From positions 45,229 through 109,228 of IMG/VR virus record IMGVR_UViG_3300023210_000015: 64,000 bases of DNA; one strand, written 5' to 3'. Positions 1 through 64,000 of this stretch are shown here, piece after piece; positions within the stretch are counted from its first letter, which is position 1; each line of letters starts with the position of its first letter. The notes beneath the pieces are model-generated. The model did not search any database. It was not told the DNA's origin and saw nothing but the letters and a program-made list of their open reading frames with translations. Both the position numbers and the translations under genes were made by a program. Source of the DNA: a virus.

Positions 1-2
1 AT

Positions 3-125
3 GTGACAACCCATTATGGCTCTGTAAATGGTTTTTTAAGCGATAGTGGAGTAAAGGTCAAGCAGGATTTTGCTGATCTTTCGGAAAGGGCCGGATACAC
101 TATAGATTCCGGCAATATAGAATAA
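3..125 (+). CDS. 3' end of a gene truncated by the window edge; paralog of 60429..60809
   Basis: Open frame VTTHYGSVNGFLSDSGVKVKQDFADLSERAGYTIDSGNIE*, ending 2 nt before the terminase ATG; resembles the C-terminus of 60429..60809. Confidence 0.6.
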   Translation: MTTHYGSVNGFLSDSGVKVKQDFADLSERAGYTIDSGNIE

Positions 126-127
126 AT

Positions 128-2047
128 ATGCCAAAAAAACAATATACAACTATAGGAGATATGCTACAAGAGGCTAAAGATGATATAGCTGCCAAAATGG
201 ATTTGTCTTCCAGCAAAAGCATACCTGATATCGTAACATTTTGTGAAGATCAAAAATATCTTGGATTAAGAAAATGCGATGAAGATGGAAATGAAATTGC
301 CAATTTGTATCCTATGCAAATGCTTATTTTAAAAGTATTTTATCGTGGGACGCTTGGTAATGAGGATTTGGTTTTGACGGACGAAGACATAGAACTATTA
401 AAAGAACTTAATTTAGAAGATAATGACCATGGCGATGTCTTAGGAAAATACAATTCAAAGGCTATTTTTAGAGAATTAGTTTTGGTATGGGGAAGACGTT
501 CAGGTAAAACTTTCTTATTCTCTATTATCGCTTTGTATGAAGCCATGAAATTATTAGAAACACCTGGCGGTGATCCTAACGTACTTTATAGACTTGGTGG
601 TGGTGCTGAAATTTCTATTTTAACTGTTGCTATGTCATCTGACCAAGCACACTTGGCGTTTTTGGAAATCAGAGAGAAATTATTACACAGTAAATATTTT
701 GAAGATAAGTTTATGAGGCCAGATGGTATTACTGCTGATTCTATTTATCTGCTTACTCCAAAAGACAAAAAAGATAATGAAGACTGTAAAAAGAAGAATA
801 TCCCTCAGAAAAAGGGATCGATAGTTATCGAAGTGGGTCACAGTAACTCTAGTACACTTAGAGGTAAATCTATTTTCGTTTTGCTGTTTGATGAGATTGC
901 TGCCTACAAAACAACTTCTGGCCCTTCTTCTGATGAAAACATTTATGCTTCTTTAATCCCTTCTGTTAATACTTATTTCCGTATATTTCCTGCGTTGGAT
1001 AAAGATGGTAATCAAAAGGTTGATGAACGCGGAAAAAAAGTGTTCGATAAAATATTTGATGGAAAAATAATTTGTATTTCAACTCCAATGGGCAAAGAAG
1101 GTAAGTTGTATGATTTATACAGTAAAGCCCCAGCCGCAAAACACAGGCTGACTTGCAGATTATCGACATGGGATGTAAATCCATTTTTAACAGAAGATGA
1201 TTTAAGAGCAAATGCGGATTTGCCTGAAGACAAGTTCATGCAAGAGTATGGCGCTGAATTCTCTGGTACTGCTGGTGAAAACTTCTTCCCAAGAGAATGT
1301 GTAGAAGAAATTTTCAAGAAAGGTTATTCCAAGAAAATGAAAACGCATGGCGAACCAGGCACTGTCTATTTTGCTCACTTAGACCCTGCTAGTACAAGCC
1401 ATAACTATGCACTAGCCATCGTGCATAAAGAACTTTCGTATAATAAAGAAACAAAGCAAATAGATTTTAGAGTTGTTGTTGACCATCTTAAATACTGGCA
1501 ACCTCTGCCGAATAAGCCAATCAATGTAGATATGGTAGATGAGTATCTCATCAAAATGAAGAGTTTCTTCTTCTTCGGATTAGTGACATACGATCAATGG
1601 AATAGCGCTTCTAGTATACAAAAAGTGCGTAAGCACGGATTGCCAGCAAAATGCACAAGGTTTAATAACAGATTTAAGATGGCAATTTATGATGAATTAT
1701 ACAATTTGGTTGTTGGTGGGAAAATAGTAATTCCATATAATGACTTATTGATGAATGAAATGATTAATTTACAGAGGAAAATGACCCCTACTGGATGGCG
1801 TGTAGGACCGAAAAAAGCTGGTGGCACACAAACAGACGATTGCGTGGACGCATTGGCTGGTGCTTGCTATCATGCAGTACAAGCCACGTTTAATAGGCTT
1901 CCAACAGGTCAAATAGTAGCTACTACAAACGGGACAGCAGGCAGAAGAATGTGGAATTCGATGCAAGGTCCAATAGGATACGGAACAGGTAGAGAGGTTT
2001 CTAGTAACTTAGAACGCCTTAAATCGTGGCCAAGCCGTTTAAGATAA
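128..2047 (+). CDS. terL: terminase large subunit
   Basis: Walker A WGRRSGKT, Walker B LLFDEIA, ISTP coupling motif, RNase H-like nuclease motifs AHLDPAS and TDDCVDALAG. Confidence 0.93.
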   Translation: MPKKQYTTIGDMLQEAKDDIAAKMDLSSSKSIPDIVTFCEDQKYLGLRKCDEDGNEIANLYPMQMLILKVFYRGTLGNEDLVLTDEDIELLKELNLEDNDHGDVLGKYNSKAIFRELVLVWGRRSGKTFLFSIIALYEAMKLLETPGGDPNVLYRLGGGAEISILTVAMSSDQAHLAFLEIREKLLHSKYFEDKFMRPDGITADSIYLLTPKDKKDNEDCKKKNIPQKKGSIVIEVGHSNSSTLRGKSIFVLLFDEIAAYKTTSGPSSDENIYASLIPSVNTYFRIFPALDKDGNQKVDERGKKVFDKIFDGKIICISTPMGKEGKLYDLYSKAPAAKHRLTCRLSTWDVNPFLTEDDLRANADLPEDKFMQEYGAEFSGTAGENFFPRECVEEIFKKGYSKKMKTHGEPGTVYFAHLDPASTSHNYALAIVHKELSYNKETKQIDFRVVVDHLKYWQPLPNKPINVDMVDEYLIKMKSFFFFGLVTYDQWNSASSIQKVRKHGLPAKCTRFNNRFKMAIYDELYNLVVGGKIVIPYNDLLMNEMINLQRKMTPTGWRVGPKKAGGTQTDDCVDALAGACYHAVQATFNRLPTGQIVATTNGTAGRRMWNSMQGPIGYGTGREVSSNLERLKSWPSRLR

Positions 2048-2127
2048 ATAAAGGTAAATTTTTGTTTATTCGGAATGAAAAAAGTAAGTATCGGTATATC
2101 GATTAACATAATGTTCGGAGAATAATA

Positions 2128-3015
2128 ATGGTTAAATACAACCAACAGAAACAAAAAAAAGAAGCACAGATCAAGCCTTATGAAAAAATGTTGCTAGATA
2201 ATCAAAATAAGTATGATACAGATGTTAAAGGCGACAAGATTGAAGATAAACTTCTCGAAGACGAGAGAGGCACCGATGGTGCAAAAGGTGATAAAATTTA
2301 TGAGAAGTTACAAGAGGATGTAAGAACTGGCTCTCCAGATAAAAATACAGAAGGACAGCTTAATGAAGGTTCGACCAAATATAATGACGCTGAACATCGC
2401 AGTGATGGTGGAGAACCATTGATGGATTATCATAAAAAGACGGAGAATGAAGAAATAGCTGATTTTACTAAGGCTAATTCTGGTATGAAAAGAGACAAGA
2501 TGTTTTGGGATAAATACGTTAATTCTCAGATTCCCCCAAAGGGTGGGAACGAAAGTCTCAATGAATTAACCAAGATTGTTGACAATGATCAGTCAAGTCA
2601 GCTTTTGTCCAATTATGATACGAGAGAAGAGATGAGAGAGGCCACACCAGCCGTAAAATCGGCTTCTGCTGACCTCAAAGACGCTGATGCTATCTTATAC
2701 CATATTTACAGAGAAGCGGCTGAGAACGGCAGGGAATTGACAGACCAAGAAAAACAAGCAACTGAAGAAATCAATAGTTATAAAACAAATACATTGGTGG
2801 AGTTGCAAAAAGAAGCTGTTTACTTTCCTCCCGGTGGCGAGCAAATGCCCACTTCACCTAATGGCGATATAAATTGGGCTTATTTCAGAGAACAGAAAAA
2901 GAAAGAAAAAGCACTAAAAGATAAAATTAAACGTGGGCCACCAAAAAAGGGGGAAGAAGACGAATGCGAACCTGGATCGCGTAAAAATCCATGCAGAGGA
3001 CCGAATGTAAAATAA
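2128..3015 (+). CDS. hypothetical, probable head-associated protein with (Y/T)EKxL repeats
   Basis: GGAG RBS; KKEAQ and VKSAS motifs; repeats PYEKML, IEDKLL, IYEKLQ, TEGQL. Confidence 0.6.
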   Translation: MVKYNQQKQKKEAQIKPYEKMLLDNQNKYDTDVKGDKIEDKLLEDERGTDGAKGDKIYEKLQEDVRTGSPDKNTEGQLNEGSTKYNDAEHRSDGGEPLMDYHKKTENEEIADFTKANSGMKRDKMFWDKYVNSQIPPKGGNESLNELTKIVDNDQSSQLLSNYDTREEMREATPAVKSASADLKDADAILYHIYREAAENGRELTDQEKQATEEINSYKTNTLVELQKEAVYFPPGGEQMPTSPNGDINWAYFREQKKKEKALKDKIKRGPPKKGEEDECEPGSRKNPCRGPNVK

Positions 3016-3245
3016 TGAAAATCATTAAATCAAAAAAAGTTGCTCAATATATTGATGAAGGTATCAAAAGACCGTTACATAGGGATGAAAAATTTAGAGC
3101 CACTGTTTATCTTGATGTGTTTGCAAAAGATAAAGTTGATGCTCAATCTAAATTGAATCAAATGCTTGAAAGTTTATACCCTGATTTAGATTTATTTACT
3201 ATTGTTGACGTTAAATCTTGGACTGAAATTAAAAACATTGGATAA
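3015..3245 (+). CDS. small hypothetical protein (MKIIKSKKVAQ...)
   Basis: TAATG coupling with the upstream stop; start re-assigned to 3015. Confidence 0.6.
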   Translation: MKIIKSKKVAQYIDEGIKRPLHRDEKFRATVYLDVFAKDKVDAQSKLNQMLESLYPDLDLFTIVDVKSWTEIKNIG

Positions 3246-3246
3246 A

Positions 3247-3774
3247 ATGAATTGGTATCATCAGATTAAAACTGCTATAAGGGGCAATCTGGAAAGAATG
3301 AACGATCCAGATACATATCCTTATCAACATTCTAAGCCCGGCGAAATTAGCGACGGGCAGCTTTCTTATTTGACACAATTCGGGGATGAAAGCGGGAATT
3401 CTGGCTCTGCATCTATTGGAGGTCGTAGATTCAGAAACAAAAAAGCCCCTCGTGATTGGAGTTCAAAATCGAATGAATATGACTGGGACGGTACTTCATC
3501 TTGGAAAATGGAAGATTTACCAGAATCCGATCATATGTTTGTTACAGATGATGATTCAACAATGATGGGGACAGGCAAGGGTGTAGACAGTACAACTAGA
3601 CAAGATTTTACCGATAGTAGAGATAGATTGCCAACAGATAAAGAAACTTTTGGCCCTGACCCTCGTGGTCCACACAATATGTGGAAACCGTGGGGCGATA
3701 ATCAGAAAAGAAAAAAAAGTTTATATGACAAAACGAGAGAGAGAGTGAAAGGAGCATATCATGGCCGAATATAG
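3247..3774 (+). CDS. MNWY-tagged hypothetical protein
   Basis: ATG at 3247 directly after the upstream stop gives MNWYHQIKTA. Confidence 0.65.
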   Translation: MNWYHQIKTAIRGNLERMNDPDTYPYQHSKPGEISDGQLSYLTQFGDESGNSGSASIGGRRFRNKKAPRDWSSKSNEYDWDGTSSWKMEDLPESDHMFVTDDDSTMMGTGKGVDSTTRQDFTDSRDRLPTDKETFGPDPRGPHNMWKPWGDNQKRKKSLYDKTRERVKGAYHGRI

Positions 3775-4483
3775 AGTTAAAGTAAATCCAAACTTTTTAG
3801 GAGAGTTGACGCTTCCGTTTTTGGATGTACCAGTTACAGCGAATCAAAGGATTGTGTTAAATGAGCAGCAATATCGTGATGGTCTAATTCAGGGAGCGAT
3901 CAAAAGGAATTATCTTATTGATGACACTCCGCAAGAAGCTGTTGTGGAAGAAGTCGTAGAGGAAGTTGTGGAAGAAGTCGTAGAGGAAGTTGAAGCTGTT
4001 CATCCAACAGAAGATATCGAAGAAGTTGAGATAGAGGAAGATATTGATCCCACGTTAGGCGAACCTGAAACTACTCCTATCGTTTGGGATGCTGAAGAGC
4101 AAGTGGCTGTAGATGCCAAAACTGGCATGAAGAAAATGCTAAAACAATTGAAAGGCGTAGAAATGGATGTCGCAGTTGGCGATATCGATTTTGATAAAGT
4201 CGAAGAAGAAAAAAAGGTTGCAAAGAAAACTCGAAAGAGGACAGTGAAGAAAGCTGCGAAGAAAACCAAAAGAGTTAAAAAGGCCAAGAAGGCCAAGAAA
4301 ACAGCTAAAAAGGTAAAAAAGGGTAAAACCCTTCCATTGCCATCTTCTGGAGATATCGAATTTATTGATAGTCCAGCCAATGATGGTGAGATTTCTTTTG
4401 TCGATGAAGAGCAACGAATCGAAAAGATTAAAAAGCATCCTGTTCTAAATAAGAAATTAGAAAATAACGAGGAAGTTGGTTAA
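3761..4483 (+). CDS. hypothetical protein with an acidic VEEV tract and a histone-H1-like K/A-rich segment
   Basis: AAGGAG RBS; KKVAKKTRKRTVKKAAKKTKRVKKAKKAKKTAKK segment. Confidence 0.65.
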   Translation: MAEYRVKVNPNFLGELTLPFLDVPVTANQRIVLNEQQYRDGLIQGAIKRNYLIDDTPQEAVVEEVVEEVVEEVVEEVEAVHPTEDIEEVEIEEDIDPTLGEPETTPIVWDAEEQVAVDAKTGMKKMLKQLKGVEMDVAVGDIDFDKVEEEKKVAKKTRKRTVKKAAKKTKRVKKAKKAKKTAKKVKKGKTLPLPSSGDIEFIDSPANDGEISFVDEEQRIEKIKKHPVLNKKLENNEEVG

Positions 4484-5067
4484 TGATATTTATTGATTCC
4501 GCAAAAAGCAAGAAAAAGAATAAAAAAAAAGATGATTTTTTCAAAGTATACTGGAAGCTCCTTGAGCCGCCAGCATACGTTGATTTAATGGTTGCGGATA
4601 TTTTGTGGAATTCGACATTAACTAAATTAGCAAATAAGAATTTAAAAGAAGTATCACTAAAAGGCACATTACATAAGAATGATAGTGGATTTGTTTATGT
4701 AAAAGTAGATGATGATGTGATACACGGAATGTATACGCTGATTGATGAAGAAGGTATTAGTGAACCTCCTTATTTTGGTAAGGGCGACAAAAAAATTGGG
4801 GCACATATTTCTGCTATTTCTCAAGATGAACTTGAAGAAAAAGATGTTGACATCAAAGACATTAAAGAAATAGGTGATGAAGTTAATTTCACTTTAGGTG
4901 AAATGTATTCTACTAACCCTGACGGATGGGATGAAATGAAGAAGGTATATTTCATTTCTGTAGACGCTCCTGAACTCAAAGAGATAAGAAAAAGTTATGG
5001 GTTGCCAGCGACGTACAAAAATAAAGGTCATGATTTTCATATTACAGTAGCAGTTGAAAAGGCGTAA
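4483..5067 (+). CDS. 2H phosphoesterase family protein
   Basis: Two Hx(S/T) motifs, GAHISAI and FHITVA, at typical spacing. Confidence 0.75.
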   Translation: MIFIDSAKSKKKNKKKDDFFKVYWKLLEPPAYVDLMVADILWNSTLTKLANKNLKEVSLKGTLHKNDSGFVYVKVDDDVIHGMYTLIDEEGISEPPYFGKGDKKIGAHISAISQDELEEKDVDIKDIKEIGDEVNFTLGEMYSTNPDGWDEMKKVYFISVDAPELKEIRKSYGLPATYKNKGHDFHITVAVEKA

Positions 5068-5069
5068 AA

Positions 5070-5900
5070 ATGGATAACGTTTGGGACATTTTGACAAAAG
5101 AGTTAGCATACTATGGAGTTAACCTCACAAATTCTAGTGAATGCTCTGTCGCTTTTGGTAACAAGATAAAGAAAGCTCCAACAAAAAATGTCATAGGGAG
5201 TATTGAGAAACGTATTAGACATAACGGTTTGCTTTTGGAAGAACTGTTTAGCGAACTGATAGAACTTCTGGGACAAACACAACCAATATCCACAAAAGAC
5301 CCACTCGATGAAATCACAATAAAGTTTTTTGTAAACTCTCTCAAAGCAACATGCGATTTTGTTGGTTTTTTATGCCATGAATGCGACTTTGTAGATAACG
5401 CTATAAAAAAGAGATTAAGTTCTGAATTACCGCAAGCTTTAAATAGAGATTATACAGAATTTCCAAAAGAAGTGATCTTATCATTGCCAGACTTAAAGAT
5501 CAATATTGATTGGGTATATAGGAATATGTCAATCTTAAATTACATTAGATCGCTTTTGGAGTTCGCAAGACTTGGCCCTAACAGTATCCAAAAAATGAAT
5601 ATCAAAATAGCCAGAGGTATTTCTGGTCCTTGGGCCAATCTAGACTTGCCTATGTTGGAAAGAAAATTTCCATATGCAGATATTGCTGAAGAGATGTCAG
5701 GAAGACGCAGAGATATCCGACACCAATTAAGATACGAAAAAGGCTTTATGCATTACAACGATCCTTCTGGTAAGGTGGGAGAAGGTCATTATTGGCGTGA
5801 AATACGCAACGAACCTTTCTCTTGGTCTGCCGGAAACACAGAGAGTCCATATCCATCTAGACATACCCTTTCCCGTTGGGGTTCACGTTCTTCACAGTAA
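5070..5900 (+). CDS. hypothetical protein
   Basis: 276-aa ORF in operon context; contains IKIARG. Confidence 0.6.
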   Translation: MDNVWDILTKELAYYGVNLTNSSECSVAFGNKIKKAPTKNVIGSIEKRIRHNGLLLEELFSELIELLGQTQPISTKDPLDEITIKFFVNSLKATCDFVGFLCHECDFVDNAIKKRLSSELPQALNRDYTEFPKEVILSLPDLKINIDWVYRNMSILNYIRSLLEFARLGPNSIQKMNIKIARGISGPWANLDLPMLERKFPYADIAEEMSGRRRDIRHQLRYEKGFMHYNDPSGKVGEGHYWREIRNEPFSWSAGNTESPYPSRHTLSRWGSRSSQ

Positions 5901-5944
5901 AGGAATTACTCTAGAATATCAGAATTATATTCTTGGAGAATTCT

Positions 5945-6424
5945 ATGTTTAAAATTTTTATCTTAGAAGATAACCATGAACGCATTGAGTGGTTTAAAGA
6001 TATGTTCAAGGGAAATGAACTAGATATAACGAAAAACGCAAAAAAGGCGATTAAGCAGATGTCTAAAAATCGTTATGATATCATTTTCCTAGATCATGAC
6101 TTGGGTGAAGAGGACTTGGCATTAACTGGCCGTGAAGTAGCTAGACAAATGAAAAAACGCAAGATTGCTAGAGATACTCCTGTAGTCTTGCATTCAAAAA
6201 ATCCGCATAATAGAAGAAAAATGTTAAGACATTTATTAGAGTATAAAAAGGATATTGTACGAACTATTTACTCTGATTTAAGGAAATACACATTGGCCGA
6301 AATATACGAAAAAATTAGAGTCAAGTGTGTGAGTAAAAAAGTTCGGAGGAAGTTTAGGAAAACAATTAGAAATCTTGTAAAAGATGATAATTCTTCCGAA
6401 ATTAAAGATAGGATAATAACATGA
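5945..6424 (+). CDS. cyclic-phosphate-processing-type receiver (REC) domain protein
   Basis: IFILEDN..R, IIFLDHDLG, TG..VA, VVLHSKNP; GGAG RBS supports ATG 5945. Confidence 0.75.
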   Translation: MFKIFILEDNHERIEWFKDMFKGNELDITKNAKKAIKQMSKNRYDIIFLDHDLGEEDLALTGREVARQMKKRKIARDTPVVLHSKNPHNRRKMLRHLLEYKKDIVRTIYSDLRKYTLAEIYEKIRVKCVSKKVRRKFRKTIRNLVKDDNSSEIKDRIIT

Positions 6425-7239
6425 CTAAAATATTCGTATTAGAAGATTGCCCCGAAAGAACAGAGTGGTTTAAAAAGACATTCAGCGAATGTGATCTTTG
6501 TATTGTGCAGACTGTGAAACAAGCATGTTCTGAATTAGAGAACAATGAATTTGATTTTATCTTTCTAGATAGGGATTTGGGAAATCCGCACGAGAATGGT
6601 GAAGATGTAGCGTGGCATATGATGGAAAATAAATTGGCAGAAAAAACACCAGTTATCATTCACTCTGTAAACAAACGTGGACAAAGAGTAATAAGCCGTT
6701 ATCTTGGAAGATATAAAGATAATGTCGAAGTGTTAGATTTCAACCGTCTCAAACACCATTCCGCTGACGAAATTCTGAAGACATCACAAACTGATACAAA
6801 AACCGTTAAAGAAAGTCAATCTGTTGTTGATTTCCTTGTTAATAATTTGTCCATAGTTACAGACAAAAGTATAAATGGTGATGTGTTCCAGAGTCGCAAG
6901 GCTCGTGCCGCTGCTGCTGTTTTTTGTATATGGAAAAACGGTAAAAACAAAATCAGTTCTAATGTATATAGAAAACCTTTACAAATATCTGAAAAAGACA
7001 TACAGATTATGGAAAAAGAGAATTTTATTAAATGTATAGGTAATAATTTGAAAATTACTCCTGAAGGTTCTGAAATTATTAAAACTATGATTTTGGGAGA
7101 TGATCGTTCTAGTTTCGAGAAAAAAGGAAATGAATCTATCAGCTTACACCAAGCGGAATCGAACATTAAAAAGAAAAAGAAACACAAAGAAGGTCAACGG
7201 TTGGCATCGACCAATTGGTGGGACAGATTTGAGAAATAA
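6421..7239 (+). CDS. cyclic-phosphate-processing-type receiver domain fused to a C-terminal (possibly winged-helix) domain
   Basis: IFVLED..ER, FIFLDRDLG, IIHSVN; N-terminus is a paralog of the preceding gene. Confidence 0.7.
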   Translation: MTKIFVLEDCPERTEWFKKTFSECDLCIVQTVKQACSELENNEFDFIFLDRDLGNPHENGEDVAWHMMENKLAEKTPVIIHSVNKRGQRVISRYLGRYKDNVEVLDFNRLKHHSADEILKTSQTDTKTVKESQSVVDFLVNNLSIVTDKSINGDVFQSRKARAAAAVFCIWKNGKNKISSNVYRKPLQISEKDIQIMEKENFIKCIGNNLKITPEGSEIIKTMILGDDRSSFEKKGNESISLHQAESNIKKKKKHKEGQRLASTNWWDRFEK

Positions 7240-7680
7240 ATGAATAGAGTACGCATAACAGTTTATAAGCCAATAAAAAACATAGAAGAGAAAAAAGACA
7301 TTAAACAACCTCTTCTTTGGTATGATACTTTTTATAAGAAAATGCTTAATTTTGATGCGACAGCTTTAGATTTCGACTATAGACCTGAAAAATATATAGA
7401 GTTGAACGACGGATCACGGGTGCCGGAATCAGAAGCCACAGACCAGCAAAAAAAGGAATTTGCCGTACAAGAGATTTATCTATCGAGGCCAAAACCAAGA
7501 ATCGAACAAAGAATTATTCGTCGTAAAGAAATTGACAATGATGTTTTGTCTGATGTGACTAGAGATTTTGATCCAATAGATGAGACTAAAGAAACAATGG
7601 TTTTTAGTATACCAAAAAATGAGGAAGATGATTTGGTTTTCATCCTAGAAAGAAAAAGACTTAATTACGAGATAAAATAA
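7240..7680 (+). CDS. hypothetical protein
   Basis: Tightly coupled ORF in operon. Confidence 0.55.
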   Translation: MNRVRITVYKPIKNIEEKKDIKQPLLWYDTFYKKMLNFDATALDFDYRPEKYIELNDGSRVPESEATDQQKKEFAVQEIYLSRPKPRIEQRIIRRKEIDNDVLSDVTRDFDPIDETKETMVFSIPKNEEDDLVFILERKRLNYEIK

Positions 7681-8096
7681 TGAAAAAGACAACATTATAT
7701 GTAGAAGTCGCCGACACTCCAACAAAACAAGCGAATGGTTTGATGTTTCGTAAAGAACTAGAACCATATTCTGGTATGTTGTTCAGATTTGGTAATCCAA
7801 AAGTTCTAAGTTTTTGGGGATTAAACACTTATATTCCTCTTGATATCGCTTTTATTTCACCAGAAAATAAGATAGTTAAAATTAGTAGAATTAAACCTTT
7901 CTCTAAGGATGGTGTATGCAGCGATGTAGATTGCACAATGGCCGTTGAAGCTAATGATGGGTTTTTTGCGTCTCATGGCATTAAAGTCGGAGATGTAATG
8001 AGATTATCTGATGATGATAATTGTGATGCGGTAATTTTTGGTAATGAAAAGGATATTGATGAGCATGAATTTACATTGAAAGATATATTTAGCTAA
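7680..8096 (+). CDS. DUF192 family protein
   Basis: VEVADT...GLMFR...GMLF.F...FW..NTYIPLDIAFI...VE.N.G signature. Confidence 0.88.
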   Translation: MKKTTLYVEVADTPTKQANGLMFRKELEPYSGMLFRFGNPKVLSFWGLNTYIPLDIAFISPENKIVKISRIKPFSKDGVCSDVDCTMAVEANDGFFASHGIKVGDVMRLSDDDNCDAVIFGNEKDIDEHEFTLKDIFS

Positions 8097-8326
8097 TGAA
8101 AACAATAAAAACTGCAAGATTTTCATCAAGAAGAGAACGTTTAACGGGTTTGCATGAACAAGCGACTGAAAAGTTCGAAGATTTATGTAATCGATTGGGG
8201 CTAAATAGATTGGATGTTATTGGGGATTTTCGGTTAGGAAAAAAACCTGAAAATGAAGAACTTGCTTTAGCTATAGATGATGTCATAAAATTACAAAATT
8301 TATTAGATATAGGTGATGAAATATAA
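8096..8326 (+). CDS. small hypothetical protein (MKTIKTA...)
   Basis: TAATG-coupled ORF. Confidence 0.55.
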   Translation: MKTIKTARFSSRRERLTGLHEQATEKFEDLCNRLGLNRLDVIGDFRLGKKPENEELALAIDDVIKLQNLLDIGDEI

Positions 8327-8966
8327 TTTAATGAAAACATTTTTAGGAAAAAAAGTAGCTCAGACCATGGTTAGTTGGGACGACCCCGAAGGGGAGCCTG
8401 AATCTATGTATCTATTTGACGATTATGGTCGAGCGGTTTACGATAAAGATGGAAGACAGGCAAGGACTGATGAAGTGCCAGAATTGAAAGGTGGGACTAC
8501 TCAATTCGGTGGAGATTTGCCCACTTTAACACCTTCTGATGTTATGGATAGCGATTATTTAGTTGACAAAAAAGAAGGAGAATTGCCTTCTGAAGAGGAA
8601 GAAGAGATAACGGAACCTGAAGAGATTCCTGAGTTTGGCTCTCTATTTCAGGCTTTCAGATGGGCTAAACACGAACAAAAAGTAATTAGGTTGTACTATG
8701 TGACAATTAATGGTGCTTATATCATTCGTGATATAGAACCTCATGGAGACTTTTGGGCGAGAACTACGCTCAAGAGAATTCTTGTCACTTGGGATGAAAC
8801 AGTAGGTGACATTAGAGCTTTTAGATTAGAGAATGTGCAAAAATATGAATTCACAGGAAAGCCGTTTGAACCTAAATTCAATTTTTCACAACGTCAGCAT
8901 ACTTACCGCAAACGAATGAGACGCAGAAAAGAAAGAAGGGAAAAAGCTCAACAAGGACTAATATAA
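8316..8966 (+). CDS. WYL-like domain protein with acidic N-terminal region
   Basis: IRLYY...IRDIEPH...LVTWD...DIRAFRLENV matches the WYL-domain pattern; KKVAQ near the N-terminus. Confidence 0.7.
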   Translation: MKYNLMKTFLGKKVAQTMVSWDDPEGEPESMYLFDDYGRAVYDKDGRQARTDEVPELKGGTTQFGGDLPTLTPSDVMDSDYLVDKKEGELPSEEEEEITEPEEIPEFGSLFQAFRWAKHEQKVIRLYYVTINGAYIIRDIEPHGDFWARTTLKRILVTWDETVGDIRAFRLENVQKYEFTGKPFEPKFNFSQRQHTYRKRMRRRKERREKAQQGLI

Positions 8967-8995
8967 ATATAGCACAACAATAGGGATAAATAAAT

Positions 8996-10447
8996 ATGGA
9001 TTCTGCAATTAAAAAATTGGCAAAAATATCTACTCATTTAGATAAAATGGGTCAAGTCAAGGTTGCTGATAAACTTGATAAAATTTCAAGAAACATCTTA
9101 AATATTAAAACTGCTCAATATGTTGGAGTACAAGGATATTGGATGCGTAATCAGCGATGCTGGGGCAACTGCTATAGGCAAAAACGTTCCAACGAGCCGA
9201 ACAAGACAGCTCAAGAAGTCTGGATGTCATGTCATGATGAATATCTTAAATACATTAATGATCCTGAAAGCCTAAACAAAGAACATAGTTGGAATAAATA
9301 TGCTGATGAAGACGTTATTATAAAAACAGCCAGTGAAGAGGTTAAGGCAGCTTTAAAGTCTGAAGATGAGCGTTTCCATAAAGAATTACAAAAAAGAATT
9401 GCTCAAGGGGAAGAAATTCCTGTTGCTGTTTTCTCGTTAATTGATGAAAACCTTGATAAATATTCTTCAGCCATCATGGATGAAGTTGAAGAAATGTTAA
9501 AAGTCGCTAAGGTATTGGATAATCATGGCGGTAAGAAAATTGCAAAAGCTATTACCGATACTGCAAATGAGATCATAGAAGCTCAAGGCGGAATACGAAA
9601 TTGGTTTGGGCGCCAATACCAAAAAGGAAAAGACGCATTAACCTGGAGGGGGGAAAAGGGACAAACAGTTAGGGCTAGGGGCTTAGTCAACCAAACTTTG
9701 AAAATGGTTCAAAAAGCAGTAAAATCTTATACCGGTGGAGATCGTTCTGCTGGTGCAAAACTAAAAAATGATTTATTGAAACTTTTACCACAAATGGTAA
9801 AAATAGTTCACCCATTGCCTAACGGTGCGGATTTCGTTAATGCTGTTAAGGCGGTTGCCCAATCTTCTGGAACTGAAGGTATGAGGGCCGCTTTGAAATC
9901 CATGAGAGAAAAAGCTACTAATTTTACGGCTCAGTTAGCAGGATTAGAAGCTAAAGAGAAAGCAGCACCAAGATCAAAACCTGGGGCACCAGCGTTTCCA
10001 AGAAATAGACCAGCACCGACAGAGGCACCAGCAGGAACAGCGGCACCAGCAGGAACAGCGGCACCAGCAGGAACAGCGGCACCAGCAGGAACAGCGGCAC
10101 CAGCAACAGGAGCAACTACCGTAGATGATCATATCAAGAATCTGATAGCCATACGTACTTATTTCGCAAATATGCCGACAGGACTTGGTGGTTTAGAAAA
10201 ACCGATACAAATGATTATCGAATCATTGAGAGGAAAAAAGAATGCGACACCAGCGAAACCAGTGTCACCAGCGTCACCAGCGTCACCAGTAGCACCAACA
10301 ACAGCACCACCAGTGGCAGGTGTGGGTATACCAACTAAATCAGAACCGAAGCCAGCACCGGCAGAAAAACCATCAGGTGATTCGATGTACAAAAATCTGA
10401 GCAAAGAATTAAAGAATACTCTCAAGAAAATGGGAATAAATATATAA
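8996..10447 (+). CDS. hypothetical, probable internal head protein with APAGTA repeats
   Basis: Multiple KTAQ/KTAS/KVA motifs; Pro/Ala-rich linker. Confidence 0.6.
   Translation: MDSAIKKLAKISTHLDKMGQVKVADKLDKISRNILNIKTAQYVGVQGYWMRNQRCWGNCYRQKRSNEPNKTAQEVWMSCHDEYLKYINDPESLNKEHSWNKYADEDVIIKTASEEVKAALKSEDERFHKELQKRIAQGEEIPVAVFSLIDENLDKYSSAIMDEVEEMLKVAKVLDNHGGKKIAKAITDTANEIIEAQGGIRNWFGRQYQKGKDALTWRGEKGQTVRARGLVNQTLKMVQKAVKSYTGGDRSAGAKLKNDLLKLLPQMVKIVHPLPNGADFVNAVKAVAQSSGTEGMRAALKSMREKATNFTAQLAGLEAKEKAAPRSKPGAPAFPRNRPAPTEAPAGTAAPAGTAAPAGTAAPAGTAAPATGATTVDDHIKNLIAIRTYFANMPTGLGGLEKPIQMIIESLRGKKNATPAKPVSPASPASPVAPTTAPPVAGVGIPTKSEPKPAPAEKPSGDSMYKNLSKELKNTLKKMGINI
10025..10105 (+). repeat. 18-bp tandem repeat GCACCAGCAGGAACAGCG, 4.5 copies (encodes APAGTA)
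   Basis: Four perfect copies plus a 9-nt partial copy, read directly. Confidence 0.92.
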
Positions 10448-10523
10448 GGTACATAAAGGATTTTTAGGAAAAGATAGACAATATAGTAAATTAGTAAAGA
10501 AAAATTACTATAAGGAGTTAGAT

Positions 10524-11192
10524 ATGGACGCAAAGTTCTATACAAACAAGATTAAAGTAGCGCAAGACCCAGATGGATTCCAGAATTTCGTCAAAAAGAT
10601 TCTTCATAAAGACGAAGAGGTTGTAAAGACCGCTTCTGCTGAAGAAGTCAAAACTGCCGAACAGGATGAAGCTGACAGTAGCGGTCAACCAGAAGCTGAA
10701 GCAAAATTAGTTAACACCCCTGAAAAGGAAGGTGGCAAAGGTAAGGGAAGCGCCGCTGGCGGCAAATGCTGCGAAGAAGGCGAAGATAGTGGACAACCTA
10801 AAGCCGAAGCCAAGTTAGTTAACCATCCTAAAGTAGAGTGTGAAGGCGAAGAAGAAGTGAAGACTGCTAAAGCCAAAGATGAGGACGAAGAAGAAGACGA
10901 AGATAAAGAAGAGAAGACCGCCGAAGTCAAAGAAGCTGGCGAATTGCCAGAAGCTTTGAAAAAGCATCAGTTTAAAGCTAAAGGCGATAAAGATGATGAT
11001 GACGACGACGATGACGACGATGATAAAGATGACGATAAGGATGACGACGAGAAGGAAGACAAAGAGGCTAAAAGCGTTATTAAGATCGAAAAAGTAGCTA
11101 AATTGAATTCGCCTACCCGCGAAATGTTGAAAGAATATTGGCTTAACATCTTCCCTCCTGAATATGTAGAAGCAATGCTTGCTGAAAAGTAA
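10524..11192 (+). CDS. highly acidic, probable head core/scaffold-like protein
   Basis: TAAGGAG RBS; about 8 K-x-A motifs; duplicated SGQPxAEAKLVN; poly-Asp tract. Confidence 0.6.
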   Translation: MDAKFYTNKIKVAQDPDGFQNFVKKILHKDEEVVKTASAEEVKTAEQDEADSSGQPEAEAKLVNTPEKEGGKGKGSAAGGKCCEEGEDSGQPKAEAKLVNHPKVECEGEEEVKTAKAKDEDEEEDEDKEEKTAEVKEAGELPEALKKHQFKAKGDKDDDDDDDDDDDKDDDKDDDEKEDKEAKSVIKIEKVAKLNSPTREMLKEYWLNIFPPEYVEAMLAEK

Positions 11193-11235
11193 GAACAAAT
11201 AGTTATACATAGTCAGGTAATTTTGGAGAACAGTT

Positions 11236-11997
11236 ATGCCTATTCTTCCTAGCGGCAAAAAACGAATTATGGAAGCTCAGTCCTCATTGGGGCTTGGGAA
11301 CGAATGGGGCACCCAAGAGTTGGGTGCGCCTAGCGATTATCCTATGCCACAAAAGGAAGTGAAACCAGACTTGGATACGGATTTGGATATAAATCAAGAT
11401 GATGGAGGAGTTGATATTACTAAAAATGTAAAAGATTCTCCCCCTCAAGTTGAAGAGTATATTTTTAAAGTCCTTGAAGGTTGGGGTTATCCTCCTCGCC
11501 GTATCGAAGAGTTTTCTGATGAATTTATTACTGAGGAAATGTTTCCTGGCGGTGCAAAAGAAGTTACTATTACACTGCCTGATCGTCTTTACGGCACTAA
11601 GAAAAGATTGCCTGACGGTGAAATATCGAAAATGGTTAATAAGATTCAAGAGCAGTTCGGCCTTGTGCTGACAAAAGCTTCGAGAGCGAAAAAGAAAGTC
11701 ATTATGGACTTTACTGCTTCTGTAGAAAATGAACAACCTGGAGCCGAAGAAGAGGAAGCCATGATGGGCGATGATCTCGATGAAATTTTTGGTGGCGATC
11801 ATAAAGGACCAGGCGGAAAAAAGGTAAGAGAGAAAGAGAATAAAAGAAAAGCCTCAACAATTCAAGAGATCATGAAGATGGGGCGAAAAGATTTAGTAGA
11901 CAAATTGGTGCAGATTGCTGATGATGCTGGTTTTACAAGTAGATTGAATGATAAACGCCATGCAATGCTAGATTCTTTATTTCAGGAGAATAAATAA
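11236..11997 (+). CDS. hypothetical protein (head cluster)
   Basis: GGAG RBS; MEAQ and RKAS motifs. Confidence 0.6.
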   Translation: MPILPSGKKRIMEAQSSLGLGNEWGTQELGAPSDYPMPQKEVKPDLDTDLDINQDDGGVDITKNVKDSPPQVEEYIFKVLEGWGYPPRRIEEFSDEFITEEMFPGGAKEVTITLPDRLYGTKKRLPDGEISKMVNKIQEQFGLVLTKASRAKKKVIMDFTASVENEQPGAEEEEAMMGDDLDEIFGGDHKGPGGKKVREKENKRKASTIQEIMKMGRKDLVDKLVQIADDAGFTSRLNDKRHAMLDSLFQENK

Positions 11998-12680
11998 TGA
12001 TTCAAAAGAATAAAAATTCCGAATCCATTAACTTCTTATTTAATGCTGTTACTGGTGGCGATCAAGAAGAAAAGATTGCTGAAAACGAAGAGAAACCACC
12101 AGTTAAGATAGAAAAGGCAAAGAAACTAGATAACAATGAAGCTGTTGCTTCTAGATTCAGTAATGCTATTTTGTCTGCTGGTCAAGGGAATATCACCAAT
12201 ATGGGTGGGCCACAGAAACAAATAGGTTCTGAGACGAACAATAGCATTTGGGATTCAGGAATTCTTGAAAAACTTGCGGGGACACCAAGTAATAAAGAAA
12301 AGACTATCGAATCGAAAGAGGAAATAGAAAATTTGCGTAATTCTATGAAATCTGGAAGAATAGACGAAATGGTAGAATCTCTAAAAGAAACAGATCAGCG
12401 CAAAGACGCTACTGTTACTGGAATGTCAGAGTATACCGAAAGAGATACAAGAGATTATAAGCTTCCTTCCAGAAATATTAGCATATTTGATACTAAAGAG
12501 GAAATGGATTTTCGCAGAGTGCCTGAGAAAACGGCTGGCGAACTGTCTATAGAAGAAGCCGGTATCCCAAAAGAAAAAGATGAATCTTGGAAAGATATCA
12601 AAGGCGCCCCTAGACTGAAAAATACATTAGATACATTATTTGACAATTTAACAAAAGAAGATGATCAAAATCAGCAATAA
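11997..12680 (+). CDS. hypothetical protein (head cluster)
   Basis: AGGAG RBS; coupled to neighbours. Confidence 0.6.
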   Translation: MIQKNKNSESINFLFNAVTGGDQEEKIAENEEKPPVKIEKAKKLDNNEAVASRFSNAILSAGQGNITNMGGPQKQIGSETNNSIWDSGILEKLAGTPSNKEKTIESKEEIENLRNSMKSGRIDEMVESLKETDQRKDATVTGMSEYTERDTRDYKLPSRNISIFDTKEEMDFRRVPEKTAGELSIEEAGIPKEKDESWKDIKGAPRLKNTLDTLFDNLTKEDDQNQQ

Positions 12681-13905
12681 CTTAGAGCAGATTGAAATCG
12701 CTAATGCCGCATTACAAGCGATTCAGCCTGAAAATGTACCGCCTGAATTTGAACAAGCAGGCAATGCAGCAGTTGCAATCGATTTTCTGCAAAGACAGGT
12801 AACAGAATTGCAACAAGTAGAAAATACTATTCAGGCCACATTGACTAATGCTAATGCCGTGTTGATAAATAAGCAGAATTTAATGAATCAACAACAGGCT
12901 GGCCAAACTGCTCCGATTGCACCTGTTATGTCGAAATCGAAAAGATTTAATTTAAAGATTGCTCAAATGGCACCGCCTTTGGCCCCGCCGCTTGAACAAC
13001 AAGAATTAAAAACCGACATGAATGTACCGATGGAACCCACAATGTCTGATATGAATTTGAGGACAGCGAATGACTTAAAAAATTGGATTGATAGTTTTGA
13101 GGATCGTTCAGAGGCTGAAAGAGAATTGATAGAGTTGGTACCTGACAATCAAAAAGAAATTGTTGTTGATGCGTTGGAAGAATACTTTGAAAGTGATTTA
13201 ACCGAAGAACAAAGATTGGAAATCGCAGTAAAATTATGGCCGATACTTCCTGATATTATAAAGGAAGATAACCCTGATATACAGGAGAATATTATGGAAT
13301 TTCCTTATGTGAAAGCTGAAGACATAGAGAAATTGGTGAAAGAAACCGATAGCCAAATTAAAAAAATGGCTTCTCAAGATGTCAAAACATCGAAAAAATT
13401 TAATCTACAAAAAACCGCTCAACAAAAGTCTATGGAAAATGTGATCCTTTTTGGCCCACAACAGACATATGTTGACCCGTTCCTAAGACAGCCTGCTTCT
13501 GATTGGAGTCTTATAGAGCGTAATAAAGGCTTTGGTCTTGTTGTAGACGATGTTTGGAATATCGATTGGGAATCTGTTTGGCGCGGTAATATTATGGACA
13601 AATATTCTCGTCCTTATAGGGATAAGGATGGCAAATGGGTTGGTGGCTATATTCAAAAGCGTTTTGAAGTAGATAAATGGATACCTGAAAAGAATAATAT
13701 GCAATTATTGCCTGGTCAGCGGAGAAAACCTCGTTTGCCAGAGCAAGGCGTTATAGAAGGCCGTTTAGAAGCCATGAGAGCGAAGAACGAAAGAGGGTAT
13801 GAACCTAATTCTACTGGCGAACCTTATGACTGGGATAAAAAAGAACAGTTTGCTCCTATTTCAAAAACTGCTAGTTTCAACCTAAAAAAAAAACTGAGCG
13901 CGTAG
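12661..13905 (+). CDS. hypothetical head-cluster protein with three FNLxK motifs; ends at an A10 run
   Basis: RFNLKIAQ, KFNLQKTAQ, KTASFNLKKK. Confidence 0.65.
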   Translation: MIKISNNLEQIEIANAALQAIQPENVPPEFEQAGNAAVAIDFLQRQVTELQQVENTIQATLTNANAVLINKQNLMNQQQAGQTAPIAPVMSKSKRFNLKIAQMAPPLAPPLEQQELKTDMNVPMEPTMSDMNLRTANDLKNWIDSFEDRSEAERELIELVPDNQKEIVVDALEEYFESDLTEEQRLEIAVKLWPILPDIIKEDNPDIQENIMEFPYVKAEDIEKLVKETDSQIKKMASQDVKTSKKFNLQKTAQQKSMENVILFGPQQTYVDPFLRQPASDWSLIERNKGFGLVVDDVWNIDWESVWRGNIMDKYSRPYRDKDGKWVGGYIQKRFEVDKWIPEKNNMQLLPGQRRKPRLPEQGVIEGRLEAMRAKNERGYEPNSTGEPYDWDKKEQFAPISKTASFNLKKKLSA

Positions 13906-14363
13906 CTCAATTAGCGCCTTTACAAGACCCTTTTGCTGACAAATCTCGTAGGCCAAAAGGGTCTGAGTATTTCGAGGGAAAAAAACCAGATGTAAAAGCA
14001 CAATATATGTGTAGTGCTTGTGACGCTCAAAACCCATCTCCTTCTGACGGTGTAATTCCAACTACATGTTCGTGTGGAAAATACCCGTGGTCCGAAGTCG
14101 CCGTTTTAACAACAGGCAAGAACGCACCTGATCAGCCTGGTTCTGGAAATGGTGGTAATAAGGAGATGTTGATTAGACCAATTATGCCGTTAGCTGGCAA
14201 AAAGAAAAAGCATGATATTCCACCAGAATATACTGATTGTGGAGTTGAGGAATGTAAAACTGATGAATTTAAGATGATGAAAAATCCAAAATCCGATAAG
14301 AAAAGGGAAGATTTTTGGAAAGATATTTTGAATAGTTCCGATTTTCTTGCTATCGATGGATAA
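13884..14363 (+). CDS. -1 frame extension of 12661..13905 (Zn-ribbon-like CxxC...CxC); alternatively a separate ORF from 14007
   Basis: The -1 frame is open from the A10 run: KKKTERVAQLAPLQDPF...KAQYMCSACDAQ... Confidence 0.55.
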   Translation, partial: KKKTERVAQLAPLQDPFADKSRRPKGSEYFEGKKPDVKAQYMCSACDAQNPSPSDGVIPTTCSCGKYPWSEVAVLTTGKNAPDQPGSGNGGNKEMLIRPIMPLAGKKKKHDIPPEYTDCGVEECKTDEFKMMKNPKSDKKREDFWKDILNSSDFLAIDG

Positions 14364-14376
14364 AGGAAAATAAAAA

Positions 14377-17300
14377 ATGCCTATAAAATTTTCAATGAAT
14401 GATAGAAAGCCCCAAAACACAGGGCACTCTACGACTTCTCGTGGATATCATTCTGCCGGTTCGCCATCATCTGTTGTGGATAATGGTCGTTATGTTAGCG
14501 GCATGGTTGCTCAAACACCAATCACACAATCTTTTTCTTCCAAAACTGCACAAACGATGTCAAGCGGTGGTGGAAGCGCTGCGAATGTTATGTATGGACA
14601 ACCCATGTTCTTCTCTCCTTTGCATACTCCGCAAAACTGGCAAATCGCCAGTAAAAGACGAGAGATTTATCAGTGGGCTAGATTCTACTACGAAAATGAA
14701 CCAAAGATTTCCGCAGGCATAGATTTCTACTCGCAATTCCCTATGAATGGGTTTACTCTTGAATGCAAAGACAAAAAGATACTCAACTTCTTCAACAGAA
14801 CTTCAAAGAGAGTGAAACTAAATTATTGGGTAAAGGCCATAAGCTTTGAAAACTTCCTGTTGGGTGATGTCTTCCCATTTGTGGAATACGAATGCGAACA
14901 TTGTGGTGGCTCTGGTTACAAATCCAATGGGGAAGTGTGTAATCACCCTGGCGGAACTATTAAATCGATTAAGATATTGAACCCTGATTGGATTACAGTT
15001 CACAGTTCTCCAATGGCTTCTGACCCTGTATATGTACTAGAACCTGATGATGAACTGAAAAGCATTGTCGCTTCTAAAAGACCTGTAGAGATTTATGAAA
15101 AAATGCCACCAGGACTAATTCAAGCAATTTCTTCTGGTCAGCCAATTCGTTTGTCTAATAGATGTATCAGTCATGTAAAGCATCAAGGTAGTACATACGG
15201 AACATATGGTACATCGTTGGTCAGAAGAAACTTCACTTACTTGGCATATAAAACCAAATTGATGACAGCCAACTGGATTGTAGCAGAAAGACTAGTGTTG
15301 CCAGTTAGAGTTGTTAAAATCGGTAGTGAAAATCGTCCAGCCACTCAAGCGGATATCGCAGATGTTTCTAACCAAATCGCAGCAGTTGTAAACGATCCGA
15401 ACCTAACACTTGTAACTCACCACAACTTTGAATACGAGTGGTACGGGGCCTGTTATGATCAAAACACTAAAGTATTGACAAATAAGGGGTTACAAAAATA
15501 TACCGACATCATACACGAAGAAGTAGGCATTGATGGAGAAATAGTTAAAAAAATTAATGACGATGTGGACATTATGGTTTTTGATCCAAAAACTGGTAAA
15601 ATGAGACTGGAAAAACCAATTGAATTTCATGAATATGATTATAATGGATGGATGAATCATATTACAGGTAATAAAGTAGATATGTGTGTTACACCAAATC
15701 ATACCATGTTAGGTTATAAACGTGATAAAAAAACCGCTTATTCTATGGAAGCAAAAGATTTTTATAAACTTAATGAATGTGATAGGTATGTAAGATGCTG
15801 TGGAGATTTTGCGACAGATACTAAAAAAACAATTAAAATAGGTGATTACGAATTCGATACTGATAATTTTTTGAAATTTTTAGGATATTTTCTTTCTGAG
15901 GGGTATACGACCTACAATACAGAAAAATTTCAATATGTTTTATCTGTTTCGCAGAGCAATATCAAAAATGCTAATATTTGTAAAGAAATTGATGACTGTT
16001 TTAATGGTTTGAATATGTCATTCAAAAAATATGATAATAAAAAAGGCATGTATGCATGGAACATTATGTCAAAAGATTTTGTTAAGGAAATGAAAAAATA
16101 TTTTGGTAAAAATGCTTATACGAAAAAAATTCCAGACTTTATTAAGAATTTACCACCACGACAACTAAAAATATTAATTGATGCTTTTTGCAAAGGAGAT
16201 GCCACTTATTACAACTATAAACACGGTACGACTGGCGTTCAAATAGGAACGGTAAGTGAACAATTGTCGGTTGATTTACTTGAGATATTGTTTAAAGCCG
16301 GTTTCAGCCCGATATTAAGCAATTATAAAAAGAAAAATCCTTCAGGTAGCATTTCTCATATGATATACTGTAATTTGTCTGAAGAAAGCAAGGGTAGATT
16401 TCCAAGAATTAAAGATAAACATTGTCAAACAGAATATTATGATGGAAAAGTGTGGTGTTTTGAAACATCAACTGGTTTTTTTGTCACAGAAAGAAATGGA
16501 AAATTTGCCATTCAAGGTAATACTGGCAAGATTCATCAAATTACTAATGAGTTAGAACAAATTGGTAAAGAAATATTAGATGGCTTCATGCTGAACCAAG
16601 CTATCTTAAACGGTGAAATGGGAGGTTACAGTAGTGCCCAAGTCGGTATCGAAGTAATGATACATCGCCTAGAAAGCTGGCGTAACAGTTTATCTGAGTG
16701 GGTTGAAAATAACATCTTCTTACCTATTGCTATGATGCAAGGATTTAAGGATGTTGACGAAAGCAAAGAAGCTGGCGAAACAGTATGGTTATATCCTAAA
16801 CTGAAATGGAATGATCTCAATTTGAGAGATCGTACCAGCTATAGACAGGTTCTTATTCAATTGCATGACAAAGGATTGATTTCTACTCAAACCTTACTTG
16901 AAGAATTTGATATTGATTATGATCAGGAAATTCAGAGAAGGAGAGAGGAAACTGCATTGGCTACAGAAAGTGGTCAGTTCTTAGGCCAGCCTCCTGCCGC
17001 TGGCGGTATGGGCGGTATGCCACCTATGGGCGGCGATTTAGGCGGCGGTATGCCACCTATGGGCGGCGATCTAGGTGGCGGTATGCCTCCTGCGGGCGGT
17101 GAAATGGGCGGAATGCCAGGCGGTGAAATGGGCGGAATGCCAGTGGCACCAGCCGGTGGGGCTGTAGCTGCCGCTGCTCAACCAGTTTCTCCACCACCTA
17201 ATTTTATGGTGCAAAAACGAGGTAAAGGACAATCTGCTCAAGAGCAAATGCAACCTGTACAGCCGAATATCAAACCAATGCCATTGACTACGTTAGAACA

Positions 17301-17772
17301 GTCGATGTTGAAGGCTCTACGCAATATGTCTGATAAGATTCCATATCAATTGTTTGGTCAATATAAGGTAGCTATGCCGAATCAGCCGCAACCTTTCGTG
17401 ATTGATTTCGCCTATCCAGATGTTGGGGTTGGCGTTGAGACTGATGGAGAAATTTGGCATGAACAGGCAACGTCCAGAGCTAGAGATCAGCAAAGAGATC
17501 AAAAACTTGCCAATGTTGGATGGCGTATATTGAGATTCAATGAAACTGCGGTTAATGACCATATAATTGATGTCTCTAAAATTATTTATAATAATGTGAT
17601 GCAGGCAACAAAAGAAAGAAATGCCAGAAATAAAAAAGCTGGTAAAGATGAAAAGTTGATTAAAGAAGCCCAACAGCTATTAACATTTGAAAACATAAAA
17701 GAGGAAGATTTGAAATTTCAAAGAATAGACATGGAGAATAATCTAGGTTATATAGTTTTGGTTGGGGTATAA
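14377..17772 (+). CDS. portal protein with an intein, a Gly/Met/Pro linker and a C-terminal DUF559/Vsr-like nuclease domain
   Basis: Position upstream of protease and MCP; portal-like core (FYYENEP.I...IDFYSQFP, KILNPDWI, HVKH..S.YG.YGTS); C-terminal IDFAYP...VETDG..WH......RD..RD..L...GW.ILRF. Confidence 0.85.
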   Translation: MPIKFSMNDRKPQNTGHSTTSRGYHSAGSPSSVVDNGRYVSGMVAQTPITQSFSSKTAQTMSSGGGSAANVMYGQPMFFSPLHTPQNWQIASKRREIYQWARFYYENEPKISAGIDFYSQFPMNGFTLECKDKKILNFFNRTSKRVKLNYWVKAISFENFLLGDVFPFVEYECEHCGGSGYKSNGEVCNHPGGTIKSIKILNPDWITVHSSPMASDPVYVLEPDDELKSIVASKRPVEIYEKMPPGLIQAISSGQPIRLSNRCISHVKHQGSTYGTYGTSLVRRNFTYLAYKTKLMTANWIVAERLVLPVRVVKIGSENRPATQADIADVSNQIAAVVNDPNLTLVTHHNFEYEWYGACYDQNTKVLTNKGLQKYTDIIHEEVGIDGEIVKKINDDVDIMVFDPKTGKMRLEKPIEFHEYDYNGWMNHITGNKVDMCVTPNHTMLGYKRDKKTAYSMEAKDFYKLNECDRYVRCCGDFATDTKKTIKIGDYEFDTDNFLKFLGYFLSEGYTTYNTEKFQYVLSVSQSNIKNANICKEIDDCFNGLNMSFKKYDNKKGMYAWNIMSKDFVKEMKKYFGKNAYTKKIPDFIKNLPPRQLKILIDAFCKGDATYYNYKHGTTGVQIGTVSEQLSVDLLEILFKAGFSPILSNYKKKNPSGSISHMIYCNLSEESKGRFPRIKDKHCQTEYYDGKVWCFETSTGFFVTERNGKFAIQGNTGKIHQITNELEQIGKEILDGFMLNQAILNGEMGGYSSAQVGIEVMIHRLESWRNSLSEWVENNIFLPIAMMQGFKDVDESKEAGETVWLYPKLKWNDLNLRDRTSYRQVLIQLHDKGLISTQTLLEEFDIDYDQEIQRRREETALATESGQFLGQPPAAGGMGGMPPMGGDLGGGMPPMGGDLGGGMPPAGGEMGGMPGGEMGGMPVAPAGGAVAAAAQPVSPPPNFMVQKRGKGQSAQEQMQPVQPNIKPMPLTTLEQSMLKALRNMSDKIPYQLFGQYKVAMPNQPQPFVIDFAYPDVGVGVETDGEIWHEQATSRARDQQRDQKLANVGWRILRFNETAVNDHIIDVSKIIYNNVMQATKERNARNKKAGKDEKLIKEAQQLLTFENIKEEDLKFQRIDMENNLGYIVLVGV
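15451..16521 (+). mobile_element. intein with LAGLIDADG endonuclease in the portal (357 aa)
   Basis: GA|CYDQNTKVLT; block B VTPNHTM; FLGYFLSEG and LIDAFCKGDA; ends VWCFET...FAIQGN|T. Confidence 0.9.
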
Positions 17773-17773
17773 T

Positions 17774-18199
17774 ATGTCTTTCAATTTAACAAAACAGGCT
17801 GGTGGTCCAAAGCGGATCAGAGATCGCGGTATTCGATGGCACGAAGCATATCACGAAAAGTCTAAAGGTGTGAAGAAAAAATTTAACAAAGAACTTGGTG
17901 AAGGTTCTTATTATCGCTGGGAAGGTCACGACTATACTACATTTAGTGATTATTTTGTAGTTGTTGGACCAGCCAAACAAAGATATGGTCAAAAATCATA
18001 TTTCGCTGGTATTAAAAAATTACCGCCACGAGGAAGTCGTAAAAAAGTTTATGCACCATCTGGTGAGTATTTTTCTACAATTCTTTCTGCTCTAAGTCAT
18101 GCTAGTAAAATGTGGGGTCTTCCTTTTCCTAAAAATCAGCACAATTATACTGCCGATGATTTGGAAAACATTTATATCCCACGACACGTTAAAGGATAA
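17774..18199 (+). CDS. basic hypothetical protein (MSFNLTKQAG...)
   Basis: ATG 17774 just after the portal stop; FNLxKxA motif. Confidence 0.6.
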   Translation: MSFNLTKQAGGPKRIRDRGIRWHEAYHEKSKGVKKKFNKELGEGSYYRWEGHDYTTFSDYFVVVGPAKQRYGQKSYFAGIKKLPPRGSRKKVYAPSGEYFSTILSALSHASKMWGLPFPKNQHNYTADDLENIYIPRHVKG

Positions 18200-18410
18200 A
18201 AAATCCCGCAAACAAAAAGAGGATTTTTCTATCATCTTGTGTAATATGGAATTAAGCGAGACGCCCGAATTGTAATTATGCACTAGAACGAAAAGGGAAC
18301 AAATAGTCCTTAAAGTTTGATTAAATAGCAGATTTAAGCCCTTTTAAGAAATCGCAGTCAAGATGAACAGTAAACACGAAACTATTTTTTACACTGCGAA
18401 AGGGTAAAAT

Positions 18411-18770
18411 ATGATAGGGGCAACTAAAAAAACAGAGCCTAAAAATAAAAAGGGAGTCAAAGGAACTAGTGGTAATGGAGATTCCTTTAGACTTTCCGGC
18501 GGCGGTATGAAATTTGTTACATTAGTCATTGTGTGTATTTTAGCTATTGGAAGTACAGTTTATAATATCGCTAGTGCTTATGGCCAAATCGATACAATAA
18601 AAAATCATCAAGAAATACATTGTAAAAAATTTGATGATGTCGATAAACATGTAGAAAGAAATGAAAACAAAATAGATCGTATGGCTGAAAAACAAGCAGA
18701 GATGGCTGGCGACGTAAAAGTTATTAGAACTTTATTAGAACAAGCCACGAAACCAACACCTAATAAATAA
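18411..18770 (+). CDS. single-pass membrane protein with coiled coil (holin/XhlA-like architecture)
   Basis: Hydrophobic FVTLVIVCILAIGSTVYNIA followed by a heptad region. Confidence 0.5.
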   Translation: MIGATKKTEPKNKKGVKGTSGNGDSFRLSGGGMKFVTLVIVCILAIGSTVYNIASAYGQIDTIKNHQEIHCKKFDDVDKHVERNENKIDRMAEKQAEMAGDVKVIRTLLEQATKPTPNK

Positions 18771-18781
18771 GGAAATTATTC

Positions 18782-21700
18782 ATGATTATTAAACATGCTA
18801 TTCGTTTAGTTGACGGAACTCTTGAGGCTCTGAATAAACCTGATTGGTATGAGTATAATATGAGTCGTGTTAAGTTTGCTTCTATCCAAAAAGATAAAAA
18901 TGATCTTGGTGGATTTGATTTAGAATCAGCAGTAAAAGAAAGTCCAGACTTTCTTTTTGTTAAAGTTTTTGCAATTAAAGAAGATGAAGTTAACGATAAT
19001 GGTGATGCATTTTCTAGTATGGAACTAAAAAAAGCGGCTAAAAGCTTTATCGGAGTTCCTATATTCACAAATCATCAAAACGATGATGTAGAGAAAGCAA
19101 AAGGACAATGTGTACACGCATGGTATGACAAAAATGCAGAAGGTATTTGGATTATATCAAAAATAGATAGAGTTGCTTATCCTCAATTAGCTCGTGGAAT
19201 AGAAGAAAAATATGTGGCAGGAACCAGCATGGGGGCCATGTCAGGTGACGCAGAAATTCTAATGTCTGATTATTCTAAGAAAAGAATTTCTGATGTAGAA
19301 ATAGGTGAAAAGGTTATTACACATTTAGGAAATTGCTGTAAGGTAGAAGAAGTACATAGTGATTTTATAGATGAGCATTTGTTAAAATTTGATTTAGGCA
19401 ATTTGGCCAATAGCCCATTGTTTACTCAAGACCATCCAATTTTTTCTATTAATGGAAAAACCATTCGAGAGCAGAAGAAAAATAATAAAGATTGGAGATC
19501 GTACCCATATGATTGTATTTTTAGAGAAGCAAAAGATTTGAAACTTGGTGATTACGTTCTTATACCATCTGCTCATAAAATGGTTAAAGAAAATGAATTC
19601 GATTTAGATTTTTATTATCTTCTAGGGGCATTTGCTGGTGATGGTTACATAAAATTTAACAGAGGAAAAATAGAAGGTTTTGGTTTCTGTTTTGGCAATC
19701 AAGATATTGCTTTAATAAGTAAAATTAAAAACATTTTAAGTCAATATACTGATTTTGATATCAAAGAAAAAATTATTGAATCAAGAAATGGTGTTTACCT
19801 TTCTATATATGACAGAAAATTAGCTAATAAATTAAACACTTTAATTGGGCATGGAGCGTATACTAAACGAATAAAAATTAAAGAATTTAGCGAAAATGCT
19901 ATTAAGCAATTTATATCTGGCTATATAGATACAGACGGTTGTTCAGTTAAAGATTATACAGATTGTAAAAATGATATTAGAGGTTTTCAAATTTCTAGTT
20001 GTAATAAAAACTTATTAGAAAGCGTTCGATCTATGCTCGTTTTGATTGGTTGTCCCGCCGGAATCATGACCAATATTAGAAAACCCAATAAAAATAGTGT
20101 AGTGGATATCGAAACCATAGAACATACTTTATTTATAAACTTGTTTACTTCTTCTAGGTTTAAAAACTCCATAAAGGTTGCCCAAAAATTAAATGGATAT
20201 GAAGCTTCTTATTGTAATACTCCTAACATGATTTATCGAGTAGGAGATCAAAATTATATTGCGGCAAGAATTAAGGGCGTAATTTTAGTTGATAATTACG
20301 ATAATGAAGTTTATGATTTGACTGTTGAAAAAGATGCTAGTTATATCGCTAATAATATAGCTGTTCACAATTGTTCTGTAGAATACTCTGTATGTTCGAT
20401 ATGCCACAACAAAGCTCATACTGCTGATGAGTATTGTGATCACATCAAAAACCACAAAACCAGAAAAGTAAGCGAAACTACAGAATGTCAATATCATAAA
20501 AGTCCAAACAAACCAATAGATGATTGTCCAGTTTGCGGCAAAAAACACAATGAATCTAAGAAATTATCACACAAAGAAGCCCAGGTATTTGAGTGGAACT
20601 ACGATGTAAAGTTTATCGAAGATTCTTTTGTTGTAAATCCTGCATGTCACACTTGCAATGTGAATGGGATTTTGAATCCTAATGGCATGAATAGAAAAGT
20701 GGCTACTATTAGAGATAGGATTGGAAAATTGGAAAAAGCAGCAAGTTCTGAAAATGATTGGTGTTTGGAAAAAACTGCTGGCGAAAGAGAACTGAAATAC
20801 TTGACTGATGCAATGGATAAAATAGAAACCGTGGCTAAAAGCATGATGAGTCAAAAGAAACAGATTTCTATGGAGTATGTAAGTGATTTAGTTGATGTTT
20901 TAGCCAGTGTACAGGCTACTTTGGATGAATTGGAAGAAATGGGATATGCTCAACTTCCGTCTCCAAGTGTACAGTCTGTTGAAGATGTCGAACTTCCGAA
21001 AGAAGCGGAAGAAGAGACAGAAATACAACCACAATCTCAAGCGGTTCAACCTCTAAATGCGGCCCCAACTATTCCACCGGCAGGACAACCACCAGTACAA
21101 CAGGTCGCTCCGGGAATTGAGAGCGAACAATTGGGAGATTTAGGGAGCGTAACTCGACCTAAGTTCTCTGAAACAATCGAGATAAAAAAGAAGGATTTTC
21201 TGAGAGCTTCCAGTAGTATTATAGATAGACTTGATAAAATTCAGGAAAATTATACAAAATTAGAAAAAAACTCTGAAGCTAATCAAACAAAAATAGATAA
21301 GGAGTCTATTACTATGGCAAATAAAACAGGTAACGACCAAAATGAAAATGAAAAAGTAGCAGAACATGATCTAAATGTTATTACAGAAAAGCAGTTAGAT
21401 GATGCCGAATTCACTGGTGAACGTACAAATGATTCTCCTAACGTCATCACTGAAAAGCAACTAGATAACCCTAAAGATGTCAATGTAACCACTTCTAAGA
21501 CTCCACAGGAGCGTTCTGGTTCTTATGACGTTATCACAGAAAAGCAACTGGCTTCTATTAAGGAAGGTTATGTCGTGCGTTGGAATGATTTCCCCAACGT
21601 AATCACTGAAAAACAGTGGACAGACATGAGCAGATTGCTTGGTTCTGAACTTTCCAATGACCAAAGTAACCGTATTACTGAGAAACAGTTAACTGATTTT

Positions 21701-24700
21701 ATGTCTAAGCATAAATACGTTAGTCCTACTGTTATCTATGAGAAACTTTTGAATGGTCAAGATGGAGAGTTGGCTCGTTGGGCTTCGGCGGATACCAATA
21801 CTTTGGTTAAAATCGCTGAAAATGTCATTGCTGACGCGATTGCGTATTATGGCAAGACACCTGATGAGATCAGAAAAGCTGCTTCTACCATTGATAACAA
21901 CGGTAATAATCAAGAAAAAGCGGCTTTCCTAGTCGTTATCAACTCTTTAGCTCATAAAGCAGATGCTCGTGAAAGCGAAAGAGTCCGTTACAACTATCTA
22001 AGTAAACTATCTTCTTCTGCGATTAATACTCCTTCGGCTGTTGATGCGTTGGTAATCGCTATGAGCGACAATATCGCTGATCAAGATGCCTTTGAATTAA
22101 TTGAAGTTGTTAATCATGTAGCCAAATCTAAAGTGGCTATTAAGAGAATCGAAGCCATCGCCAAGTCTAAGTTGTCTGGCGAAGGCGAAGATAAGAAGGT
22201 TGTTAGCAAACAAGCAGCTATCGAAGAGGCAATTGCCAATTTGAATAAAGCTGATGATGGTAAATACCGTATCGTTGCTAATTTCGGCAGCGAAAATGAT
22301 AAAGACGTTGACCTCCATGTGAGTCCTGAGAACAAAACGGCGTTTACAAGTGCTGTTTATAAATTTGCCAACGACGCAATCGCAGAAGAAGTTGGCACTG
22401 AAGTAGATACCGCACTTCTAGATGTTAATGTAGATAGCGGCAATAATGTTGTTGTTGCTACTCTGAAAGATGTTTCTGTTCTTACGGACGAAGAGAAAAC
22501 GAGTTGGGATAAGGTGGCACAGAGTTTACAAAGTCTTGTTGAAGACCCCACTAAGCCATCTCGTAGTTTCCTTCCAGATGCTGAGACACCGCTAGCTAAA
22601 GAAGGACTAGATATCCTTCCGGAACCCGGTGAAGAAGAATTAGCAATTGGTGTTGACGATATAGACCTAGAGGGTGTAGACCTAGATTTGGAACTTGACG
22701 TAAGTGGTGCCCCTGGCAGTCTTAATGAGGAACTGTTCGAAGGTGAAGGAAAAGACATGCTCATGGGCGATGAAGAAGTTATTAAAGATATGTCCATGGG
22801 AACTGAAGACGAAATGGCACTTGACATTGAAGATGCTCGCGGCGGTCCAGTTTTTGCTTCTAGAAAAGACAAACGTGATGGAATGGTTAAAGAAGCACAG
22901 CTACTTGGCGGCGAAATGGGCGGTCAAGGCGGTGCGGCTCAAGGTCCAGGTGCCGGTGCAGGACTGCCTCAACCTCCTGCTGGCGGCGAAGCTCCATTGG
23001 AGAGTTTCGAAGGTTCTGACCTTGGTGGCGAATTTGAGGACGAGGGTGATTTACAACCTAAACCACCTGGCTCGATTTGTCCAGTTTGCAGTAGCGAGAA
23101 TGTAGATATCATCAAGGGCGAGGGCAAATGTAATAACTGTACTTCTGAATTTAAGTACAAAGTTGCTATTGAGGTTACAAAGTGGGCTGATCTGCTTGAA
23201 GACCAAGATAATGGCGACGAGGAAGAAGATATTGAGGGCGAAGGCTTCGAAATCGAAGAAACACCTGAAGCTGCTGCCCCTCCTGCTGCTCCTGCCCCTC
23301 CTGCCGCTGCTCCTGCTCCTGCCCCAATGCCTGGTGCAGCAAGCACTGATAATGACAAAATACAAAAATTCGCAAGCGTTGACAGATTTGCGTCAATGAC
23401 TGTTATCAAACCAGAAGCTATTAAGGTTGCTAAAGAAGCTGGCATTGAGCTAGGTACTGTTAGCCCTGTAACTGGTTCTGCAAATACTATGAAATTGGAA
23501 GATGGAAGACGTTTCTGCTTGGATACGGGTACTCCTTATTCTGTAGAATATGCAGTTGATAAAAATGATCCTAAGAAAGTATATGCTCAGTGGTCTTGGA
23601 AGCCTCCAGTTGATGAAGGATGTTCGGAATGTGCGAAGAGTCATCAACAGTTCGTTGAGTCTCTAAGTACAATGAACATTACAGAAGATCAGTTCGATTC
23701 TATGGGACTGAAAGAGAAGGGCGAAACTATTTTGAGCATGAAACAAGCTGGATTGCTTAAACAGATTAAAACCGCTTCTGCGGAAACAAACAATATGATT
23801 AAGAAAGCAACAGTTACCTTGGGCGATAATTTCCCAATGGAATCTTGTGTTGAAAAACTAGCTCGTCGTTATGGCGAAGACGCATTGGCATTAAGTGGCC
23901 CTTGTGAGGGTAAGCCTCTTGCTGATTGCATCTGTGCTTCGCTTAAACGTTCTGGCATGTACTCTAGTAGGTTGGCTAATAAGGTCGCCAGCATCTGGTC
24001 TGATAAAGAAGCTTCCACCGAATGCCTAGAAGATTATGTAAGAATGGGATTCGAGTTGAAGGAAGCCGCTGCTGTTTGCCAAGCTTTGAAGACCAAGTAT
24101 GCGTCTCCTAAAGATGTATACGCACAGCAGTTAGGCGAAATCATCGAACAGGACGAAGAAGTTGATGTTCCTGTTGCTGATGATGAAGTCGGAGTAACAG
24201 ACTTGGGTGATGAAGACCCATTTGATGGAGAAGAGGTCGAAGGTGCTGGCGATGTGACAATTACATTGCCTGGCGAGGTTGTAGAGCAGCTTGACGCGGC
24301 TCTAGATACTGCTTTGGGCGAAACTCCAGAAGAAGAGGCTCATCACGAAGAGGGTATTGATGTTACAGAAGACGTAGGTGGACCGGCTGAAGAGGCCGTT
24401 GATGTTGCAGAAGGAGCAGAAGAGATGGTGCCAATGGAAGGCGGCGAAGTCGGCGAAAGCAAAGACATGGGTGGCGAAGTTGTTGAAATCGGCATCGAAG
24501 ACGGTGGAGAAGAAGTTGGTGGCATCGGTGAAGTTGGCGAAGTTGTAGAAGACGAAGTTGGCGAAGTTGTAGAAGACGAGGGTGAAATTGGTGGCGATAT
24601 CGGCGAAGATATCGCTGACGAAACAGCGGCCCCACAGGGGTTGGCTGAAGTAGTTGAAGAGGTTGTAGAAGCTGTAGAAGAAGCTGTAGAAAAGGTTAAA

Positions 24701-25972
24701 GAAATTATTGACGAAAAAAATGGTGTTGAAGAAGAAGGAATTTTAGAAGAAGATGAGAATAGTGAAGGAAATGACCTCCCAGGAGTTTTGAATCCTGAAG
24801 AAACTGATGTTGAAGTTGAGAAGGAAGGGGAGGAAGAGGAAACCGAAATGGACTTTGAAGAAAAGGAAGCTGCCATCATGAATAGAAATTACATCGGCAG
24901 AACTGACGAAATTGCTCATCTTGATTTTTCCAAGTTAGCCAGTGTTATTAAGGGTGCTGACACAATCAAGATTAAGCCTGCTCAAGACGTTGTTCCTTTC
25001 CAATATAGTGCTACAAGCACAATTGGCGATGAAGACGCTTTCACCGCTGACAAAGCAACTGCTCCCCATAAGGGTGATGCGGCTGCTATAGGAAATGAAG
25101 AACCTCCAAAGGCTGAAAAAGCAAGCGCTCCTACTTCCGACGCTCGTATGAGCGGAGAAAAAGATAATACTGATCTAAAACCAGAACTTGATGATGTCGC
25201 TACTGGCGGCGAAGAGGGTGCTGGTACTTCAAAGGCCGCTTCTACAAAAGAAAGAATTTCCAATTTGGCTGACGCAATCATCAAAGCTCAAGCTAATATC
25301 GAAGCTCAGACAAAAGTGAAAAGGAAATTCGTTCAAGACGATGAAGACACAAAGCCTTATTCTGGCGACAGTTTTATAGGCAATGAAAAAGAATCCATCG
25401 GTGATGTTCCTGCTGCCAAGCCTGCAATCGAGCAGAAGGTTCCAACCGATCAAGCCTTTATTGGCAATGAAAAAGAATCTATTGGCGAAAAGCCAAGTGA
25501 TGCCGACATGCCTGACATCCCAACAAAGGATAGCAGAATTGACGGCGAAAAAGATAATGAAAAAATCGCTCCTGAAAAGGACGATGAAATGACGGGCGAC
25601 GTTACAAATGGTGGCGTAAACGCGGAGTCTCACACTCATAGAAAAGAAGCAACTCGCGTTGCTGGTCGCATGCTTCAAGCTGGCAAGATTAGCATTGAAG
25701 ACTTAGCAACCAAGATCGCAGAGTTAGAACGCTATGAGAGTGGAACACTCAATGATATTGAGAACTCCATCTTTGATGAAAAGGGACTTAACACGCAATC
25801 CGAGGGGTTAGAGCAAGCCCCTGTAGTATCCGAAGACAGCAATCAGATAAAGGTTGCCAATTCGCAAGACGAGTTGGCTAAACAATTAACTGGTATGTTT
25901 AGTCTTTCTAGGAGAAACGAAGCTGCTCAAGAGGATTCCGATATCCAATTAAGGAAAGATTATGGTAGGTAA
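18782..25972 (+). CDS. prohead (capsid maturation) protease with an intein, fused to a large acidic scaffold/core region
   Basis: N.NGDAF, FIG.PIF.NH, GTSMG|C.V....CSIC and FIEDSFV..PA motifs; sits between portal and decoration/MCP genes. Confidence 0.85.
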   Translation: MIIKHAIRLVDGTLEALNKPDWYEYNMSRVKFASIQKDKNDLGGFDLESAVKESPDFLFVKVFAIKEDEVNDNGDAFSSMELKKAAKSFIGVPIFTNHQNDDVEKAKGQCVHAWYDKNAEGIWIISKIDRVAYPQLARGIEEKYVAGTSMGAMSGDAEILMSDYSKKRISDVEIGEKVITHLGNCCKVEEVHSDFIDEHLLKFDLGNLANSPLFTQDHPIFSINGKTIREQKKNNKDWRSYPYDCIFREAKDLKLGDYVLIPSAHKMVKENEFDLDFYYLLGAFAGDGYIKFNRGKIEGFGFCFGNQDIALISKIKNILSQYTDFDIKEKIIESRNGVYLSIYDRKLANKLNTLIGHGAYTKRIKIKEFSENAIKQFISGYIDTDGCSVKDYTDCKNDIRGFQISSCNKNLLESVRSMLVLIGCPAGIMTNIRKPNKNSVVDIETIEHTLFINLFTSSRFKNSIKVAQKLNGYEASYCNTPNMIYRVGDQNYIAARIKGVILVDNYDNEVYDLTVEKDASYIANNIAVHNCSVEYSVCSICHNKAHTADEYCDHIKNHKTRKVSETTECQYHKSPNKPIDDCPVCGKKHNESKKLSHKEAQVFEWNYDVKFIEDSFVVNPACHTCNVNGILNPNGMNRKVATIRDRIGKLEKAASSENDWCLEKTAGERELKYLTDAMDKIETVAKSMMSQKKQISMEYVSDLVDVLASVQATLDELEEMGYAQLPSPSVQSVEDVELPKEAEEETEIQPQSQAVQPLNAAPTIPPAGQPPVQQVAPGIESEQLGDLGSVTRPKFSETIEIKKKDFLRASSSIIDRLDKIQENYTKLEKNSEANQTKIDKESITMANKTGNDQNENEKVAEHDLNVITEKQLDDAEFTGERTNDSPNVITEKQLDNPKDVNVTTSKTPQERSGSYDVITEKQLASIKEGYVVRWNDFPNVITEKQWTDMSRLLGSELSNDQSNRITEKQLTDFMSKHKYVSPTVIYEKLLNGQDGELARWASADTNTLVKIAENVIADAIAYYGKTPDEIRKAASTIDNNGNNQEKAAFLVVINSLAHKADARESERVRYNYLSKLSSSAINTPSAVDALVIAMSDNIADQDAFELIEVVNHVAKSKVAIKRIEAIAKSKLSGEGEDKKVVSKQAAIEEAIANLNKADDGKYRIVANFGSENDKDVDLHVSPENKTAFTSAVYKFANDAIAEEVGTEVDTALLDVNVDSGNNVVVATLKDVSVLTDEEKTSWDKVAQSLQSLVEDPTKPSRSFLPDAETPLAKEGLDILPEPGEEELAIGVDDIDLEGVDLDLELDVSGAPGSLNEELFEGEGKDMLMGDEEVIKDMSMGTEDEMALDIEDARGGPVFASRKDKRDGMVKEAQLLGGEMGGQGGAAQGPGAGAGLPQPPAGGEAPLESFEGSDLGGEFEDEGDLQPKPPGSICPVCSSENVDIIKGEGKCNNCTSEFKYKVAIEVTKWADLLEDQDNGDEEEDIEGEGFEIEETPEAAAPPAAPAPPAAAPAPAPMPGAASTDNDKIQKFASVDRFASMTVIKPEAIKVAKEAGIELGTVSPVTGSANTMKLEDGRRFCLDTGTPYSVEYAVDKNDPKKVYAQWSWKPPVDEGCSECAKSHQQFVESLSTMNITEDQFDSMGLKEKGETILSMKQAGLLKQIKTASAETNNMIKKATVTLGDNFPMESCVEKLARRYGEDALALSGPCEGKPLADCICASLKRSGMYSSRLANKVASIWSDKEASTECLEDYVRMGFELKEAAAVCQALKTKYASPKDVYAQQLGEIIEQDEEVDVPVADDEVGVTDLGDEDPFDGEEVEGAGDVTITLPGEVVEQLDAALDTALGETPEEEAHHEEGIDVTEDVGGPAEEAVDVAEGAEEMVPMEGGEVGESKDMGGEVVEIGIEDGGEEVGGIGEVGEVVEDEVGEVVEDEGEIGGDIGEDIADETAAPQGLAEVVEEVVEAVEEAVEKVKEIIDEKNGVEEEGILEEDENSEGNDLPGVLNPEETDVEVEKEGEEEETEMDFEEKEAAIMNRNYIGRTDEIAHLDFSKLASVIKGADTIKIKPAQDVVPFQYSATSTIGDEDAFTADKATAPHKGDAAAIGNEEPPKAEKASAPTSDARMSGEKDNTDLKPELDDVATGGEEGAGTSKAASTKERISNLADAIIKAQANIEAQTKVKRKFVQDDEDTKPYSGDSFIGNEKESIGDVPAAKPAIEQKVPTDQAFIGNEKESIGEKPSDADMPDIPTKDSRIDGEKDNEKIAPEKDDEMTGDVTNGGVNAESHTHRKEATRVAGRMLQAGKISIEDLATKIAELERYESGTLNDIENSIFDEKGLNTQSEGLEQAPVVSEDSNQIKVANSQDELAKQLTGMFSLSRRNEAAQEDSDIQLRKDYGR
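19235..20371 (+). mobile_element. Ala1 intein with LAGLIDADG endonuclease in the protease (379 aa)
   Basis: SMG|AMSGDAEILMSD; block B FTQDHPIF; LLGAFAGDG and FISGYIDTDG; ends VYDLTV...IAVHN|C. Confidence 0.9.
21314..25972 (+). CDS. putative nested in-frame scaffold/core protein (MANKTGND...)
   Basis: TAAGGAG 9 nt before an in-frame ATG; AAGGATTTT promoter-like box at 21191. Confidence 0.5.
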   Translation: MANKTGNDQNENEKVAEHDLNVITEKQLDDAEFTGERTNDSPNVITEKQLDNPKDVNVTTSKTPQERSGSYDVITEKQLASIKEGYVVRWNDFPNVITEKQWTDMSRLLGSELSNDQSNRITEKQLTDFMSKHKYVSPTVIYEKLLNGQDGELARWASADTNTLVKIAENVIADAIAYYGKTPDEIRKAASTIDNNGNNQEKAAFLVVINSLAHKADARESERVRYNYLSKLSSSAINTPSAVDALVIAMSDNIADQDAFELIEVVNHVAKSKVAIKRIEAIAKSKLSGEGEDKKVVSKQAAIEEAIANLNKADDGKYRIVANFGSENDKDVDLHVSPENKTAFTSAVYKFANDAIAEEVGTEVDTALLDVNVDSGNNVVVATLKDVSVLTDEEKTSWDKVAQSLQSLVEDPTKPSRSFLPDAETPLAKEGLDILPEPGEEELAIGVDDIDLEGVDLDLELDVSGAPGSLNEELFEGEGKDMLMGDEEVIKDMSMGTEDEMALDIEDARGGPVFASRKDKRDGMVKEAQLLGGEMGGQGGAAQGPGAGAGLPQPPAGGEAPLESFEGSDLGGEFEDEGDLQPKPPGSICPVCSSENVDIIKGEGKCNNCTSEFKYKVAIEVTKWADLLEDQDNGDEEEDIEGEGFEIEETPEAAAPPAAPAPPAAAPAPAPMPGAASTDNDKIQKFASVDRFASMTVIKPEAIKVAKEAGIELGTVSPVTGSANTMKLEDGRRFCLDTGTPYSVEYAVDKNDPKKVYAQWSWKPPVDEGCSECAKSHQQFVESLSTMNITEDQFDSMGLKEKGETILSMKQAGLLKQIKTASAETNNMIKKATVTLGDNFPMESCVEKLARRYGEDALALSGPCEGKPLADCICASLKRSGMYSSRLANKVASIWSDKEASTECLEDYVRMGFELKEAAAVCQALKTKYASPKDVYAQQLGEIIEQDEEVDVPVADDEVGVTDLGDEDPFDGEEVEGAGDVTITLPGEVVEQLDAALDTALGETPEEEAHHEEGIDVTEDVGGPAEEAVDVAEGAEEMVPMEGGEVGESKDMGGEVVEIGIEDGGEEVGGIGEVGEVVEDEVGEVVEDEGEIGGDIGEDIADETAAPQGLAEVVEEVVEAVEEAVEKVKEIIDEKNGVEEEGILEEDENSEGNDLPGVLNPEETDVEVEKEGEEEETEMDFEEKEAAIMNRNYIGRTDEIAHLDFSKLASVIKGADTIKIKPAQDVVPFQYSATSTIGDEDAFTADKATAPHKGDAAAIGNEEPPKAEKASAPTSDARMSGEKDNTDLKPELDDVATGGEEGAGTSKAASTKERISNLADAIIKAQANIEAQTKVKRKFVQDDEDTKPYSGDSFIGNEKESIGDVPAAKPAIEQKVPTDQAFIGNEKESIGEKPSDADMPDIPTKDSRIDGEKDNEKIAPEKDDEMTGDVTNGGVNAESHTHRKEATRVAGRMLQAGKISIEDLATKIAELERYESGTLNDIENSIFDEKGLNTQSEGLEQAPVVSEDSNQIKVANSQDELAKQLTGMFSLSRRNEAAQEDSDIQLRKDYGR

Positions 25973-25985
25973 TGGAGAATAAATT

Positions 25986-26534
25986 ATGGCTCTTATAGAA
26001 ATTTACCACGTTGTTGCAGACATGTATGATGTTGACCCAGACTGGACCAATGCAGAAGCTATTATCGAGGGGCAGTGGGTTGCACTCGAAAGCGTCTCTG
26101 GTTCAATTTACGCGAAACGCGCTGATGGTACTGATGAGAGAATCATCGGTATTGCTGGCGATACTATGTCGAACACAACCTCCGGTACCCCGTATGCTAC
26201 TGCTGTATTGGTTAACCCTGCTGGTAATACTCGCCAGACTGAGAACCGTGTTTCTGATATGTTCAATGAGACATTGGCTTCTGGCAAGATTACAGTTTAC
26301 AACGCTGGCGGCAAGTTCGCCACCGACCAGGTCCGCTCCGGTGTGACCTTTACAGTCGGTCAAGCATTGTACTGTGATGCCGCAGGTAATACTACTAATG
26401 CAGATGCTGGTAACGCTCAAATCGTGGGTATATGTGTTGACCCCGTTTCTGCGTACCCAAGTGGTGTTCCGGGCACAGACGTAGAAGGTTCGATTAGCTT
26501 AGGCAACTATCTAACGATCCTCATCCAACACTAA
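25986..26534 (+). CDS. head decoration/cement protein
   Basis: Directly upstream of the MCP; Gly-rich beta pattern SGKITVY...G.FATDQ...GQALY...G....IVG. Confidence 0.72.
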   Translation: MALIEIYHVVADMYDVDPDWTNAEAIIEGQWVALESVSGSIYAKRADGTDERIIGIAGDTMSNTTSGTPYATAVLVNPAGNTRQTENRVSDMFNETLASGKITVYNAGGKFATDQVRSGVTFTVGQALYCDAAGNTTNADAGNAQIVGICVDPVSAYPSGVPGTDVEGSISLGNYLTILIQH

Positions 26535-26620
26535 AAACAGGATAACTTAAGTCCCTTTGTTCTATAGTTTTAGGGTTTATGAGAATTAACGCCTAAAAGA
26601 TAGAAAAACAGGAGAATAAA

Positions 26621-27490
26621 ATGATTACTAAGAATGGTTTAACAAACGAAGACAAGCTAGCAGTTATTGAAGCTGCTTTGAATACTGATGAAGGTCGTGT
26701 CGCCCTTGCGCAAGCAATTGTCGAGCCAATTCGCCGTTCTTTGGAATACCAGGCCGTTGGTCGTAAGCTTATTATGGTCGACGAACTACCTCAAGGCGCT
26801 CTCGCTCGTTACGAGAGAGACGTTGCCGCAATCGCTCATGTGATTTCTCGTCGTGGTGCTGTTCCCGACCAGATTCAAGAAGGCGAAGAGGTCTTGGTTC
26901 CAACGTTCGAAATCGCCGCTCACCCAACTGTACGTTTGAGTGAAATCAAAGCTCGTCGTTTCTACATTGTAGATAGAGCGCAGATTAAGGCAAAAGAGGC
27001 TATTCAAAAAGAGGAAGATACCAATATTTTCAACGCATTGATCGCTGCTGCCACTAACCGTGGTACGCAAGTTGTTGTCAACGTTGGAGCTTTGAGTATC
27101 AACTCGTTGAACACGGCGTATCGTCTGATCGAACAGCATGACCTAGTTGCAACAAAGGTCGTTCTGCACGCGAATCAGTTTGCTACAATCCGTATCTTTG
27201 GCAAAGATTTCTACGATGAGGCAACTCAGCGTGAAATCATCACAACTGGCCTTTACGGTCACTTGTGGACTGCCGATATCCACGTTTCCAGTCGTATGGA
27301 CACGGATACGGTCCTCGTTGTTGCCTCGCCTGACACAGTGGGTGCGTTCCCCATCCGTCAGGATATTACAGTTCTTCCCGCCGATGATCCCAAGAAATTG
27401 CGTCTTGGCTGGGTGATCTATGAAGAGGTTGGCATCGTTGTGTTGAACGATTACGCTCTAAGCATAATCGAAGTATCAACAGCTAGCTAA
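26621..27490 (+). CDS. major capsid protein (HK97 fold)
   Basis: Strong RBS, biased codon usage and a downstream terminator; motifs EPIRR.L.Y..VGRK...VDELPQG, V.VPTFEI...P, GLYGHLW, GWVIYEEVG. Confidence 0.9.
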   Translation: MITKNGLTNEDKLAVIEAALNTDEGRVALAQAIVEPIRRSLEYQAVGRKLIMVDELPQGALARYERDVAAIAHVISRRGAVPDQIQEGEEVLVPTFEIAAHPTVRLSEIKARRFYIVDRAQIKAKEAIQKEEDTNIFNALIAAATNRGTQVVVNVGALSINSLNTAYRLIEQHDLVATKVVLHANQFATIRIFGKDFYDEATQREIITTGLYGHLWTADIHVSSRMDTDTVLVVASPDTVGAFPIRQDITVLPADDPKKLRLGWVIYEEVGIVVLNDYALSIIEVSTAS

Positions 27491-27505
27491 TTAGTACAGA
27501 CTAAA

Positions 27506-27542
27506 ATAAAAAGGCAGTTTTTTATAAACTGCCTTTTTATTT
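27506..27542 (+). terminator. intrinsic terminator after the MCP (potentially bidirectional)
   Basis: ATAAAAAGGCAGTTT-tttat-AAACTGCCTTTTTAT, a perfect 15-bp inverted repeat. Confidence 0.88.
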
Positions 27543-27578
27543 ACTATAATGTCATACACGAAGATGTTGGAATAGAGA

Positions 27579-29303
27579 ATGCATAAAAGAAAAATATTCA
27601 ACTTTGAATCTGTTATTTTAGATCATTTAACTATAGAAAAAGAAGGATATCCTCCTGTTCAATATAGTAATGGTTCTGCGAAATTTATTTGGGCCACCTG
27701 TAGATATTGCGGTGAACCTCATCGTTTGCGTAAATGTTTTTTCTATAGAAGCGGATCAGCATGTCACAAAGAGTGTAGAATAGAAGAACAGAAACAACAA
27801 GTGTCTCCATTCGCTGATAAAAAAGTTAGGAAAAAAGCCGAAGAAACTAATCTCAAAAAATATGGAGTTAAACATGCTGCCTCTAATCCTAAAATTCGTT
27901 CTAAAATTTCTAAAACTAAAAAAACTGAATTTTCTAAAAACAAAACGAAGCAAACGAATTTACAAAAATATGGTGTTGAAAATGTATTTCAAAATCCTGA
28001 AATAAAAAACAAAATAGCTGCTACTAACAAAAAACGCTATGGATACAAATCTCCTATTCAAAACCAGTCAATCATGGATAAAATACAAAAAACTAATCTC
28101 AATAAATTTGGTTTTATCAATCCAATGCAGAATGATGTCGTAAAAGAAAAAGCCGTAGCAACCAGTATGGACAGATATAATAAACCAAATCCTATGCAAA
28201 ATGCAAAAATTGCCAAACAAACATCTATTTCTCTTAAAACAACTATAAAAAATAATGTTTCTGGTAATTATAATTTAATCAATTTGTTGCGCGGTAAATC
28301 CTTTTGGAGTATGTTAAAAAAAGAAGATATAACGTTATTAGAAATATGTGATTATTTTAATATAAATTATGGCAGCTTAACTGCCCACTTAGTTCAAGAT
28401 GAATTTAAAAATAAATATTACAGTATTTACTCTTTCCCAACGCAGCAAAAACAAAAAGAATTAATCAATTGTATTAAAAAAATGGGGATACGCGATAATC
28501 AAATTATAATTAACACCAGAAAAGTAATTTCTCCTCTAGAACTTGACATATATATACCTCATTTAAATGTGGCTATAGAATTCAATGGAAGTTATTGGCA
28601 TTCAGAAGCAATTCTTTCTTCTATAGAGGCTAGAAATAAACACATACATAAAACGAAATTATGCCGAGATAAAGGAATATTTTTATTACATATCTTTGAG
28701 AATAATTGGCATCAGAAAAAACAACAACTATTGAACTATATAAAGTCCAAACTGGGTCTAAATCAAAATAGAATCGCGGCCAGAAAATGTACGATAGATC
28801 ATACGAATGCTAAAGATTTTATCGACACTAATCATATACAGGGGTATGGTCGTGGAACAATAAAATATTTCAATTTGAGATATGACGGAAAAATTATTGG
28901 CAGCATGACAGCTTCGTTGCATCACAGACAAAAAGACGCTAATGTTATTTTAAATAGACTTTGTTTCTGTAGTGATACGACTATACAAGGAGGAGGGCGT
29001 AGGCTATTTAAGTATTTTGAACTTTGGGCACGAGAACAAAATTATAAAAATATTATATCGTGGTCAGATAATAGTTGGACTGACGGTAACATATATCCTA
29101 TTTTGGGATTTAAAAAAGAGCATGCATATGGACCTGATTATTTTTACTGGGATATAAAAAGTAAAAAATATTTCTCTAAACAATCTAAACAAAAGAGTAA
29201 AATTGGTTGTCCAAAAGATATGACGGAACATGAATATTGTATGCAGATGGGTCTTTACAGAATTTGGGATTGCGGAAAAATTCGTTGGATATATGATTTG
29301 TAA
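27579..29303 (+). CDS. free-standing homing endonuclease (PD-(D/E)xK, Hef-like) with 'TNLxKYGV' repeats and a GNAT-like C-terminus
   Basis: ELDIYIP..NVAIEFNGSYWHS; repeats TNLKKYGV/TNLQKYGVEN/TNKKRYG; ends RIWDCGK.RW. Confidence 0.8.
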   Translation: MHKRKIFNFESVILDHLTIEKEGYPPVQYSNGSAKFIWATCRYCGEPHRLRKCFFYRSGSACHKECRIEEQKQQVSPFADKKVRKKAEETNLKKYGVKHAASNPKIRSKISKTKKTEFSKNKTKQTNLQKYGVENVFQNPEIKNKIAATNKKRYGYKSPIQNQSIMDKIQKTNLNKFGFINPMQNDVVKEKAVATSMDRYNKPNPMQNAKIAKQTSISLKTTIKNNVSGNYNLINLLRGKSFWSMLKKEDITLLEICDYFNINYGSLTAHLVQDEFKNKYYSIYSFPTQQKQKELINCIKKMGIRDNQIIINTRKVISPLELDIYIPHLNVAIEFNGSYWHSEAILSSIEARNKHIHKTKLCRDKGIFLLHIFENNWHQKKQQLLNYIKSKLGLNQNRIAARKCTIDHTNAKDFIDTNHIQGYGRGTIKYFNLRYDGKIIGSMTASLHHRQKDANVILNRLCFCSDTTIQGGGRRLFKYFELWAREQNYKNIISWSDNSWTDGNIYPILGFKKEHAYGPDYFYWDIKSKKYFSKQSKQKSKIGCPKDMTEHEYCMQMGLYRIWDCGKIRWIYDL

Positions 29304-29498
29304 AAGAGAAGTCATATAGTTTAGATCGTAAATAGTGTTAATCACTTCAGATATAGTTATTCTTAATCATTTTTTACACATCCATTTCCGATATATAGAT
29401 AAAGGATTTCGTCTTATTTCGCAATATTAATAACTAATCAAAGAAAATGGTGAACTACATATGGACCCTAACAAAATTAAGTATGAGAGTAATAACTA

Positions 29499-29783
29499 AT
29501 GACTGAATTAACTACGCAAGTGATAACAGCAGCGACAGTGAAAGACGTAAGCGATGCGATAGTTTCGGTTGCAACGGTTCCGCGTACCATCGAACTTCGC
29601 ACGCGGGACGATGTGCGAATCACGGCTGAAAGCGGCCGAATGGGGCATCGTCACGCTCGACTCCTCAAGGAGCGTCTGGTTGCTGCCGGGTATAGATGTT
29701 ACGGCCCCGGATGCGTGAACCGCTCGTTCACGGTCGTCGCCAAGAAGCCTCTGCCCGTCGCAGTGGTTGAGGAGATCGGGTAA
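29499..29783 (+). CDS. hypothetical protein at the left edge of the GC-rich segment
   Basis: Coupled (TAATG) to the next gene. Confidence 0.5.
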   Translation: MTELTTQVITAATVKDVSDAIVSVATVPRTIELRTRDDVRITAESGRMGHRHARLLKERLVAAGYRCYGPGCVNRSFTVVAKKPLPVAVVEEIG

Positions 29784-31831
29784 TGGCCAACAAGGAATGG
29801 GTGCCTGCCGACGACAACTGGGCATTGGCGACCAACTACACGGGCGGGGTTGCCCCCGTTACCACCGACACGATCCAGCACACGCTCGCCACGCGAACCG
29901 CCCCCGCCACGAATCTCCCGGCGTCGGGGACGTACAACTACGAATTCGTCGATGCGGTCAACAGCTACGAAGTAGACATCTCGGCCTTCGATGCAGGTGC
30001 GGCAGTCGGGACGATCCTGTTCTCGACTCTGGATGGGTATATCGTCATCGAGGAAGCTACTGGAACGCTGACCTCGACGCTGGGCCAGTTCGACCTGAAT
30101 GGTGCTAATGCGTATGTCGTTGTCCTCAACGGTGCGGATGCAAGCGTAGTCGCCCACGAGGGGGCGACGGTTCAGTCGATCACGGACGGTGGGGCTGGTG
30201 GTACGATTTATGGAACGGCCGACGAGTCCTTCACGATCATCGACGCCCTGACCACCGGGACGATGGATGTACTGCTCGACTCTGGTAGCGAACTCATCAC
30301 CACGGGCGGGGCGACGATCTCCAACACGTCCACGCTCCAGATGCTCGACGACAGTGGCAACGACAACATAATGATCACGGGCGACCTGACCATCGCCAGC
30401 GGCGGGACGTTTGACTGGTCGATTCTCGCTGCTGCCCAGATCGTGACCGTGGATGGGAACTTGGTCGTCGCGGGAGTATGGACAGGTTCAGTGGAAGCTG
30501 GGGCGTATCTGATCGTCACTGGCAACCTTCACTACGCGAGTGCCACAGGCGAAACAAACGTCCATGTCAAGATGACGGGAAGTGGGAAGACCATCAACGG
30601 GGCGAGGTACAACCATCACCCCGGCTCTCTGACCTTCGTTGCAGGGTCCAGCGTCGAGGTTACGGCCACCACCTACGCAGATGTCATAGCGTCGGAGGTC
30701 GGGTCAACGGTCACGGGTTCGTCCCTTCTCTATGTCGAGTACATGGGCAACAACTCGCTCGATCTTCAGGGCGACGTTTCCGCTCCCGTTAGGATCAGGC
30801 CGTCCAGCTCTCGGTCTAACACAGGGCGGGTTCACACGACCGGCGTGTGTACCATCACGGGCCGGGATACGACATGGACTTGCAGTGGGGTATGGGACTG
30901 CGGCGAAACGATTATCGAGGGCGATGACACTGACAACGAGTATGGCAAGCTTACCCTGACCGGGGCGAGTGCTTCGCTTGGCGATTTGACTCTGGGCAAA
31001 GCCGCCGACATCAATCGGCATGGAATTCTTGATGTAAGTGGCGTCAGCGGTGCGGTGTCGATTGGTGATCTCGTTGATGCTGCGGGCGGCTCGTCGGCTC
31101 TTGCTCTCGGTGCGAAGGAAATCACACTCGGTGGGGACTGGGACGGGACGAACATCGCCGTGACGGGCAGCGGGACCGTAACGGGTGACAACACCATGAC
31201 CATCGACAACATGGGCGACCCTGGGGCGGTTATAACTGTCTTGGGCGGCGTGACGGACGGAGGGTCGAATCACGAGAACTGGATATTTGCTCAACCTACT
31301 CCACCAATACCAGTAGTTCCTAAAGTGACTACAATAACGAGTAGTGTTATAAACAGAATAGGCTCAACTGATATAGCCGCTGTTAGAAATAACAATTATG
31401 ATTATATGATCAATGTAGTATTGGCTTCTTCTGTTGGTTTCTCTGCAACTACGAATAAGTTAAGTCTATATGGATACCCTCTGTCATTGATGGAAAGAGG
31501 AGGGAATTATGCTCTTAACGTGATATCTAAAAATGATGTACTTGTAACAGATAATACATATGTTTATAACGGCGTAAGATATATGCTCTTTAATTATGGC
31601 GGCAACAATGTTTATGCCATCAATAATGTTTCTGGTTCTTCTGTAGCGACTAATTCTACAATGTGGCATGGTGTTCCTGTCTCAATCAATTCAGACAATT
31701 CAATGGTGATGGTTGATAAAAGAGATGTAGTAACAGATGAAACAGCACAATTGATGATGGGTGGAGTTCCAATTCTGATCGGAAGGATTGATAACGATTG
31801 GCATTTGATAGTAGGCAAGAACAATAGTTAA
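29783..31831 (+). CDS. chimeric virion surface/fibre-like protein: GC-rich beta-helix-like N-terminus plus AT-rich C-terminus
   Basis: Gly/Thr/Val-rich repeats (GDLTIASGGT, GNLVVAG, GDLTLG); Pro linker QPTPPIPVVP at the composition switch. Confidence 0.6.
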   Translation: MANKEWVPADDNWALATNYTGGVAPVTTDTIQHTLATRTAPATNLPASGTYNYEFVDAVNSYEVDISAFDAGAAVGTILFSTLDGYIVIEEATGTLTSTLGQFDLNGANAYVVVLNGADASVVAHEGATVQSITDGGAGGTIYGTADESFTIIDALTTGTMDVLLDSGSELITTGGATISNTSTLQMLDDSGNDNIMITGDLTIASGGTFDWSILAAAQIVTVDGNLVVAGVWTGSVEAGAYLIVTGNLHYASATGETNVHVKMTGSGKTINGARYNHHPGSLTFVAGSSVEVTATTYADVIASEVGSTVTGSSLLYVEYMGNNSLDLQGDVSAPVRIRPSSSRSNTGRVHTTGVCTITGRDTTWTCSGVWDCGETIIEGDDTDNEYGKLTLTGASASLGDLTLGKAADINRHGILDVSGVSGAVSIGDLVDAAGGSSALALGAKEITLGGDWDGTNIAVTGSGTVTGDNTMTIDNMGDPGAVITVLGGVTDGGSNHENWIFAQPTPPIPVVPKVTTITSSVINRIGSTDIAAVRNNNYDYMINVVLASSVGFSATTNKLSLYGYPLSLMERGGNYALNVISKNDVLVTDNTYVYNGVRYMLFNYGGNNVYAINNVSGSSVATNSTMWHGVPVSINSDNSMVMVDKRDVVTDETAQLMMGGVPILIGRIDNDWHLIVGKNNS

Positions 31832-32088
31832 TGAAAACGATTGAAACACAAAATTACAAAACGGGAAGTCGATTGGCTTTCTTAGAAAAGCTGTCTAAGG
31901 AAGCCCAACTCAACGTCTTAGAAAAAAAAAACTTAGAAGAATCATTGCCTTGGATCGAAAACGCTATACTTAAAATTGATGAAGCTTTAAAAAGTCATAA
32001 TTATGGCTTCAAATACCATCTTCTCAAATTGCGCAGAAAAGCTCTATTAAAAGAATATAGATTAATTAGACAACTCCTTAACAGATAA
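31831..32088 (+). CDS. small hypothetical protein
   Basis: Coupled ORF; SKEAQ motif. Confidence 0.55.
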   Translation: MKTIETQNYKTGSRLAFLEKLSKEAQLNVLEKKNLEESLPWIENAILKIDEALKSHNYGFKYHLLKLRRKALLKEYRLIRQLLNR

Positions 32089-32144
32089 CAACATATCTTT
32101 ATCTTTTGTCCTCTTAAGCCGAATATATATGTGAAAGCAGAAAG

Positions 32145-33566
32145 ATGAAATTCATTAATACCAGCAAAAACACTGTCTATTTAGATGATATAGATAGAGA
32201 CATCCCATTCTTAGAAGATATGTCTCCACAGTTTATCTCTTTGCAAGATGCGAAAAAATCTGCTGGATTTAGAAAGCTTGTTAAGTTAAATTATTTTGAG
32301 ATTACACAACATAATAATTCTTTATTTGAAAGAAATCTTGTTAAAACGCAAAAGAAAGGCAAAGAGATGTTAAAACTCATTCCCAAAGAGAAGAAGAACG
32401 AAATCACTCAAAAAGACAAGACAGAAACGAGTAAAGATCAAATAGAAGTAAGACTGAGAGGTAATTTTTATGAACTAGGGGGCTACGCAAAAGTCAATAG
32501 AAATTTAGCATTCATGTTACACAACTCAGGATGTAAAGTGCATATAGACCCAGTTAATAAGAAATCAAATCAATTATGTGAAGATGAATTAAGGGCATTA
32601 TCACAGATCAATAGTGAAGTTAGCAAAAACGCAATTGTAATCGAAAGTGTGATTCCGACATTCAGTGATGCAGTGTGCGGTAAATATAGGATACTATATA
32701 CCACAATAGAAGCGTATACAGTTCCTCAACAGTTTCTAGAGATAGCCAGAACGTACAGAGAAATATGGGTAACATCTGACTTCTGTAAAAAAGTGTTAGA
32801 GGATCATAACTTGGATAGGCCAATTTATGTTGTGCCTGATTCTATAGATACTGATTTGTATACGGCAGAACACAACGAATATGAGTTTAAACCCAAATTA
32901 AATGATTTTGTTTTTCTGAGCGTATTTGGGTGGAGTTACAGAAAAGGTTATGACACACTGTTGAAGGCATATCTGTCTGAGTTTAGTGGGGATGATGATG
33001 TTTCGCTATTGATCGTTAGTAGGAATCATCTTGGAATGGGTAAAGACGAAGTAATTAAAGAAACAATAGAAAAATTTATTAATGAGTATGGTGGTGATAA
33101 TCCGCCACATATCGCTCGTTGTAGCAAAATGATACCAGAATCTATGATGCCAAGTATTTATGCTGCATGTGATGCTTTCGTTTTGTTCTCACGGGGAGAA
33201 GGGTTCGGTCTTCCGTTTTGTGAGAGTTCATTGTGTGGATTGCCAGTTATAGCAAGTGATTGTTCTGGTCAATCAATGTTTTTGAAGAAAAACAACTCTT
33301 GCTTAATTGATGTGGATGAAATAGCAGAGATGCAAGCTGGTAGAATGCAAGTACATTATTGGGATGGGCAAAAATTCCCGATGTTAAATAGTGAAAAAAC
33401 CATTGAACAGGCAAAGAAGGCTATGCGATACGTATATTACAATTATGATGCGGCAAGTGATAAAAATGACATACTGAGAGACTATATTGCCGACAATTAT
33501 AGTATGAAGGCCGTTGCGAAAGTTGTTAATGCACGGTTATCAGAGATTTGGAGAAAAATATCATGA
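32145..33566 (+). CDS. GT-B glycosyltransferase (GT4-like) with an extra N-terminal domain
   Basis: GGYAKV.R, EIWVTS.F, RKGYD.LL.AY..EF, DAFVL.SRGEGFGLP..E...CGLPVI. Confidence 0.88.
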   Translation: MKFINTSKNTVYLDDIDRDIPFLEDMSPQFISLQDAKKSAGFRKLVKLNYFEITQHNNSLFERNLVKTQKKGKEMLKLIPKEKKNEITQKDKTETSKDQIEVRLRGNFYELGGYAKVNRNLAFMLHNSGCKVHIDPVNKKSNQLCEDELRALSQINSEVSKNAIVIESVIPTFSDAVCGKYRILYTTIEAYTVPQQFLEIARTYREIWVTSDFCKKVLEDHNLDRPIYVVPDSIDTDLYTAEHNEYEFKPKLNDFVFLSVFGWSYRKGYDTLLKAYLSEFSGDDDVSLLIVSRNHLGMGKDEVIKETIEKFINEYGGDNPPHIARCSKMIPESMMPSIYAACDAFVLFSRGEGFGLPFCESSLCGLPVIASDCSGQSMFLKKNNSCLIDVDEIAEMQAGRMQVHYWDGQKFPMLNSEKTIEQAKKAMRYVYYNYDAASDKNDILRDYIADNYSMKAVAKVVNARLSEIWRKIS

Positions 33567-34297
33567 TAGTGTTGCTAGATACAGAACGTTTATTGATTAA
33601 AATATATTCTGATTCAGGTTTACAAACATTAGCTTTTGATCAAGCGGACGCTTTGAAAGAAATGACAAAGCGTGGAGAAAAAATTCTATATGTAACGAAT
33701 GGTATAGCGACTACGGCAGATCAGGTAGTCGATACTGTTGCGTCTTTTATGGAAGGTCGCGCTGCTAATATGAGGCAATCTAATGAGCCATTGTTTTTGC
33801 GAAGTACATTGCCAGGATCAATGAATATCCCCGGAATTTATAACGTATGTTCTAAAAAGAGAGAAGATTTAATCTTTAATAATCCTTTTGATGCCAAAGC
33901 AATTGAGGAAGTATTTAGAGATTACGGCAAAGATGTGTTTAAGAAAAATAGAACTATGCGTTCTTTGCTCAAAAAAGGCAAATTGCAAATTATCGCCGAA
34001 AGCGAATTAGAGGATATGGAAGCTCGATACAAAAGAGGAGATTTGAAAATATCCATGAGTCGTGCAGATCAGCTCAAACACCTTAAAACGATGACAAAAG
34101 AAGAGGCAGAAAACTCTTCAGCTTTGGAAGGAGATGTTAAGGCTGGTGGGCCTATCAGCGTACCAAGACAGGGTGATATGGGATCACACGAAAGAAGCAT
34201 GGTTGGTGAAGGCGGTATGGATATAGATCGAGATGTTATGAGCGGAAAAACATTAGATAATTTTGTTGATACATTAGTAGATAGATATGTACAATAA
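33563..34297 (+). CDS. hypothetical protein
   Basis: GGAG RBS; ATGA overlap with the upstream gene. Confidence 0.55.
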   Translation: MIVLLDTERLLIKIYSDSGLQTLAFDQADALKEMTKRGEKILYVTNGIATTADQVVDTVASFMEGRAANMRQSNEPLFLRSTLPGSMNIPGIYNVCSKKREDLIFNNPFDAKAIEEVFRDYGKDVFKKNRTMRSLLKKGKLQIIAESELEDMEARYKRGDLKISMSRADQLKHLKTMTKEEAENSSALEGDVKAGGPISVPRQGDMGSHERSMVGEGGMDIDRDVMSGKTLDNFVDTLVDRYVQ

Positions 34298-35031
34298 TGA
34301 AAATATTACTTATACATTTAGGGACTCAAAGCGAATGTTTTATCGCCACAAGTTTAATCAAGGGTCTTAAAAAGGCATATAATGATGCGGATATTTATTG
34401 TGTTGTTAAAAATACAGAAACAGAATCTATTTTCAAATACAATAAAAATATCAAAAAGACATATACAATTAAAAATGTTCCAGTAGAGTTCACAAGAATG
34501 CATTTTGACAAAGTGATTAACTTACATCCTGATTTTTCTACTGAAGAACATTTTGACCCCAAAAGCACAGAAAAACTAGGTTTTGATTTTGGTGAGGGTA
34601 CGGCAAAGATATATGGTTTTTTATATGAACGCAAAAAGACTAATAAAAACATATTCCAATTGTATTATAGATTAGCTGGGCTAAAGTGGCGAGGCGAAGG
34701 ATATAGTTTTTCATATTATCCTAAAGCAAGAACAAAAAAATATACGACTGGAATTGCCGTTGTAAATGCTAATTTGAAAAGTTATGTTGTAGACAAACTG
34801 AAATTAGATTTGTCGAAAATATGGAATATTCCATATAAGAAAAATATACACAAAAAGTTAGACGAGATCAACAGATGCCCGTCTATTGTGACTGATGATT
34901 TTTTCACATTGAACTTGGCACTGTATTTAAGGAAAAATGTTTACTTTCTTGAAACAGCACCTATTAATATGCAAATAGAGTTGTTTGGAAGTGGTAAAAT
35001 ATTCAAAGTTCCACTTGAAATTGTTAGATAA
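34297..35031 (+). CDS. divergent GT9 (heptosyltransferase-like) protein
   Basis: MKILLIHLG......ATSLI.GLKK.Y, FDKVINL, IVTDD...LNLAL.L.K and IELFG.G resemble the GT9 pattern; short and divergent. Confidence 0.55.
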   Translation: MKILLIHLGTQSECFIATSLIKGLKKAYNDADIYCVVKNTETESIFKYNKNIKKTYTIKNVPVEFTRMHFDKVINLHPDFSTEEHFDPKSTEKLGFDFGEGTAKIYGFLYERKKTNKNIFQLYYRLAGLKWRGEGYSFSYYPKARTKKYTTGIAVVNANLKSYVVDKLKLDLSKIWNIPYKKNIHKKLDEINRCPSIVTDDFFTLNLALYLRKNVYFLETAPINMQIELFGSGKIFKVPLEIVR

Positions 35032-35035
35032 TTTT

Positions 35036-35812
35036 ATGTCAATTAATATATTCTCTATAGATAAAAAAGATACCGTAAAAGCCGTTAAACGCCCTGTAAG
35101 CTATCAGCCTAGTGTGTTCGGAGCAGAAGACGTTTTTACGGGAAAAGGCGTCCAGGTGGCAATTGTGGGGACTGGATTGCCCATATATCATGGGTTTAAC
35201 ACCATTTCAGAGTTTGAGGTCGCCATCGAAGAAGCAGACACCCCAAATGACGAATTAGGGGCTACTACAGCCATCGCAGGGCTTATCGCAGCGAATGGGA
35301 AACAAGACTTAAAGGGTATTGCTCCATCTACGAAAATATTGTGCGTTAAGTCATTTTATAAAGATTATTCCAGTGATGTTTCAACTATTGCGGCATCTAT
35401 TCTGTGGGCGATAGTCAAAAAGGTAGATATCCTTGTTCTGCCGTTTGAATTCGATACAAATAACCAATTGATAAAAGATTCTCTTAAAAAAGCGTATAGA
35501 AATAACATAATCATTTTGACTCTTCCCACGAATAAAGCCAAAAGATGTCAAGAAGTGATATCTGTTGATACCCACTTTAAAAAGGGCTGTTTTGGAGAAT
35601 TAAGGGGAGTTAAAAACATTTCAGTAAGTTGTTCTACTAGGCGAAAACTTTCTGCTTATGATGTAGAGGGTTTCGTAAGAATGGACAACAATATCGCTGC
35701 TTTGTCTTTAATCGCAGGATTAGTGTCCACATTGGTCGAAAAGAGCAAAAAAGAAGGATCAAGAGATGCTCGTCAATTCGTTATGAAAGAACTTCGAAAT
35801 TTATCTAAATAA
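35036..35812 (+). CDS. degenerate subtilisin-like (S8) protein, catalytic residues apparently lost
   Basis: TGKGVQVAIVGTG, D..GATT.IAGLIAA, GIAP...I..VK, I.WAI...VDI; no GTSM motif. Confidence 0.7.
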   Translation: MSINIFSIDKKDTVKAVKRPVSYQPSVFGAEDVFTGKGVQVAIVGTGLPIYHGFNTISEFEVAIEEADTPNDELGATTAIAGLIAANGKQDLKGIAPSTKILCVKSFYKDYSSDVSTIAASILWAIVKKVDILVLPFEFDTNNQLIKDSLKKAYRNNIIILTLPTNKAKRCQEVISVDTHFKKGCFGELRGVKNISVSCSTRRKLSAYDVEGFVRMDNNIAALSLIAGLVSTLVEKSKKEGSRDARQFVMKELRNLSK

Positions 35813-35876
35813 ACGGCAAGGAAAATGCCATTATCTTTTGAATATTAAAAAGGTGGTTTATTAAAGGATTCATTCT

Positions 35877-36878
35877 ATGGCAATAAGCGCAATAGCAGAT
35901 TTTCAAGGAACATGGGTACAAGGTACATCTAGCTCTCTATTAATCCGAATCACGGATTTTGAAGGTTTTCCTATCGATCCAGAAGATATTGTTGTATCTA
36001 TAGACACGGCTGGCGGTACAGCAGTATTGACAAATGTAATTCCTGAAAAAGTGGAAATCGGTTTCTACGTTTATGAGTGGGAAATTCCTGCAAATCAAAT
36101 TGTTGGTCAATATGATGTAACATGGGAATTCACCACAGAAGATGGTCCACAAACTGAACTACAAGAGATTGTTGTTGTAGCTGATGGAGAAAATTCTGAT
36201 ATCTATAGTGGTAGACCTGGCGATTTATTGCGTAATCTAGAATATAGAATCGCATGTGCCCAAAACATACCAGTTTATTACGAACAGTGCAAACCTTCTC
36301 AAGACAAAAGAACCTACTACTGCACTTTTCCAAGATGGAATCAAACTCCTGGAATTCGCGTATATCGTAATAAGACGAATATGATGACTACAGATGATAT
36401 GGGAGTTGACTATTCTAATGGTAGAATCGTGTTTAATGAAACACTGACTCAATATGACGAAGTGTATGTGGACTATAATTTTAGATGGTTTACGGGAGAA
36501 GAATTGAATCAGTTTCTCAGAGATGCTGTGGGAGAATTAAATCTATATCCAGGTGTTACGGATTACAATCTCAATTCGTTCCCGGATAGATGGACAAAGG
36601 CTATCGTCCTGTCTGCTGCTGTAGATGCGTTAAGAAAAATCATGCTTTGTTTGAACTTCCAACAGCCTGCACAGGTATTCGGCGGAACAGAAGCTGCCGG
36701 TGAAAAATTCTCTAATTTTGACACGCTAAAGAAAAACTATGAAGAAGAAGTAACAAAAATGCTAGAGCAGAAAAAGTATGGCCCATACCCAAGAACTAAT
36801 GCTATCGTTGTGCCTGAATATACCCTACCTGGTGGACGCTCGCGTTGGTTTCGTTACCTCTTTTCCTCAGGTGTCTAA
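35877..36878 (+). CDS. virion structural protein, probable neck/head-tail adaptor with an Ig-like N-terminus
   Basis: G.YVYEW.IP....G.Y.VTW pattern; VDYSNGRIVF; RWFT.EEL..FL helical adaptor-like part. Confidence 0.55.
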   Translation: MAISAIADFQGTWVQGTSSSLLIRITDFEGFPIDPEDIVVSIDTAGGTAVLTNVIPEKVEIGFYVYEWEIPANQIVGQYDVTWEFTTEDGPQTELQEIVVVADGENSDIYSGRPGDLLRNLEYRIACAQNIPVYYEQCKPSQDKRTYYCTFPRWNQTPGIRVYRNKTNMMTTDDMGVDYSNGRIVFNETLTQYDEVYVDYNFRWFTGEELNQFLRDAVGELNLYPGVTDYNLNSFPDRWTKAIVLSAAVDALRKIMLCLNFQQPAQVFGGTEAAGEKFSNFDTLKKNYEEEVTKMLEQKKYGPYPRTNAIVVPEYTLPGGRSRWFRYLFSSGV

Positions 36879-36935
36879 AAATACATCGCTTATGGCTCGG
36901 AAACTGCCATTTCCATCATCTCATATAACTATCAC

Positions 36936-36963
36936 TAAAGTTTTTCTCTACTCGTACCGATAA
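36936..36963 (+). promoter_or_regulatory. TAAA-N16-ACCGATAA (sigma28-like) promoter; representative of the CCGAWA class
   Basis: Related -10 boxes at 29387, 32118, 48563, 51500, 55932, 61844 (+) and 43387-43394 (-). Confidence 0.55.
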
Positions 36964-37004
36964 CATATATATATAGGGACTATAATGTAATCAAAGGAGA
37001 AAAT

Positions 37005-39131
37005 ATGCCAGCGAAAGGACAAAAATTATCAGAACAAAGTGTCACTTTAATGAAGGACAATAAAAGAAAACGTTTATTAAATCAATATAAATGGGATTTA
37101 GTTAAACCTTATTTGGATATAAATCTTTCTTTATCTTCTAGGGGGCGTAAGCGTCATTTTATTACATTGAGACAATTTAAAGAATACATTGAAAGCGGAC
37201 TAAGTATAAGAGAAATACAAAAATTAACATCTAAAAATCTCGTTTCGTTTTATAGCATATTATGCCAAGGAAAAATTGACCTTAGTAAAAATGAATTTAT
37301 ACAACAATATGAAAGTGGAAAACCTCTCGAAGAAATAGCGGAAGATAATAAGATTAGCAAAGATTATATCGGGTATTTAAGACAGTTATATCGAATCAAA
37401 TCTAAAGGGGCGAAGTTTATTCGCCGCAAAGAAACTGAAACACCGTTAACACAGAGACAAATTGAAATATTATATGGCTCTATGCTAGGTGATGCCCAAC
37501 GCTTAGGTGGAGCGGGTGTCCTTTTTCGACAAGGAGGGGAACAAAAAGATTACTTATTGTGGAAATATAAAGAATTTGAGAGCGTTGCTTCTCCTGATTC
37601 TTTAAAATCAACACATTCTATTGATTTTAGGTCGGAAACAGAAATAACATCTTGGTCATTTTATACTTTTGCTAATACGGATATCGAAAAATGTATTTCA
37701 TCATTTTATCAAGTTGATCCTAATGATTCCTCGAAAAAAGTGAAAGAAGTTTCTCGTGACATTTTAAATCAACTGACTCCATTATCGCTGTCCGTTTGGT
37801 TTATGGACGATGGGCAGACAGACTTCCAACACAGATCGATTGTGAAGGGGAACAATAGTAACCCGACTTGTAATATATGTACTGATTCTTTTTCTAAAAA
37901 AAGTTGTGAAAATATAAAAGAATGGTTTAAAGAAAAGTTTGATATTGATGTCAATATCAAAGATCATCCTTTAAAATATAGAATGGGATATCGAATACGC
38001 ATGAATGCCAAGAATACAAAGCAATTCATAGATTTAATTTCTCCACATATATTGCCCATGTTTCAGTATAAAACTGATTATGAGTCATATAAAAATAAAA
38101 GATTAGAATTGCAAAAACAAGAAATAGATTATGGGAAAATCATGAAGTGTCCATTAGGTGTTGATTTCAAAATGCTTACTGCGAAAGAACAAAGCGGATA
38201 CATTGAAAACCTTGTTGTATCATTTTACAAAGGTGGTTTTAATGCTTTGATGGATGACCCAAAAACTATACAAAATCATATGAATGCTGTTTTAAAGGTG
38301 AACCCGAATAATTTAATTAAAGATGATTTTATTTCGTTTTCAAATGTTGGCAATCGATTTTTAATGGCTCATTTTCCGAACTATTGGGATGCCAAGGCGA
38401 AGGGGAATAAGTCACCAAGAGAAATTTTTGAAAACAAGAAATATTTATCAGAAATTATACGTAAAATAATCACAAATGGAACTTTTCCAAATAAAAAAGA
38501 AATATTAAAGTCGTTGAAACGATATCGTGGGAATAAGGCCGCCAGTGGATTTATGCCCTGTGTTGCCAAATCAATATATCATAAATATTGTGATAAAAAT
38601 TCAAAAGTTATTGATTTTTGCGCTGGGTATGGAGGTAGATTGTTCGGTGCATTTGCTTGTGAAAAGGTGTTTTCTTATACTGGTATAGAAATTAATTTTA
38701 AAACATATTATGGTTTACACGATCTGTACAAAACATTGAGAGAAAAATCGGGTGAAAGCAAAGAAATGAGTCTTCTTAATCAGGATAGTATTATTGGTAT
38801 GAAACAATTTAAAGATAATACTTTTGATTTCTGTTTTACTTCTCCTCCCTATTTTGATGCAGAAGAATATGAAGATAGTCAATTGCAAAGTTCTCAAAAG
38901 TATGATACATATGGAGAGTGGTTTGAAGAATATCTAATTAAATGCGTTCAAGAGGCAACGAGAATTTCTAGAAAAGTAGCAATTGATATTGCTAATACTG
39001 GTGGATACCAGATCGCTGACGATCTTGAAAGGTGGTTAAATAAAAATAATTATAATTTTTCACAGGACCAAATTAGGATGCCAAGATATGATGGCAAATT
39101 TAGATTTGAACCAATTTTTGTCATCGAATAA
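37005..39131 (+). CDS. LAGLIDADG endonuclease domain fused to an amino-DNA methyltransferase
   Basis: ILYGSMLGDA and LSVWFMDDG (LAGLIDADG_2 type); VIDFCAGYGGRL (motif I) and FTSPPYF (motif IV). Confidence 0.82.
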   Translation: MPAKGQKLSEQSVTLMKDNKRKRLLNQYKWDLVKPYLDINLSLSSRGRKRHFITLRQFKEYIESGLSIREIQKLTSKNLVSFYSILCQGKIDLSKNEFIQQYESGKPLEEIAEDNKISKDYIGYLRQLYRIKSKGAKFIRRKETETPLTQRQIEILYGSMLGDAQRLGGAGVLFRQGGEQKDYLLWKYKEFESVASPDSLKSTHSIDFRSETEITSWSFYTFANTDIEKCISSFYQVDPNDSSKKVKEVSRDILNQLTPLSLSVWFMDDGQTDFQHRSIVKGNNSNPTCNICTDSFSKKSCENIKEWFKEKFDIDVNIKDHPLKYRMGYRIRMNAKNTKQFIDLISPHILPMFQYKTDYESYKNKRLELQKQEIDYGKIMKCPLGVDFKMLTAKEQSGYIENLVVSFYKGGFNALMDDPKTIQNHMNAVLKVNPNNLIKDDFISFSNVGNRFLMAHFPNYWDAKAKGNKSPREIFENKKYLSEIIRKIITNGTFPNKKEILKSLKRYRGNKAASGFMPCVAKSIYHKYCDKNSKVIDFCAGYGGRLFGAFACEKVFSYTGIEINFKTYYGLHDLYKTLREKSGESKEMSLLNQDSIIGMKQFKDNTFDFCFTSPPYFDAEEYEDSQLQSSQKYDTYGEWFEEYLIKCVQEATRISRKVAIDIANTGGYQIADDLERWLNKNNYNFSQDQIRMPRYDGKFRFEPIFVIE

Positions 39132-39188
39132 TCTACTTGGTGAAACCTTATATGTTAGAATGTATGAAATATAAGATTGGAGAATAAA

Positions 39189-39560
39189 ATGCCACTTATT
39201 ATAACCGCATGGTGTACTAATTGTAAAAAAGCCGCTGCTGGTACGCTTCAATACGTACAATATTGGCTTGAAGAAGACGGCTCAAAAACACATCTTTCTC
39301 ATCCGTTTGAAGGTTTTATTTTATATGATAAATGGAAGGAAGAATACAAAGAAAAAGGCATAACATTTAACGAAATGGAAAAAGAACGCTCAGGTTGTGC
39401 AACGGCATTTTGGGACACAGAAAACAAATGTTTAATTTATATTGATGAAGATCGAGAAGAAAAACCGGATAACGCTGTTAATGTTTGTAGCGATGAAGCT
39501 GTCGTTATTTGTAAAGACTGCGGAGAAAAAACAAGTTTTGCTCCATTTGCAATGTCATAG
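39189..39560 (+). CDS. small Zn-ribbon-like hypothetical protein
   Basis: CTNC...CKDC; GGAG RBS. Confidence 0.55.
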   Translation: MPLIITAWCTNCKKAAAGTLQYVQYWLEEDGSKTHLSHPFEGFILYDKWKEEYKEKGITFNEMEKERSGCATAFWDTENKCLIYIDEDREEKPDNAVNVCSDEAVVICKDCGEKTSFAPFAMS

Positions 39561-39569
39561 GATAATAAT

Positions 39570-39866
39570 ATGGAAATAGAAGAAGTCAGAAAACAAATAT
39601 GCAAAGCGATGTTGGAAGATATCGATAAAGAGTGGAAAAACATTGAAGAAGAGTTTGAAGAAAGCTGTATGAAACACTTTTTATCATGGGTTCTGTTGTC
39701 GCATGGCGAACAAGTCAAAGAAGAGTGCAAAAAAATATTTGCAAAAAATATTAGTCCAAAATTGCCTTTACTTGAAGTTCTATCTCAAGCATTGGACACG
39801 GTATACGAAACAGATTTAGAAGAAGCGGCAGAGGCAGCGAGAATGCCTTTTGACGATAGAGAATAG
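39570..39866 (+). CDS. hypothetical protein
   Basis: AGGA RBS; operon context. Confidence 0.5.
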   Translation: MEIEEVRKQICKAMLEDIDKEWKNIEEEFEESCMKHFLSWVLLSHGEQVKEECKKIFAKNISPKLPLLEVLSQALDTVYETDLEEAAEAARMPFDDRE

Positions 39867-39876
39867 GGAGAATAAA

Positions 39877-40275
39877 ATGGAATATGATTTTAGTTGGATG
39901 AAAGAAAAAAATCTACCTGATGGTAGTTATCGTGTAGACGGAGAATACCTAGAACCTAGAGAAATAGAAGCTAAAGCGATTTCAACGATGACTCAATATG
40001 TTGATGATGCTAACCGATATTATATGAGCAAAGTCGAAAATGATGGACCTGATGTGTGGTTATGGTGGTCGTATTGTCGATCTTTAGACAGCGAAATTAA
40101 TCCTAGATTATCTCACTTCATGGTTTGGGGAACAAACCTAAAAACTTTTGGCAAACATGATGTAATGCCGAAAAAAGCATTATTTGTATTCGCCGGTTAT
40201 GATACCATGTTCAGAGACATGTGTACTAAGGAGACTCTCGATGAATGGGAAGAGAAAATCAAAGAAAATGACTGA
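39877..40275 (+). CDS. hypothetical protein
   Basis: GGGAG RBS before ATG 39877. Confidence 0.5.
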   Translation: MEYDFSWMKEKNLPDGSYRVDGEYLEPREIEAKAISTMTQYVDDANRYYMSKVENDGPDVWLWWSYCRSLDSEINPRLSHFMVWGTNLKTFGKHDVMPKKALFVFAGYDTMFRDMCTKETLDEWEEKIKEND

Positions 40276-40561
40276 AGAAGAGAAAAACAAAAAAATACTT
40301 GAAATTTTAAGTACAGAAGAGGGAAGATCGGCACTAGCTAAAGCCATGTGGGAACCGGCTCGTTGTGGCGGCATGGCATACGCCAATGACGGAAAAGCAT
40401 TTATTCGATTTGGCGGTTATTGGTATGATTATGAAAAATGGAAACAACAGTATAATAATAACAGACATCAAATACCAGTTGAATGGATGAAAGAGTATTG
40501 TGAAACAAATGAACACAAAAATAATTCTGAAGATTTTGTGGTAGGAGAAAATAGTGGATAA
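40268..40561 (+). CDS. small protein starting with a copy of the MCP N-terminal helix
   Basis: MTEEEKNKKILEILSTEEGRSALAKAMWEPAR aligns with MCP LTNEDKLAVIEAALNTDEGRVALAQAIVEPIR. Confidence 0.7.
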   Translation: MTEEEKNKKILEILSTEEGRSALAKAMWEPARCGGMAYANDGKAFIRFGGYWYDYEKWKQQYNNNRHQIPVEWMKEYCETNEHKNNSEDFVVGENSG

Positions 40562-40787
40562 ATACAAAATAAAAGAACCCAATTGGTTTCAAGACAAGAA
40601 TACCGGTGCGACAACATGCTTGGCTATGTCAGTAAATCCAGAAACCAACAGAATTTATGTGGTGGTTAGCACCGAAATACCTCTTATGCGTTTAGAAGAA
40701 ATCGATGAATCTGTAAAATTGGAAGTGAGTAAACAATTAGCAGAAACAGCAGAATTTATTATGCAAAATAAAAAAGATATTTATTAA
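40554..40787 (+). CDS. hypothetical protein
   Basis: AGGAG RBS; GTG start. Confidence 0.5.
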   Translation: MDKYKIKEPNWFQDKNTGATTCLAMSVNPETNRIYVVVSTEIPLMRLEEIDESVKLEVSKQLAETAEFIMQNKKDIY

Positions 40788-40791
40788 AAAA

Positions 40792-40971
40792 GTGACACCA
40801 GAAGAATTTAAAATAGAGTGGCAGAAGATGATGGAAGAAAACGCGAAGTGGCGTAGGGAAACAATGGTTCCCATATATCAAGCGCAAATAATTTCAGCTT
40901 GCATGGAGAGTGACATCGGAAGAAAAGCGTTATCACAAGCAGTAGCAAAAAGATTATTGGGAGAAAAATAG
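40792..40971 (+). CDS. 59-aa ORF (not in the ORF track) with an MCP-N-helix-like C-terminus
   Basis: MTPEEFKIEWQKMMEENAKWRRETMVPIYQAQIISACMESDIGRKALSQAVAKRLLGEK. Confidence 0.5.
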   Translation: MTPEEFKIEWQKMMEENAKWRRETMVPIYQAQIISACMESDIGRKALSQAVAKRLLGEK

Positions 40972-41080
40972 TGTATAAATTCAAAAGGAAATATATCTTT
41001 CTTCTATAATATAAAGACATGGAAACTTATAACATTCACAACCTTGATTCCCTCTAGTTATTAACTAGAGGAGAATTAAT

Positions 41081-41455
41081 ATGAGCGGTTATTTCAGACA
41101 CCCTAAAACCCTTAACGAGAAAAAAGCAAATCAAGATTGGCCAGTGCGCGGAAGAAGAATGTCCAAAAGGCTTCCACATTTTTGGGACGATATTTGGAAC
41201 CGCACCACCCGCTGCTGGAAGAAAACTCGAAAAACACAGTATAGAGTCAAATCTGTCAAACCCAAAAAAGATAGCACCAGATACGGCAAATCGATGGCAA
41301 AACGAGATCATTTTTACAAAGAACACAAAGCGTGTCGCTATGAAAGACGCAGATGCACATATTGCATTAAACATGGTTGTTGGGACGAATATGACAAATA
41401 TATTGAACGTCATTATAGAAGGATTCTGGCAGAGCAACCAAACAATTATTTCTAA
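41081..41455 (+). CDS. small basic phage protein
   Basis: AGGAGGAG RBS; FRHPKT..EK...R.RR....LP..WDD....R.WK..RK.QY pattern. Confidence 0.6.
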   Translation: MSGYFRHPKTLNEKKANQDWPVRGRRMSKRLPHFWDDIWNRTTRCWKKTRKTQYRVKSVKPKKDSTRYGKSMAKRDHFYKEHKACRYERRRCTYCIKHGCWDEYDKYIERHYRRILAEQPNNYF

Positions 41456-41489
41456 AGGAATTCGTTTAACTATTTTCGAATAATTAAGT

Positions 41490-42296
41490 ATGATAACTTT
41501 AGATGACAAAACAATTTATATCGTATCTGATTTACACATGGGAAACGGATCAAAAGCTGACAGTTTCGCACCATATGCAAAAATCTTTAATGATTTTTTA
41601 GACATGGTAGACCAAGACCCTAATGGAATCCTTATTATCGCAGGTGATGTCTTCGAGTTATGGCAATTCAGTAGCGGAAATATATTCAAAACATATTTTG
41701 ATTTGATCAAACGACTTATTAATATGAATACGATTTTCATCATTGGCAATCATGACATAGATTTGTTTGGGTTTATTGATTCTCCATTAAAATTATCTTT
41801 TTTAGATCAATTAAAGAATGATGTTCAGATTGAACGTGGTGGACAAAAAATAAAAATAATTCATGGTCATGAGTTTGATATCTTCAACAATCCTTCTAAA
41901 TCACTGTTCATGGGAAGAATAGTCACATTGCTTGTTGGAGAATATGAGAAGAACAATCAAGACTTTGACAAATGGGCAGAAAAGTATTTAGAGCCGTTCT
42001 TTAGGAAACTTTCTTTGTTCGCTATGAATTTTTATAGTAGATTTTTTGGGAAAAGTCAGTCACAGGTCGAAGGAAAATTGTCAAAGATACTGGAGAAATA
42101 TCACAAAAATAATCCTAATGAATTTATCGTGTCTGGTCATACTCATTATCCCGGATGGTTTGGTGATTGGTATGTAAATACTGGTTCATGGGAGAGGAAA
42201 GATAATCCTCACTACGTTAAGATTACACCAGATGGGTCTGTAACGCTCTATAAATACCCAGAAAATACGATAGTGACTAAACAGTACAACTCTTAG
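41490..42296 (+). CDS. calcineurin-like metallophosphoesterase (LpxH-like)
   Basis: SDLHMG, GDVFELW, GNHD, HGHEFD, GHTH, YVNTGSW. Confidence 0.88.
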   Translation: MITLDDKTIYIVSDLHMGNGSKADSFAPYAKIFNDFLDMVDQDPNGILIIAGDVFELWQFSSGNIFKTYFDLIKRLINMNTIFIIGNHDIDLFGFIDSPLKLSFLDQLKNDVQIERGGQKIKIIHGHEFDIFNNPSKSLFMGRIVTLLVGEYEKNNQDFDKWAEKYLEPFFRKLSLFAMNFYSRFFGKSQSQVEGKLSKILEKYHKNNPNEFIVSGHTHYPGWFGDWYVNTGSWERKDNPHYVKITPDGSVTLYKYPENTIVTKQYNS

Positions 42297-43380
42297 GCAA
42301 AAGGTCTTCGATCCTCTTGCCCTTTTCTGCCAAAAACTGGCTGAATGTCTTTTTCTTGAAGTCTTTAGCCATTAACCAATAATATCTGAATTCTCTAGCT
42401 AAGTCTGCTGTCCATTTCTCAGATACAAATATTTTATTATCTAGAGCATTTAATGGTTTAAATATCTGTGGATATGGTCTAACGCCTAATTCTCTAACTT
42501 CTGTTGCTCTATACATTGCTTCATCAAAATCATCTTGGAAATTAAATAACACAAATACCATAAATGCGTACTTGGGAACACCTAATTTTCTCAATTTCTT
42601 AATAGCATCTTGTAAATACCCGTCTTCTGTCATATTATCGAACGCAAGACGCAATCCATTCTCTTGCCATCTAATCTTAGACAGCATCTCTATCTTTTCA
42701 TCGTCCAGCAAACGAACATCAAATCCATTGTGGAAGCACGTAATTAGGCGTTTTTCGGCCAAAAAGTTGACAACCTCTTTGAAGTGTTCTTTTGGCATCG
42801 CTGTTAAGTTGTTGTCATAAACCATAATGTGCTTTTTATCATAATCAATTAGGTCTTTCCAATTTTCTATAATTTCAGTTCTTGGCTCTAACCTCTTAAC
42901 TGCACAGAATTTACAGCTTCTTGGGCATCCTCTTGTAGTGAATATCATACTAAAATTTTCCCATCTTTGTATTTTAGGAGAGTATTTGATGAATTCCTCA
43001 TAAAGAGAGTAATCAGGTTTTATCTTATCTAGATTGCTAGAAAAGCCTATAAATGGTTTTATTCCTGTTTTTTCTTCTATATAATCTGGCATAAGAGTAG
43101 CAAAAATCCCACCAACCAGTATTTTAGCATCTTGAAAGTTGTCTTTATAATAATTAATACATTCAATGGTTCTAGCTGATTGGTAAGTAAATAACGTGGA
43201 TATGTAGATAATATCTGGTTTATACAGATCATCTCCAAACATATCATTGCTAGTGGAGGGTAATAACCCTTTGACGTAATGAACTTGATGGCCTTTTTTC
43301 TTATGTCTAGCCGATATTTTCATTAGAGCCAGATTTGGATATGTCAACGGAATGTTCGGTTCTACTAATAAAATGTTCAT
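42277..43380 (-). CDS. radical SAM protein with a B12-binding-like N-terminal domain
   Basis: TTRGCPRSCKFC (CxxxCxxC), YPNLALMKIS, VGG..ATL, DNNL; the only long minus-strand gene. Confidence 0.87.
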   Translation of the reverse strand: MNILLVEPNIPLTYPNLALMKISARHKKKGHQVHYVKGLLPSTSNDMFGDDLYKPDIIYISTLFTYQSARTIECINYYKDNFQDAKILVGGIFATLMPDYIEEKTGIKPFIGFSSNLDKIKPDYSLYEEFIKYSPKIQRWENFSMIFTTRGCPRSCKFCAVKRLEPRTEIIENWKDLIDYDKKHIMVYDNNLTAMPKEHFKEVVNFLAEKRLITCFHNGFDVRLLDDEKIEMLSKIRWQENGLRLAFDNMTEDGYLQDAIKKLRKLGVPKYAFMVFVLFNFQDDFDEAMYRATEVRELGVRPYPQIFKPLNALDNKIFVSEKWTADLAREFRYYWLMAKDFKKKTFSQFLAEKGKRIEDLLPKSCTV

Positions 43381-43437
43381 ATTTTTTTATCGGAACAAGT
43401 GAAGGAAAGAGAGGAGATAATTCGTAAGTATAGAAGT

Positions 43438-45549
43438 ATGGAGAATTTGTTTAAATTGGGTCAAGACATGCCGATAGAGCCTGCGCCCCAAGAAGGCGAA
43501 GTGCAACCTGTACAGCCTCAAATGGCTGGAGAATTAATCACATATGTTAACCATGGTAGAGCGGGTCTGTATTTGGCTGTTGAAATCAAAACCCAAGACC
43601 CCGAAGCCAAACAAGGCATTGTCACTAAATTAACGGTTGGATCAGATTATAGAGAATTTAGGGGCAAATTTACCAAATTAATAACAGAAGAAAATATTAA
43701 TACAGTACAATCGAATTTGGAAGAAGCGGCAGCAGCATATAATTTCACACTTGATCTTAGTGGATTACAATATGCCAGAGATACCCTATCGGCTGGCGAA
43801 ATAGATACTTCATCTCTCGTGGTGGCTGGCGATGTCGATGCGACACTCAAAAATATGCAGGAAAAACTGAGAGACGCAATTAGAAAAACGCCAGGAGATA
43901 AGCGTACTAAGATGATTTCTGGCCTTATTGACCAGCAATTAGAAACTCTTGAAAAAGCTGTTGATGACGAAACCAAATGGGAATTTTTGAAATCATTCTT
44001 GGCTCTTTCTCAAAGATTGTACAGATATAGTTTTGGCAACCAAATGCTTATTTGGTGGCAGACTGGCGGAAAAGCTGTTGATGTACAAGCGTTTAAAAAA
44101 TGGAAACAATTGGGTAGATATGTTAAAAAAGGAGCAACTGGAATTTCGATTTGGGTTCCTCTTAAAATAGATGCCAAAGATGCGTCGGGCAAAGTCATTA
44201 TGGACCCCGCCACAAAAGCCCCTAAAAAGAAATTAATCTTTGTAATCAAACCAGTTTTTGACATTGGGGATACGGCCAAATTCGAAGGCAAACAATTGGA
44301 GCGATGGAAGAAACAACATCCAGATGAAGAACCTTACGAAAGACCTCCTCGTGATGTTTGGATGAGCAAACAAAATGAAGATACAGACACTACGGTTACA
44401 CTTAGGGCTGCATTATTGTCGTGGATTGGGAAATTCGCCACAGATAAAGATTCTCCATATGCTGGCAGAAAAATTGATATCAACTTACATGCCGACACAG
44501 GGACTGCTGGCGGATGGTCTGCTGGTGGTAGGATTGAAATTGATAAAACCTCTGGTGGAGAAAGACAGCTATCTGCACTAATTCATGAACTTGCACACGA
44601 AGTTTTGCATTGGCAAGTTGATGGAACAAAATCAAAAGAAAAATATACAAAGAAACAGGTCGAAAGCGATGCAGAAGCTACGGCATTTATCGTTATGAAT
44701 GCATGGGGATTCAAATCTATTGAATATGTTGGAGCGTATATGAAATTATTGCGTATCGGTTCTAACCTGTTGAGAAGCAGAAGAAACATTGTTAATAAGG
44801 TTTCTCAAAACATTATAGAGGGCATGTGGAACGAAGTGCAGGCTATGAAGAATCAGGGTGATAACGTAGAAGCTAACTGGTATCATGATATAAAAATAGC
44901 AAAAATATTAGATTCTTTATTGAGTCCGATTAGTTCTATTGAAGCTAAAGTGTCTCATCCAAAGATGCTTAAAACCGCTTCTACGAAAGAGGCTAGAAGC
45001 AATATGGACCTTCCTGATGGTAAAACTGATAAAAAGATTTTTCAAAGAAAAAGTGACGCTCAAGCTTCTAATCAACATGGAAAATATTGTACCGTTTTTG
45101 ATGTGCAACGTTATGTAATGGATAGTTATATGTCCAAGGTCGCTCTTTCACAGACTAATGACAAGTTAACGGTATCTATTACTGTTGCTCACGGCTTCTT
45201 GGGTACAATTACATGGGATGAGTATTGGTACTATAATCTTGATGAAATGGATCAGGCACAAAAAACTTACAAAGCAGTAAACAAGATATTGAAAGATACG
45301 ATGGAGCAGTTCGTTGATGAAGAAATACCTACACCAATGTTTTGGGCTTTCTTGAAAAAGAAAACAGATGATGTCGATCCTGATGGAAGACAGCGCATCA
45401 ATATACCTGTTCTTAATTATGCTCGACAATATTCGGATTTACACAACCCTGACTGGCGTAGTAATTTGTATGGCACAAGATATCCAACTCACAAAGAAGA
45501 ATCTTATCGTCAATACTTAAACAGTCATGGACCGAATAGCCCAAAATGA
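43438..45549 (+). CDS. multidomain protein: ArdC-like N-terminal ssDNA-binding domain, zincin metallopeptidase and unknown domains
   Basis: YSFGNQMLI..Q....V..FKKW..LGR.VKKG..GI.I.VP...VFDI..T; LIHELAHEVLH...E..AEA.AF.V; internal NWYHDIKIA and LKTAS. Confidence 0.8.
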   Translation: MENLFKLGQDMPIEPAPQEGEVQPVQPQMAGELITYVNHGRAGLYLAVEIKTQDPEAKQGIVTKLTVGSDYREFRGKFTKLITEENINTVQSNLEEAAAAYNFTLDLSGLQYARDTLSAGEIDTSSLVVAGDVDATLKNMQEKLRDAIRKTPGDKRTKMISGLIDQQLETLEKAVDDETKWEFLKSFLALSQRLYRYSFGNQMLIWWQTGGKAVDVQAFKKWKQLGRYVKKGATGISIWVPLKIDAKDASGKVIMDPATKAPKKKLIFVIKPVFDIGDTAKFEGKQLERWKKQHPDEEPYERPPRDVWMSKQNEDTDTTVTLRAALLSWIGKFATDKDSPYAGRKIDINLHADTGTAGGWSAGGRIEIDKTSGGERQLSALIHELAHEVLHWQVDGTKSKEKYTKKQVESDAEATAFIVMNAWGFKSIEYVGAYMKLLRIGSNLLRSRRNIVNKVSQNIIEGMWNEVQAMKNQGDNVEANWYHDIKIAKILDSLLSPISSIEAKVSHPKMLKTASTKEARSNMDLPDGKTDKKIFQRKSDAQASNQHGKYCTVFDVQRYVMDSYMSKVALSQTNDKLTVSITVAHGFLGTITWDEYWYYNLDEMDQAQKTYKAVNKILKDTMEQFVDEEIPTPMFWAFLKKKTDDVDPDGRQRINIPVLNYARQYSDLHNPDWRSNLYGTRYPTHKEESYRQYLNSHGPNSPK

Positions 45550-45929
45550 ACTGGTATACTTTAATAAAATCCGCCGCCCCAATAGGGCCAAACATGCAAG
45601 GTCTAGGTTATCTCGCTATTGGTCATGATTTCGATGTAGGAATCGAAAATCATTTATGGTTTTTAACTCTCGATGGAGATTTTATTTCTAAATTATCTAC
45701 AGGGCCATATGATGTACACGCTGGATGGGACAAGTGGGTGAGAAATGATAATCTAGGGACTATTGTTTCGGAAGGAAGAGTCGAGTGTGTAAAGGGGCAA
45801 AATGGATGTAAAGCTTCTTTGGTTCTTCGTCAAACTTTAACTCCACACTATAAAGAATTTGCTAGAAAAAAATCCTCTAAGATGCTGGATGAGAAGTTCA
45901 ATAACCCGGAAATATTAGTGATGAGATGA
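45546..45929 (+). CDS. MNWY-tagged hypothetical protein; paralog of the N-terminal domain of 50769..51491
   Basis: Y..IGH, GR.E and LDEKF.NP.IL are shared. Confidence 0.65.
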   Translation: MNWYTLIKSAAPIGPNMQGLGYLAIGHDFDVGIENHLWFLTLDGDFISKLSTGPYDVHAGWDKWVRNDNLGTIVSEGRVECVKGQNGCKASLVLRQTLTPHYKEFARKKSSKMLDEKFNNPEILVMR

Positions 45930-48556
45930 ATTGGTATAAAACAATTTTTGCTGGGGCACAAGGAGATTATCTTCATTCGCTAGGAGCGAGTCAAGAAATC
46001 ATAGCTTATATTGTTTCTCAACCAAACATGCAATATCTCATTAATGCTTTTCGCAAGAATCCGCAGATGACATTAGAGCAAGTTAAAGAAATTAGCAATC
46101 CTAATAAAAGAGAATTAACAGAACTAGAATCTACGTTTATCGATACTTGTTGGGCCAATTCAGGGGTAGGAAAATGGGCGTTAATACAACTACAAAAAAT
46201 GTTTAGGACCGCTGAACGTACAGGTCAATCATTTTATCCTGATGTTTCGACAGCAATAGCTTACCGTTTAACTCTACAACATACTTGTGGCAGAATGAAC
46301 GAAGTCGGACAACAGTTCGCACAAATTGGAGACTGGGTTGTTCGTAGTGAAGACGAGTTCGATCTGTTAAATTATACCTATGAACAAGCCGTAGTCGCTT
46401 CTGATGCTTGGCATGAGCGAATGGCAAAAGGAGGAGCAGGAAAAGAATATGAAGAAAAAAATATTGTCTATGGACCAGAGTGGGTAAATAGGGGAGGGGA
46501 TAAGATCGACGAATTTGAAGGTTGGACCATACAAAATGTTAAAACTGCAAATGATTTAGAAGTAGAGGGACATTTGATGGATCACTGTTTTGCACCAGGG
46601 GCATTGGTAAGGACCAAGAGCGGATATAAGTCGATAGAAGACATCAAAACCGGGGAAGAAGTGCTATGTGAAGGGGGTGGTTTCAACCGGGTATTGAGAC
46701 TGTTCAAAAATCAATATAATGGGCCAATGATTAAATTTGCAACAAGGTTTGGCATCAAGGAAACATTGGTTACTTTAAATCATGAATTTGTGACCATGAT
46801 AAAAAACCAGAAACATTTTGAAAGTAAACACCAGTGTCGTAAACACATATGCGGACAGGTAAAACACAATTCAAACGAAATACATAATTTAAAGTGGGAA
46901 AAAATTGGCAATTTAAATTCATGGAGCTATTTACTGTCAACTGTTCCAAGGCAATTTGCTGATATCAATACTGTTAAAGTACCAGAGCAATATACAAATA
47001 GTAGAAGAAGAGGAAACAGGATATATACTGTGAATTCTGATTTTTTATGGATAATCGGCATGTTTATAGCAGAAGGGAGCGCTACTGGTGATCAAATTTC
47101 TTTTGGGCTTTCCAAGGATGAACGAAATTATGTAGATAAAATAATGTCATTCTTTACTGATAACGGATTTTATGCTAAAATTAGAAAAGATAAAGAAGAC
47201 TATGGTGGTATGGTTGTTGTTATAAGGAGTAGAATGCTTTCTGACTGGTTTTCAAATTGGCTAGGTAAAGGGTGCGATAATAAACATATCCCATCTGAGT
47301 TATTAAATCTCCCGAATGAGAAGGTGTATCACTTATATAAGGGGGTACTAGATGGAGATGGCTGTGAATCTCATAAGGTTTTAAATCAAACTTCGCCTGT
47401 TCTTGCTCTTCAGATGACAGAAATTGGTCTTCGACTGGGAATCGTGCCGACAATTTCTCATCGCACTAATAAGGGTAAAAAAGATACATATCCTATTGAG
47501 GGAATAGACACATCTTTAAGTTACAAAAAAAGTAAAGTTGAGAAACAAAATATATGGAACTTAGATAATAACCTGTTAATCCATCCACACGTATTCGAAA
47601 AGGTAAAATATACTGGTCCTGTGTATAATTTAGAGGTAGAAAACGTTCATTCCTACACGATACAAAACATATTAGTCCATAATTGTGTCGGTGGTTATTG
47701 TGATGATGTAGAACGTGGAGACTCAATAATATATTCATTGCGTGATCCTAAAAATATGCCTCATGTAACTATAGAGGTTGATGGTCATGAGGGCGGCGTA
47801 AATCAGGTGCAGGGTCACAGCAACAGTGAACCAAAAGATAAATATAAAGACATGATCAAACACTGGATTCAAAATGATAAAAATTCTCCTAAATTTATGG
47901 ATGATCCGGAAGAAGGTATACTTAAAGGATATTGGGAGTTAAGAAACTTAAGAGATATGAGTCCAAGATTGTTATTGGAATCCCTAGAGAGCCGTGTCGC
48001 TGGAGGAGATGAATATGGTCTGAGGCATGGTGATATTTATTATGATATGACAAATGTATTTGATCTTGCCTGGCGTTCTGTTGGAAAAAATGCACAGTAT
48101 GGCATGTATGCTGGCGATGGCGGTCTTGGTGAATTTATGGTTGAGGCTGCTTTAGATAGTGACGATTTATCTAAAGAAGATGATAATAAAAAATGTCTTC
48201 GTAGTCTTATTGACGAGATGACACAGGTGGAAGAAGATTCCAGAGACGAGTATCAACGACAGCATATAGATGTCGGTATTCCATATCCGCAAGAAGAAGA
48301 ATATGAAAACCCGGCAGAATATGAAGAAGCTTTGGAAGATTATCAAAAACAAGAGGATGAATTATTAAGTGGGATGTTCCCTTTTCCTTGGGTAACATTG
48401 CTTTGGCAAAAAATTCAAGAAAAATTTCAACAAAGATATGATCAAGATTTTACCAAATGGTATGAAGAGTACCAAGAACGAAGAAGAGAAGAGATGAAAG
48501 AACGAGAGAGACTGCGTGAACTAAACCGTGAACCAAAAACGATATTGGATGATTGA
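45926..48556 (+). CDS. MNWY-tagged PcfJ-like domain protein with an intein
   Basis: DL..EG..M.H|CVGGY...IYSLRD....PHVTIEV...QVQG..N..P. Confidence 0.78.
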   Translation: MNWYKTIFAGAQGDYLHSLGASQEIIAYIVSQPNMQYLINAFRKNPQMTLEQVKEISNPNKRELTELESTFIDTCWANSGVGKWALIQLQKMFRTAERTGQSFYPDVSTAIAYRLTLQHTCGRMNEVGQQFAQIGDWVVRSEDEFDLLNYTYEQAVVASDAWHERMAKGGAGKEYEEKNIVYGPEWVNRGGDKIDEFEGWTIQNVKTANDLEVEGHLMDHCFAPGALVRTKSGYKSIEDIKTGEEVLCEGGGFNRVLRLFKNQYNGPMIKFATRFGIKETLVTLNHEFVTMIKNQKHFESKHQCRKHICGQVKHNSNEIHNLKWEKIGNLNSWSYLLSTVPRQFADINTVKVPEQYTNSRRRGNRIYTVNSDFLWIIGMFIAEGSATGDQISFGLSKDERNYVDKIMSFFTDNGFYAKIRKDKEDYGGMVVVIRSRMLSDWFSNWLGKGCDNKHIPSELLNLPNEKVYHLYKGVLDGDGCESHKVLNQTSPVLALQMTEIGLRLGIVPTISHRTNKGKKDTYPIEGIDTSLSYKKSKVEKQNIWNLDNNLLIHPHVFEKVKYTGPVYNLEVENVHSYTIQNILVHNCVGGYCDDVERGDSIIYSLRDPKNMPHVTIEVDGHEGGVNQVQGHSNSEPKDKYKDMIKHWIQNDKNSPKFMDDPEEGILKGYWELRNLRDMSPRLLLESLESRVAGGDEYGLRHGDIYYDMTNVFDLAWRSVGKNAQYGMYAGDGGLGEFMVEAALDSDDLSKEDDNKKCLRSLIDEMTQVEEDSRDEYQRQHIDVGIPYPQEEEYENPAEYEEALEDYQKQEDELLSGMFPFPWVTLLWQKIQEKFQQRYDQDFTKWYEEYQERRREEMKERERLRELNREPKTILDD
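46586..47683 (+). mobile_element. intein with LAGLIDADG endonuclease in the PcfJ-like domain (366 aa)
   Basis: MDH|CFAPGALVRT; VTLNHEF; IGMFIAEGS and GVLDGDG; ends VYNLEV...LVHN|C. Confidence 0.9.
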
Positions 48557-48619
48557 ATTTAAACCGAATAAATAGGAACGAGGAAGAGAGTCGTTCTTTT
48601 CCAGAAAGGAGTCGTTCCT

Positions 48620-49084
48620 ATGGAAACAAGTAAATTGTACCCAGTTTTACTCACACTTCTAGATATTTGCAAAGAACGTAAAGGAAGAATGGACAAATCT
48701 CATTATACAGGCATTGCTTTAGCTAAAGAATTTTGCACAATAGAATTAAAGGCGTGTAGAGGAGCAGGACATACATTGGCTATTATCAATTTAGTACAAA
48801 GTAGATTTGACAAATCTATTATAATGGTCCCCTCAGAAAATCAAAAACACACATTGATTAGTTCTCTAGAATATTATGGTGTACCTGAAGATAGATATAG
48901 CATTTCGTGTGTTGGAAGTGGCAAATGTCGACAGGTCATGATGAGGGGCGTTGACTATAGCATGATTGATGCCGTACTCTGGGATTGTGCCTATACATTG
49001 ACCAATAAAGACAAAGATAATATGTATGCTGCTATATTGCCTTCTTGTGGAAGGAGTATACCTTATTTTATTTTTTTAGAATAG
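48620..49084 (+). CDS. small degenerate P-loop-like protein
   Basis: CRGAGHT and DAVLWD resemble Walker A/B remnants. Confidence 0.45.
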   Translation: METSKLYPVLLTLLDICKERKGRMDKSHYTGIALAKEFCTIELKACRGAGHTLAIINLVQSRFDKSIIMVPSENQKHTLISSLEYYGVPEDRYSISCVGSGKCRQVMMRGVDYSMIDAVLWDCAYTLTNKDKDNMYAAILPSCGRSIPYFIFLE

Positions 49085-49098
49085 AACTATAATGTAGT

Positions 49099-49818
49099 AT
49101 GGAACGTAAGAGTTTTTGTTTGGCAGAATTAATGATAGCCATTGGGATAATGGCTATTGGTCTGATAATGGCAGCAACTTTGTTTCCCGCTGCGATACGA
49201 GAACATAGCAGATCAGCGAGAAGCGTCATGGGGACAATTATCTCTGAAAATGCCTTAGAAACTGTTATGGCTACTCTAAAGCACCCTCTACAAGATAACA
49301 GTGGTACAATTGTCGAAGCGGATATGCTTAATTGTACGGAAAAAGTTCAACCACCTGAAGTTAGGAGATATCCAGCCGGTAGTGCGGATACAAAATTTGG
49401 TTTTCTCGTTTTCGCCAGAGTAAAGACCGAAGATAAAAACGACTATATCTTATCAATGGTTTCTTTTTGCAAATCAGACAAAGATAATACTATTGAGGCG
49501 ATAAAATTGACAGGTGTTACCATACCGTCAGGTGATAAAACTTTTGATATTAGTGGTTATGTGCCATCGGTTGGAGATAGATATAGAATTATTGGTTCGC
49601 CAGTAATAGCCCCCAGTGGTTATTACGCCACGATTATAGGCATTGATGGAGATAATGCTGTGTTAGATCATACGATTATAGGCGTTGATTCTGTTAATCC
49701 GTGGATTATTGTAGAAAAAAGTGGGGCTGCTTTTGCTGGCACTCGCAGTCCTGCTCTGATCGTATTTATGACACGTATGGCTTTGCCAACACGCCCAGCA
49801 GAGAAAGTGCCTGCATAA
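49099..49818 (+). CDS. prepilin-type N-terminal cleavage/methylation domain protein (minor pilin/pseudopilin-like)
   Basis: RKS|FCLAELMIAIGIMAIGLIMAATLFP, with Glu at +5 and a hydrophobic helix. Confidence 0.75.
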   Translation: MERKSFCLAELMIAIGIMAIGLIMAATLFPAAIREHSRSARSVMGTIISENALETVMATLKHPLQDNSGTIVEADMLNCTEKVQPPEVRRYPAGSADTKFGFLVFARVKTEDKNDYILSMVSFCKSDKDNTIEAIKLTGVTIPSGDKTFDISGYVPSVGDRYRIIGSPVIAPSGYYATIIGIDGDNAVLDHTIIGVDSVNPWIIVEKSGAAFAGTRSPALIVFMTRMALPTRPAEKVPA

Positions 49819-49824
49819 ACATTT

Positions 49825-50280
49825 CTAAGACGGTGCTAAAGTCCCGTGTATCCTCGGGACCAATTAGCAGCTTGTCGTCTAGCGAAAAGGCGATGTCGCG
49901 TGGTGTGTATCCTCGCCACAAAAAATGGATTCAGTGGCCCTAGACTAGACTGGGGCAAACCATGTATAAACTATGCAGATTACTCAATTACATGTATAGG
50001 CAGGAGAGAGACGCACCGGCTTGACTACTTCCCCGGTGTTATCGTTTGAATCCTGACGCTGCGATTGGAACTCGTTGGAGATAACAGCGTTAACAAATGA
50101 AAACTACCCGTATGGGATAATATCGTTGATATAGAGCTTTAAGCACAATGTCTTCTATATTATTGCTCCAGTAGTGAAGCCCACAATATACCATTGAGGC
50201 ATCACGCTTCCTTGCTTACTTTATTGTTTTTTAAAGTAAAAACTTGGAAGTAGATGTGCGCCAACAATGCCCATTTCGGC
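49825..50280 (+). ncRNA. candidate large structured RNA (unassigned)
   Basis: At least 8 consecutive stems, two with the identical loop TGTATCCT; internal G-U pairs favour the + strand; no credible ORF. Confidence 0.55.
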
Positions 50281-50325
50281 ATATATCTCTAAAGGAGAAA
50301 TTTATAATTCGGCGAAAATAATACT

Positions 50326-50772
50326 ATGAACTGGTATAAGTACGCCAATACGGAACGTAAAATCTTTAGAAATCCTGATAAAGCAACTTTTCAAGCTCTC
50401 TTGGCAGAATATAATGGTGGGATGAGAGGAGCATTGATGTTTACTGGTGATCTATATGTAGGAAATGGGGATTACCATAGTCATGCAGATTTGCTAAAAG
50501 GACTTAAAGGTATCAAAGGAAATGAGTTTTTTCGATTAAATATTGCTAGTATAAGTGAATTAAATGTTGAAATATGGTTAGATTATCATGAAATATTTGA
50601 AGACGAAGATGACCCTGATAGCAAAATAATTCTACCAGATTCATATGCAGTAGATGTGGCAAATAAAATCAAGGGAGCTAATGCTATAAAAAGAGCTTTT
50701 GGTACTCCTCCGCAAGTTAAAGTTATCGTTTACGATTACGATGCGTTTATACATATAGAAGAAACGATATGA
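50326..50772 (+). CDS. MNWY-tagged hypothetical protein
   Basis: Starts MNWYKYAN. Confidence 0.65.
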   Translation: MNWYKYANTERKIFRNPDKATFQALLAEYNGGMRGALMFTGDLYVGNGDYHSHADLLKGLKGIKGNEFFRLNIASISELNVEIWLDYHEIFEDEDDPDSKIILPDSYAVDVANKIKGANAIKRAFGTPPQVKVIVYDYDAFIHIEETI

Positions 50773-51491
50773 ACTGGTATAAAATATCAAGTCCTATTAT
50801 AGAAATAAAAGATAATCCTACCTACAGTGGTATAGGCCATGAAGGATGGGAGAGTTTTGATTATGATAAAGAAAAAGATCGATATTTTTATACTGGCGAA
50901 AGAGATTTCAGCAAATACAAACAGTACATATGGTTAATTGATAGAAAATGGGATTTTTACTCTTATGATGCAATAGATAATAAAGAAGAAGAAGGCAAAC
51001 AAACGTTGCGTAGTCACATGGATTTATTCGGTTCGAAAATGAGAAGTAAGAATTTTTATGCGGCTGGTAGATATGAACAGTCTGATGAATATCCTGAAGG
51101 AATGGTTAGTATGCAAATCTCTCTTGACATAGAAAATAATTTTTCTATATATCAAGCAGATCATATTATTAAGCGTGTAGAAAAGATTCTTGATGAAAAA
51201 TTCCATAATCCAATTATTTTACGTTATGGGAGTAGCGACAAAATCAAAAAGTATGCTCAATCTCCTATAGAACAAATTTTCTATGATCCTGACTATTGGG
51301 AACTAAAAATAAAGTTTAAGAGCGGACCAACAGTTTACACATATCAGAGTGTATCTCCGTTTGTTTATGAAAAACTTAGAATATTGCTTGGTAAACAAAA
51401 TTATCCTAAAGTAATGGAAATGCTTGGAAATCTATCTGACCAAGATGATAGCGAACAGCTAGAGCCTAAAGAACAACTCAAACTTTTTTAA
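50769..51491 (+). CDS. MNWY-tagged protein with a C-terminal KTSC domain
   Basis: KKYAQ|SPIEQIFYDP....L.IKFKSG..YTY..V...VY..L. Confidence 0.7.
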   Translation: MNWYKISSPIIEIKDNPTYSGIGHEGWESFDYDKEKDRYFYTGERDFSKYKQYIWLIDRKWDFYSYDAIDNKEEEGKQTLRSHMDLFGSKMRSKNFYAAGRYEQSDEYPEGMVSMQISLDIENNFSIYQADHIIKRVEKILDEKFHNPIILRYGSSDKIKKYAQSPIEQIFYDPDYWELKIKFKSGPTVYTYQSVSPFVYEKLRILLGKQNYPKVMEMLGNLSDQDDSEQLEPKEQLKLF

Positions 51492-51539
51492 TCACTTCAT
51501 CCGATATAATATAAGTCAAAGTTGCAAAGGAGATTAACT

Positions 51540-51905
51540 ATGCCTAAACCAAAACCAGAAGATTTAGATATTTCTGTCGCTGATGAAATTAAAAGTAAAA
51601 TAAAAAACAAAGAGGATTTGAGAAAAATAAAAGTAGCTATATTCGATCCTAAGATAGAATTGTGTTTTATCTCCTCTAATAAATTGAGAGGGATAATTTC
51701 GCAAGGTAAACATCCTTTAGTAAAAAAGTTGCCTGATCAAATTAAAGCCCTTCTTTTGTCTGGTACACCATTTGCTATACAAAAAAAGATGGTGTATAAT
51801 TTTCTGACAGGGAATATAGATAAAAATAACAAATTTATTTTAGATAATGGTGATATTCGTATTGTTCATGCTAATGTATCGCTCTTAGATAAAGGAGAAG
51901 TATAA
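51540..51905 (+). CDS. hypothetical protein
   Basis: AAGGAG RBS before ATG 51540. Confidence 0.55.
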   Translation: MPKPKPEDLDISVADEIKSKIKNKEDLRKIKVAIFDPKIELCFISSNKLRGIISQGKHPLVKKLPDQIKALLLSGTPFAIQKKMVYNFLTGNIDKNNKFILDNGDIRIVHANVSLLDKGEV

Positions 51906-52249
51906 TGGAACCTGGTAAAGTAAAAAAAGGAGGGGTTAATCCTCCTCCGACTACACCAAAACCAAAATTCAGACACAGGGGGCAAAGAAGCAATTCAGAA
52001 GAAGTAGACGCTGAAGTATTAGACTTATCTGATTTGGGGCTTGGTGAAAAAGTAGACGTAGAAAAGATCGACTATAATGATATCGAAGGAAAATTTTTAT
52101 TAGTAAAAGTAGGAACGATACACGACCCTGCTGAAGACAACGATATTAATAATGTAGAGAAACAACTTAATAATATTTTTGATGAAGCAGGAGTCAATTG
52201 TTTATTATTTGTTACTCATCATGCTTTAGATATACAAGTGGTTAAGTAG
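51905..52249 (+). CDS. hypothetical protein
   Basis: AAGGAG RBS; coupled to the upstream gene. Confidence 0.55.
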   Translation: MEPGKVKKGGVNPPPTTPKPKFRHRGQRSNSEEVDAEVLDLSDLGLGEKVDVEKIDYNDIEGKFLLVKVGTIHDPAEDNDINNVEKQLNNIFDEAGVNCLLFVTHHALDIQVVK

Positions 52250-52311
52250 GATTTTTTATAACAATAATGAATTAATATATAGTTCTCTAATTACGTGTGA
52301 GGGAGCTTAAA

Positions 52312-52701
52312 ATGGAAAAGACAATTTTTAAAAATTTCGCAGAGTATTGGTGCTATGCTAAATGGTTTACAGATCATCAACGAGATATTATCCTGAGTAA
52401 TTTAGATGACACTCAAAGAAAAAATCTTATTAGTTCGTATAAGAATGGTGGCTGGGAAGATTTGGTAATAAGGGACGAACTCGATAAAAAAATAGATATG
52501 CTTAAAAAAAGCACGGGTATAGATTTATTGGCGTGTCGCTGTAAAATTATGAGCGGAAAAAGTGTACATATGAAAAAAGATGAGTGGGAGCTAATAAAAG
52601 AAATGTTTAAAAATTATAAAGCATCTCACACATATTACGTTTTAGGCGGTATAAAAACTGAAGAATTAGACAAACACGAGATACTATTAGTAAAGAATTA
52701 A
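52312..52701 (+). CDS. hypothetical protein
   Basis: GGGAG RBS before ATG 52312. Confidence 0.55.
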   Translation: MEKTIFKNFAEYWCYAKWFTDHQRDIILSNLDDTQRKNLISSYKNGGWEDLVIRDELDKKIDMLKKSTGIDLLACRCKIMSGKSVHMKKDEWELIKEMFKNYKASHTYYVLGGIKTEELDKHEILLVKN

Positions 52702-52788
52702 ACTTGTAAGAATTAGTCAAACATGGAAGGAAGATACTCCTTTTTATAGAAATATAGAGAGGAGTATTTTAGATAAGAGAGGATTCTT

Positions 52789-55176
52789 GTGTCTCTGAAT
52801 ACGAAATTTAATTTGCACAAATATGCTAGAATGATGATATTCGCCAATGAAGCCCTAAATTTCATTCAAGTTGAGGATAGGCTTGAACTAGAAAAGGCCG
52901 CTAGAGGCATTGGAATAGATCAGATTCCGGCATTAAATACATTTATTAAGGCCATTTCTGATAAACATACAGCAGGGGAAATTACTCCAGACCAAGCGTT
53001 TGAATTTATTTTAGCAAAAATACAAGAATTTCAAGCAGCAGTACAGCCAGAACCTCAACAACCAGTAGAACAGGCTCCTGTTCAAGAAGATCAAGAAGAA
53101 ATCCCAGAAGATTTTTGGCAAGGGAAGTTGATTTCTGAACCTAACTCTAGCGAATTCAAACAAAAGATGATAGAATATAAAGATTTGAACATCGTTCCAA
53201 GAAGAGCCGGTGGCAGACTTCCCGCTGCATATAATAGAGATGACACATTCTCTGATTTTTCAAAGCAATCAACTAAGTTTCTTTATAGTAACCCTGATGT
53301 AGTTGCCGATATCATGAAAATGATAGGCGGCGAAGGGGTAATGAACAATAGAAACTTCAATAACATTGAACAGTCCGTTAACAACGCAATTGAGGCAGGT
53401 CTTTCTCCTTCGTTCTATCTTGTTTCATATATGAAAAATGGTCAAAAGGTACAAGAAATCGAAGATCACAAAGATGGAAGAATAAGTTTTGTTTTGAGTA
53501 GTCCTAAGATATTTGAAGTATTTAACAATCGTTTCAAACAAGCTACTGGTGACGACTTAATTCAGAGGTTGAATGAGAACGGTGTCACTGAAATAAATGA
53601 TGTTACTTTGGGTAAAACGTTGCCATATAATGTTGTAGCTCAAACTTTAAAACAATATCCCAACAATGGTCTGACAGAGTTTATGGACGCTTTGATAGAC
53701 AAAAAATATGAATTGGTGAAAAAATGGATAGCTAGAACCGCTCGTTCTATTCTAGCTGGTGAATATTATGCTGGCTTCAAAACCAGATCATTAATCACAG
53801 AAACAAAAAGTGGGGACGAGTTTGAGTTGCCAGGCGAGGCTATTTCAGAACAAGGTCGCAAGATGAGTATTGAAGAGATGGAACAACAGAGGCAAACTGT
53901 AAAAGATTTTATGATGAAAAAGTTCCAAGGACTCAAAAAGATAGCCGATAAAGTGGTCGAAAAAATGGAACGAGCCGGTGACGCTGGTAATACCTCGAAA
54001 TACTTTAAGGCAGAGATTTTACAAAATCTTATTAATACATATCAAAATCAGTTGAGTGCCGTTCTCGACGAGGGCAACTTGACTAGTTTTAAAGACATGA
54101 TACAATTGAAGTCTACTGGTTCGTTTAGCGGTTACTTAAAAATGAATTTAGACCCAGAAAAAATGCGTGATGTAGATTTTAGAAAACTGATTACTGGTTT
54201 TAAAGGCAGAAAAAGCAAAGGTGGAGAACCAAACGTAGAAACAAATGTTCTTGATAGTTTTAATGAGGTTGTGAAGGGCAGAGTTGCCCTTATCCACGCT
54301 TTGCGTACTGAATTCGGCAGAAGTCACTCAAAACAATTCATAGCACAGCAAGCCGATATGAGCGTTGAACAATTAAATTATTTGCTATCCACGGGTCTTC
54401 AAGATTTGAAAACGCTGTATAGTATTCCAACAGAAGAAGAATATGCTGCGATGTTGGAAGAACGTCGCACGATAAGAGGAAGATTAGCAGATTATGTAGA
54501 AGCCCATCCTGATGCAACTCTTGAAAATTTAAAATCTGTTATGATTTTGGATATTATCAATAACGATTTTACAGGGGCGTTGAAAGATAAAGAGATAGTT
54601 GCTTTGATGAAGGATGTTAAAAAGCAAGGAGCAGATTCTTTTAAAGCATCTTTAGTTCCGAAACAACCGGAAGATATCACACAACAATACAATAAGTTGT
54701 TTAAACAAAAAGAGTTATATAAAAAGATTATTGGCGACACTCTAAGGTGGGACATGGCTAATTGGGTTGAGACTCTATTGGAAATGGTCGAAAGTGGTGA
54801 AGCCGATTATGACTCAATGAATTTATTCCTATCATTTATAAATCCTCACCGTACCATAAGAGAGGGAAGAAGGTATTCAAAGGCTACTCCTCTTTTGTGG
54901 AAGTTGTATGGTTTTAAGACATTTGAGGAATTGCCACCGGAGATACAAGAGGAATTGAGAAACAATGGTATTACATCTCTCCCTGAATCTACAGAGAAAT
55001 TGAGCATGTCTGAAAAAATGGTATTGTTTGCCTTTAATCGTGCCGAAAATAAGATTAGGAAACTATGGCACATGAAGCAGAACTTGACGAAAACGGCTAG
55101 TGTTATATCTATTGACAATAAGATAAAACAGGTGGCATCCGAAGCTCTTAAAGAAATAAGAACGTATAAAATATAA
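52789..55176 (+). CDS. large helical hypothetical protein, candidate internal virion protein
   Basis: N-terminal KFNLHKYAR; C-terminal TKTAS; own promoter-like box. Confidence 0.6.
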   Translation: MSLNTKFNLHKYARMMIFANEALNFIQVEDRLELEKAARGIGIDQIPALNTFIKAISDKHTAGEITPDQAFEFILAKIQEFQAAVQPEPQQPVEQAPVQEDQEEIPEDFWQGKLISEPNSSEFKQKMIEYKDLNIVPRRAGGRLPAAYNRDDTFSDFSKQSTKFLYSNPDVVADIMKMIGGEGVMNNRNFNNIEQSVNNAIEAGLSPSFYLVSYMKNGQKVQEIEDHKDGRISFVLSSPKIFEVFNNRFKQATGDDLIQRLNENGVTEINDVTLGKTLPYNVVAQTLKQYPNNGLTEFMDALIDKKYELVKKWIARTARSILAGEYYAGFKTRSLITETKSGDEFELPGEAISEQGRKMSIEEMEQQRQTVKDFMMKKFQGLKKIADKVVEKMERAGDAGNTSKYFKAEILQNLINTYQNQLSAVLDEGNLTSFKDMIQLKSTGSFSGYLKMNLDPEKMRDVDFRKLITGFKGRKSKGGEPNVETNVLDSFNEVVKGRVALIHALRTEFGRSHSKQFIAQQADMSVEQLNYLLSTGLQDLKTLYSIPTEEEYAAMLEERRTIRGRLADYVEAHPDATLENLKSVMILDIINNDFTGALKDKEIVALMKDVKKQGADSFKASLVPKQPEDITQQYNKLFKQKELYKKIIGDTLRWDMANWVETLLEMVESGEADYDSMNLFLSFINPHRTIREGRRYSKATPLLWKLYGFKTFEELPPEIQEELRNNGITSLPESTEKLSMSEKMVLFAFNRAENKIRKLWHMKQNLTKTASVISIDNKIKQVASEALKEIRTYKI

Positions 55177-55184
55177 GGCTAACT

Positions 55185-55361
55185 ATGATAAAAATCGTTT
55201 GCGTATGTGGCTTTTGTGGTAATAGCGATCAGGATGAAGGCACTTTGGAATTCAATTTCAGGGACTTCAAGGTTTATTTCGTTTGTCCTAAATGCGAAAA
55301 AATGAATCAACTTTTGCTTGAGCCACCACGACAACAACTCCCAAAGATAAGCAGGGTTTAA
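55185..55361 (+). CDS. 58-aa Zn-ribbon protein (not in the ORF track)
   Basis: MIKIVCVCGFCG...VCPKCEK...; stop overlaps the next ATG (TAATG). Confidence 0.65.
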   Translation: MIKIVCVCGFCGNSDQDEGTLEFNFRDFKVYFVCPKCEKMNQLLLEPPRQQLPKISRV

Positions 55362-55924
55362 TGTATATAATCTCAAATACATCTCGTGGAATTTTGACCA
55401 TTTCAGATATGGGAGTAGAAATACCAGCAAATCAAGCCAGAGATTTAGATAAACTTGGTTTGAGTATGAAGCCGGAAGATTCTAGAGATTTGGAAATAGC
55501 AAGAAAAGCTGGTAAAATTAAGATAGTTAAAAGCGATCATAAGCCTAAAAAGGTAAAAAAAGTTAAAGAGAAAACAATTGTTAAAGAGATAGACGAGTTG
55601 AATCACGAGAAGATAGCTGCTATGGTATTTGAAAAGATAAAAGGACATTTACCAAATCAGCAACCTGCGGCTGTAAACCAAGATCAAGAAGTGATGATGC
55701 AAATGCTTAAACAACTGTTGAGCAGAGGGGGTGGCGGCTCTGGTGCCGAATTGGATGCTTTTGCAGAAGAAAATAATGTTGATCCAAAGTTATTGAGAGA
55801 GATTCACAAGAAAACTGTAAACAATATGGTTAAAGGAGCGGAAGTTTCTATAGAGTATGAAAAAGAGAATCAGCAAGATACATCGGTGGTTAATAATGCT
55901 GATGAATTGGAAGATATGATATAA
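55361..55924 (+). CDS. hypothetical protein upstream of the actin-like gene (possible adaptor)
   Basis: Operon position; small N-terminal domain similar to that of 32145..33566. Confidence 0.55.
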   Translation: MYIISNTSRGILTISDMGVEIPANQARDLDKLGLSMKPEDSRDLEIARKAGKIKIVKSDHKPKKVKKVKEKTIVKEIDELNHEKIAAMVFEKIKGHLPNQQPAAVNQDQEVMMQMLKQLLSRGGGGSGAELDAFAEENNVDPKLLREIHKKTVNNMVKGAEVSIEYEKENQQDTSVVNNADELEDMI

Positions 55925-55959
55925 AGTTTAATCCGATATTATATGCAAGGAGAAAATAA

Positions 55960-57054
55960 ATGAGTAATAAAAGTAGAATAGCTTCGTTAGACCCAGGCAC
56001 AATGTTTTTACAAACGGCAGAATTGCAGGAAGATGGAAGCGTAAGCCTAAAATCTATTCGCAACGCCTTTGTTGAAGTGCAGGCCACCGAAGACATTGAA
56101 GATATATTAAAACAAAATAGTTGGCATTATGTAAAAGATGGCGATCAATACTTTGTTATAGGAGAGGATGCTCTTAAGGTGGCTCGTATGTTCCCTAACA
56201 AGGTCACTCTTCGTCGCCCTATGCAGGACGGTGTTTTGAACAAGGGCGAAGAAAAGAAAATGCTGATTATGGCTGAGTTGATTGACAGCGCTTTGGGTAA
56301 GGCTCCCGACAAAAACTCTGTCGTTTGCACATGTGTTTCTTCTGAATCTGCTGATGAGTCTGCTGATAGTCAATTCCACAGTGCCAGGCTGGAAGGCATG
56401 CTTGAAAGAAATGGTTGGAATGTTAAGGTTATCGAAGAGGGGTTGGGTATTATTCTGTCTGAGCGTCCTGTAGTTATTGACGAAGACGGTAAAGAATATC
56501 CGTATAGTGGTATTGGTATCAGCTTTGGTGCTGGCCGAACGAACTGTGTTTTGGCGTATAAAGGGCTATCTGTTGTTGGGGCATCGGTTGCTAGAAGCGG
56601 CGATTGGATTGATAAGCAAGTTTCTACACAAACCGGCACAGATATCGCTCAAGTCACTGCTAAAAAGGAACGAGAATTAGATTTCGATAACCTAAATTCG
56701 GATGATGATGTCATTTTTGCTTTAGATGTTTATTATACAGCAATGATTAAATATGTTATAGGCATTATAGCTAAAAAATTCATGAAAGTACGAAGTGAAT
56801 TTGATGCCCCATTAGATATAGTTGTGGCTGGCGGCACCAGTATGCCAAAAGGGTTTTGTAATAAGTTGAAAAAAGTTATAAGTGATTTAACTTTGCCATT
56901 CGAAATTAAAGATGTGAAACGTGCGTCTGAACCTAGAAACGCAGTTGTGAAAGGCTGTTTGACACAAGCCATCGCAACACAGAAGAAATTAGTGAAAAAT
57001 AAAGGAAAAGCCGCCCCAAAGGTTGAAAAAGAAGAAGTAGAAGAAGAGATATAA
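55960..57054 (+). CDS. actin-like ATPase (volactin/MamK-like)
   Basis: Phosphate-1 SLDPGT, RRPM.DG, phosphate-2 ISFGAGRTN, GDWID, adenosine motif VAGGTS, VVKG. Confidence 0.85.
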   Translation: MSNKSRIASLDPGTMFLQTAELQEDGSVSLKSIRNAFVEVQATEDIEDILKQNSWHYVKDGDQYFVIGEDALKVARMFPNKVTLRRPMQDGVLNKGEEKKMLIMAELIDSALGKAPDKNSVVCTCVSSESADESADSQFHSARLEGMLERNGWNVKVIEEGLGIILSERPVVIDEDGKEYPYSGIGISFGAGRTNCVLAYKGLSVVGASVARSGDWIDKQVSTQTGTDIAQVTAKKERELDFDNLNSDDDVIFALDVYYTAMIKYVIGIIAKKFMKVRSEFDAPLDIVVAGGTSMPKGFCNKLKKVISDLTLPFEIKDVKRASEPRNAVVKGCLTQAIATQKKLVKNKGKAAPKVEKEEVEEEI

Positions 57055-57118
57055 CCTTCGGACGAGGGTTAGATGCACCAATACCGAATTCGGCTTTTAA
57101 CGCAGGAGAATAAATCGA

Positions 57119-57844
57119 ATGGGATATTCGAACATAACCCTTATAACAAATATTTTAGCGAACACGCTAACTAGTGCTTCTCCTTTAAATTTGAATCAGC
57201 CAACTGATTTGATGAATATAGGTCGCACTTTAGATTTCAATGTTTTAGACACTGACACTATCAACCAATATATAAAATGGGCTGATGAAGAAATAAACTC
57301 CGCTGTTAGCGAGTTATACGTAACTCCGTTATGTATGAAATCTGATTTTGAAACTACACTTCTTTCTGATATTAATGACTACAATGATTTTGTCATAACT
57401 ACGGATTCGTGTCCTTTTTATGTAGGCGATGTAATCATGTTGATAAACGGGGCTATTGAGGAACGTCACATTATCGCAGAGATACTAGACTCAGAAGAAA
57501 GCAACGTTTTTAGAACAGTGGACCCAATTTCTTATGAGTTCCCTGCCTCTAGCACAAGAGTCATAAGGATAAAATATCCTGAGCCAATTGCTCTCGTATC
57601 TGCTCGTTGGGCCGCTGCTAATGTCTACGAAAAGTATTTTATGGCAGAAGCATCTCCTTCTCAGTCAGACTATGGAAAATGGTTACGAGGTTTAGCAAAA
57701 GCTGATATCAATAATATATTGAATGGTAGAACTATTCTTCATGGACAACACAGAATAGGGCGAAGATTCTATAACCCAACACTTGTTGACCAATACGGGT
57801 TGCCTCAAGAAAAAGGCAAAACGGATATGGAGATCGGTGAATAA
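57119..57844 (+). CDS. head-tail adaptor-like protein with an inserted beta domain
   Basis: I..YI..ADEEINS....LY.TPL...P.PI..VSA..AA..VY pattern (Mu gp36/DUF1320-like). Confidence 0.6.
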   Translation: MGYSNITLITNILANTLTSASPLNLNQPTDLMNIGRTLDFNVLDTDTINQYIKWADEEINSAVSELYVTPLCMKSDFETTLLSDINDYNDFVITTDSCPFYVGDVIMLINGAIEERHIIAEILDSEESNVFRTVDPISYEFPASSTRVIRIKYPEPIALVSARWAAANVYEKYFMAEASPSQSDYGKWLRGLAKADINNILNGRTILHGQHRIGRRFYNPTLVDQYGLPQEKGKTDMEIGE

Positions 57845-58188
57845 TGATAGAAGTTCCTAATATCAAAAAAGTTGAAAAATCTTTCAAAGCCTTGAATGGT
57901 GCATTTAAGAAAATAGTTGCCCTTAAAGGTAAAGATATTGTCAAAGAGGTTAAAAAAACTCCGAAGAAAGAAGGTACTCCATTAAGCCCTAATAATGGGA
58001 TGGGGCAACCAAGAGAAGCTTTATATGAAGCGGTTTATAAGGGACAAATACAACCCACTGCGGCCAATTTGTCTAACGCTAAAAAAGCCAAGTCTGAAAT
58101 GACACCTATGGAGCTTACTAGCGAAGAAGAAGCGATAGTGGATAGGTACATTAGAGATTTAATGAACAATTTATTTAAGGACGTTTAA
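57844..58188 (+). CDS. hypothetical protein (neck region)
   Basis: Coupled ORF in the structural operon. Confidence 0.5.
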   Translation: MIEVPNIKKVEKSFKALNGAFKKIVALKGKDIVKEVKKTPKKEGTPLSPNNGMGQPREALYEAVYKGQIQPTAANLSNAKKAKSEMTPMELTSEEEAIVDRYIRDLMNNLFKDV

Positions 58189-58191
58189 AAT

Positions 58192-59100
58192 ATGGCTGGT
58201 GCTATAGAAATTATGAATAGCGTTCGCAGTATCGCTAACCGTTGGATTAATACACAACAACCCCTAACGGTAGATGCTTTTGCTGGTGATACCACTATAA
58301 CTATTCGTAACACCAATAGATTCCAAGTAGGTGATGAAATCATGATTCGTGATCCTATCAATGGTGGCGAAATCAATAATGTCATTGCCGAAATCGTAGA
58401 TGATACAAATGTTAGATTAACAGAAGAGTTGATTTCTAATTGGACAGTAGCACAGAGCGCAACATTGCAAAAGATTTTTGATGGTCAAATGCTACAAGGT
58501 GTGTACATGGGAGAGCCAGATAATATTCCTATGTATCCTGCTATAACAGTACATATGCCAACCAGAGAATCGGAATGGTTAACTATTGATAGCACAAAAG
58601 AAGTTTATCGTGCAGAAATTTCCATTTATACGAAAGCCGCAGCACAAGAAAAAGGATATAGAAATCACATAAGAATAGCCGAGACAATGATTTATGGTCT
58701 TAAGAAAAACATTTATCCACTTGTTTCTCCTTATCGTACATCGTTGGCTATCGCAGATATAGCCCCAGGTGATGTATTTATTAAGGTTGCAGATACAAGT
58801 AATTTTGTTTTGCCTTCTAGGGTCATTATCGAGGATGAGTGGAAGCAAGCTGAAATAATTTTGAATGAGATCGTAGACGCTAATACCATTAAGGTTAGAC
58901 AGCCGCCGGGTTGTACTTTTTTGGTTTCTGATAATACACAAATTATCAACACAGATAGATTTATTTTTAACTCTTGGCCTGAATCCGTCACTTACGGAGA
59001 AGTGTACAAGGGATCGTTGTTGAAATCTGCAAAAATTAGTTGGTTCGCTTGGGAGGAACTCATTTGGAGAATCCCACCACGCGAAACACAACTTCACTAA
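58192..59100 (+). CDS. tail completion/terminator-like structural protein
   Basis: VY.GEP..IP.YPAITV motif; two inserted repeats (D...GD..I.+.+T..F); position before the tube. Confidence 0.5.
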   Translation: MAGAIEIMNSVRSIANRWINTQQPLTVDAFAGDTTITIRNTNRFQVGDEIMIRDPINGGEINNVIAEIVDDTNVRLTEELISNWTVAQSATLQKIFDGQMLQGVYMGEPDNIPMYPAITVHMPTRESEWLTIDSTKEVYRAEISIYTKAAAQEKGYRNHIRIAETMIYGLKKNIYPLVSPYRTSLAIADIAPGDVFIKVADTSNFVLPSRVIIEDEWKQAEIILNEIVDANTIKVRQPPGCTFLVSDNTQIINTDRFIFNSWPESVTYGEVYKGSLLKSAKISWFAWEELIWRIPPRETQLH

Positions 59101-59126
59101 GAGAGATAAGAGAAAAGGAGAATTTG

Positions 59127-60329
59127 ATGAATATTTTGACAGTAAGTGCCTGTCCATTTCTATTGACGAAAACAGGGAAAATGAATTCAGATGTTTTGAG
59201 GTCTTTGAAAGAAGACGGTCACGAGATAAATAGCGCTGTGTGGCATTTGGATACTACATGGTTTGTGCCGGAAGAAGATGGCACATATACATACGAATAT
59301 ATGGAAAAGAATGTTTGTACTCTTTATCCTATTTCTAAGGCACCGGTTGATAGAGCAACTACACAGGTCTATGAGATTGTGAAAAAAGTTAAACCAGAAA
59401 TAGTTGTTTTCATAGGTGATTACACTGATGCAGCGCCACTATATGCCATAAGATCGCTGGAACCAGATTCTTTTAAGTTGTTTGCTGTCTTGGCTATAGA
59501 CGCCCTGCCTATAAACGACAAGTTCCACGATTTGTTTAATTGTGTTGATATCGCTGTTTCTACCACGAAGGAAGCCTGCGAAGAAATAAAAAGAATATCG
59601 AATTCTGAATGCGAATATCTTCCATATGGTGCTGATCATAATGTATTTAAACCCAAAAAAACCGCTCCACGAAATTCGTTTAAGATAATGAATTGCTCTA
59701 AAAACTCTCAAGCTTCGAGTACAGCCGCTTTTATTTATGCCATGGGAGAGCTTGAAAAAAATAGAAAAGGAGATTTTTTGGGATATTTGCACACTAATTT
59801 TTCTGGCATAGGAGATTATGATATAGATTTGTTGAAAAAGAGACTTAAGGCAGATAATTTAGAACTGCCAGTTGATTTTGTTTCCTTAAATGATGGTGTA
59901 TCTGGAGACAAGCTAAATGAACTATACAACGATTCTGACATAATATTGGATGTTTCGGTGCGTTCTTCTACTGGGTTGTGTGTTCTTGAGGGTATAGCTA
60001 CTGGGTGCATCCCATTAGTGACTAAAGTGGGGGCTTTAAGGGAGATAGTAGAGCTTATTTCTGATTCAGATGAACATTTTGTAGATAGTGTAACTTATGT
60101 TGGAGAAAATGAGGAGGAATACGAGGTAGCAAATTGGAATAGTATTGTAGATAGAATTTTATATTTTGAAAAGATGAAGAAGGAAAGACCCATAGAATTT
60201 GGGAAGAAAATAGTAGAAATACAAGATATAGCATCTCATTTTTCTAGAGAAAAATTTGTTGATGGTATTAGAAAAAATTTAGAGGAAATAGGTTCAAAAA
60301 ATAGAACTATATCTGTAGAAGTAATTTAA
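59127..60329 (+). CDS. GT-B glycosyltransferase (GT4-like, divergent)
   Basis: TKTGK, LPYGAD...F.P, LNELYN.SDI.L..S...GL.VLE..A.G.IP; AAGGAG RBS. Confidence 0.75.
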   Translation: MNILTVSACPFLLTKTGKMNSDVLRSLKEDGHEINSAVWHLDTTWFVPEEDGTYTYEYMEKNVCTLYPISKAPVDRATTQVYEIVKKVKPEIVVFIGDYTDAAPLYAIRSLEPDSFKLFAVLAIDALPINDKFHDLFNCVDIAVSTTKEACEEIKRISNSECEYLPYGADHNVFKPKKTAPRNSFKIMNCSKNSQASSTAAFIYAMGELEKNRKGDFLGYLHTNFSGIGDYDIDLLKKRLKADNLELPVDFVSLNDGVSGDKLNELYNDSDIILDVSVRSSTGLCVLEGIATGCIPLVTKVGALREIVELISDSDEHFVDSVTYVGENEEEYEVANWNSIVDRILYFEKMKKERPIEFGKKIVEIQDIASHFSREKFVDGIRKNLEEIGSKNRTISVEVI

Positions 60330-60428
60330 GGAATAATTTTGCGTAAAATGAAGGATTTTTAGAGGTACGTAGGAAATACATTAATATACGCAATTGTTTT
60401 AATATATTTAAGACATGGGAGAACAATA

Positions 60429-60809
60429 ATGGCTGTTATTTCTGGTACAGATTATTTGAATATATCTAACGACTTGGCTTCGGCTAAGGATACCACTGTA
60501 AGTGCGAAGGACGATCTTTTTATCGCTGTGTATAGAGTAGTTATGCTGCAAGTTATACTTCCAGAAGTAGACTTGTTAAGTGAGTTTTGGGATACGTATC
60601 TAGTTAATTCTCAGATTCTATCCGCTTCTACTCTGTTTCTTGGTGCTGTTTCTGCTTTACAAGAACACGTACTTAGGAGAAGCACGAACCTGTCTGTTGA
60701 CGAGTATTTGTGGAATAATGTTTGGCCTTCACTGGTCGATCCTACATTCCAAACATTGTCAGCAGATGCGGGCTTTACCATTAGCGATATGTACGTTGAT
60801 TTACCATAA
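60429..60809 (+). CDS. probable virion protein; paralog of the gene upstream of terL
   Basis: Promoter-like box and RBS; position directly before the tail tube gene. Confidence 0.55.
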   Translation: MAVISGTDYLNISNDLASAKDTTVSAKDDLFIAVYRVVMLQVILPEVDLLSEFWDTYLVNSQILSASTLFLGAVSALQEHVLRRSTNLSVDEYLWNNVWPSLVDPTFQTLSADAGFTISDMYVDLP

Positions 60810-60830
60810 TATTAATAAAAGGAGTCGATA

Positions 60831-61766
60831 ATGGCGATACCACCTGCATATATGGGTTACGTCGGTTTTGTAAGAATTAATACCTTTGGTATTAGGTGTA
60901 CTTCTTGCGAATTGAAACTGACACAAACTATCGATAAGCCAGACGTTATATCTGGCAAGTACGATAAAACAGTTTACAAATTGGGGCCAAAGGAAGTTGG
61001 CGGCACAATCGGTTTCCCCGCTGTCATGGAAGCGGTTGGCGGTGCTGCTGCATCCACTGATCTGATACCTGTACTGTGGGATTTGGCATTCACGCGCTCC
61101 AATAACGGTTACTTAACTAAGTTTTATACTGAAGTTAAATACACAAGCGATTATGCAACCTTCCTGTTCAACGAATGTGTAATCAATACCTTTAAATGGT
61201 CAGTTACACAAGGTGATTTGATCAATGTCGAAATCGATGTTATAGGTCGTAATCGTGAAGCTGCATCTGCAACTGAGCCGTTCTACACCAATAGAAATGC
61301 TAGAGCTATGACTTGGAATGATGCGAGAGTCGATATCTATGATAAGAATTCTCAATTAATGATTGATGGTTCATGGATTAGAAGTTTCGAGGCAAACGTT
61401 AATAATAACGTTGATCGTTTCTACACTTTAAATGGCACTCTTGCTCCTCAAGATATCGCTCCCAAGTTGAGAGATATCACCGGTTCGATTGTGATTATGG
61501 GTAGACACCCAACTCTAGCTGAATTGGCCGTAACAAACCAGACACGTTGTTATGAAGATTCTAAAATACACTTTGGTTATTTCGTCGCTGGCACATGTAA
61601 TGCTAATTTCGGAATCAAATTACCAGGTACTGTATTTGAAATCGAAACAATGAGTCTAAGAAATGATCTTATGGAAAGCACAATGAACTGGCATTCTCTA
61701 CCTGGCAGCAAATTTACTGCTACTGGTGGACCAGATGCCGTCAACTTTGTTGAAGATTTTGTGTAA
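60831..61766 (+). CDS. major tail tube protein
   Basis: AAGGAG RBS; beta-rich two-repeat pattern (IRSFE..VNNN...FY, RDITGSI); followed by a terminator, chaperone and tape measure. Confidence 0.75.
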   Translation: MAIPPAYMGYVGFVRINTFGIRCTSCELKLTQTIDKPDVISGKYDKTVYKLGPKEVGGTIGFPAVMEAVGGAAASTDLIPVLWDLAFTRSNNGYLTKFYTEVKYTSDYATFLFNECVINTFKWSVTQGDLINVEIDVIGRNREAASATEPFYTNRNARAMTWNDARVDIYDKNSQLMIDGSWIRSFEANVNNNVDRFYTLNGTLAPQDIAPKLRDITGSIVIMGRHPTLAELAVTNQTRCYEDSKIHFGYFVAGTCNANFGIKLPGTVFEIETMSLRNDLMESTMNWHSLPGSKFTATGGPDAVNFVEDFV

Positions 61767-61793
61767 TATTCTTTTCTCTATATGCTTTTGACG

Positions 61794-61830
61794 ATAACAG
61801 AATAGCGAGACATCGCTATTCTGTTATTTT
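61794..61830 (+). terminator. intrinsic terminator after the tail tube gene
   Basis: ATAACAGAATAGCGA-gaca-TCGCTATTCTGTTAT followed by TTT. Confidence 0.85.
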
Positions 61831-61885
61831 ATTATCAAAAAAATCCGATATTAATTATAGAAATTAGGCATATGGGAGAAAGCAA

Positions 61886-62323
61886 ATGTCACTATTACAA
61901 AAACAAGAACAACTTTTTAAGATCGTGTTGTACTACATCGAAAAAAAAATAGATGGCGGTGTGTGCCATGTTATTTTAGATGACAAAAAAGCAGAAAAAA
62001 TGTTGGGCGATGAAAAACAGAAAGATAAAGTATCCACTTTAAATACCTATTGGAAGGGTCTTTCTTGGCAAGAGAGCAACAACATCGCTAATGCTTCAAC
62101 AAAACACGGTGTAGATGTTCTTCCAGGTGAGATTGACCCATATAGGGCAAGAGATTTGCGTGTTAAAAGTCTTTTGAAAAAATGGGATATAAAAGATGAT
62201 GATGGCAAAGACGTTCCTGTGACTTCTGAAAACATTAACAGGTTGCCGGTGGCAATTGTTTTGGCTTTATTAATTAAATATGATGAAACAACCGTTTTAA
62301 CTGATGAAGAACTAAAAAACTAA
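61886..62323 (+). CDS. tail assembly chaperone (G-like)
   Basis: Between tube and tape measure; LKKWDIKDDDG..VPVT.ENI.RLP; ends at A-AAA-AAC. Confidence 0.75.
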   Translation: MSLLQKQEQLFKIVLYYIEKKIDGGVCHVILDDKKAEKMLGDEKQKDKVSTLNTYWKGLSWQESNNIANASTKHGVDVLPGEIDPYRARDLRVKSLLKKWDIKDDDGKDVPVTSENINRLPVAIVLALLIKYDETTVLTDEELKN

Positions 62324-62559
62324 TTGATGCGGCGGTTGATTTCTTCAATTACGATGAGAAGAAACCGTCGCAGGGAGAATTGCCTAAAGAATTCGTAGAG
62401 TATTTAATTGTCAAAGATACAAAGTGGCCATTAGAATACGTGAGAAATTTATCTGTAAAAGATTATACGATATTTGCTGTTCTTGCCCGTGTTACACAAA
62501 AGATAGATGTTGTAAAAGATGAGATGAAAATCATGGGAGCAGCTAAAGCTGTTTTTTAA
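62314..62559 (+). CDS. -1 frameshift extension of the tail chaperone (GT-like)
   Basis: Slippery heptamer A AAA AAC at 62314-62320; the -1 frame is open for about 80 codons (KKLIDAAVDFF...KWPLEYVRNLS...KAVF*). Confidence 0.8.
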   Translation, partial: KKLIDAAVDFFNYDEKKPSQGELPKEFVEYLIVKDTKWPLEYVRNLSVKDYTIFAVLARVTQKIDVVKDEMKIMGAAKAVF

Positions 62560-62574
62560 CAAAGGAGATAAACA

Positions 62575-62985
62575 ATGAAAGGCTTATTTTTAAGCGAAAA
62601 AGACATAGCAGTAGTTACCGTTTATTTGGCTAACGGCAAAAAAGAAAAAGAACAACTTTGGGTTTCTAATAACAAAAAGGAACTCGCTAAAAATAAAGAA
62701 GTTGACGAAGGGACGATAGAAGAACACTCTATCACATTTAGAAAACCAGCATATGGTGATATCGTTAATATATACAAAATGGATGTCCAAGTTACAGGTG
62801 ATGAAATTAATTCTGTTGATTTAGATTTAATTACTTTAAGGTACAACCAATTTGCACAACTCGCTGTTGATTGGACGTTTACGGATGATGACGGTGAACC
62901 TGTCGCATTAACGCCGTTAAATATACGAAAATTACACCCGCAATTGGCTAATCTAATTGTCGGAGAGTTGGAAAATTTGATTTAA
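62575..62985 (+). CDS. second tail-chaperone-like paralog
   Basis: VDWTFTDDDGEPVALTPLNIRKLHP is similar to 61886..62323; AAGGAG RBS. Confidence 0.6.
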   Translation: MKGLFLSEKDIAVVTVYLANGKKEKEQLWVSNNKKELAKNKEVDEGTIEEHSITFRKPAYGDIVNIYKMDVQVTGDEINSVDLDLITLRYNQFAQLAVDWTFTDDDGEPVALTPLNIRKLHPQLANLIVGELENLI

Positions 62986-63008
62986 TACAGTTAATATAAT
63001 AAGTTATA

Positions 63009-63040
63009 AGAGGAAATATCTGTTGCTTATGGAATTATAA
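63009..63040 (+). promoter_or_regulatory. AGGA-N17-GAAT (SigH-like) promoter; representative of about 13 copies
   Basis: AGGAaatatctgttgcttatgGAATtata. Related boxes at 5901, 10457, 18220, 29403, 35819, 40986, 41456, 43403, 50293, 52248, 52728, 60352. Confidence 0.65.
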
Positions 63041-63073
63041 ACAGTGTATTTCCTTTTTTATTGAGACAAAAAT

Positions 63074-64000
63074 ATGGCAGACCCAGACAGTAAAACTATA
63101 GTAATCAATTTGATGGCTGATTCTTCTGGATTCGCTAAAGTCCAAGCGTCTTCCAAGGACATGGCGGCTAATCTTGATAAGATTAATGACAAAACGGATA
63201 CTTGGGGTAGAAAATTAAAAACCCTTAACCGTGGTGTAGTCGATGTTAAGAACACTTTTACTCAAGTATACGGCCAATTAGAAAAAATTGGCGGTATAAT
63301 GACGACCACATTTGGCATCGGTAATTCTGTTAAACAAGTATTAGCATATGAACAAAGTATTGTTAGTCTTTCCGCACAGATGAATAAATATGGTGTTTCT
63401 GTTACGCAGGCGGAAGCTGCTGTCGTTTCTTTGGGCAAAAATCTTGCTATGACTAGAGAAGAATCTGTTAAGCTATTTTCTTCTTTCGAAAAAGGATTGC
63501 CATATGCGTCATTAAAAGCAACAGAAAAGATATTAGAGAACATACGTGGTGCTGTCGGTTCTAATCTGGATGCGATGCAACAGATGGGCGGTGTTGTGAT
63601 GCAATTGGCCAGTACGTATCCTTCACTTCAAAAATCGATAGAGGATATGGGGGAAGTTGATAAAGAGCGTTTATCTAATATAATTAGTATGGAGTTGGCT
63701 TCTGGTCGTATGCAACTTGCACAAGCAAAGGCTTTGAGAGACTATGTGGCACAAAATAAACAATTAAGCAAATCAGATAAGGATGCTCTAGATAAGAAAA
63801 AAGAGATGATAGCGGACGCACAGGAGTTGAAGAAAACATTTGAAGAAATAGGATTAGCAATTGGTAAAGAAATAATTCCATGGTTACAAAAATTTTCCAA
63901 ATTCTTAACAGAAAATAGAGATAGTTTAGCGAAGTTTGCAAGTATTCTTACTAAGGTTATTATACCTGCGTTGGCGGTACAAGCGGGTGGTCGTATTTTG
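63074..64000 (+). CDS. tape measure protein (5' part; runs off the window)
   Basis: Open frame from MADPDSKTIVINLMADSSG to the window end; Ala/Leu/Lys-rich helical; ends with LAIGKEIIPWL. Confidence 0.8.
   Translation, partial: MADPDSKTIVINLMADSSGFAKVQASSKDMAANLDKINDKTDTWGRKLKTLNRGVVDVKNTFTQVYGQLEKIGGIMTTTFGIGNSVKQVLAYEQSIVSLSAQMNKYGVSVTQAEAAVVSLGKNLAMTREESVKLFSSFEKGLPYASLKATEKILENIRGAVGSNLDAMQQMGGVVMQLASTYPSLQKSIEDMGEVDKERLSNIISMELASGRMQLAQAKALRDYVAQNKQLSKSDKDALDKKKEMIADAQELKKTFEEIGLAIGKEIIPWLQKFSKFLTENRDSLAKFASILTKVIIPALAVQAGGRIL

Follow-up and report, generated by a model that had tools for sequence, protein, structure and literature searches.

The stretch of DNA analysed here, a window of 64,000 nucleotides from a giant phage of marine origin, a relative of Bacillus phage G, raises the question of why one short peptide motif, K-x-A-[QS], recurs in so varied a set of its proteins. 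A sequence-only reading of the window had described this recurrence as proteome-wide, and all of the examples that it gave are present in the genes to which it assigned them. The comparison with composition-shuffled controls that it proposed also came out in its favour. The window proteins contain 40 sites, compared with 10.6 ± 3.2 expected from 2000 per-protein shuffles, which retain each protein's own composition and of which the highest reached 23. The motif was also top-ranked when the scan was blind to it: K.A was first among 400 a.b patterns (176 versus 110), K.AQ and K.AS were first and second among 8000 a.bc patterns, KTA headed the abc patterns and IK.A headed the ab.c patterns. A mixture of codons is used at each position of the motif, and in the same genes 40 occurrences are found in frame compared with 0–7 in the other five frames. 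The signal is therefore at the level of the peptide, on which selection has acted, and not of a DNA word.

Within the window the whole of the excess lies in the head module (2128–25972), which has 31 sites compared with 4.9 ± 2.2 expected, a count reached by none of 3000 shuffles. When the giant ORF described below is left aside the module still has 15 sites compared with 3.2 expected, and again none of 3000 shuffles reaches this value. Outside the module there are nine sites compared with 5.9 expected; 421 of 3000 shuffles reach nine, and the single sites at 31831, 43399, 50769 and 52789 are therefore each within chance. Thus, the recurrence is real but not proteome-wide, enrichment being limited to the head module and to some small islands of genes. 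The figure of 20 or more tagged proteins was too high, as about eight head-module proteins in the window have sites; the other tag carriers are five MNWY-tagged ORFs and two or three further ORFs with FNL or M-x-x-x-K-x-A starts. The same reading placed the motif near N-termini or at domain junctions. It does bracket the protease domain and mark boundaries in the portal and its neighbours, but the bias towards N-termini is only modest: of the 15 head-module sites outside the giant ORF, eight fall within the first 60 residues, which hold 23% of the residues of that set (p = 0.011). The carriers around the portal, the capsid genes and two outlying sites are as follows.

2128–3015, + strand: protein with KKEAQ at aa 11 and KSAS at aa 177; few homologs and weak conservation
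2991/3015: KKVAQ
8313–8966, + strand: small protein with N-terminal KKVAQ at aa 14 (8352–8363), kept in 7/14 homologs
8996–10447, + strand: head-module protein of unassigned role; IKTAQ at aa 38 (9107–9118), IKTAS at aa 110 (9323–9334)
10524–11192, + strand: acidic head-module protein; IKVAQ at aa 11, VKTAS at aa 35 (KTAS conserved; 10626–10637)
12661–13905, + strand: portal-adjacent protein; FNL-x-K-x-A-Q at aa 99 (LKIAQ; 12955–12966) and aa 251 (QKTAQ; 13411–13422), SKTAS at aa 402
14377–17772, + strand: portal protein, 1131 aa, with intein-like insertion and C-terminal DUF559 domain; SKTAQ at aa 56, IKEAQ at aa 1096
14542–14553, + strand: portal site KTAQ, aa 56–59, between the variable N-terminal segment and the conserved core
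25986–26534, + strand: cement/decoration protein; no K.A[QS]
26621–27490, + strand: major capsid protein, 289 aa; no K.A[QS]
31831: SKEAQ
52789: TKTAS at aa 768

The giant ORF contains the following features.

18782–25972, + strand: giant ORF, 2396 aa; N-terminal propeptide, intein-split protease and scaffold-like remainder
18872–18883, + strand: site KFAS, aa 31–34 (VKFAS), immediately ahead of the folded protease domain
18899–19243, + strand: protease fold before the intein (aa about 40–154); conserved His in NHQ, ending in the GTSMG Ser motif
19244–20371, + strand: intein, aa 155–530, with LAGLIDADG domain; starts with Ala and ends in VHN, followed by Cys
20372–20686, + strand: protease fold after the intein, with a conserved Cys/His cluster
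20696–20707, + strand: site KVAT, aa 639–642, directly after the last strand of the protease fold
DKVAQ at aa 1244
22889–22900, + strand: site KEAQ, aa 1370–1373 (VKEAQ), followed by a conserved Gly-rich stretch
23768–23779, + strand: site KTAS, aa 1663–1666 (IKTAS), kept in 18/27 sequences

As judged from its structural model, the N-terminal part of this ORF is a protease of assemblin fold, split by an intein; this bears out the head protease, in need of splicing, that had been placed at 18782. The model has pLDDT values of about 84–96 over aa 40–250. The Foldseek matches listed (ranks 1–50) are all T4 gp21 or herpesvirus assemblins, with probabilities of 0.75–1.0 and a best E value of 2.3e-3. 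The top structural match from VIA-align is T4 gp21 (Z 8.8, 128 aa, rmsd 3.2), with the VZV and PrV proteases at Z 8.3 and 8.2; these scores are moderate (Z 8–9, Foldseek E about 2e-3). The His and Ser of the protease are invariant in 23 homologs, and the Cys/His cluster of the post-intein part looks from its sequence like a putative zinc-binding site. No Pfam protease family matches at the curated cut-off, with Peptidase_S78_2 giving sub-threshold matches in nine of the 23 homologs. In GenBank/RefSeq, homologs from Gordonia phage Stormageddon, Rhodococcus phage E3, Erwinia phage Alexandra, Dickeya phage JA29 and Xanthomonas phage PhiXhv-12 are annotated as capsid/head maturation protease or prohead protease.

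The giant ORF has 16 K.A[QS] sites compared with 1.75 expected. Two of these (aa 465 and 517) fall within the intein, which is missing from most homologs, and are not conserved. The 71 homologous giant ORFs in related loci have 6–23 sites each, and the family averages 9.3 per protein compared with 1.4 expected. Sites before and after the protease domain are found across the clade in most homologs. The first, KFAS, is a candidate N-terminal self-cleavage site; the motif occupies this column in 21 of 27 aligned sequences, and residues 1–38 of the model have pLDDT below 50. The second, KVAT, is a candidate release site for the protease; homologs show K-K-V-A-S at this position, and a cluster of sites near window aa 635 occurs in 14 sequences. 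The remainder of about 1700 aa is acidic, repeat-rich and scaffold-like, and within it the aa 1370 column is [KR]-x-A-Q in 24 of 27 sequences (K-x-A-[QS] in 20). Conserved K-x-A-x at aa 1734 and 1772, and at aa 70 of the 8996 protein, look like parts of folded domains, and at aa 1734 and 1772 the residue after Ala is variable. No conserved K-x-A site was found near the C-terminal end of this family.

The neighbouring head proteins show the same pattern. In the 8996 family (n = 47) there are 3.5 sites per protein compared with 0.48 expected; 94% of members carry a site within the first 60 residues and IKTAQ at aa 38 is near invariant. The 12661 family has 3.0 sites per protein compared with 0.29, with site 251 present in 39 and site 99 in 30 of 40 homologs. 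Of the four sites of the 12661 protein, those at aa 99, 251 and 402 are in parts of the model where pLDDT is under 50 (residues 82–128, 247–260 and 397–414, respectively), and the fourth, at aa 235, is within a confident helix. The 10524 family has 1.8 sites per protein compared with 0.31 and the portal family 1.5 compared with 0.36, with portal homologs reading P-[IL]-T-K-x-[AS]-Q at the KTAQ site. In the major capsid protein, both here and in 73 homologs, K.A[QS] is absent, although a total of 9.5 sites would be expected, and across the clade the capsid protein, terminase and cement protein have none or are at background. Overall, conservation over about 140 related loci, whose homologs are not independent events and whose counts relatedness inflates, is seen at the protease flanks, before the portal core and in low-confidence linkers of the neighbours; the best-conserved sites are in such linkers rather than in helices. 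Across homologs the constant positions are K, A and S/Q, and variation is found at x and in the flanking residues. In the head-module families K-x-A is followed preferentially by S (3.1x) or Q (2.9x), with T or V in the middle position; a complete relative of 488 kb (G001) has neither the K.A excess nor these preferences in its non-head proteins. Sometimes R replaces K, S replaces A or T follows the Ala. Gln rather than Ser is present in nearly half of the sites, including those best conserved (portal aa 56, giant ORF aa 1370, 8996 aa 38 and 12661 aa 251).

In G001 the region at 260–300 kb, which holds the portal and capsid genes, has 31 sites compared with 8.0 expected (p = 5e-10). Two further islands are enriched (11 versus 2.5 and 7 versus 1.9), both of which also hold MNWY-tagged ORFs, and outside these three regions the count is at background (50 versus 44.9). 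Mycobacteriophage Alice, in which a homologous protease is present, shows no motif enrichment. Our literature search found no paper describing a K-x-A cutting code for a head protease.

A second tag, MNWY..K-x-A, stands at the start of 50 ORFs that are unrelated to one another, KTSC and PcfJ-like proteins among them. In the window the tag and its internal counterpart are found at the following positions.

3247–3774, + strand: ORF opening MNWYHQIKTA (N-terminal tag)
43399–45549, + strand: ArdC-N + HExxH zincin protein; internal NWYHDIKIA, and LKTAS at aa 525, its KTAS in the linker ahead of the C-terminal domain
45546–51491, + strand: cluster of four MNWY-tagged ORFs, at 45546 (127 aa), 45926 (PcfJ-like, with intein), 50326 and 50769 (KTSC domain; KKYAQ at aa 161, four residues ahead of the Pfam KTSC match at 165–204)

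K.A is present within the first 14 residues in only 32 of the 64 ORFs that start with MNW, and in many MNWY tags K-x-A is followed by N, K, I or A instead of S/Q; the tag may be separable from the cleavage motif. By analogy, tags ending in K-x-A (MNWY.., FNL.., M-x-x-x-K-x-A) probably have the role that capsid targeting sequences play in T4, where ten residues suffice for head loading (PMC9026906).

We favour, as reasonably probable, the interpretation that the phage matures its head with a protease of its own, the intein-split assemblin-fold domain, which recognises [LIVT]-K-x-A-[S/Q]. The intein would be spliced out of the giant ORF product, and the protease–scaffold fusion would then be incorporated into the prohead. 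There the protease would release itself at the flanking sites (aa 31 and about aa 639), the scaffold-like remainder would be cut to pieces, for example at aa 1370 and 1663, the portal N-terminus would be trimmed at aa 56–59, and segments would be removed or separated from the neighbouring head proteins at 8996, 10524, 12661 and 8313. Tags would load otherwise unrelated proteins (ArdC-like, PcfJ-like and KTSC) into the head and would then be clipped off. Herpesvirus assemblins cut between Ala at P1 and Ser/Thr at P1' (PMC4498786), which makes cutting after Ala plausible here, and by this analogy the bond after Ala is most likely the scissile one. Points against the interpretation are the moderate fold-search scores, the conserved K-x-A-x positions that look like parts of folded domains, the MNW tags with no K.A close by or with no S/Q after it, the weaker contrast in phage G and the lack of enrichment in mycobacteriophage Alice.

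The strongest alternative, which we nevertheless consider unlikely, is that the motif is an uncut docking signal for the scaffold, portal or capsid interior and marks head-resident proteins only. Enrichment and conservation are compatible with any functional short motif, no K.A is close by in half of the MNW-start ORFs, and an extreme N-terminal tag such as MNWYKKAQ would leave a 7-residue peptide whose removal is not obviously needed. However, T4 Alt sheds just seven residues. The P3-x-P1 layout, with a small residue and then Ser, matches the cleavage sites of the other assemblin-fold proteases compared, and sites are found precisely where the protease fold starts and ends, as well as in flexible interdomain linkers, a placement which self-release and processing predict and for which a docking patch has no need.

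It is considerably less probable that the motif is cut by another protease, either a host enzyme or a phage peptidase such as the HExxH zincin at 43399–45549. This ArdC-type zincin is encoded in the window, gp2 of phage G carries a 'zinc-dependent peptidase' note and the assemblin-fold domain is tied to the motif by sequence and model. Against this, most homologs have the motif on either side of the assemblin-fold domain itself, the motif follows the portal-to-capsid module across the clade, and Ala at P1 is already known for this fold. Marginally less probable again is the absence of any shared function, with K-x-A-[SQ] a by-product of helical scaffold-like sequence rich in Lys, Ala, Gln and Ser and of the shared ancestry of the homologs. 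Several carriers are helical and charged, 12661 site 235 and some conserved occurrences are inside folded structure, a non-structural region of phage G is also in twofold excess and relatedness raises the homolog counts. Shuffles that keep composition nevertheless never approach the observed count, the motif recurs among proteins without detectable mutual similarity, its fixed positions stand among varying neighbours, the best-conserved sites avoid helices and the capsid family is devoid of sites. A modification site, such as Ser phosphorylation with a basic residue at -3 or Lys modification, is very improbable, since Gln cannot be phosphorylated and Ala is conserved as much as Lys, even though [KR]-x-x-S is a common basophilic kinase layout and Stormageddon has only the Ser form of the motif.

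The proposed head-maturation protease and its motif can be compared with four known systems. Bacillus phage G (Donellivirus), the closest cultured relative, with a capsid protein 53% identical, has a head module in the same gene order (portal gp14, protease gp19, decoration gp26, capsid gp27) with 14 sites compared with 4.3 expected and, as here, a capsid protein without sites. Phage G has K-x-A-S beyond the fold of its protease, at aa 248 and 274, and again at aa 55 of the portal, where it corresponds to the portal site of the window. The contrast is weaker in phage G, as its replication region, taken as a control, is also mildly enriched (12 versus 5.4); its protease is a separate 300-aa protein, unlike the scaffold-fused giant ORF, and its N-terminal tag is MKRLIKK[AT] rather than MNWY. 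The phiKZ gp175 motif is (S/A/G)-x-E. In phiKZ and SPN3US, giant phages of another lineage, one protease motif likewise serves many head and ejection proteins and has been used for substrate prediction; these motifs end in Glu (A-x-E in SPN3US). SPN3US gp245 also prefers Ser after the cut (PMC10052503).

The Glu-ending T4 and phiKZ proteases had been offered as the precedent. T4 gp21 does share the fold, and in T4 a single short motif is common to portal-side, scaffold and internal proteins, with short N-terminal tags that end in the motif on unrelated proteins (IPI, IPII, IPIII and Alt). The tags here are as short as the 7–19 residue propeptides of T4, the shortest of which have seven residues (PMC9026906), and the ArdC-like candidate cargo, of anti-restriction type, recalls IPI, an injected anti-restriction protein. 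T4, however, cuts after Glu (L/I-x-E) where Lys and Ala are fixed here, cleaves its capsid protein gp23 where the capsid protein here is free of sites, and has a small separate protease where the present one is interrupted by an intein and continues into about 1700 aa of further sequence. Cleavage in phiKZ and SPN3US has been shown by mass spectrometry. The closer precedent for specificity is the Ala rule of the herpesvirus assemblins. Pseudorabies virus assemblin cuts YLQA-T and VQA-S and is fused to scaffold (PMC4498786). Differences are the hydrophobic P3 of herpesviruses, which is Lys here, the acceptance of Gln after Ala, the many separate candidate substrate proteins with the motif and the lack of a conserved C-terminal site. 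As in pUL26, an assemblin fold (Z about 8) stands at the N-terminus of a long scaffold-like protein, the fixed small residue Ala is followed by Ser or Thr, and the motif lies just past the protease domain, at the position of the herpesvirus release site.

The window covers the final 64 kb of an IMG/VR contig of 109 kb, for which CheckV gives a completeness of 23%, implying a phage of approximately 450 kb or more. Its genes are nearly all on the + strand, and the principal features are as follows.

128-2047, large terminase
between the terminase and the portal, a block of unknown proteins
14377-17772, portal
18782-25972, giant ORF of 2396 residues
25986-26534, cement protein
26621-27490, major capsid protein of 289 residues

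Immediately after the major capsid gene lies a large gene for an HNH or homing endonuclease (27579-29303; PHROG 3339, E = 2e-106), and the GC content is raised to 0.44 across window positions 24-32 kb. More than 80 related viral contigs were found using the capsid protein (68-91% identity), and their number includes complete genomes of 461-548 kb. Among cultured phages, Bacillus phage G is the closest relative, with a capsid protein (gp27) that is 53% identical; a search of window 14000-34000 for near-identical DNA in cultured phages gave no match. Portal and capsid queries yielded related loci, while the protein of ORF 8996 (ORFs are named here by their start coordinates) gave no confirmed locus when used as the query.

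The sequence-only reading had proposed that the peptide K-x-A-(Q/S) recurs proteome-wide as part of a capsid-targeting and maturation-cleavage system. All of the examples that it gave are present, and comparison with composition-shuffled controls bears out the enrichment: the 19,818 residues of the window contain 40 sites, compared with 10.6 +/- 3.2 expected when each protein is shuffled (shuffle maximum 23). As a guard against hindsight, all patterns of several shapes were ranked. K-x-A was first of 400 (176 versus 110), K-x-A-Q and K-x-A-S were first and second of 8000, and K-T-A and I-K-x-A topped their pattern classes. Codons are mixed at each motif position and the 40 matches in the proteins' own frame compare with 0-7 in the other five, which indicates that the constraint acts on the peptide. 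The same two observations rule out a DNA-level word such as a promoter, repeat or methylation site.

The description 'proteome-wide', in contrast, is wrong, as the excess is local. The head module (2128-25972) contains 31 sites versus 4.9 +/- 2.2 expected, or 15 versus 3.2 without the giant ORF, while the remaining 45 ORFs of the window contain nine versus 5.9, which is not significant; the lone sites in ORFs 31831, 43399, 50769 and 52789 are individually indistinguishable from chance. Upstream of the window, the other 45 kb of the contig hold ten sites versus 5.3. In G001, a complete 488-kb relative, the motif is at background (50 versus 44.9) outside three regions: 260-300 kb, which holds the portal and capsid genes (31 versus 8.0), 460-480 kb (11 versus 2.5) and 220-240 kb (seven versus 1.9).

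To describe conservation, ORFs from approximately 140 related loci were grouped by their best-matching window protein. Homologs are not independent events, and the following sites per protein, with expected values in parentheses, are used as description: 3.5 (0.48) for the 8996 family, 3.0 (0.29) for 12661, 1.8 (0.31) for 10524, 9.3 (1.4) for the giant ORF and 1.5 (0.36) for the portal. A site falls within the first 60 residues in 94% of the 8996 family. The 73 non-identical homologs of the capsid protein contain none, with 9.5 expected in total, and the terminase and cement protein families have none or are at background. Pfam and PHROGs returned no families for the motif-carrying proteins 2128, 8996, 10524, 12661 and 52789.

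Alignments of these families show that the K, A and S/Q columns are kept, while the middle residue and flanks vary. In a 27-sequence subset of giant-ORF homologs, sites are found at residue 31 in 21 sequences, at residue 1370 in 20 (24 if R is allowed) and at residue 1663 in 18. The portal carries P-[IL]-T-K-x-[AS]-Q immediately ahead of its conserved core, the 8996 family has I-K-T-A-Q ahead of a conserved Cys-rich domain, and in the 12661 family 39 of 40 homologs have F-N-L-x-K-x-A-Q at residue 251 and 30 of 40 have it at residue 99. The profile of all K-x-A occurrences in these families shows Leu at P5, Ile, Val or Thr at P4 and Thr or Val at P2, with Ser (3.1-fold) or Gln (2.9-fold) after the Ala; the non-head proteins of G001 show neither a K-x-A excess nor these preferences. 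Three sites of the 12661 protein (99, 251 and 402) lie in segments with pLDDT <50 (82-128, 247-260 and 397-414), and a fourth, at 235, lies within a confident helix. Within the giant ORF, the matches at residues 465 and 517 are inside an intein and unconserved, and those at 1734 and 1772, like residue 70 of the 8996 protein, resemble parts of folded domains; these five are probably not real sites. Taken together, these results show a real motif that is under peptide-level selection, is specific to the head module and is conserved throughout the clade.

The giant ORF begins with a candidate head protease. Residues 155-530 are missing from most homologs and match LAGLIDADG and intein-splicing families; the insertion begins after G-T-S-M-G and ends in V-H-N followed by Cys. 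These features identify an intein at 19244-20371, in agreement with the 'spliced' protease of the sequence-only reading. It splits the protease right behind the conserved serine motif G-T-S-M-G. It is absent from most relatives, although ORF lengths suggest that some of them contain an intein at this position or close to it. The intein-free N-terminal 300 residues of 23 homologs align well, and the candidate catalytic residues His98 (NHQ) and Ser149 (GTSMG), 51 residues apart, are invariant in all 23.

When the protease domain was compared with PDB chains, both as a single sequence and as a profile, the matches were only at chance level, and a fold search was therefore needed. The Pfam families Peptidase_S78_2 (XkdF) and Peptidase_S78 remained below the gathering cut-off (best score listed 16.2 bits versus 24); the former matched nine of the 23 homologs, with E down to 5.6e-4, and the latter one (E = 0.09), while the window's own giant ORF matched intein families only. 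For an intein-free homolog, the AlphaFold model reaches pLDDT of approximately 84-96 at residues 40-250 and is disordered at residues 1-38 and after about residue 255. All Foldseek matches listed (ranks 1-50) are to T4 gp21 or to herpesvirus assemblins, with probability 0.75-1.0 and a best E of 2.3e-3, and VIA-align gave Z scores of 8.8 for gp21 (128 residues, r.m.s.d. 3.2), 8.3 for the VZV protease and 8.2 for the pseudorabies virus (PrV) protease. The modelled domain has the three-dimensional fold of assemblin and gp21, with scores that are moderate. Assemblin-fold capsid maturation serine proteases include T4 gp21, HK97 gp4 and herpesvirus assemblin. The gene order of portal (14377), protease ORF (18782) and capsid protein (26621) is that of this protease family and is the same in phage G, Stormageddon and Alice. 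Cluster C mycobacteriophages, Gordonia phage Stormageddon, Rhodococcus phage E3 and jumbo phages of Erwinia and Dickeya encode homologs of approximately 30% identity, several of which are annotated as prohead proteases or as maturation proteases of the head or capsid.

The motif brackets this fold. One copy lies directly ahead of it, at residues 31-34, and a second directly behind its last strand, as K-V-A-T in the window and K-K-V-A-S in most homologs. The remainder of the giant ORF is long, acidic, repeat-rich and partly coiled. It includes approximately six imperfect copies of [NR]-[VI]-I-T-E-K-Q-[LW], roughly 18-30 residues apart, at residues ~865-985 (window ~21370-21740); I-T-E-K-Q-L repeats are also found in relatives in which the ORF begins downstream of the protease. 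The protease fold itself contains a conserved Cys/His cluster (window 20372-20686; the alignment columns for residues 159-244 of the homolog in locus L006) with the pattern C-x-x-C-H ... C-x-H ... C-P-x-C ... N-P-A-C-H-x-C, which looks like one or two zinc sites. We know of no zinc sites of this kind in gp21 or herpesvirus assemblins.

Inteins are also seen elsewhere. The portal has 1131 residues compared with approximately 755 in a complete relative and contains an intein-like insertion at residues 360-701 (window ~15455-16479) that begins with Cys. Its C-terminus is also different and carries a DUF559/Vsr-like endonuclease domain (window ~17335-17595), and several relatives seem to have portal inteins at a Y-Q-W position. 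A PcfJ-like protein (window 45926-48556) has a Hint/LAGLIDADG intein at residues ~220-590, so that, with the protease, three genes in this one window bear inteins.

A second recurrent feature is the N-terminal sequence MNWY, which starts 50 distinct ORFs when the window and related loci are taken together; the five of the window are 3247, 45546, 45926 (the PcfJ-like protein), 50326 and 50769 (KTSC domain). K-x-A often comes next, either directly or after a few residues; examples are MNWYKKAQ, MNWYRIAQ and MNWYHRLKLAQ. Among 64 ORFs that start with MNW, 32 have K-x-A within 14 residues, many as MNWYK-x-A-Q, and the others do not; the residue after the Ala is often neither Ser nor Gln. The 43399 protein (ArdC-N and HExxH zincin) contains NWYHDIKIA internally, and the linker ahead of its last domain carries KTAS; ArdC-N is characteristic of proteins that accompany DNA during its transfer (PMC5512222). 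In G001 the MNWY ORFs are located in the two outlying enriched islands, where they form clusters far from the head module at 225-229 and 462-471 kb (loci L098 and L110), together with a 245-residue protein that has four K-x-A-(Q/S) sites versus 0.17 expected. It is possible that these are cargo islands. T4 provides a precedent: its capsid targeting sequences are 10-19 residues long and are removed by gp21, the propeptide of Alt has seven residues, and IPI is an injected anti-restriction protein (PMC9026906). The feature shared with T4 is the same short N-terminal peptide, here MNWY, on otherwise unrelated proteins, and such tags would load proteins into the head and be removed there. Because K-x-A is close by in only half of the MNW-start ORFs and the following residue is often not Ser or Gln, this targeting half of the proposal is less certain than the cleavage half.

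The gene order of the window recurs in phage G, except that the protease, gp19 (300 residues), has a gene of its own. The first 30 kb of phage G contain 14 sites versus 4.3 expected, including a portal site at residue 55 that corresponds to that of the window, two directly behind the gp19 fold and five within gp7; there are none in the capsid protein. A replication region is also mildly enriched (12 versus 5.4), which makes the head-module contrast weaker in this phage. Several small phage G proteins begin with MKRLIKK[AT] or a close variant; gp13 and gp38 start with MKRLI-[SK]-K-[TA]-[AS], and gp17, gp9, gp10 and gp20 have looser R-L-[IK]-K-K variants. This start looks like a different N-terminal tag with the same role as MNWY. 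Stormageddon has [KR]-x-A-S in its portal (five versus 1.5) and directly after the protease fold, which is suggestive, while Mycobacterium phage Alice shows no motif enrichment; we make no claim outside the phage-G-like clade. Both are actinobacteriophages of 135-155 kb that have in common with the megaphages a module of portal, protease fusion (1089 residues in Stormageddon and 1511 in Alice), small protein and capsid protein, the last being approximately 25% identical to that of the window.

In our view, the interpretation that on balance best fits these data, and which we hold with moderate confidence, is that K-x-A-(Q/S) is the cleavage motif of the intein-split, scaffold-fused, assemblin-fold protease, which would recognize K-x-A-[S/Q/T] and cut after the Ala. 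Portal homologs sometimes carry Ser at the Ala position, which is consistent with a pocket that accepts small residues. If the motif is the cutting signal of this protease, the head cargo of a whole uncultured clade of 450-550 kb marine phages, proteins otherwise without annotation, could be read from sequence, and an Ala-cutting phage protease would join the family and bring capsid maturation in phages and herpesviruses closer together. A wider and distinctly more tentative proposal is that phage-G-like megaphages employ an assemblin-fold protease of herpesvirus-like Ala-P1 specificity, for which K-x-A sites and portable N-terminal tags (MNWY, or MKRLIKK in phage G) make up a readable code. 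Were this true, the code would list from sequence alone each head-loaded, and probably injected, protein, including ArdC-like anti-restriction proteins, and would point to small-residue cutting as an old trait common to phage and herpesvirus capsid proteases and not a herpesvirus speciality. Ordinary virion proteomics could test the cutting signal, since a version of the motif is present in the cultured phage G. In the literature searched we found no description of K-x-A as a head-protease motif, although one may have been published earlier.

The characterized phage members of the family, from T4, phiKZ and SPN3US, cut after Glu. Assemblin-fold proteases with mapped sites follow a P3-x-P1 pattern, which is L/I-x-E in T4 (PMC9026906) and A-x-E in SPN3US, where Ser is favoured after the cut (PMC10052503). 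Herpesvirus assemblins cut between Ala and Ser/Thr, as at the pseudorabies sites YLQA-T and VQA-S; their protease precedes the scaffold in one fusion and cuts itself loose at a site that follows the protease domain (PMC4498786). The P3-x-P1 layout is also that of K-x-A-[S/Q/T]. A herpesvirus-like C-terminal maturation site has no counterpart as a conserved K-x-A-[SQ] in the last 170 residues of the 27 giant-ORF homologs, which form a conserved C-terminal domain. The giant ORF is built like the herpesvirus precursor, with the protease first and a long remainder that would serve as scaffold, and the conserved K-[KV]-V-A-[ST] directly after the protease fold would correspond to the herpesvirus release site and be cut likewise. 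The proposed scheme is a variation on the head maturation of T4, phiKZ and herpesviruses.

Follow-up and report, generated by a model that had tools for sequence, protein, structure and literature searches.

Small accessory proteins of a phage-G-like megaphage that share the capsid N-arm module and may mimic a capsid-assembly contact

Two small open reading frames on a phage contig, ORF1 and ORF3, resemble the N-terminal arm (N-arm) of the major capsid protein (MCP) encoded on the same contig, which raises the question of what such capsid pieces are and what they might do. The window analyzed here is a 64-kb stretch, the final part of a 109,228-bp viral contig, and in it the two frames lie 230 bp apart and 13.6 kb from the intact MCP gene. 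The MCP showed a profile match to phrog_2522 (2.9e-62), 53% identity to Bacillus phage G gp27, and a match at 8e-93 to the gp27 chain of PDB 6WKK. More than 100 relatives with MCP identities of 68 to 91% were found in IMG/VR, several of them on contigs of 370 to 548 kb. The likeness to phage G gp27 and these large-contig relatives indicate that the source contig is a piece of an uncultured, phage-G-like megaphage. The MCP N-arm consists of a helix, a T-x-EGR turn, a second helix, and then an RRSLEY segment; an AF2 model (pLDDT 56, used for helix positions only) places the helices at residues 9 to 20 and 23 to 46. An inward-facing, scaffold-binding N-arm has been established in other HK97-fold phages such as 80alpha (PMC5644958) and is presumed here by analogy. 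Directly 3' of the MCP gene is a gene for a 574-aa HNH-type homing endonuclease (27579-29303; phrog_3339 at 1.9e-106, DUF7487). The window also encodes a portal-like protein of 1131 aa (14377-17772), the portal match of which is confined to residues 54 to 349; it has other weak matches inside and may hold an insertion. A 2396-aa ORF (18782-25972) is located between the portal and decoration genes, and neither a prohead protease nor its cleavage motif was found in the annotation of this phage.

A sequence-only reading of this DNA had proposed that copies of the MCP N-terminus, about half identical in one ungapped alignment, occur in an ORF beginning at 40268 and in a 59-aa ORF at 40792. By pairwise BLASTP, the 40268 ORF aligned with the MCP with 19/46 identities (33 bits, E = 3e-7 for the pair), and 16 of 32 residues were identical in the ungapped core of ORF1 and the MCP, in agreement with that estimate; no match was obtained between the MCP and ORF3 or between ORF1 and ORF3. 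When the first 50 MCP residues were searched against all 1643 six-frame ORFs of the 109-kb contig, ORF1 and ORF3 were the top two non-self matches, with E-values of 3.5e-4 (phmmer) and 9e-5 (blastp) for ORF1 and 0.09 and 0.065, respectively, for ORF3. A profile of the MCP N-termini of 63 distinct relatives gave contig-wide E-values of 2.5e-9 for ORF1 and 1.3e-3 for ORF3, and a profile of 266 database instances of the module, from which window-derived proteins were left out, gave 1.2e-13 and 5.7e-5. The real score was reached by 0/5000 shuffles for ORF1 (33-47 bits vs a shuffle maximum of 9) and by 0/5000 for ORF3 (15-19 bits vs a maximum of 8). The proposed N-arm copies are thus present in both ORFs, and the alignment stands against shuffled controls. 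The copy in ORF3, although its homology is upheld by the profiles and shuffles, is partial; it corresponds to MCP residues 12 to 33 and lacks the VEPIR end.

The likeness had been described as a single helix, but it actually extends over two helices and the segment that follows them (MCP residues 5-44). Residues 9 to 47 of ORF1 align with this region, and RCGGMAY of ORF1 stands opposite RRSLEY of the MCP. Helices of ORF1 were predicted at residues 12 to 24 and 26 to 40 in a single-sequence model (pLDDT 50, helix positions only); the ORF1 and MCP models were too poor for a fold search, and the protein atlas yielded nothing usable. The start of ORF1 also needed correction. It is most likely ATG 40241 rather than 40268, because AAGGAG is found upstream of 40241 at the usual GGAG spacing, which is that of the MCP, decoration, and neighboring genes, and because ORF1 is 106 aa long in public gene calls; no site of this kind precedes 40268 (Table 1). 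The upstream start adds a basic leader of nine residues. The codon usage of ORF1 was gene-like (0.37 bits per codon vs 0.45 for the MCP), and the other frames scored negative. ORF1 had no PHROG or Pfam match, and no homologue of its tail of ~60 residues was found in database searches. Neither whole ORF1 nor whole ORF3 had a match in 50,697 phage records or in IMG/VR, and their database homologues were near-identical clusters only. P0001, a public variant nearly identical to ORF1 and encoded on a 46.8-kb contig, has Ile at the near-invariant Arg of the EGR turn, which reflects either an error in sequencing or a relaxation of constraint. The full-length MCP profile aligned with ORF1 only at model positions 4 to 39 of 288 and with ORF3 only at positions 11 to 34. 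ORF1 was rejected as an MCP of the phage G type (phrog_2522, HK97 fold), because only the N-arm is present, without the E-loop and the P and A domains of the full fold of ~280 to 300 aa.

Table 1. Positions in the window of the capsid gene, the two small ORFs, and their module segments
Feature	Position	Strand	Evidence
MCP gene, 289 aa, intact, intron-less	26621..27490	+	phrog_2522, phage G gp27, and PDB 6WKK matches
MCP N-arm module (residues 6-44), template of the copies	26636..26752	+	near-invariant in 63 relatives
AAGGAG ribosome-binding site of ORF1, 7 nt 5' of ATG 40241	40228..40233	+	sequence
ORF1, 106 aa, N-arm module plus ~60-aa tail	40241..40561	+	public gene calls; in-frame codon usage
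ORF1 N-arm-like module (residues 9-41) and RCGGMAY signature (42-47)	40265..40381	+	profiles, shuffles
ORF3, 59 aa from GTG 40792 (or 47 aa from ATG 40828)	40792..40971	+	59 aa called in public data
ORF3 partial module, residues 32-51 vs MCP 12-33	40885..40944	+	profiles, shuffles

ORF3 consists of an acidic/aromatic N-terminal helix followed by the truncated module, a layout similar to those of the database proteins P0065, P0246, and P0144. Its in-frame codon score was positive but weaker than that of ORF1 (0.16 bits per codon), and no ribosome-binding site was found at the GTG start, so its translation is less certain. The full-length and module profiles found no capsid similarity in 39850-40275 or 40554-40787, and they gave only noise (E = 0.6-2) for the ORF at 39570-39866; a five-member array derived from the MCP was rejected, since only ORF1 and ORF3 were matched. 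ORF1 is surrounded by accessory genes, which encode a LAGLIDADG endonuclease fusion, a metallophosphatase, a radical SAM protein, and an ArdC-like protein. The neighborhood is non-syntenic and not conserved in relatives, and ORF1 and ORF3 sit in a hypervariable accessory region. Just 5' of the small-ORF array, 37005-39131 encodes a 708-aa protein with a LAGLIDADG_2 domain at residues 153 to 341 (5e-27) and a long C-terminal part that is methyltransferase-like by eye. A promoter and terminator scan found sites to be no commoner than in shuffles. A perfect 9-bp hairpin, CCTCTAGTT-ATT-AACTAGAGG, is present at 41046-41066. The 3' arm of this hairpin, which may end the small-ORF array as a terminator or else control translation, overlaps the GAGGAG ribosome-binding site that precedes the ORF at 41081.

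The copies had been regarded as products of no recent duplication, and the codon positions bear this out. Over 32 aligned codons, ORF1 and the MCP gene were identical at 63% of first, 69% of second, and 19% of third positions; at 19% third-position identity, silent sites are saturated while the peptide has been kept. ORF1 shared 16/32 residues with its own MCP, and over the MCPs of 63 relatives the mean was 16.2 and the best 19, so that its own MCP is no closer than those of the relatives. A recent copy of the resident MCP is contradicted by both the codon-position identities and the equal distance to the family of MCPs, and by these measures ORF1 is not homogenized with the resident MCP gene. 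These comparisons support the view that the copies in ORF1 and ORF3 are old and have been kept at the peptide level.

Small N-terminal capsid pieces also arise in relatives, in which the MCP gene is split within its first 65 codons, at sites that follow residues 32, 42, and 54-55 and, judging from 65-aa exon-1 calls, probably also about residue 63. Inserts of ~1.1 to 1.2 kb split the gene after residue 32 or 54 in L056:8736-10774 and L071:8739-10708 and also in L057, L068, L052, and L079. Where read, the inserts contained a LAGLIDADG endonuclease gene, and that of L056 matched a group I intron below threshold (31.8 bits against a gathering score of 50; E = 6e-6). These split genes explain many of the small "N-terminal capsid" proteins in the databases. 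Their exon-1 frames (33-65-aa proteins) hold the same N-terminal capsid residues as ORF1 and ORF3 and come up in the same searches, but they precede a group I intron, a homing endonuclease gene, and exon 2, whereas ORF1 and ORF3 have no intron or exon 2 nearby. In 39000-41600, Rfam gave no match at E ≤ 1 and no intron-like RNA, and the contig contained no other MCP-like ORF that could serve as exon 2. On these grounds, and because the MCP gene at 26621 is uninterrupted, ORF1 and ORF3 were rejected as exon 1 of a split MCP gene. An intron/exon relic at this site was rejected as well, given the lack of intron RNA and an adjacent LAGLIDADG protein that is unrelated to the one in the MCP introns.

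A scan of the contig and its relatives with the MCP N-terminal profile, the check proposed by the sequence-only reading, matched ORF1 and ORF3, and the module recurred in small proteins of megaphages. A 40-position profile of the module, compared with 1.84 billion representative proteins, matched 460 clusters at E ≤ 1e-3 and 87 at ≤ 1e-10. The best 149 of the 460 representatives comprised 11 MCPs or long fragments, 14 bare N-terminal pieces, and 123 proteins with the module plus other sequence, the last being a mixed bin that still includes exon-1 read-throughs and gene fragments from short contigs. These 123 proteins had a median length of 93 aa; more than 15 residues precede the module in 73, ~25 have Tat-like RR-x-F-L/I-K or membrane leaders, seven have the RCGG end, and another feature, a C-terminal RF[DE]ILDL tail, is also found in seven. 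Many of the database matches are on short contigs and may be gene fragments. The profile built solely from MCPs recovered 265 module domains among the proteins from two profile searches. The same positions as in the MCPs are kept in 43 clear non-capsid members: L20, G25, and L29 (98% each), R26 (89%), and E35 and P36 (87%). We defined the family by the helix, T-x-EGR turn, and helix with L20, T22, E24, G25, R26, A28, L29, A30, A32, M33, E35, P36, and R38 (MCP numbering). ORF1 has all of the conserved residues except A19 and belongs to this family, and ORF3 is a partial member that keeps G25, R26, A28, L29, Q31, and A32 and lacks M33 to R38. In the RCGG subclass, R-C-G-G-(L/M/W)-(E/A/T)-Y comes immediately after the module, where the capsid protein has RRSLEY, and ORF1, with RCGGMAY, falls into it. 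The signature, as RCGGLEY or close variants, is common to about nine clusters (P0128, P0133, P0151, P0152, P0167, P0172, P0173, P0209, and P0242); P0223, among the matches listed for RCGG, has RCYRY instead. Several proteins of this class contain little beyond the module, and in P0167 the module is at the extreme C-terminus of 389 aa. No Pfam family covers the module, and the sole PHROG that does is the capsid family. At the level of sequence, the searches show that many "hypothetical" mini-proteins of megaphages have one recognizable module, with no Pfam or PHROGs family of its own.

Extra copies of the module were found in some large genomes. The complete 548-kb genome G002 has three module ORFs, of 72, 104, and 273 aa, the last being a weaker match; a 75-aa module ORF with a membrane leader was read on a 402-kb contig; and a 1.9-kb contig has three tandem module reading frames, one of them cut by the contig end and one of 25 aa. 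There were no extra copies in phage G, in four further large relatives, of which three are complete, or in 15 partial contigs of relatives. Sporadic presence among close relatives and a non-syntenic accessory neighborhood are typical of conflict or accessory genes. RF[DE]ILDL occurred 25 times in G002 (control 0), at the extreme C-terminus of small proteins where read (e.g., L086:1393-1957 and L106), including the 72-aa and 104-aa module ORFs, and was absent from the source contig and from G001 and G004. The motif may be a C-terminal tag that these proteins share. In P0142, P0160, P0186, P0228, P0235, and L188:6370-6597, which are small proteins, a twin-arginine-type leader (MNRRxFIK and a hydrophobic stretch) precedes the N-arm module, and such Tat-led proteins sometimes extend to about MCP residue 80. 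A metagenome scan for Tat-led and RCGG-class proteins returned mostly MCPs; neither type was found in IMG/VR, and the Tat-led type was absent from 185,579 species genomes. The scan of these genomes gave 230 pattern matches, among which the confirmed ones were only three mis-binned MCPs. The megaphage-sized contigs of P0055 (G002, 548 kb) and P0172 (557 kb) are assigned at NCBI to Asgard archaeal MAGs (Candidatus Asgardarchaeum; Promethearchaeota), a placement that is probably mis-binning and could be a hint of the host.

Several explanations for the small ORFs were weighed. A chance likeness of short amphipathic helices is scarcely credible: an EGR-type motif also occurs in the unrelated repeat protein P0191, and ORF3 matches over only ~20 residues and fails pairwise BLAST, but the profile E-values and shuffle controls already refute chance for ORF1, and the top two non-self matches in 109 kb are only 230 bp apart. 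We consider it improbable that the ORFs are non-functional relics, that is, 5' exons of the MCP gene copied elsewhere by intron/homing-endonuclease traffic or recombination and now decaying. Such traffic is suggested by the split MCP genes of relatives, with their LAGLIDADG genes and intron match, and by the homing endonuclease genes that flank both the MCP gene and the small-ORF array; moreover, the homology of ORF3 ends at about residue 33, beside one insertion site, and P0001 has lost the conserved Arg. Decay is difficult to reconcile with saturated silent sites in a conserved peptide, with an open ORF1 frame that has a ribosome-binding site and gene-like codon usage, and with the RCGG signature of an independent small-protein class; the expected intron-like RNA and exon 2 are missing near ORF1 and ORF3, and the neighboring LAGLIDADG protein is unrelated to the intron one. 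The recurrence of the module in many small megaphage proteins likewise speaks for a functional unit rather than debris.

Among explanations that assume a function, the module could be a capsid-targeting tag that docks on the scaffold or shell interior, so that whatever polypeptide is joined to it enters the head and may later be delivered to the host, in the manner of the T4 internal proteins. This is unlikely in our estimation, even though the module is found at either end of unrelated sequences (e.g., the C-terminus of P0167) and inside proteins of 300 to 450 aa, and although giant phage heads hold many internal proteins (PMC7411985, PMC3012670). Most members are 40 to 120 aa long without a cargo domain and several are the module alone, which speaks against a pure handle; Tat-like leaders do not suit packaging, and no extra copy is present in phage G, the sole relative in culture for which virion proteomics exist. 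The T4 capsid targeting sequence of IPI-III is similar in being a short N-terminal peptide common to several small proteins, which it directs to the prohead core, but it has ~10 residues, is removed by the prohead protease, and is not a capsid copy; no sequence relation between it and the module was seen. A general two-helix interaction domain with a non-capsid partner, for example, a chaperone or membrane factor, in which case the MCP merely shares the module, is quite unlikely. The Tat-like and membrane-anchored forms and those joined to the C-terminal tag of the 25 G002 proteins are in its favor, and the Tat-led forms and the RF[DE]ILDL tail class could indicate a different partner; yet among annotated families the module occurs in that of the capsid protein alone, and the species genomes yielded no confirmed match other than the mis-binned MCPs. 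Finally, a small protein that imitates the conserved capsid N-terminus might act as an immune decoy by occupying or blunting a host sensor that recognizes the MCP. Bacterial sensors that bind MCPs are established, namely, Avs7, Avs8, Avs10, and Dsr1 (PMC13581612), and a patchy, fast-changing accessory distribution suits an arms race. However, the known sensors recognize the core fold and not the N-arm peptide (PMC13581612), the trigger, if copied early, would be more likely to activate the sensor, and no PADLOC or anti-defense matches were found; we therefore hold the decoy to be decidedly improbable.

Most of the members are tiny, multi-copy, patchy, and situated amid accessory genes, and for this reason we prefer competition at an assembly interface to a cargo tag, a decoy, or decay. 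In this tentative explanation, to which we give somewhat less than even confidence, ORF1 would be an accessory protein, an old N-arm paralogue that is maintained by selection and belongs to a widespread mini-protein family, ORF3 would be a degenerate second copy, and the mechanism would be mimicry of a capsid-assembly contact. In 80alpha procapsids, a C-terminal helix-and-hook of the scaffold binds the N-arm helix of the capsid protein, and a satellite protein, which has a similar motif, competes for it (PMC5644958). Since in HK97-fold procapsids the N-arm helix is the docking site of the scaffold C-terminus and packs on its neighbors, a free N-arm should bind the same partner; by molecular mimicry, it would bind whatever the MCP N-arm binds. 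ORF1 would thereby rival the capsid protein and modulate or spoil the building of heads, be they the phage's own or those of co-infecting relatives, whose N-arm is near-invariant. We infer both the binding partner of ORF1 and its effect on assembly.

SaPI1 CpmB, with its likeness to the 80alpha scaffold, is a comparable small accessory protein: like ORF1, it has a short helical motif in common with a component of head assembly, and ORF1 would likewise compete at the scaffold/N-arm interface (PMC5644958). By contrast, CpmB is satellite-encoded and copies the scaffold C-terminal helix-and-hook, whereas ORF1 is phage-encoded and copies the capsid N-arm. ORF1 was accordingly rejected as a scaffold mimic of the CpmB type, for what it shares is the capsid N-arm, which it carries at its own N-terminus, and it is encoded on the phage contig itself. 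T4 gp24, the vertex protein, is also a capsid-protein duplicate kept in the same genome, but paralogues of the gp24 type are full HK97 folds in the shell, and ORF1 has the N-arm only.

Several observations count against mimicry. A mimic of a near-invariant N-arm would strike the phage's own assembly too, and no scaffolding protein of this phage was found. The Tat-like or membrane leaders on ~25 of the 123 proteins fit a cytoplasmic assembly role poorly, and the module may have another partner. The loss of the nearly invariant Arg of the EGR turn in P0001 also appears to be at odds with mimicry. A broader proposal, which we consider rather doubtful, is that phage-G-like megaphages have a large family of N-arm mimics, in free, membrane-anchored, Tat-led, and tag-fused forms, that would act at the scaffold/capsid interface as weapons directed at co-infecting relatives or as a modular address label for the interior of the capsid, with ORF1 as a working member.

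In the literature searched, we found no case of a phage that copies its own capsid assembly arm into small accessory proteins. If the module docks at the N-arm contact, this would be the first case that we have found of such copying. If true, the mimicry would offer a handle on the assembly of very large (T = 52-type) heads and on the intracellular competition of related megaphages, and the module, as a natural tag of 35 residues, might address proteins to such capsids.

Follow-up and report, generated by a model that had tools for sequence, protein, structure and literature searches.

A candidate large structured RNA with two identical hairpin loops in a gene-free gap of an uncultured marine giant phage

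The longest gene-free gap in the 64,000-nt stretch of phage DNA analyzed here (the window) can best be read as a functional structured non-coding RNA of about 450-500 nt, encoded on the + strand and belonging to no catalogued family. We assign this reading a probability of roughly 0.55. The gap was found to be non-coding, to fold above chance with a bias toward the + strand, to share a high G+C content with the phage's genes for tRNAs and RNase P RNA, and to be kept in a sister phage. The sequence-only reading had proposed a large phage non-coding RNA at this site, possibly a protein sponge or a multimerising RNA. The general proposal survived, in that the gap is non-coding, structured, without a known family and conserved, but the sponge was not supported, and neither was the multimerising RNA. 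As to its form, a stand-alone or processed stable RNA is the version we tentatively favor, while a structured RNA with a cis effect on the neighboring messages seems a rather less likely version. The gap is a well-founded candidate rather than a proven RNA gene.

A G+C-rich gap between a pilin-like gene and a tagged gene

The DNA comes from an uncultured marine giant phage, and the window corresponds to bases 45229-109228 of a 109-kb IMG/VR virus record. The completeness of the record was estimated at 23%, so it represents a fragment of a giant phage genome. Near-identical DNA was present in many seawater metagenome runs, and no RNA run was listed among the sequencing runs containing DNA of this phage. 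The phage is not T4-like, and its large terminase is at most 25% identical to that of any cultured phage. Its genes tile the + strand, including all neighbors of the gap. The features around the gap are as follows.

49087-49094 (+): CTATAATG, a promoter-like box separated by 5 nt from the start codon of the pilin-like gene
49099-49818 (+): pilin-like gene P0001, the upstream neighbor, with a prepilin-type N-terminus; its relatives carry PF07963
49819-50325 (+): gene-free gap, the candidate structured RNA; 507 nt from stop codon to next ATG
50326-50772 (+): downstream gene P0002, 148 aa, with its own ATG at 50326 and an MNWY N-terminal tag

The pilin-like gene ends with a TAA stop at 49816-49818. 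Its nearest genomic relatives lie in Planctomycetota metagenome-assembled genomes, which suggests that the phage probably infects Planctomycetota. The MNWY start of the downstream gene is common to other genes of the phage. Upstream of these genes, a PcfJ-like protein (window 45926-48556) is interrupted by an intein with a LAGLIDADG domain, whose Hint and intein-splicing matches fell below the Pfam cut-offs.

The gap had been marked at 49825-50280 as the longest non-coding stretch, and it is indeed the window's longest stretch without an ORF of at least 100 aa, with slightly wider limits (49819-50325). The accompanying claim that it is richer in G+C than its flanks was also borne out. The G+C content was 0.44-0.50 over 49600-50200 and 0.28-0.39 in most flanking windows, and it averages 36.5% over the phage genome. 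The rise already begins in the pilin-like gene, about 200 nt inside it. Where the record has further G+C-rich gaps, they contain tRNA genes and the RNase P RNA.

The gap had no coding signal, each of the six frames being interrupted by stops. Its longest ORF (67 aa) shared no words with any of 5.8 billion predicted proteins, implying that it was never called by gene callers, even on the phage's own contigs. A small protein from a 16-codon mini-ORF at 49893 was rejected on the basis of three amino-acid changes and a frameshift in the relative described below. The 10-mer GATGTGCGCC has only two copies in the record, at window 50253-50262 and at G000:C1:7807-7816, both intergenic and on the + strand.

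The box in front of the pilin-like gene indicated how the gap might be transcribed. CTATAATG has 14 + strand copies against 2.7 expected (five times over-represented), many of them just upstream of genes, and occurs at 18 further places in the record besides 49087-49094. Among others, copies precede homing-endonuclease-type genes at 27579 and 37005. The spacing of only 5 nt from the ATG suggests that the pilin-like message is leaderless, and the copy at 49087, as a putative promoter, is the likely start of a transcript entering the gap. The candidate RNA would then be transcribed with or right behind the pilin-like gene and would either form the tail of its message or be processed out. The full word CTATAATG is absent from the gap itself.

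Predicted folding and its strand preference

The stems listed by the sequence-only reading were all present, and each recurred in the local minimum-free-energy (MFE) folds. The RNA is predicted to fold as a chain of about eight hairpin modules, set out here with their folding z-scores.

49828-49880 (+): hairpin 1, 18 bp in three tiers, with loop box 1; MFE -22.6 kcal/mol, z -4.14 (+) and -4.37 (-)
49900-49919 (+): hairpin 2, 6 bp, carrying loop box 2 (49906-49913), seen in the local fold
49937-49956 (+): hairpin of 7 bp with one G-U pair; z -2.71 (+) and -0.66 (-)
49971-49999 (+): hairpin of 7 bp with one G-U pair; z -1.59 (+) and +1.22 (-)
50001-50090 (+): two adjoining stem modules (50001-50055 and 50056-50090); MFE -30 kcal/mol, z -1.76 (+) and -1.20 (-)
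50114-50166 (+): long AU-rich imperfect hairpin; z -1.14
50206-50251 (+): two-tier hairpin with a U-rich loop; z -3.45 (+) and -2.73 (-)
50259-50314 (+): three-way module; z -1.72; its second hairpin pairs UCUCU with a Shine-Dalgarno-like GGAGA

The preference for the + strand noted from the letters was reproduced by the energies. The whole gap gave a z-score of -3.79 to -4.0 on the + strand (two runs) and -2.35 on the - strand. Thirteen control windows of 507 nt from the same DNA had a mean z of -0.78 (sd 1.29, minimum -3.16). Since one control window reached -3.16, the folding signal of the gap is only moderate. The z-scores of the local modules were negative for 8/8 on the + strand, and 6/8 folded worse on the - strand, the summed module MFE being -125.8 kcal/mol (+) versus -104.1 kcal/mol (-). 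This advantage of the + strand relies on G-U pairs. On the + strand, z was below zero for every sliding 120-nt window starting at 49780-50260, with a value of just -0.64 for the last of them inside the gap, and windows starting at 49700, 49740 and 50300, which mostly cover the flanking genes, had z near zero or positive.

Hairpin 2 deserves a separate comment. It is missing from the full-length MFE structure, in which its stretch pairs with 49999-50017 instead. In the sister phage, a 2-nt deletion at 50012 falls within this alternative helix and within an internal loop of the local fold, which argues against the MFE helix and fits the local hairpins better.

The strand comparison also bears on the suggestion of a sponge for CsrA/RsmA-type proteins, in which a minus-strand RNA would expose AGGAUACA loops. 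Both loops do read AGGAUACA inside - strand hairpins, and hairpin 1 folds as well on that strand (z -4.37). Yet known sponges carry many such loops, while the gap would offer just two with AGGA, both confined to the - strand; the whole gap is less structured there (z -2.35 against -3.8), as are six of the eight modules; and the C>T change at 49831 in the sister phage would produce an A-C mismatch in a - strand RNA. The minus-strand box that was thought to point into the region, GCCGAATT, is present at 50306-50313 (-), but most of the six copies that the record contains are intragenic, so the word is no promoter class. No - strand promoter word was found for the gap, whose neighbors are all on the + strand. 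Taken together, we regard a sponge as highly improbable.

Inverted repeats may also act as DNA, for example as a protein-binding, recombination, packaging or replication site. Hairpin 1 and the 50206-50251 hairpin are near-perfect palindromes whose folding is equally good on either strand, which favors such an element, and the gap borders a swapped gene block with a joint at 50339. Against this, 6/8 modules are clearly better on the + strand through their G-U pairs, and the gap is G+C-rich relative to its flanks rather than AT-rich, with no turn of the cumulative GC skew. Neither the element nor its 5' domain has a second copy in the 109-kb record, and no recombinase gene was recognized beside the gap. 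A DNA-level element is therefore considered an unlikely explanation.

Conservation of the gap in a sister phage

Contigs of two public runs, X18 and X19, hold a sister phage. The two agree at every listed site, and the comparison rests on this one diverged lineage. When the listed differences were applied to the window, they reproduced exactly the C-terminus of P0003, an 84%-identical homologue of the pilin-like gene, identifying the sister phage as the P0003 lineage.

The gap was found to be less diverged than the gene in front of it. In X19, 15/273 gap positions differed (5.5%), compared with 40/276 positions of the pilin-like coding sequence (about 14-15%; Fisher p 5e-4). The last 240 nt of the pilin-like gene had 16 changes on 58.7 silent sites (rate 0.27) and 19 differences in amino-acid-changing codons; measured against this silent-site rate, the X19 divergence of the gap gave p below 1e-19. 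In X18, the gap differed at no more than 47/521 positions (at most 9%). Other alignable flanking pieces differed by 11-20%. The low divergence was spread over the gap, with 6.5% in 50006-50175, and the drop started exactly at the stop codon of the pilin-like gene, with gap and gene on one contig in the relative.

The changes were unevenly spread within the gap. The most strictly kept part lies over hairpin 1:

49832-49898 (+): unchanged block of 67 nt over hairpin 1; P about 0.003-0.02 at the gap's own change rate

Five gap substitutions are among those listed (up to 49922). Two of them, at 49831 and 49899, affect paired positions, and the other three are in a loop or in linkers. Both paired changes are C>T opposite G, so that pairing is kept as G-U on the + strand only; at 49831, this turns a C-G pair of hairpin 1 into U-G. 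The relative also has seven indels of 1-2 nt each in the gap, which no reading frame would tolerate. In the 50206-50251 hairpin, one of them removes a single nt from the loop and another adds a single nt at the first pair of the inner stem, adjoining the internal loop. Set against about 43 substitutions, 7 indels in the gap are not a low proportion, a point against the RNA reading.

Similarity to the sister phage stops abruptly at 50339, just behind the MNWY codons, where a different gene (MNWYKIANNGDIDW...) follows. The shared N-terminal tag (50326-50339, MNWYK codons) seems to serve as a recombination joint for cargo-gene swaps. The low divergence of the gap could come partly from phage mosaicism, as part of a younger shared block, given that the joint at 50339 shows exchange at this very place.

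This mosaicism raises the question of whether the gap might be a functionless leftover, for instance a decayed gene that arrived with the pilin-like gene and looks conserved because of a recent block exchange. The mosaic nature of phage genomes with the nearby joint, the fairly frequent indels, and the rise in G+C that begins inside the pilin-like gene are all compatible with such an origin. They have to be set against the divergence drop at the stop codon on a single contig of the relative, and against the searches for a source. No protein remnant was detected by tblastx against pilin operons of Planctomycetota and metagenomes or by six-frame reading, and a decayed gene was rejected on this ground; 401 Planctomycetota genomes contained no DNA match beyond chance-size ones in BLAST of the gap. 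The folding excess and the 67-nt unchanged block would also be unexpected in decaying DNA. A leftover is thus improbable.

A somewhat stronger competitor, although still an unlikely one, is an ordinary intergenic control region. Hairpin 1 would end or stabilize the pilin-like message, and the rest would be a promoter and structured leader for the MNWY-tag gene, for example one that hides the GGAGA at 50294-50298. Hairpin 1, where conservation is strictest, starts 10 nt behind the stop codon, TATAAT occurs at 50303-50308, and similarity in the relative continues through the start codon. The predicted fold places the Shine-Dalgarno-like GGAGA in a stem, 28 nt away from the ATG that follows, whereas elsewhere in this phage AAGGAG precedes gene starts by 6-8 nt. 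Nonetheless, 507 nt far exceeds the needs of a terminator and a promoter, and the low divergence extends across the gap. No terminator-like site was found in the gap, with no U run behind hairpin 1, and the full promoter word CTATAATG is missing from it. In the structured-RNA reading that we prefer, the distance and pairing of the GGAGA make a cis role on the downstream gene possible.

Known families, twin loops and a possible RNA particle

Comparison with known RNA families agreed with the expectation that the gap would match none of them. No Rfam 15 match reached the gathering score anywhere in the window. With E up to 10, pieces of 701, 156 and 251 nt gave only chance-level matches, such as preQ1-II (19.8 bits versus 47) and 14 nt of the plastid ycf3 intron hairpin (E 2.3). 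There was no Rfam 15 match to GOLLD, ROOL, raiA, RNase P, tmRNA, CsrB/Rsm, group I/II introns or pRNA. RF01718 had no match anywhere in the record; RF01712 had matches elsewhere in the record at chance level and none in the gap at E up to 10.

The search has power in this DNA, as it found a reduced RNase P RNA in the same record, outside the window, with an E of 3.5e-16. This RNA of 226 nt (G000:C1:1206-1431 (+), equal to L018:735-960) scored 57.2 bits with the bacterial class A model (gathering score 100). The conserved blocks GAGGAAAGUC, AGAUAAAUG and CCUGCUUAC and a compensated P4 helix are present, and most of the specificity domain is missing. It adjoins tRNA genes. A single scan of 46 kb missed it because the filters are stricter on longer input. 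A full-text literature search returned no paper linking RNase P RNA with giant phages.

In line with the earlier impression, neither a tRNA nor a tmRNA was detected in the window by ARAGORN, which did report 11 tRNA genes elsewhere in the record, in three clusters (G000:C1:1971-21256: Lys, Arg, Leu x3, Ser x3, Cys, Gln x2). Another G+C-rich gap (0.52; G000:C1:26705-26880, equal to L030:6705-6880) contains tRNA-like pieces: a GGUUCGAAUCC T-arm, a matching acceptor stem, a GUA anticodon-like loop and a second T-arm-like GGUUCAAUUCC. They were called by neither ARAGORN nor Rfam and, judged by their sequence, may be odd or broken tRNA genes.

An intron had likewise been doubted, rightly so: no intron model matched, the reading frame before the gap is closed by TAA, and the gene behind it starts at a separate ATG with the MNWY tag, which is kept in the relative. 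An RNase P-like RNA in the gap was rejected as well, since its AAAGUCC and CGGCUU words give a poor P4 helix and the other blocks are misordered.

Searches for relatives of the gap were equally negative. Blastn found none among the INPHARED phages. IMG/VR yielded no relative for the two proteins that flank the gap, for the alignment of pilins or for the terminase. Three DNA patterns gave a single match there (L002), a chance one, in a tandem repeat within coding sequence of a giant virus. Among the contigs of JGI metagenomes and the genomes of GTDB, only distant Planctomycetota pilin operons were found, with nothing gap-like behind them. The 5' domain (R1), searched as a covariance model, had no match in 151 Planctomycetota genomes or the rest of the record.

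The claim of two stems with the same 8-nt loop was confirmed and could be extended. The loop UGUAUCCU is found at 49847-49854 (box 1, hairpin 1) and 49906-49913 (box 2, hairpin 2), both positions being occupied by the word TGTATCCT. The shared word is really 11 nt long, GTGTATCCTCG, an exact repeat 59 nt apart; by our estimate, about 0.03 such repeats would be expected by chance within 507 nt. Relative to hairpin 1, hairpin 2 has three stem pairs swapped (C-G to G-C twice and C-G to U-G) but the same loop and closing pair. To judge from the letters, the same loop on swapped stems has the look of repeated recognition hairpins, and we propose that the two 5' hairpins act as paired recognition sites.

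Two protein-binding hairpin systems also place one loop on different stems, the iron-responsive elements of the transferrin receptor message and boxB of the lambda nut sites. Like them, the two hairpins of the gap share the loop and closing pair, with stems that differ by compensated changes. Unlike them, the gap has an unrelated loop sequence without a known binding protein.

The sister phage provided a hint on how the loops might be read. The C>T change at 49911 turns AUCC in loop 2 into AUUC, and an A inserted behind 49928 turns a nearby GGAU into GAAU. These two words are complementary again.

49927-49930 (+): GGAU, candidate pseudoknot partner of AUCC (49909-49912, loop 2) across an A-rich linker, as read from the sequence

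The paired change fits an H-type pseudoknot at hairpin 2 (stems 49900-05/49914-19 and 49909-12/49927-30). It is a single event, and as substitutions are listed only up to 49922, any of the about 40 changes beyond could undo the complementarity; the pseudoknot is accordingly tentative. Since a change in loop 2 comes with a matching change nearby, RNA pairing fits better than a fixed protein site. Box 1 was unchanged in the relative while box 2 changed, again a single observation. A candidate partner for loop box 1 is GGGAUA at 50114-50119, in the AU-rich hairpin, which is complementary to it by inspection.

By post-hoc counts, loop complements also occur elsewhere in the record. AGGATACA has 6 + strand copies versus 1.9 expected, all in the first 45 kb of the record:

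G000:C1:763, 1297, 6455, 14026, 36605 and 44523 (+): copies of AGGATACA

The 9-mer GAGGATACA has 3 + strand copies versus 0.5 expected, a post-hoc count reached by 6/200 shuffles, and one of these copies lies inside the phage RNase P RNA. Long-range pairing between the gap and this RNA was rejected, as the duplex energy was no better than that of shuffles.

In our preferred mechanism, the loops would be read by base pairing. Loop 2 would form the H-type pseudoknot with the GGAU at 49927-49930. For loop 1, the partner would be another site of the GGAU type, located either within the RNA itself or on a different molecule. These pairings would compact the RNA into a stable particle. A specific and more speculative form of this idea, which we hold as a possibility only, is a new class of large phage RNAs in which identical loops pair with GGAU-type sites to give a doubly knotted or oligomeric particle. 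Such an RNA would be an analogue of the ornate phage RNAs, unrelated in sequence, and might work with the phage's RNA toolkit, which comprises the 11 tRNA genes and the reduced RNase P RNA containing GAGGAUACA, an exact complement of the loops.

Three known RNAs invite comparison. GOLLD and ROOL, the ornate RNAs of phages and prophages, resemble the gap in being several hundred nucleotides long with many stems and in phages that also encode tRNAs. The gap is smaller, has no Rfam match, and is more than 70 kb from the tRNA genes of the record. The phi29 prohead RNA (pRNA) is likewise a phage-encoded structured RNA among virion genes. In pRNA, loops of separate molecules join through 4 bp, the model for the proposed "multimerising RNA". 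The gap, in contrast, is three times longer and has no Rfam match, and its loops are identical rather than mutually complementary. No family membership is supported; the gap RNA is best treated as a separate, new family that resembles the large orphan phage RNAs in kind.

Large structured RNAs recur in big phages, and each unrelated family is a test case for their role. The present candidate comes from a phage lineage very far from cultured phages, with Planctomycetota as the probable hosts. Its length of about 0.5 kb would allow synthesis for chemical probing or cryo-EM, and its identical loops offer a clear handle for mutation.
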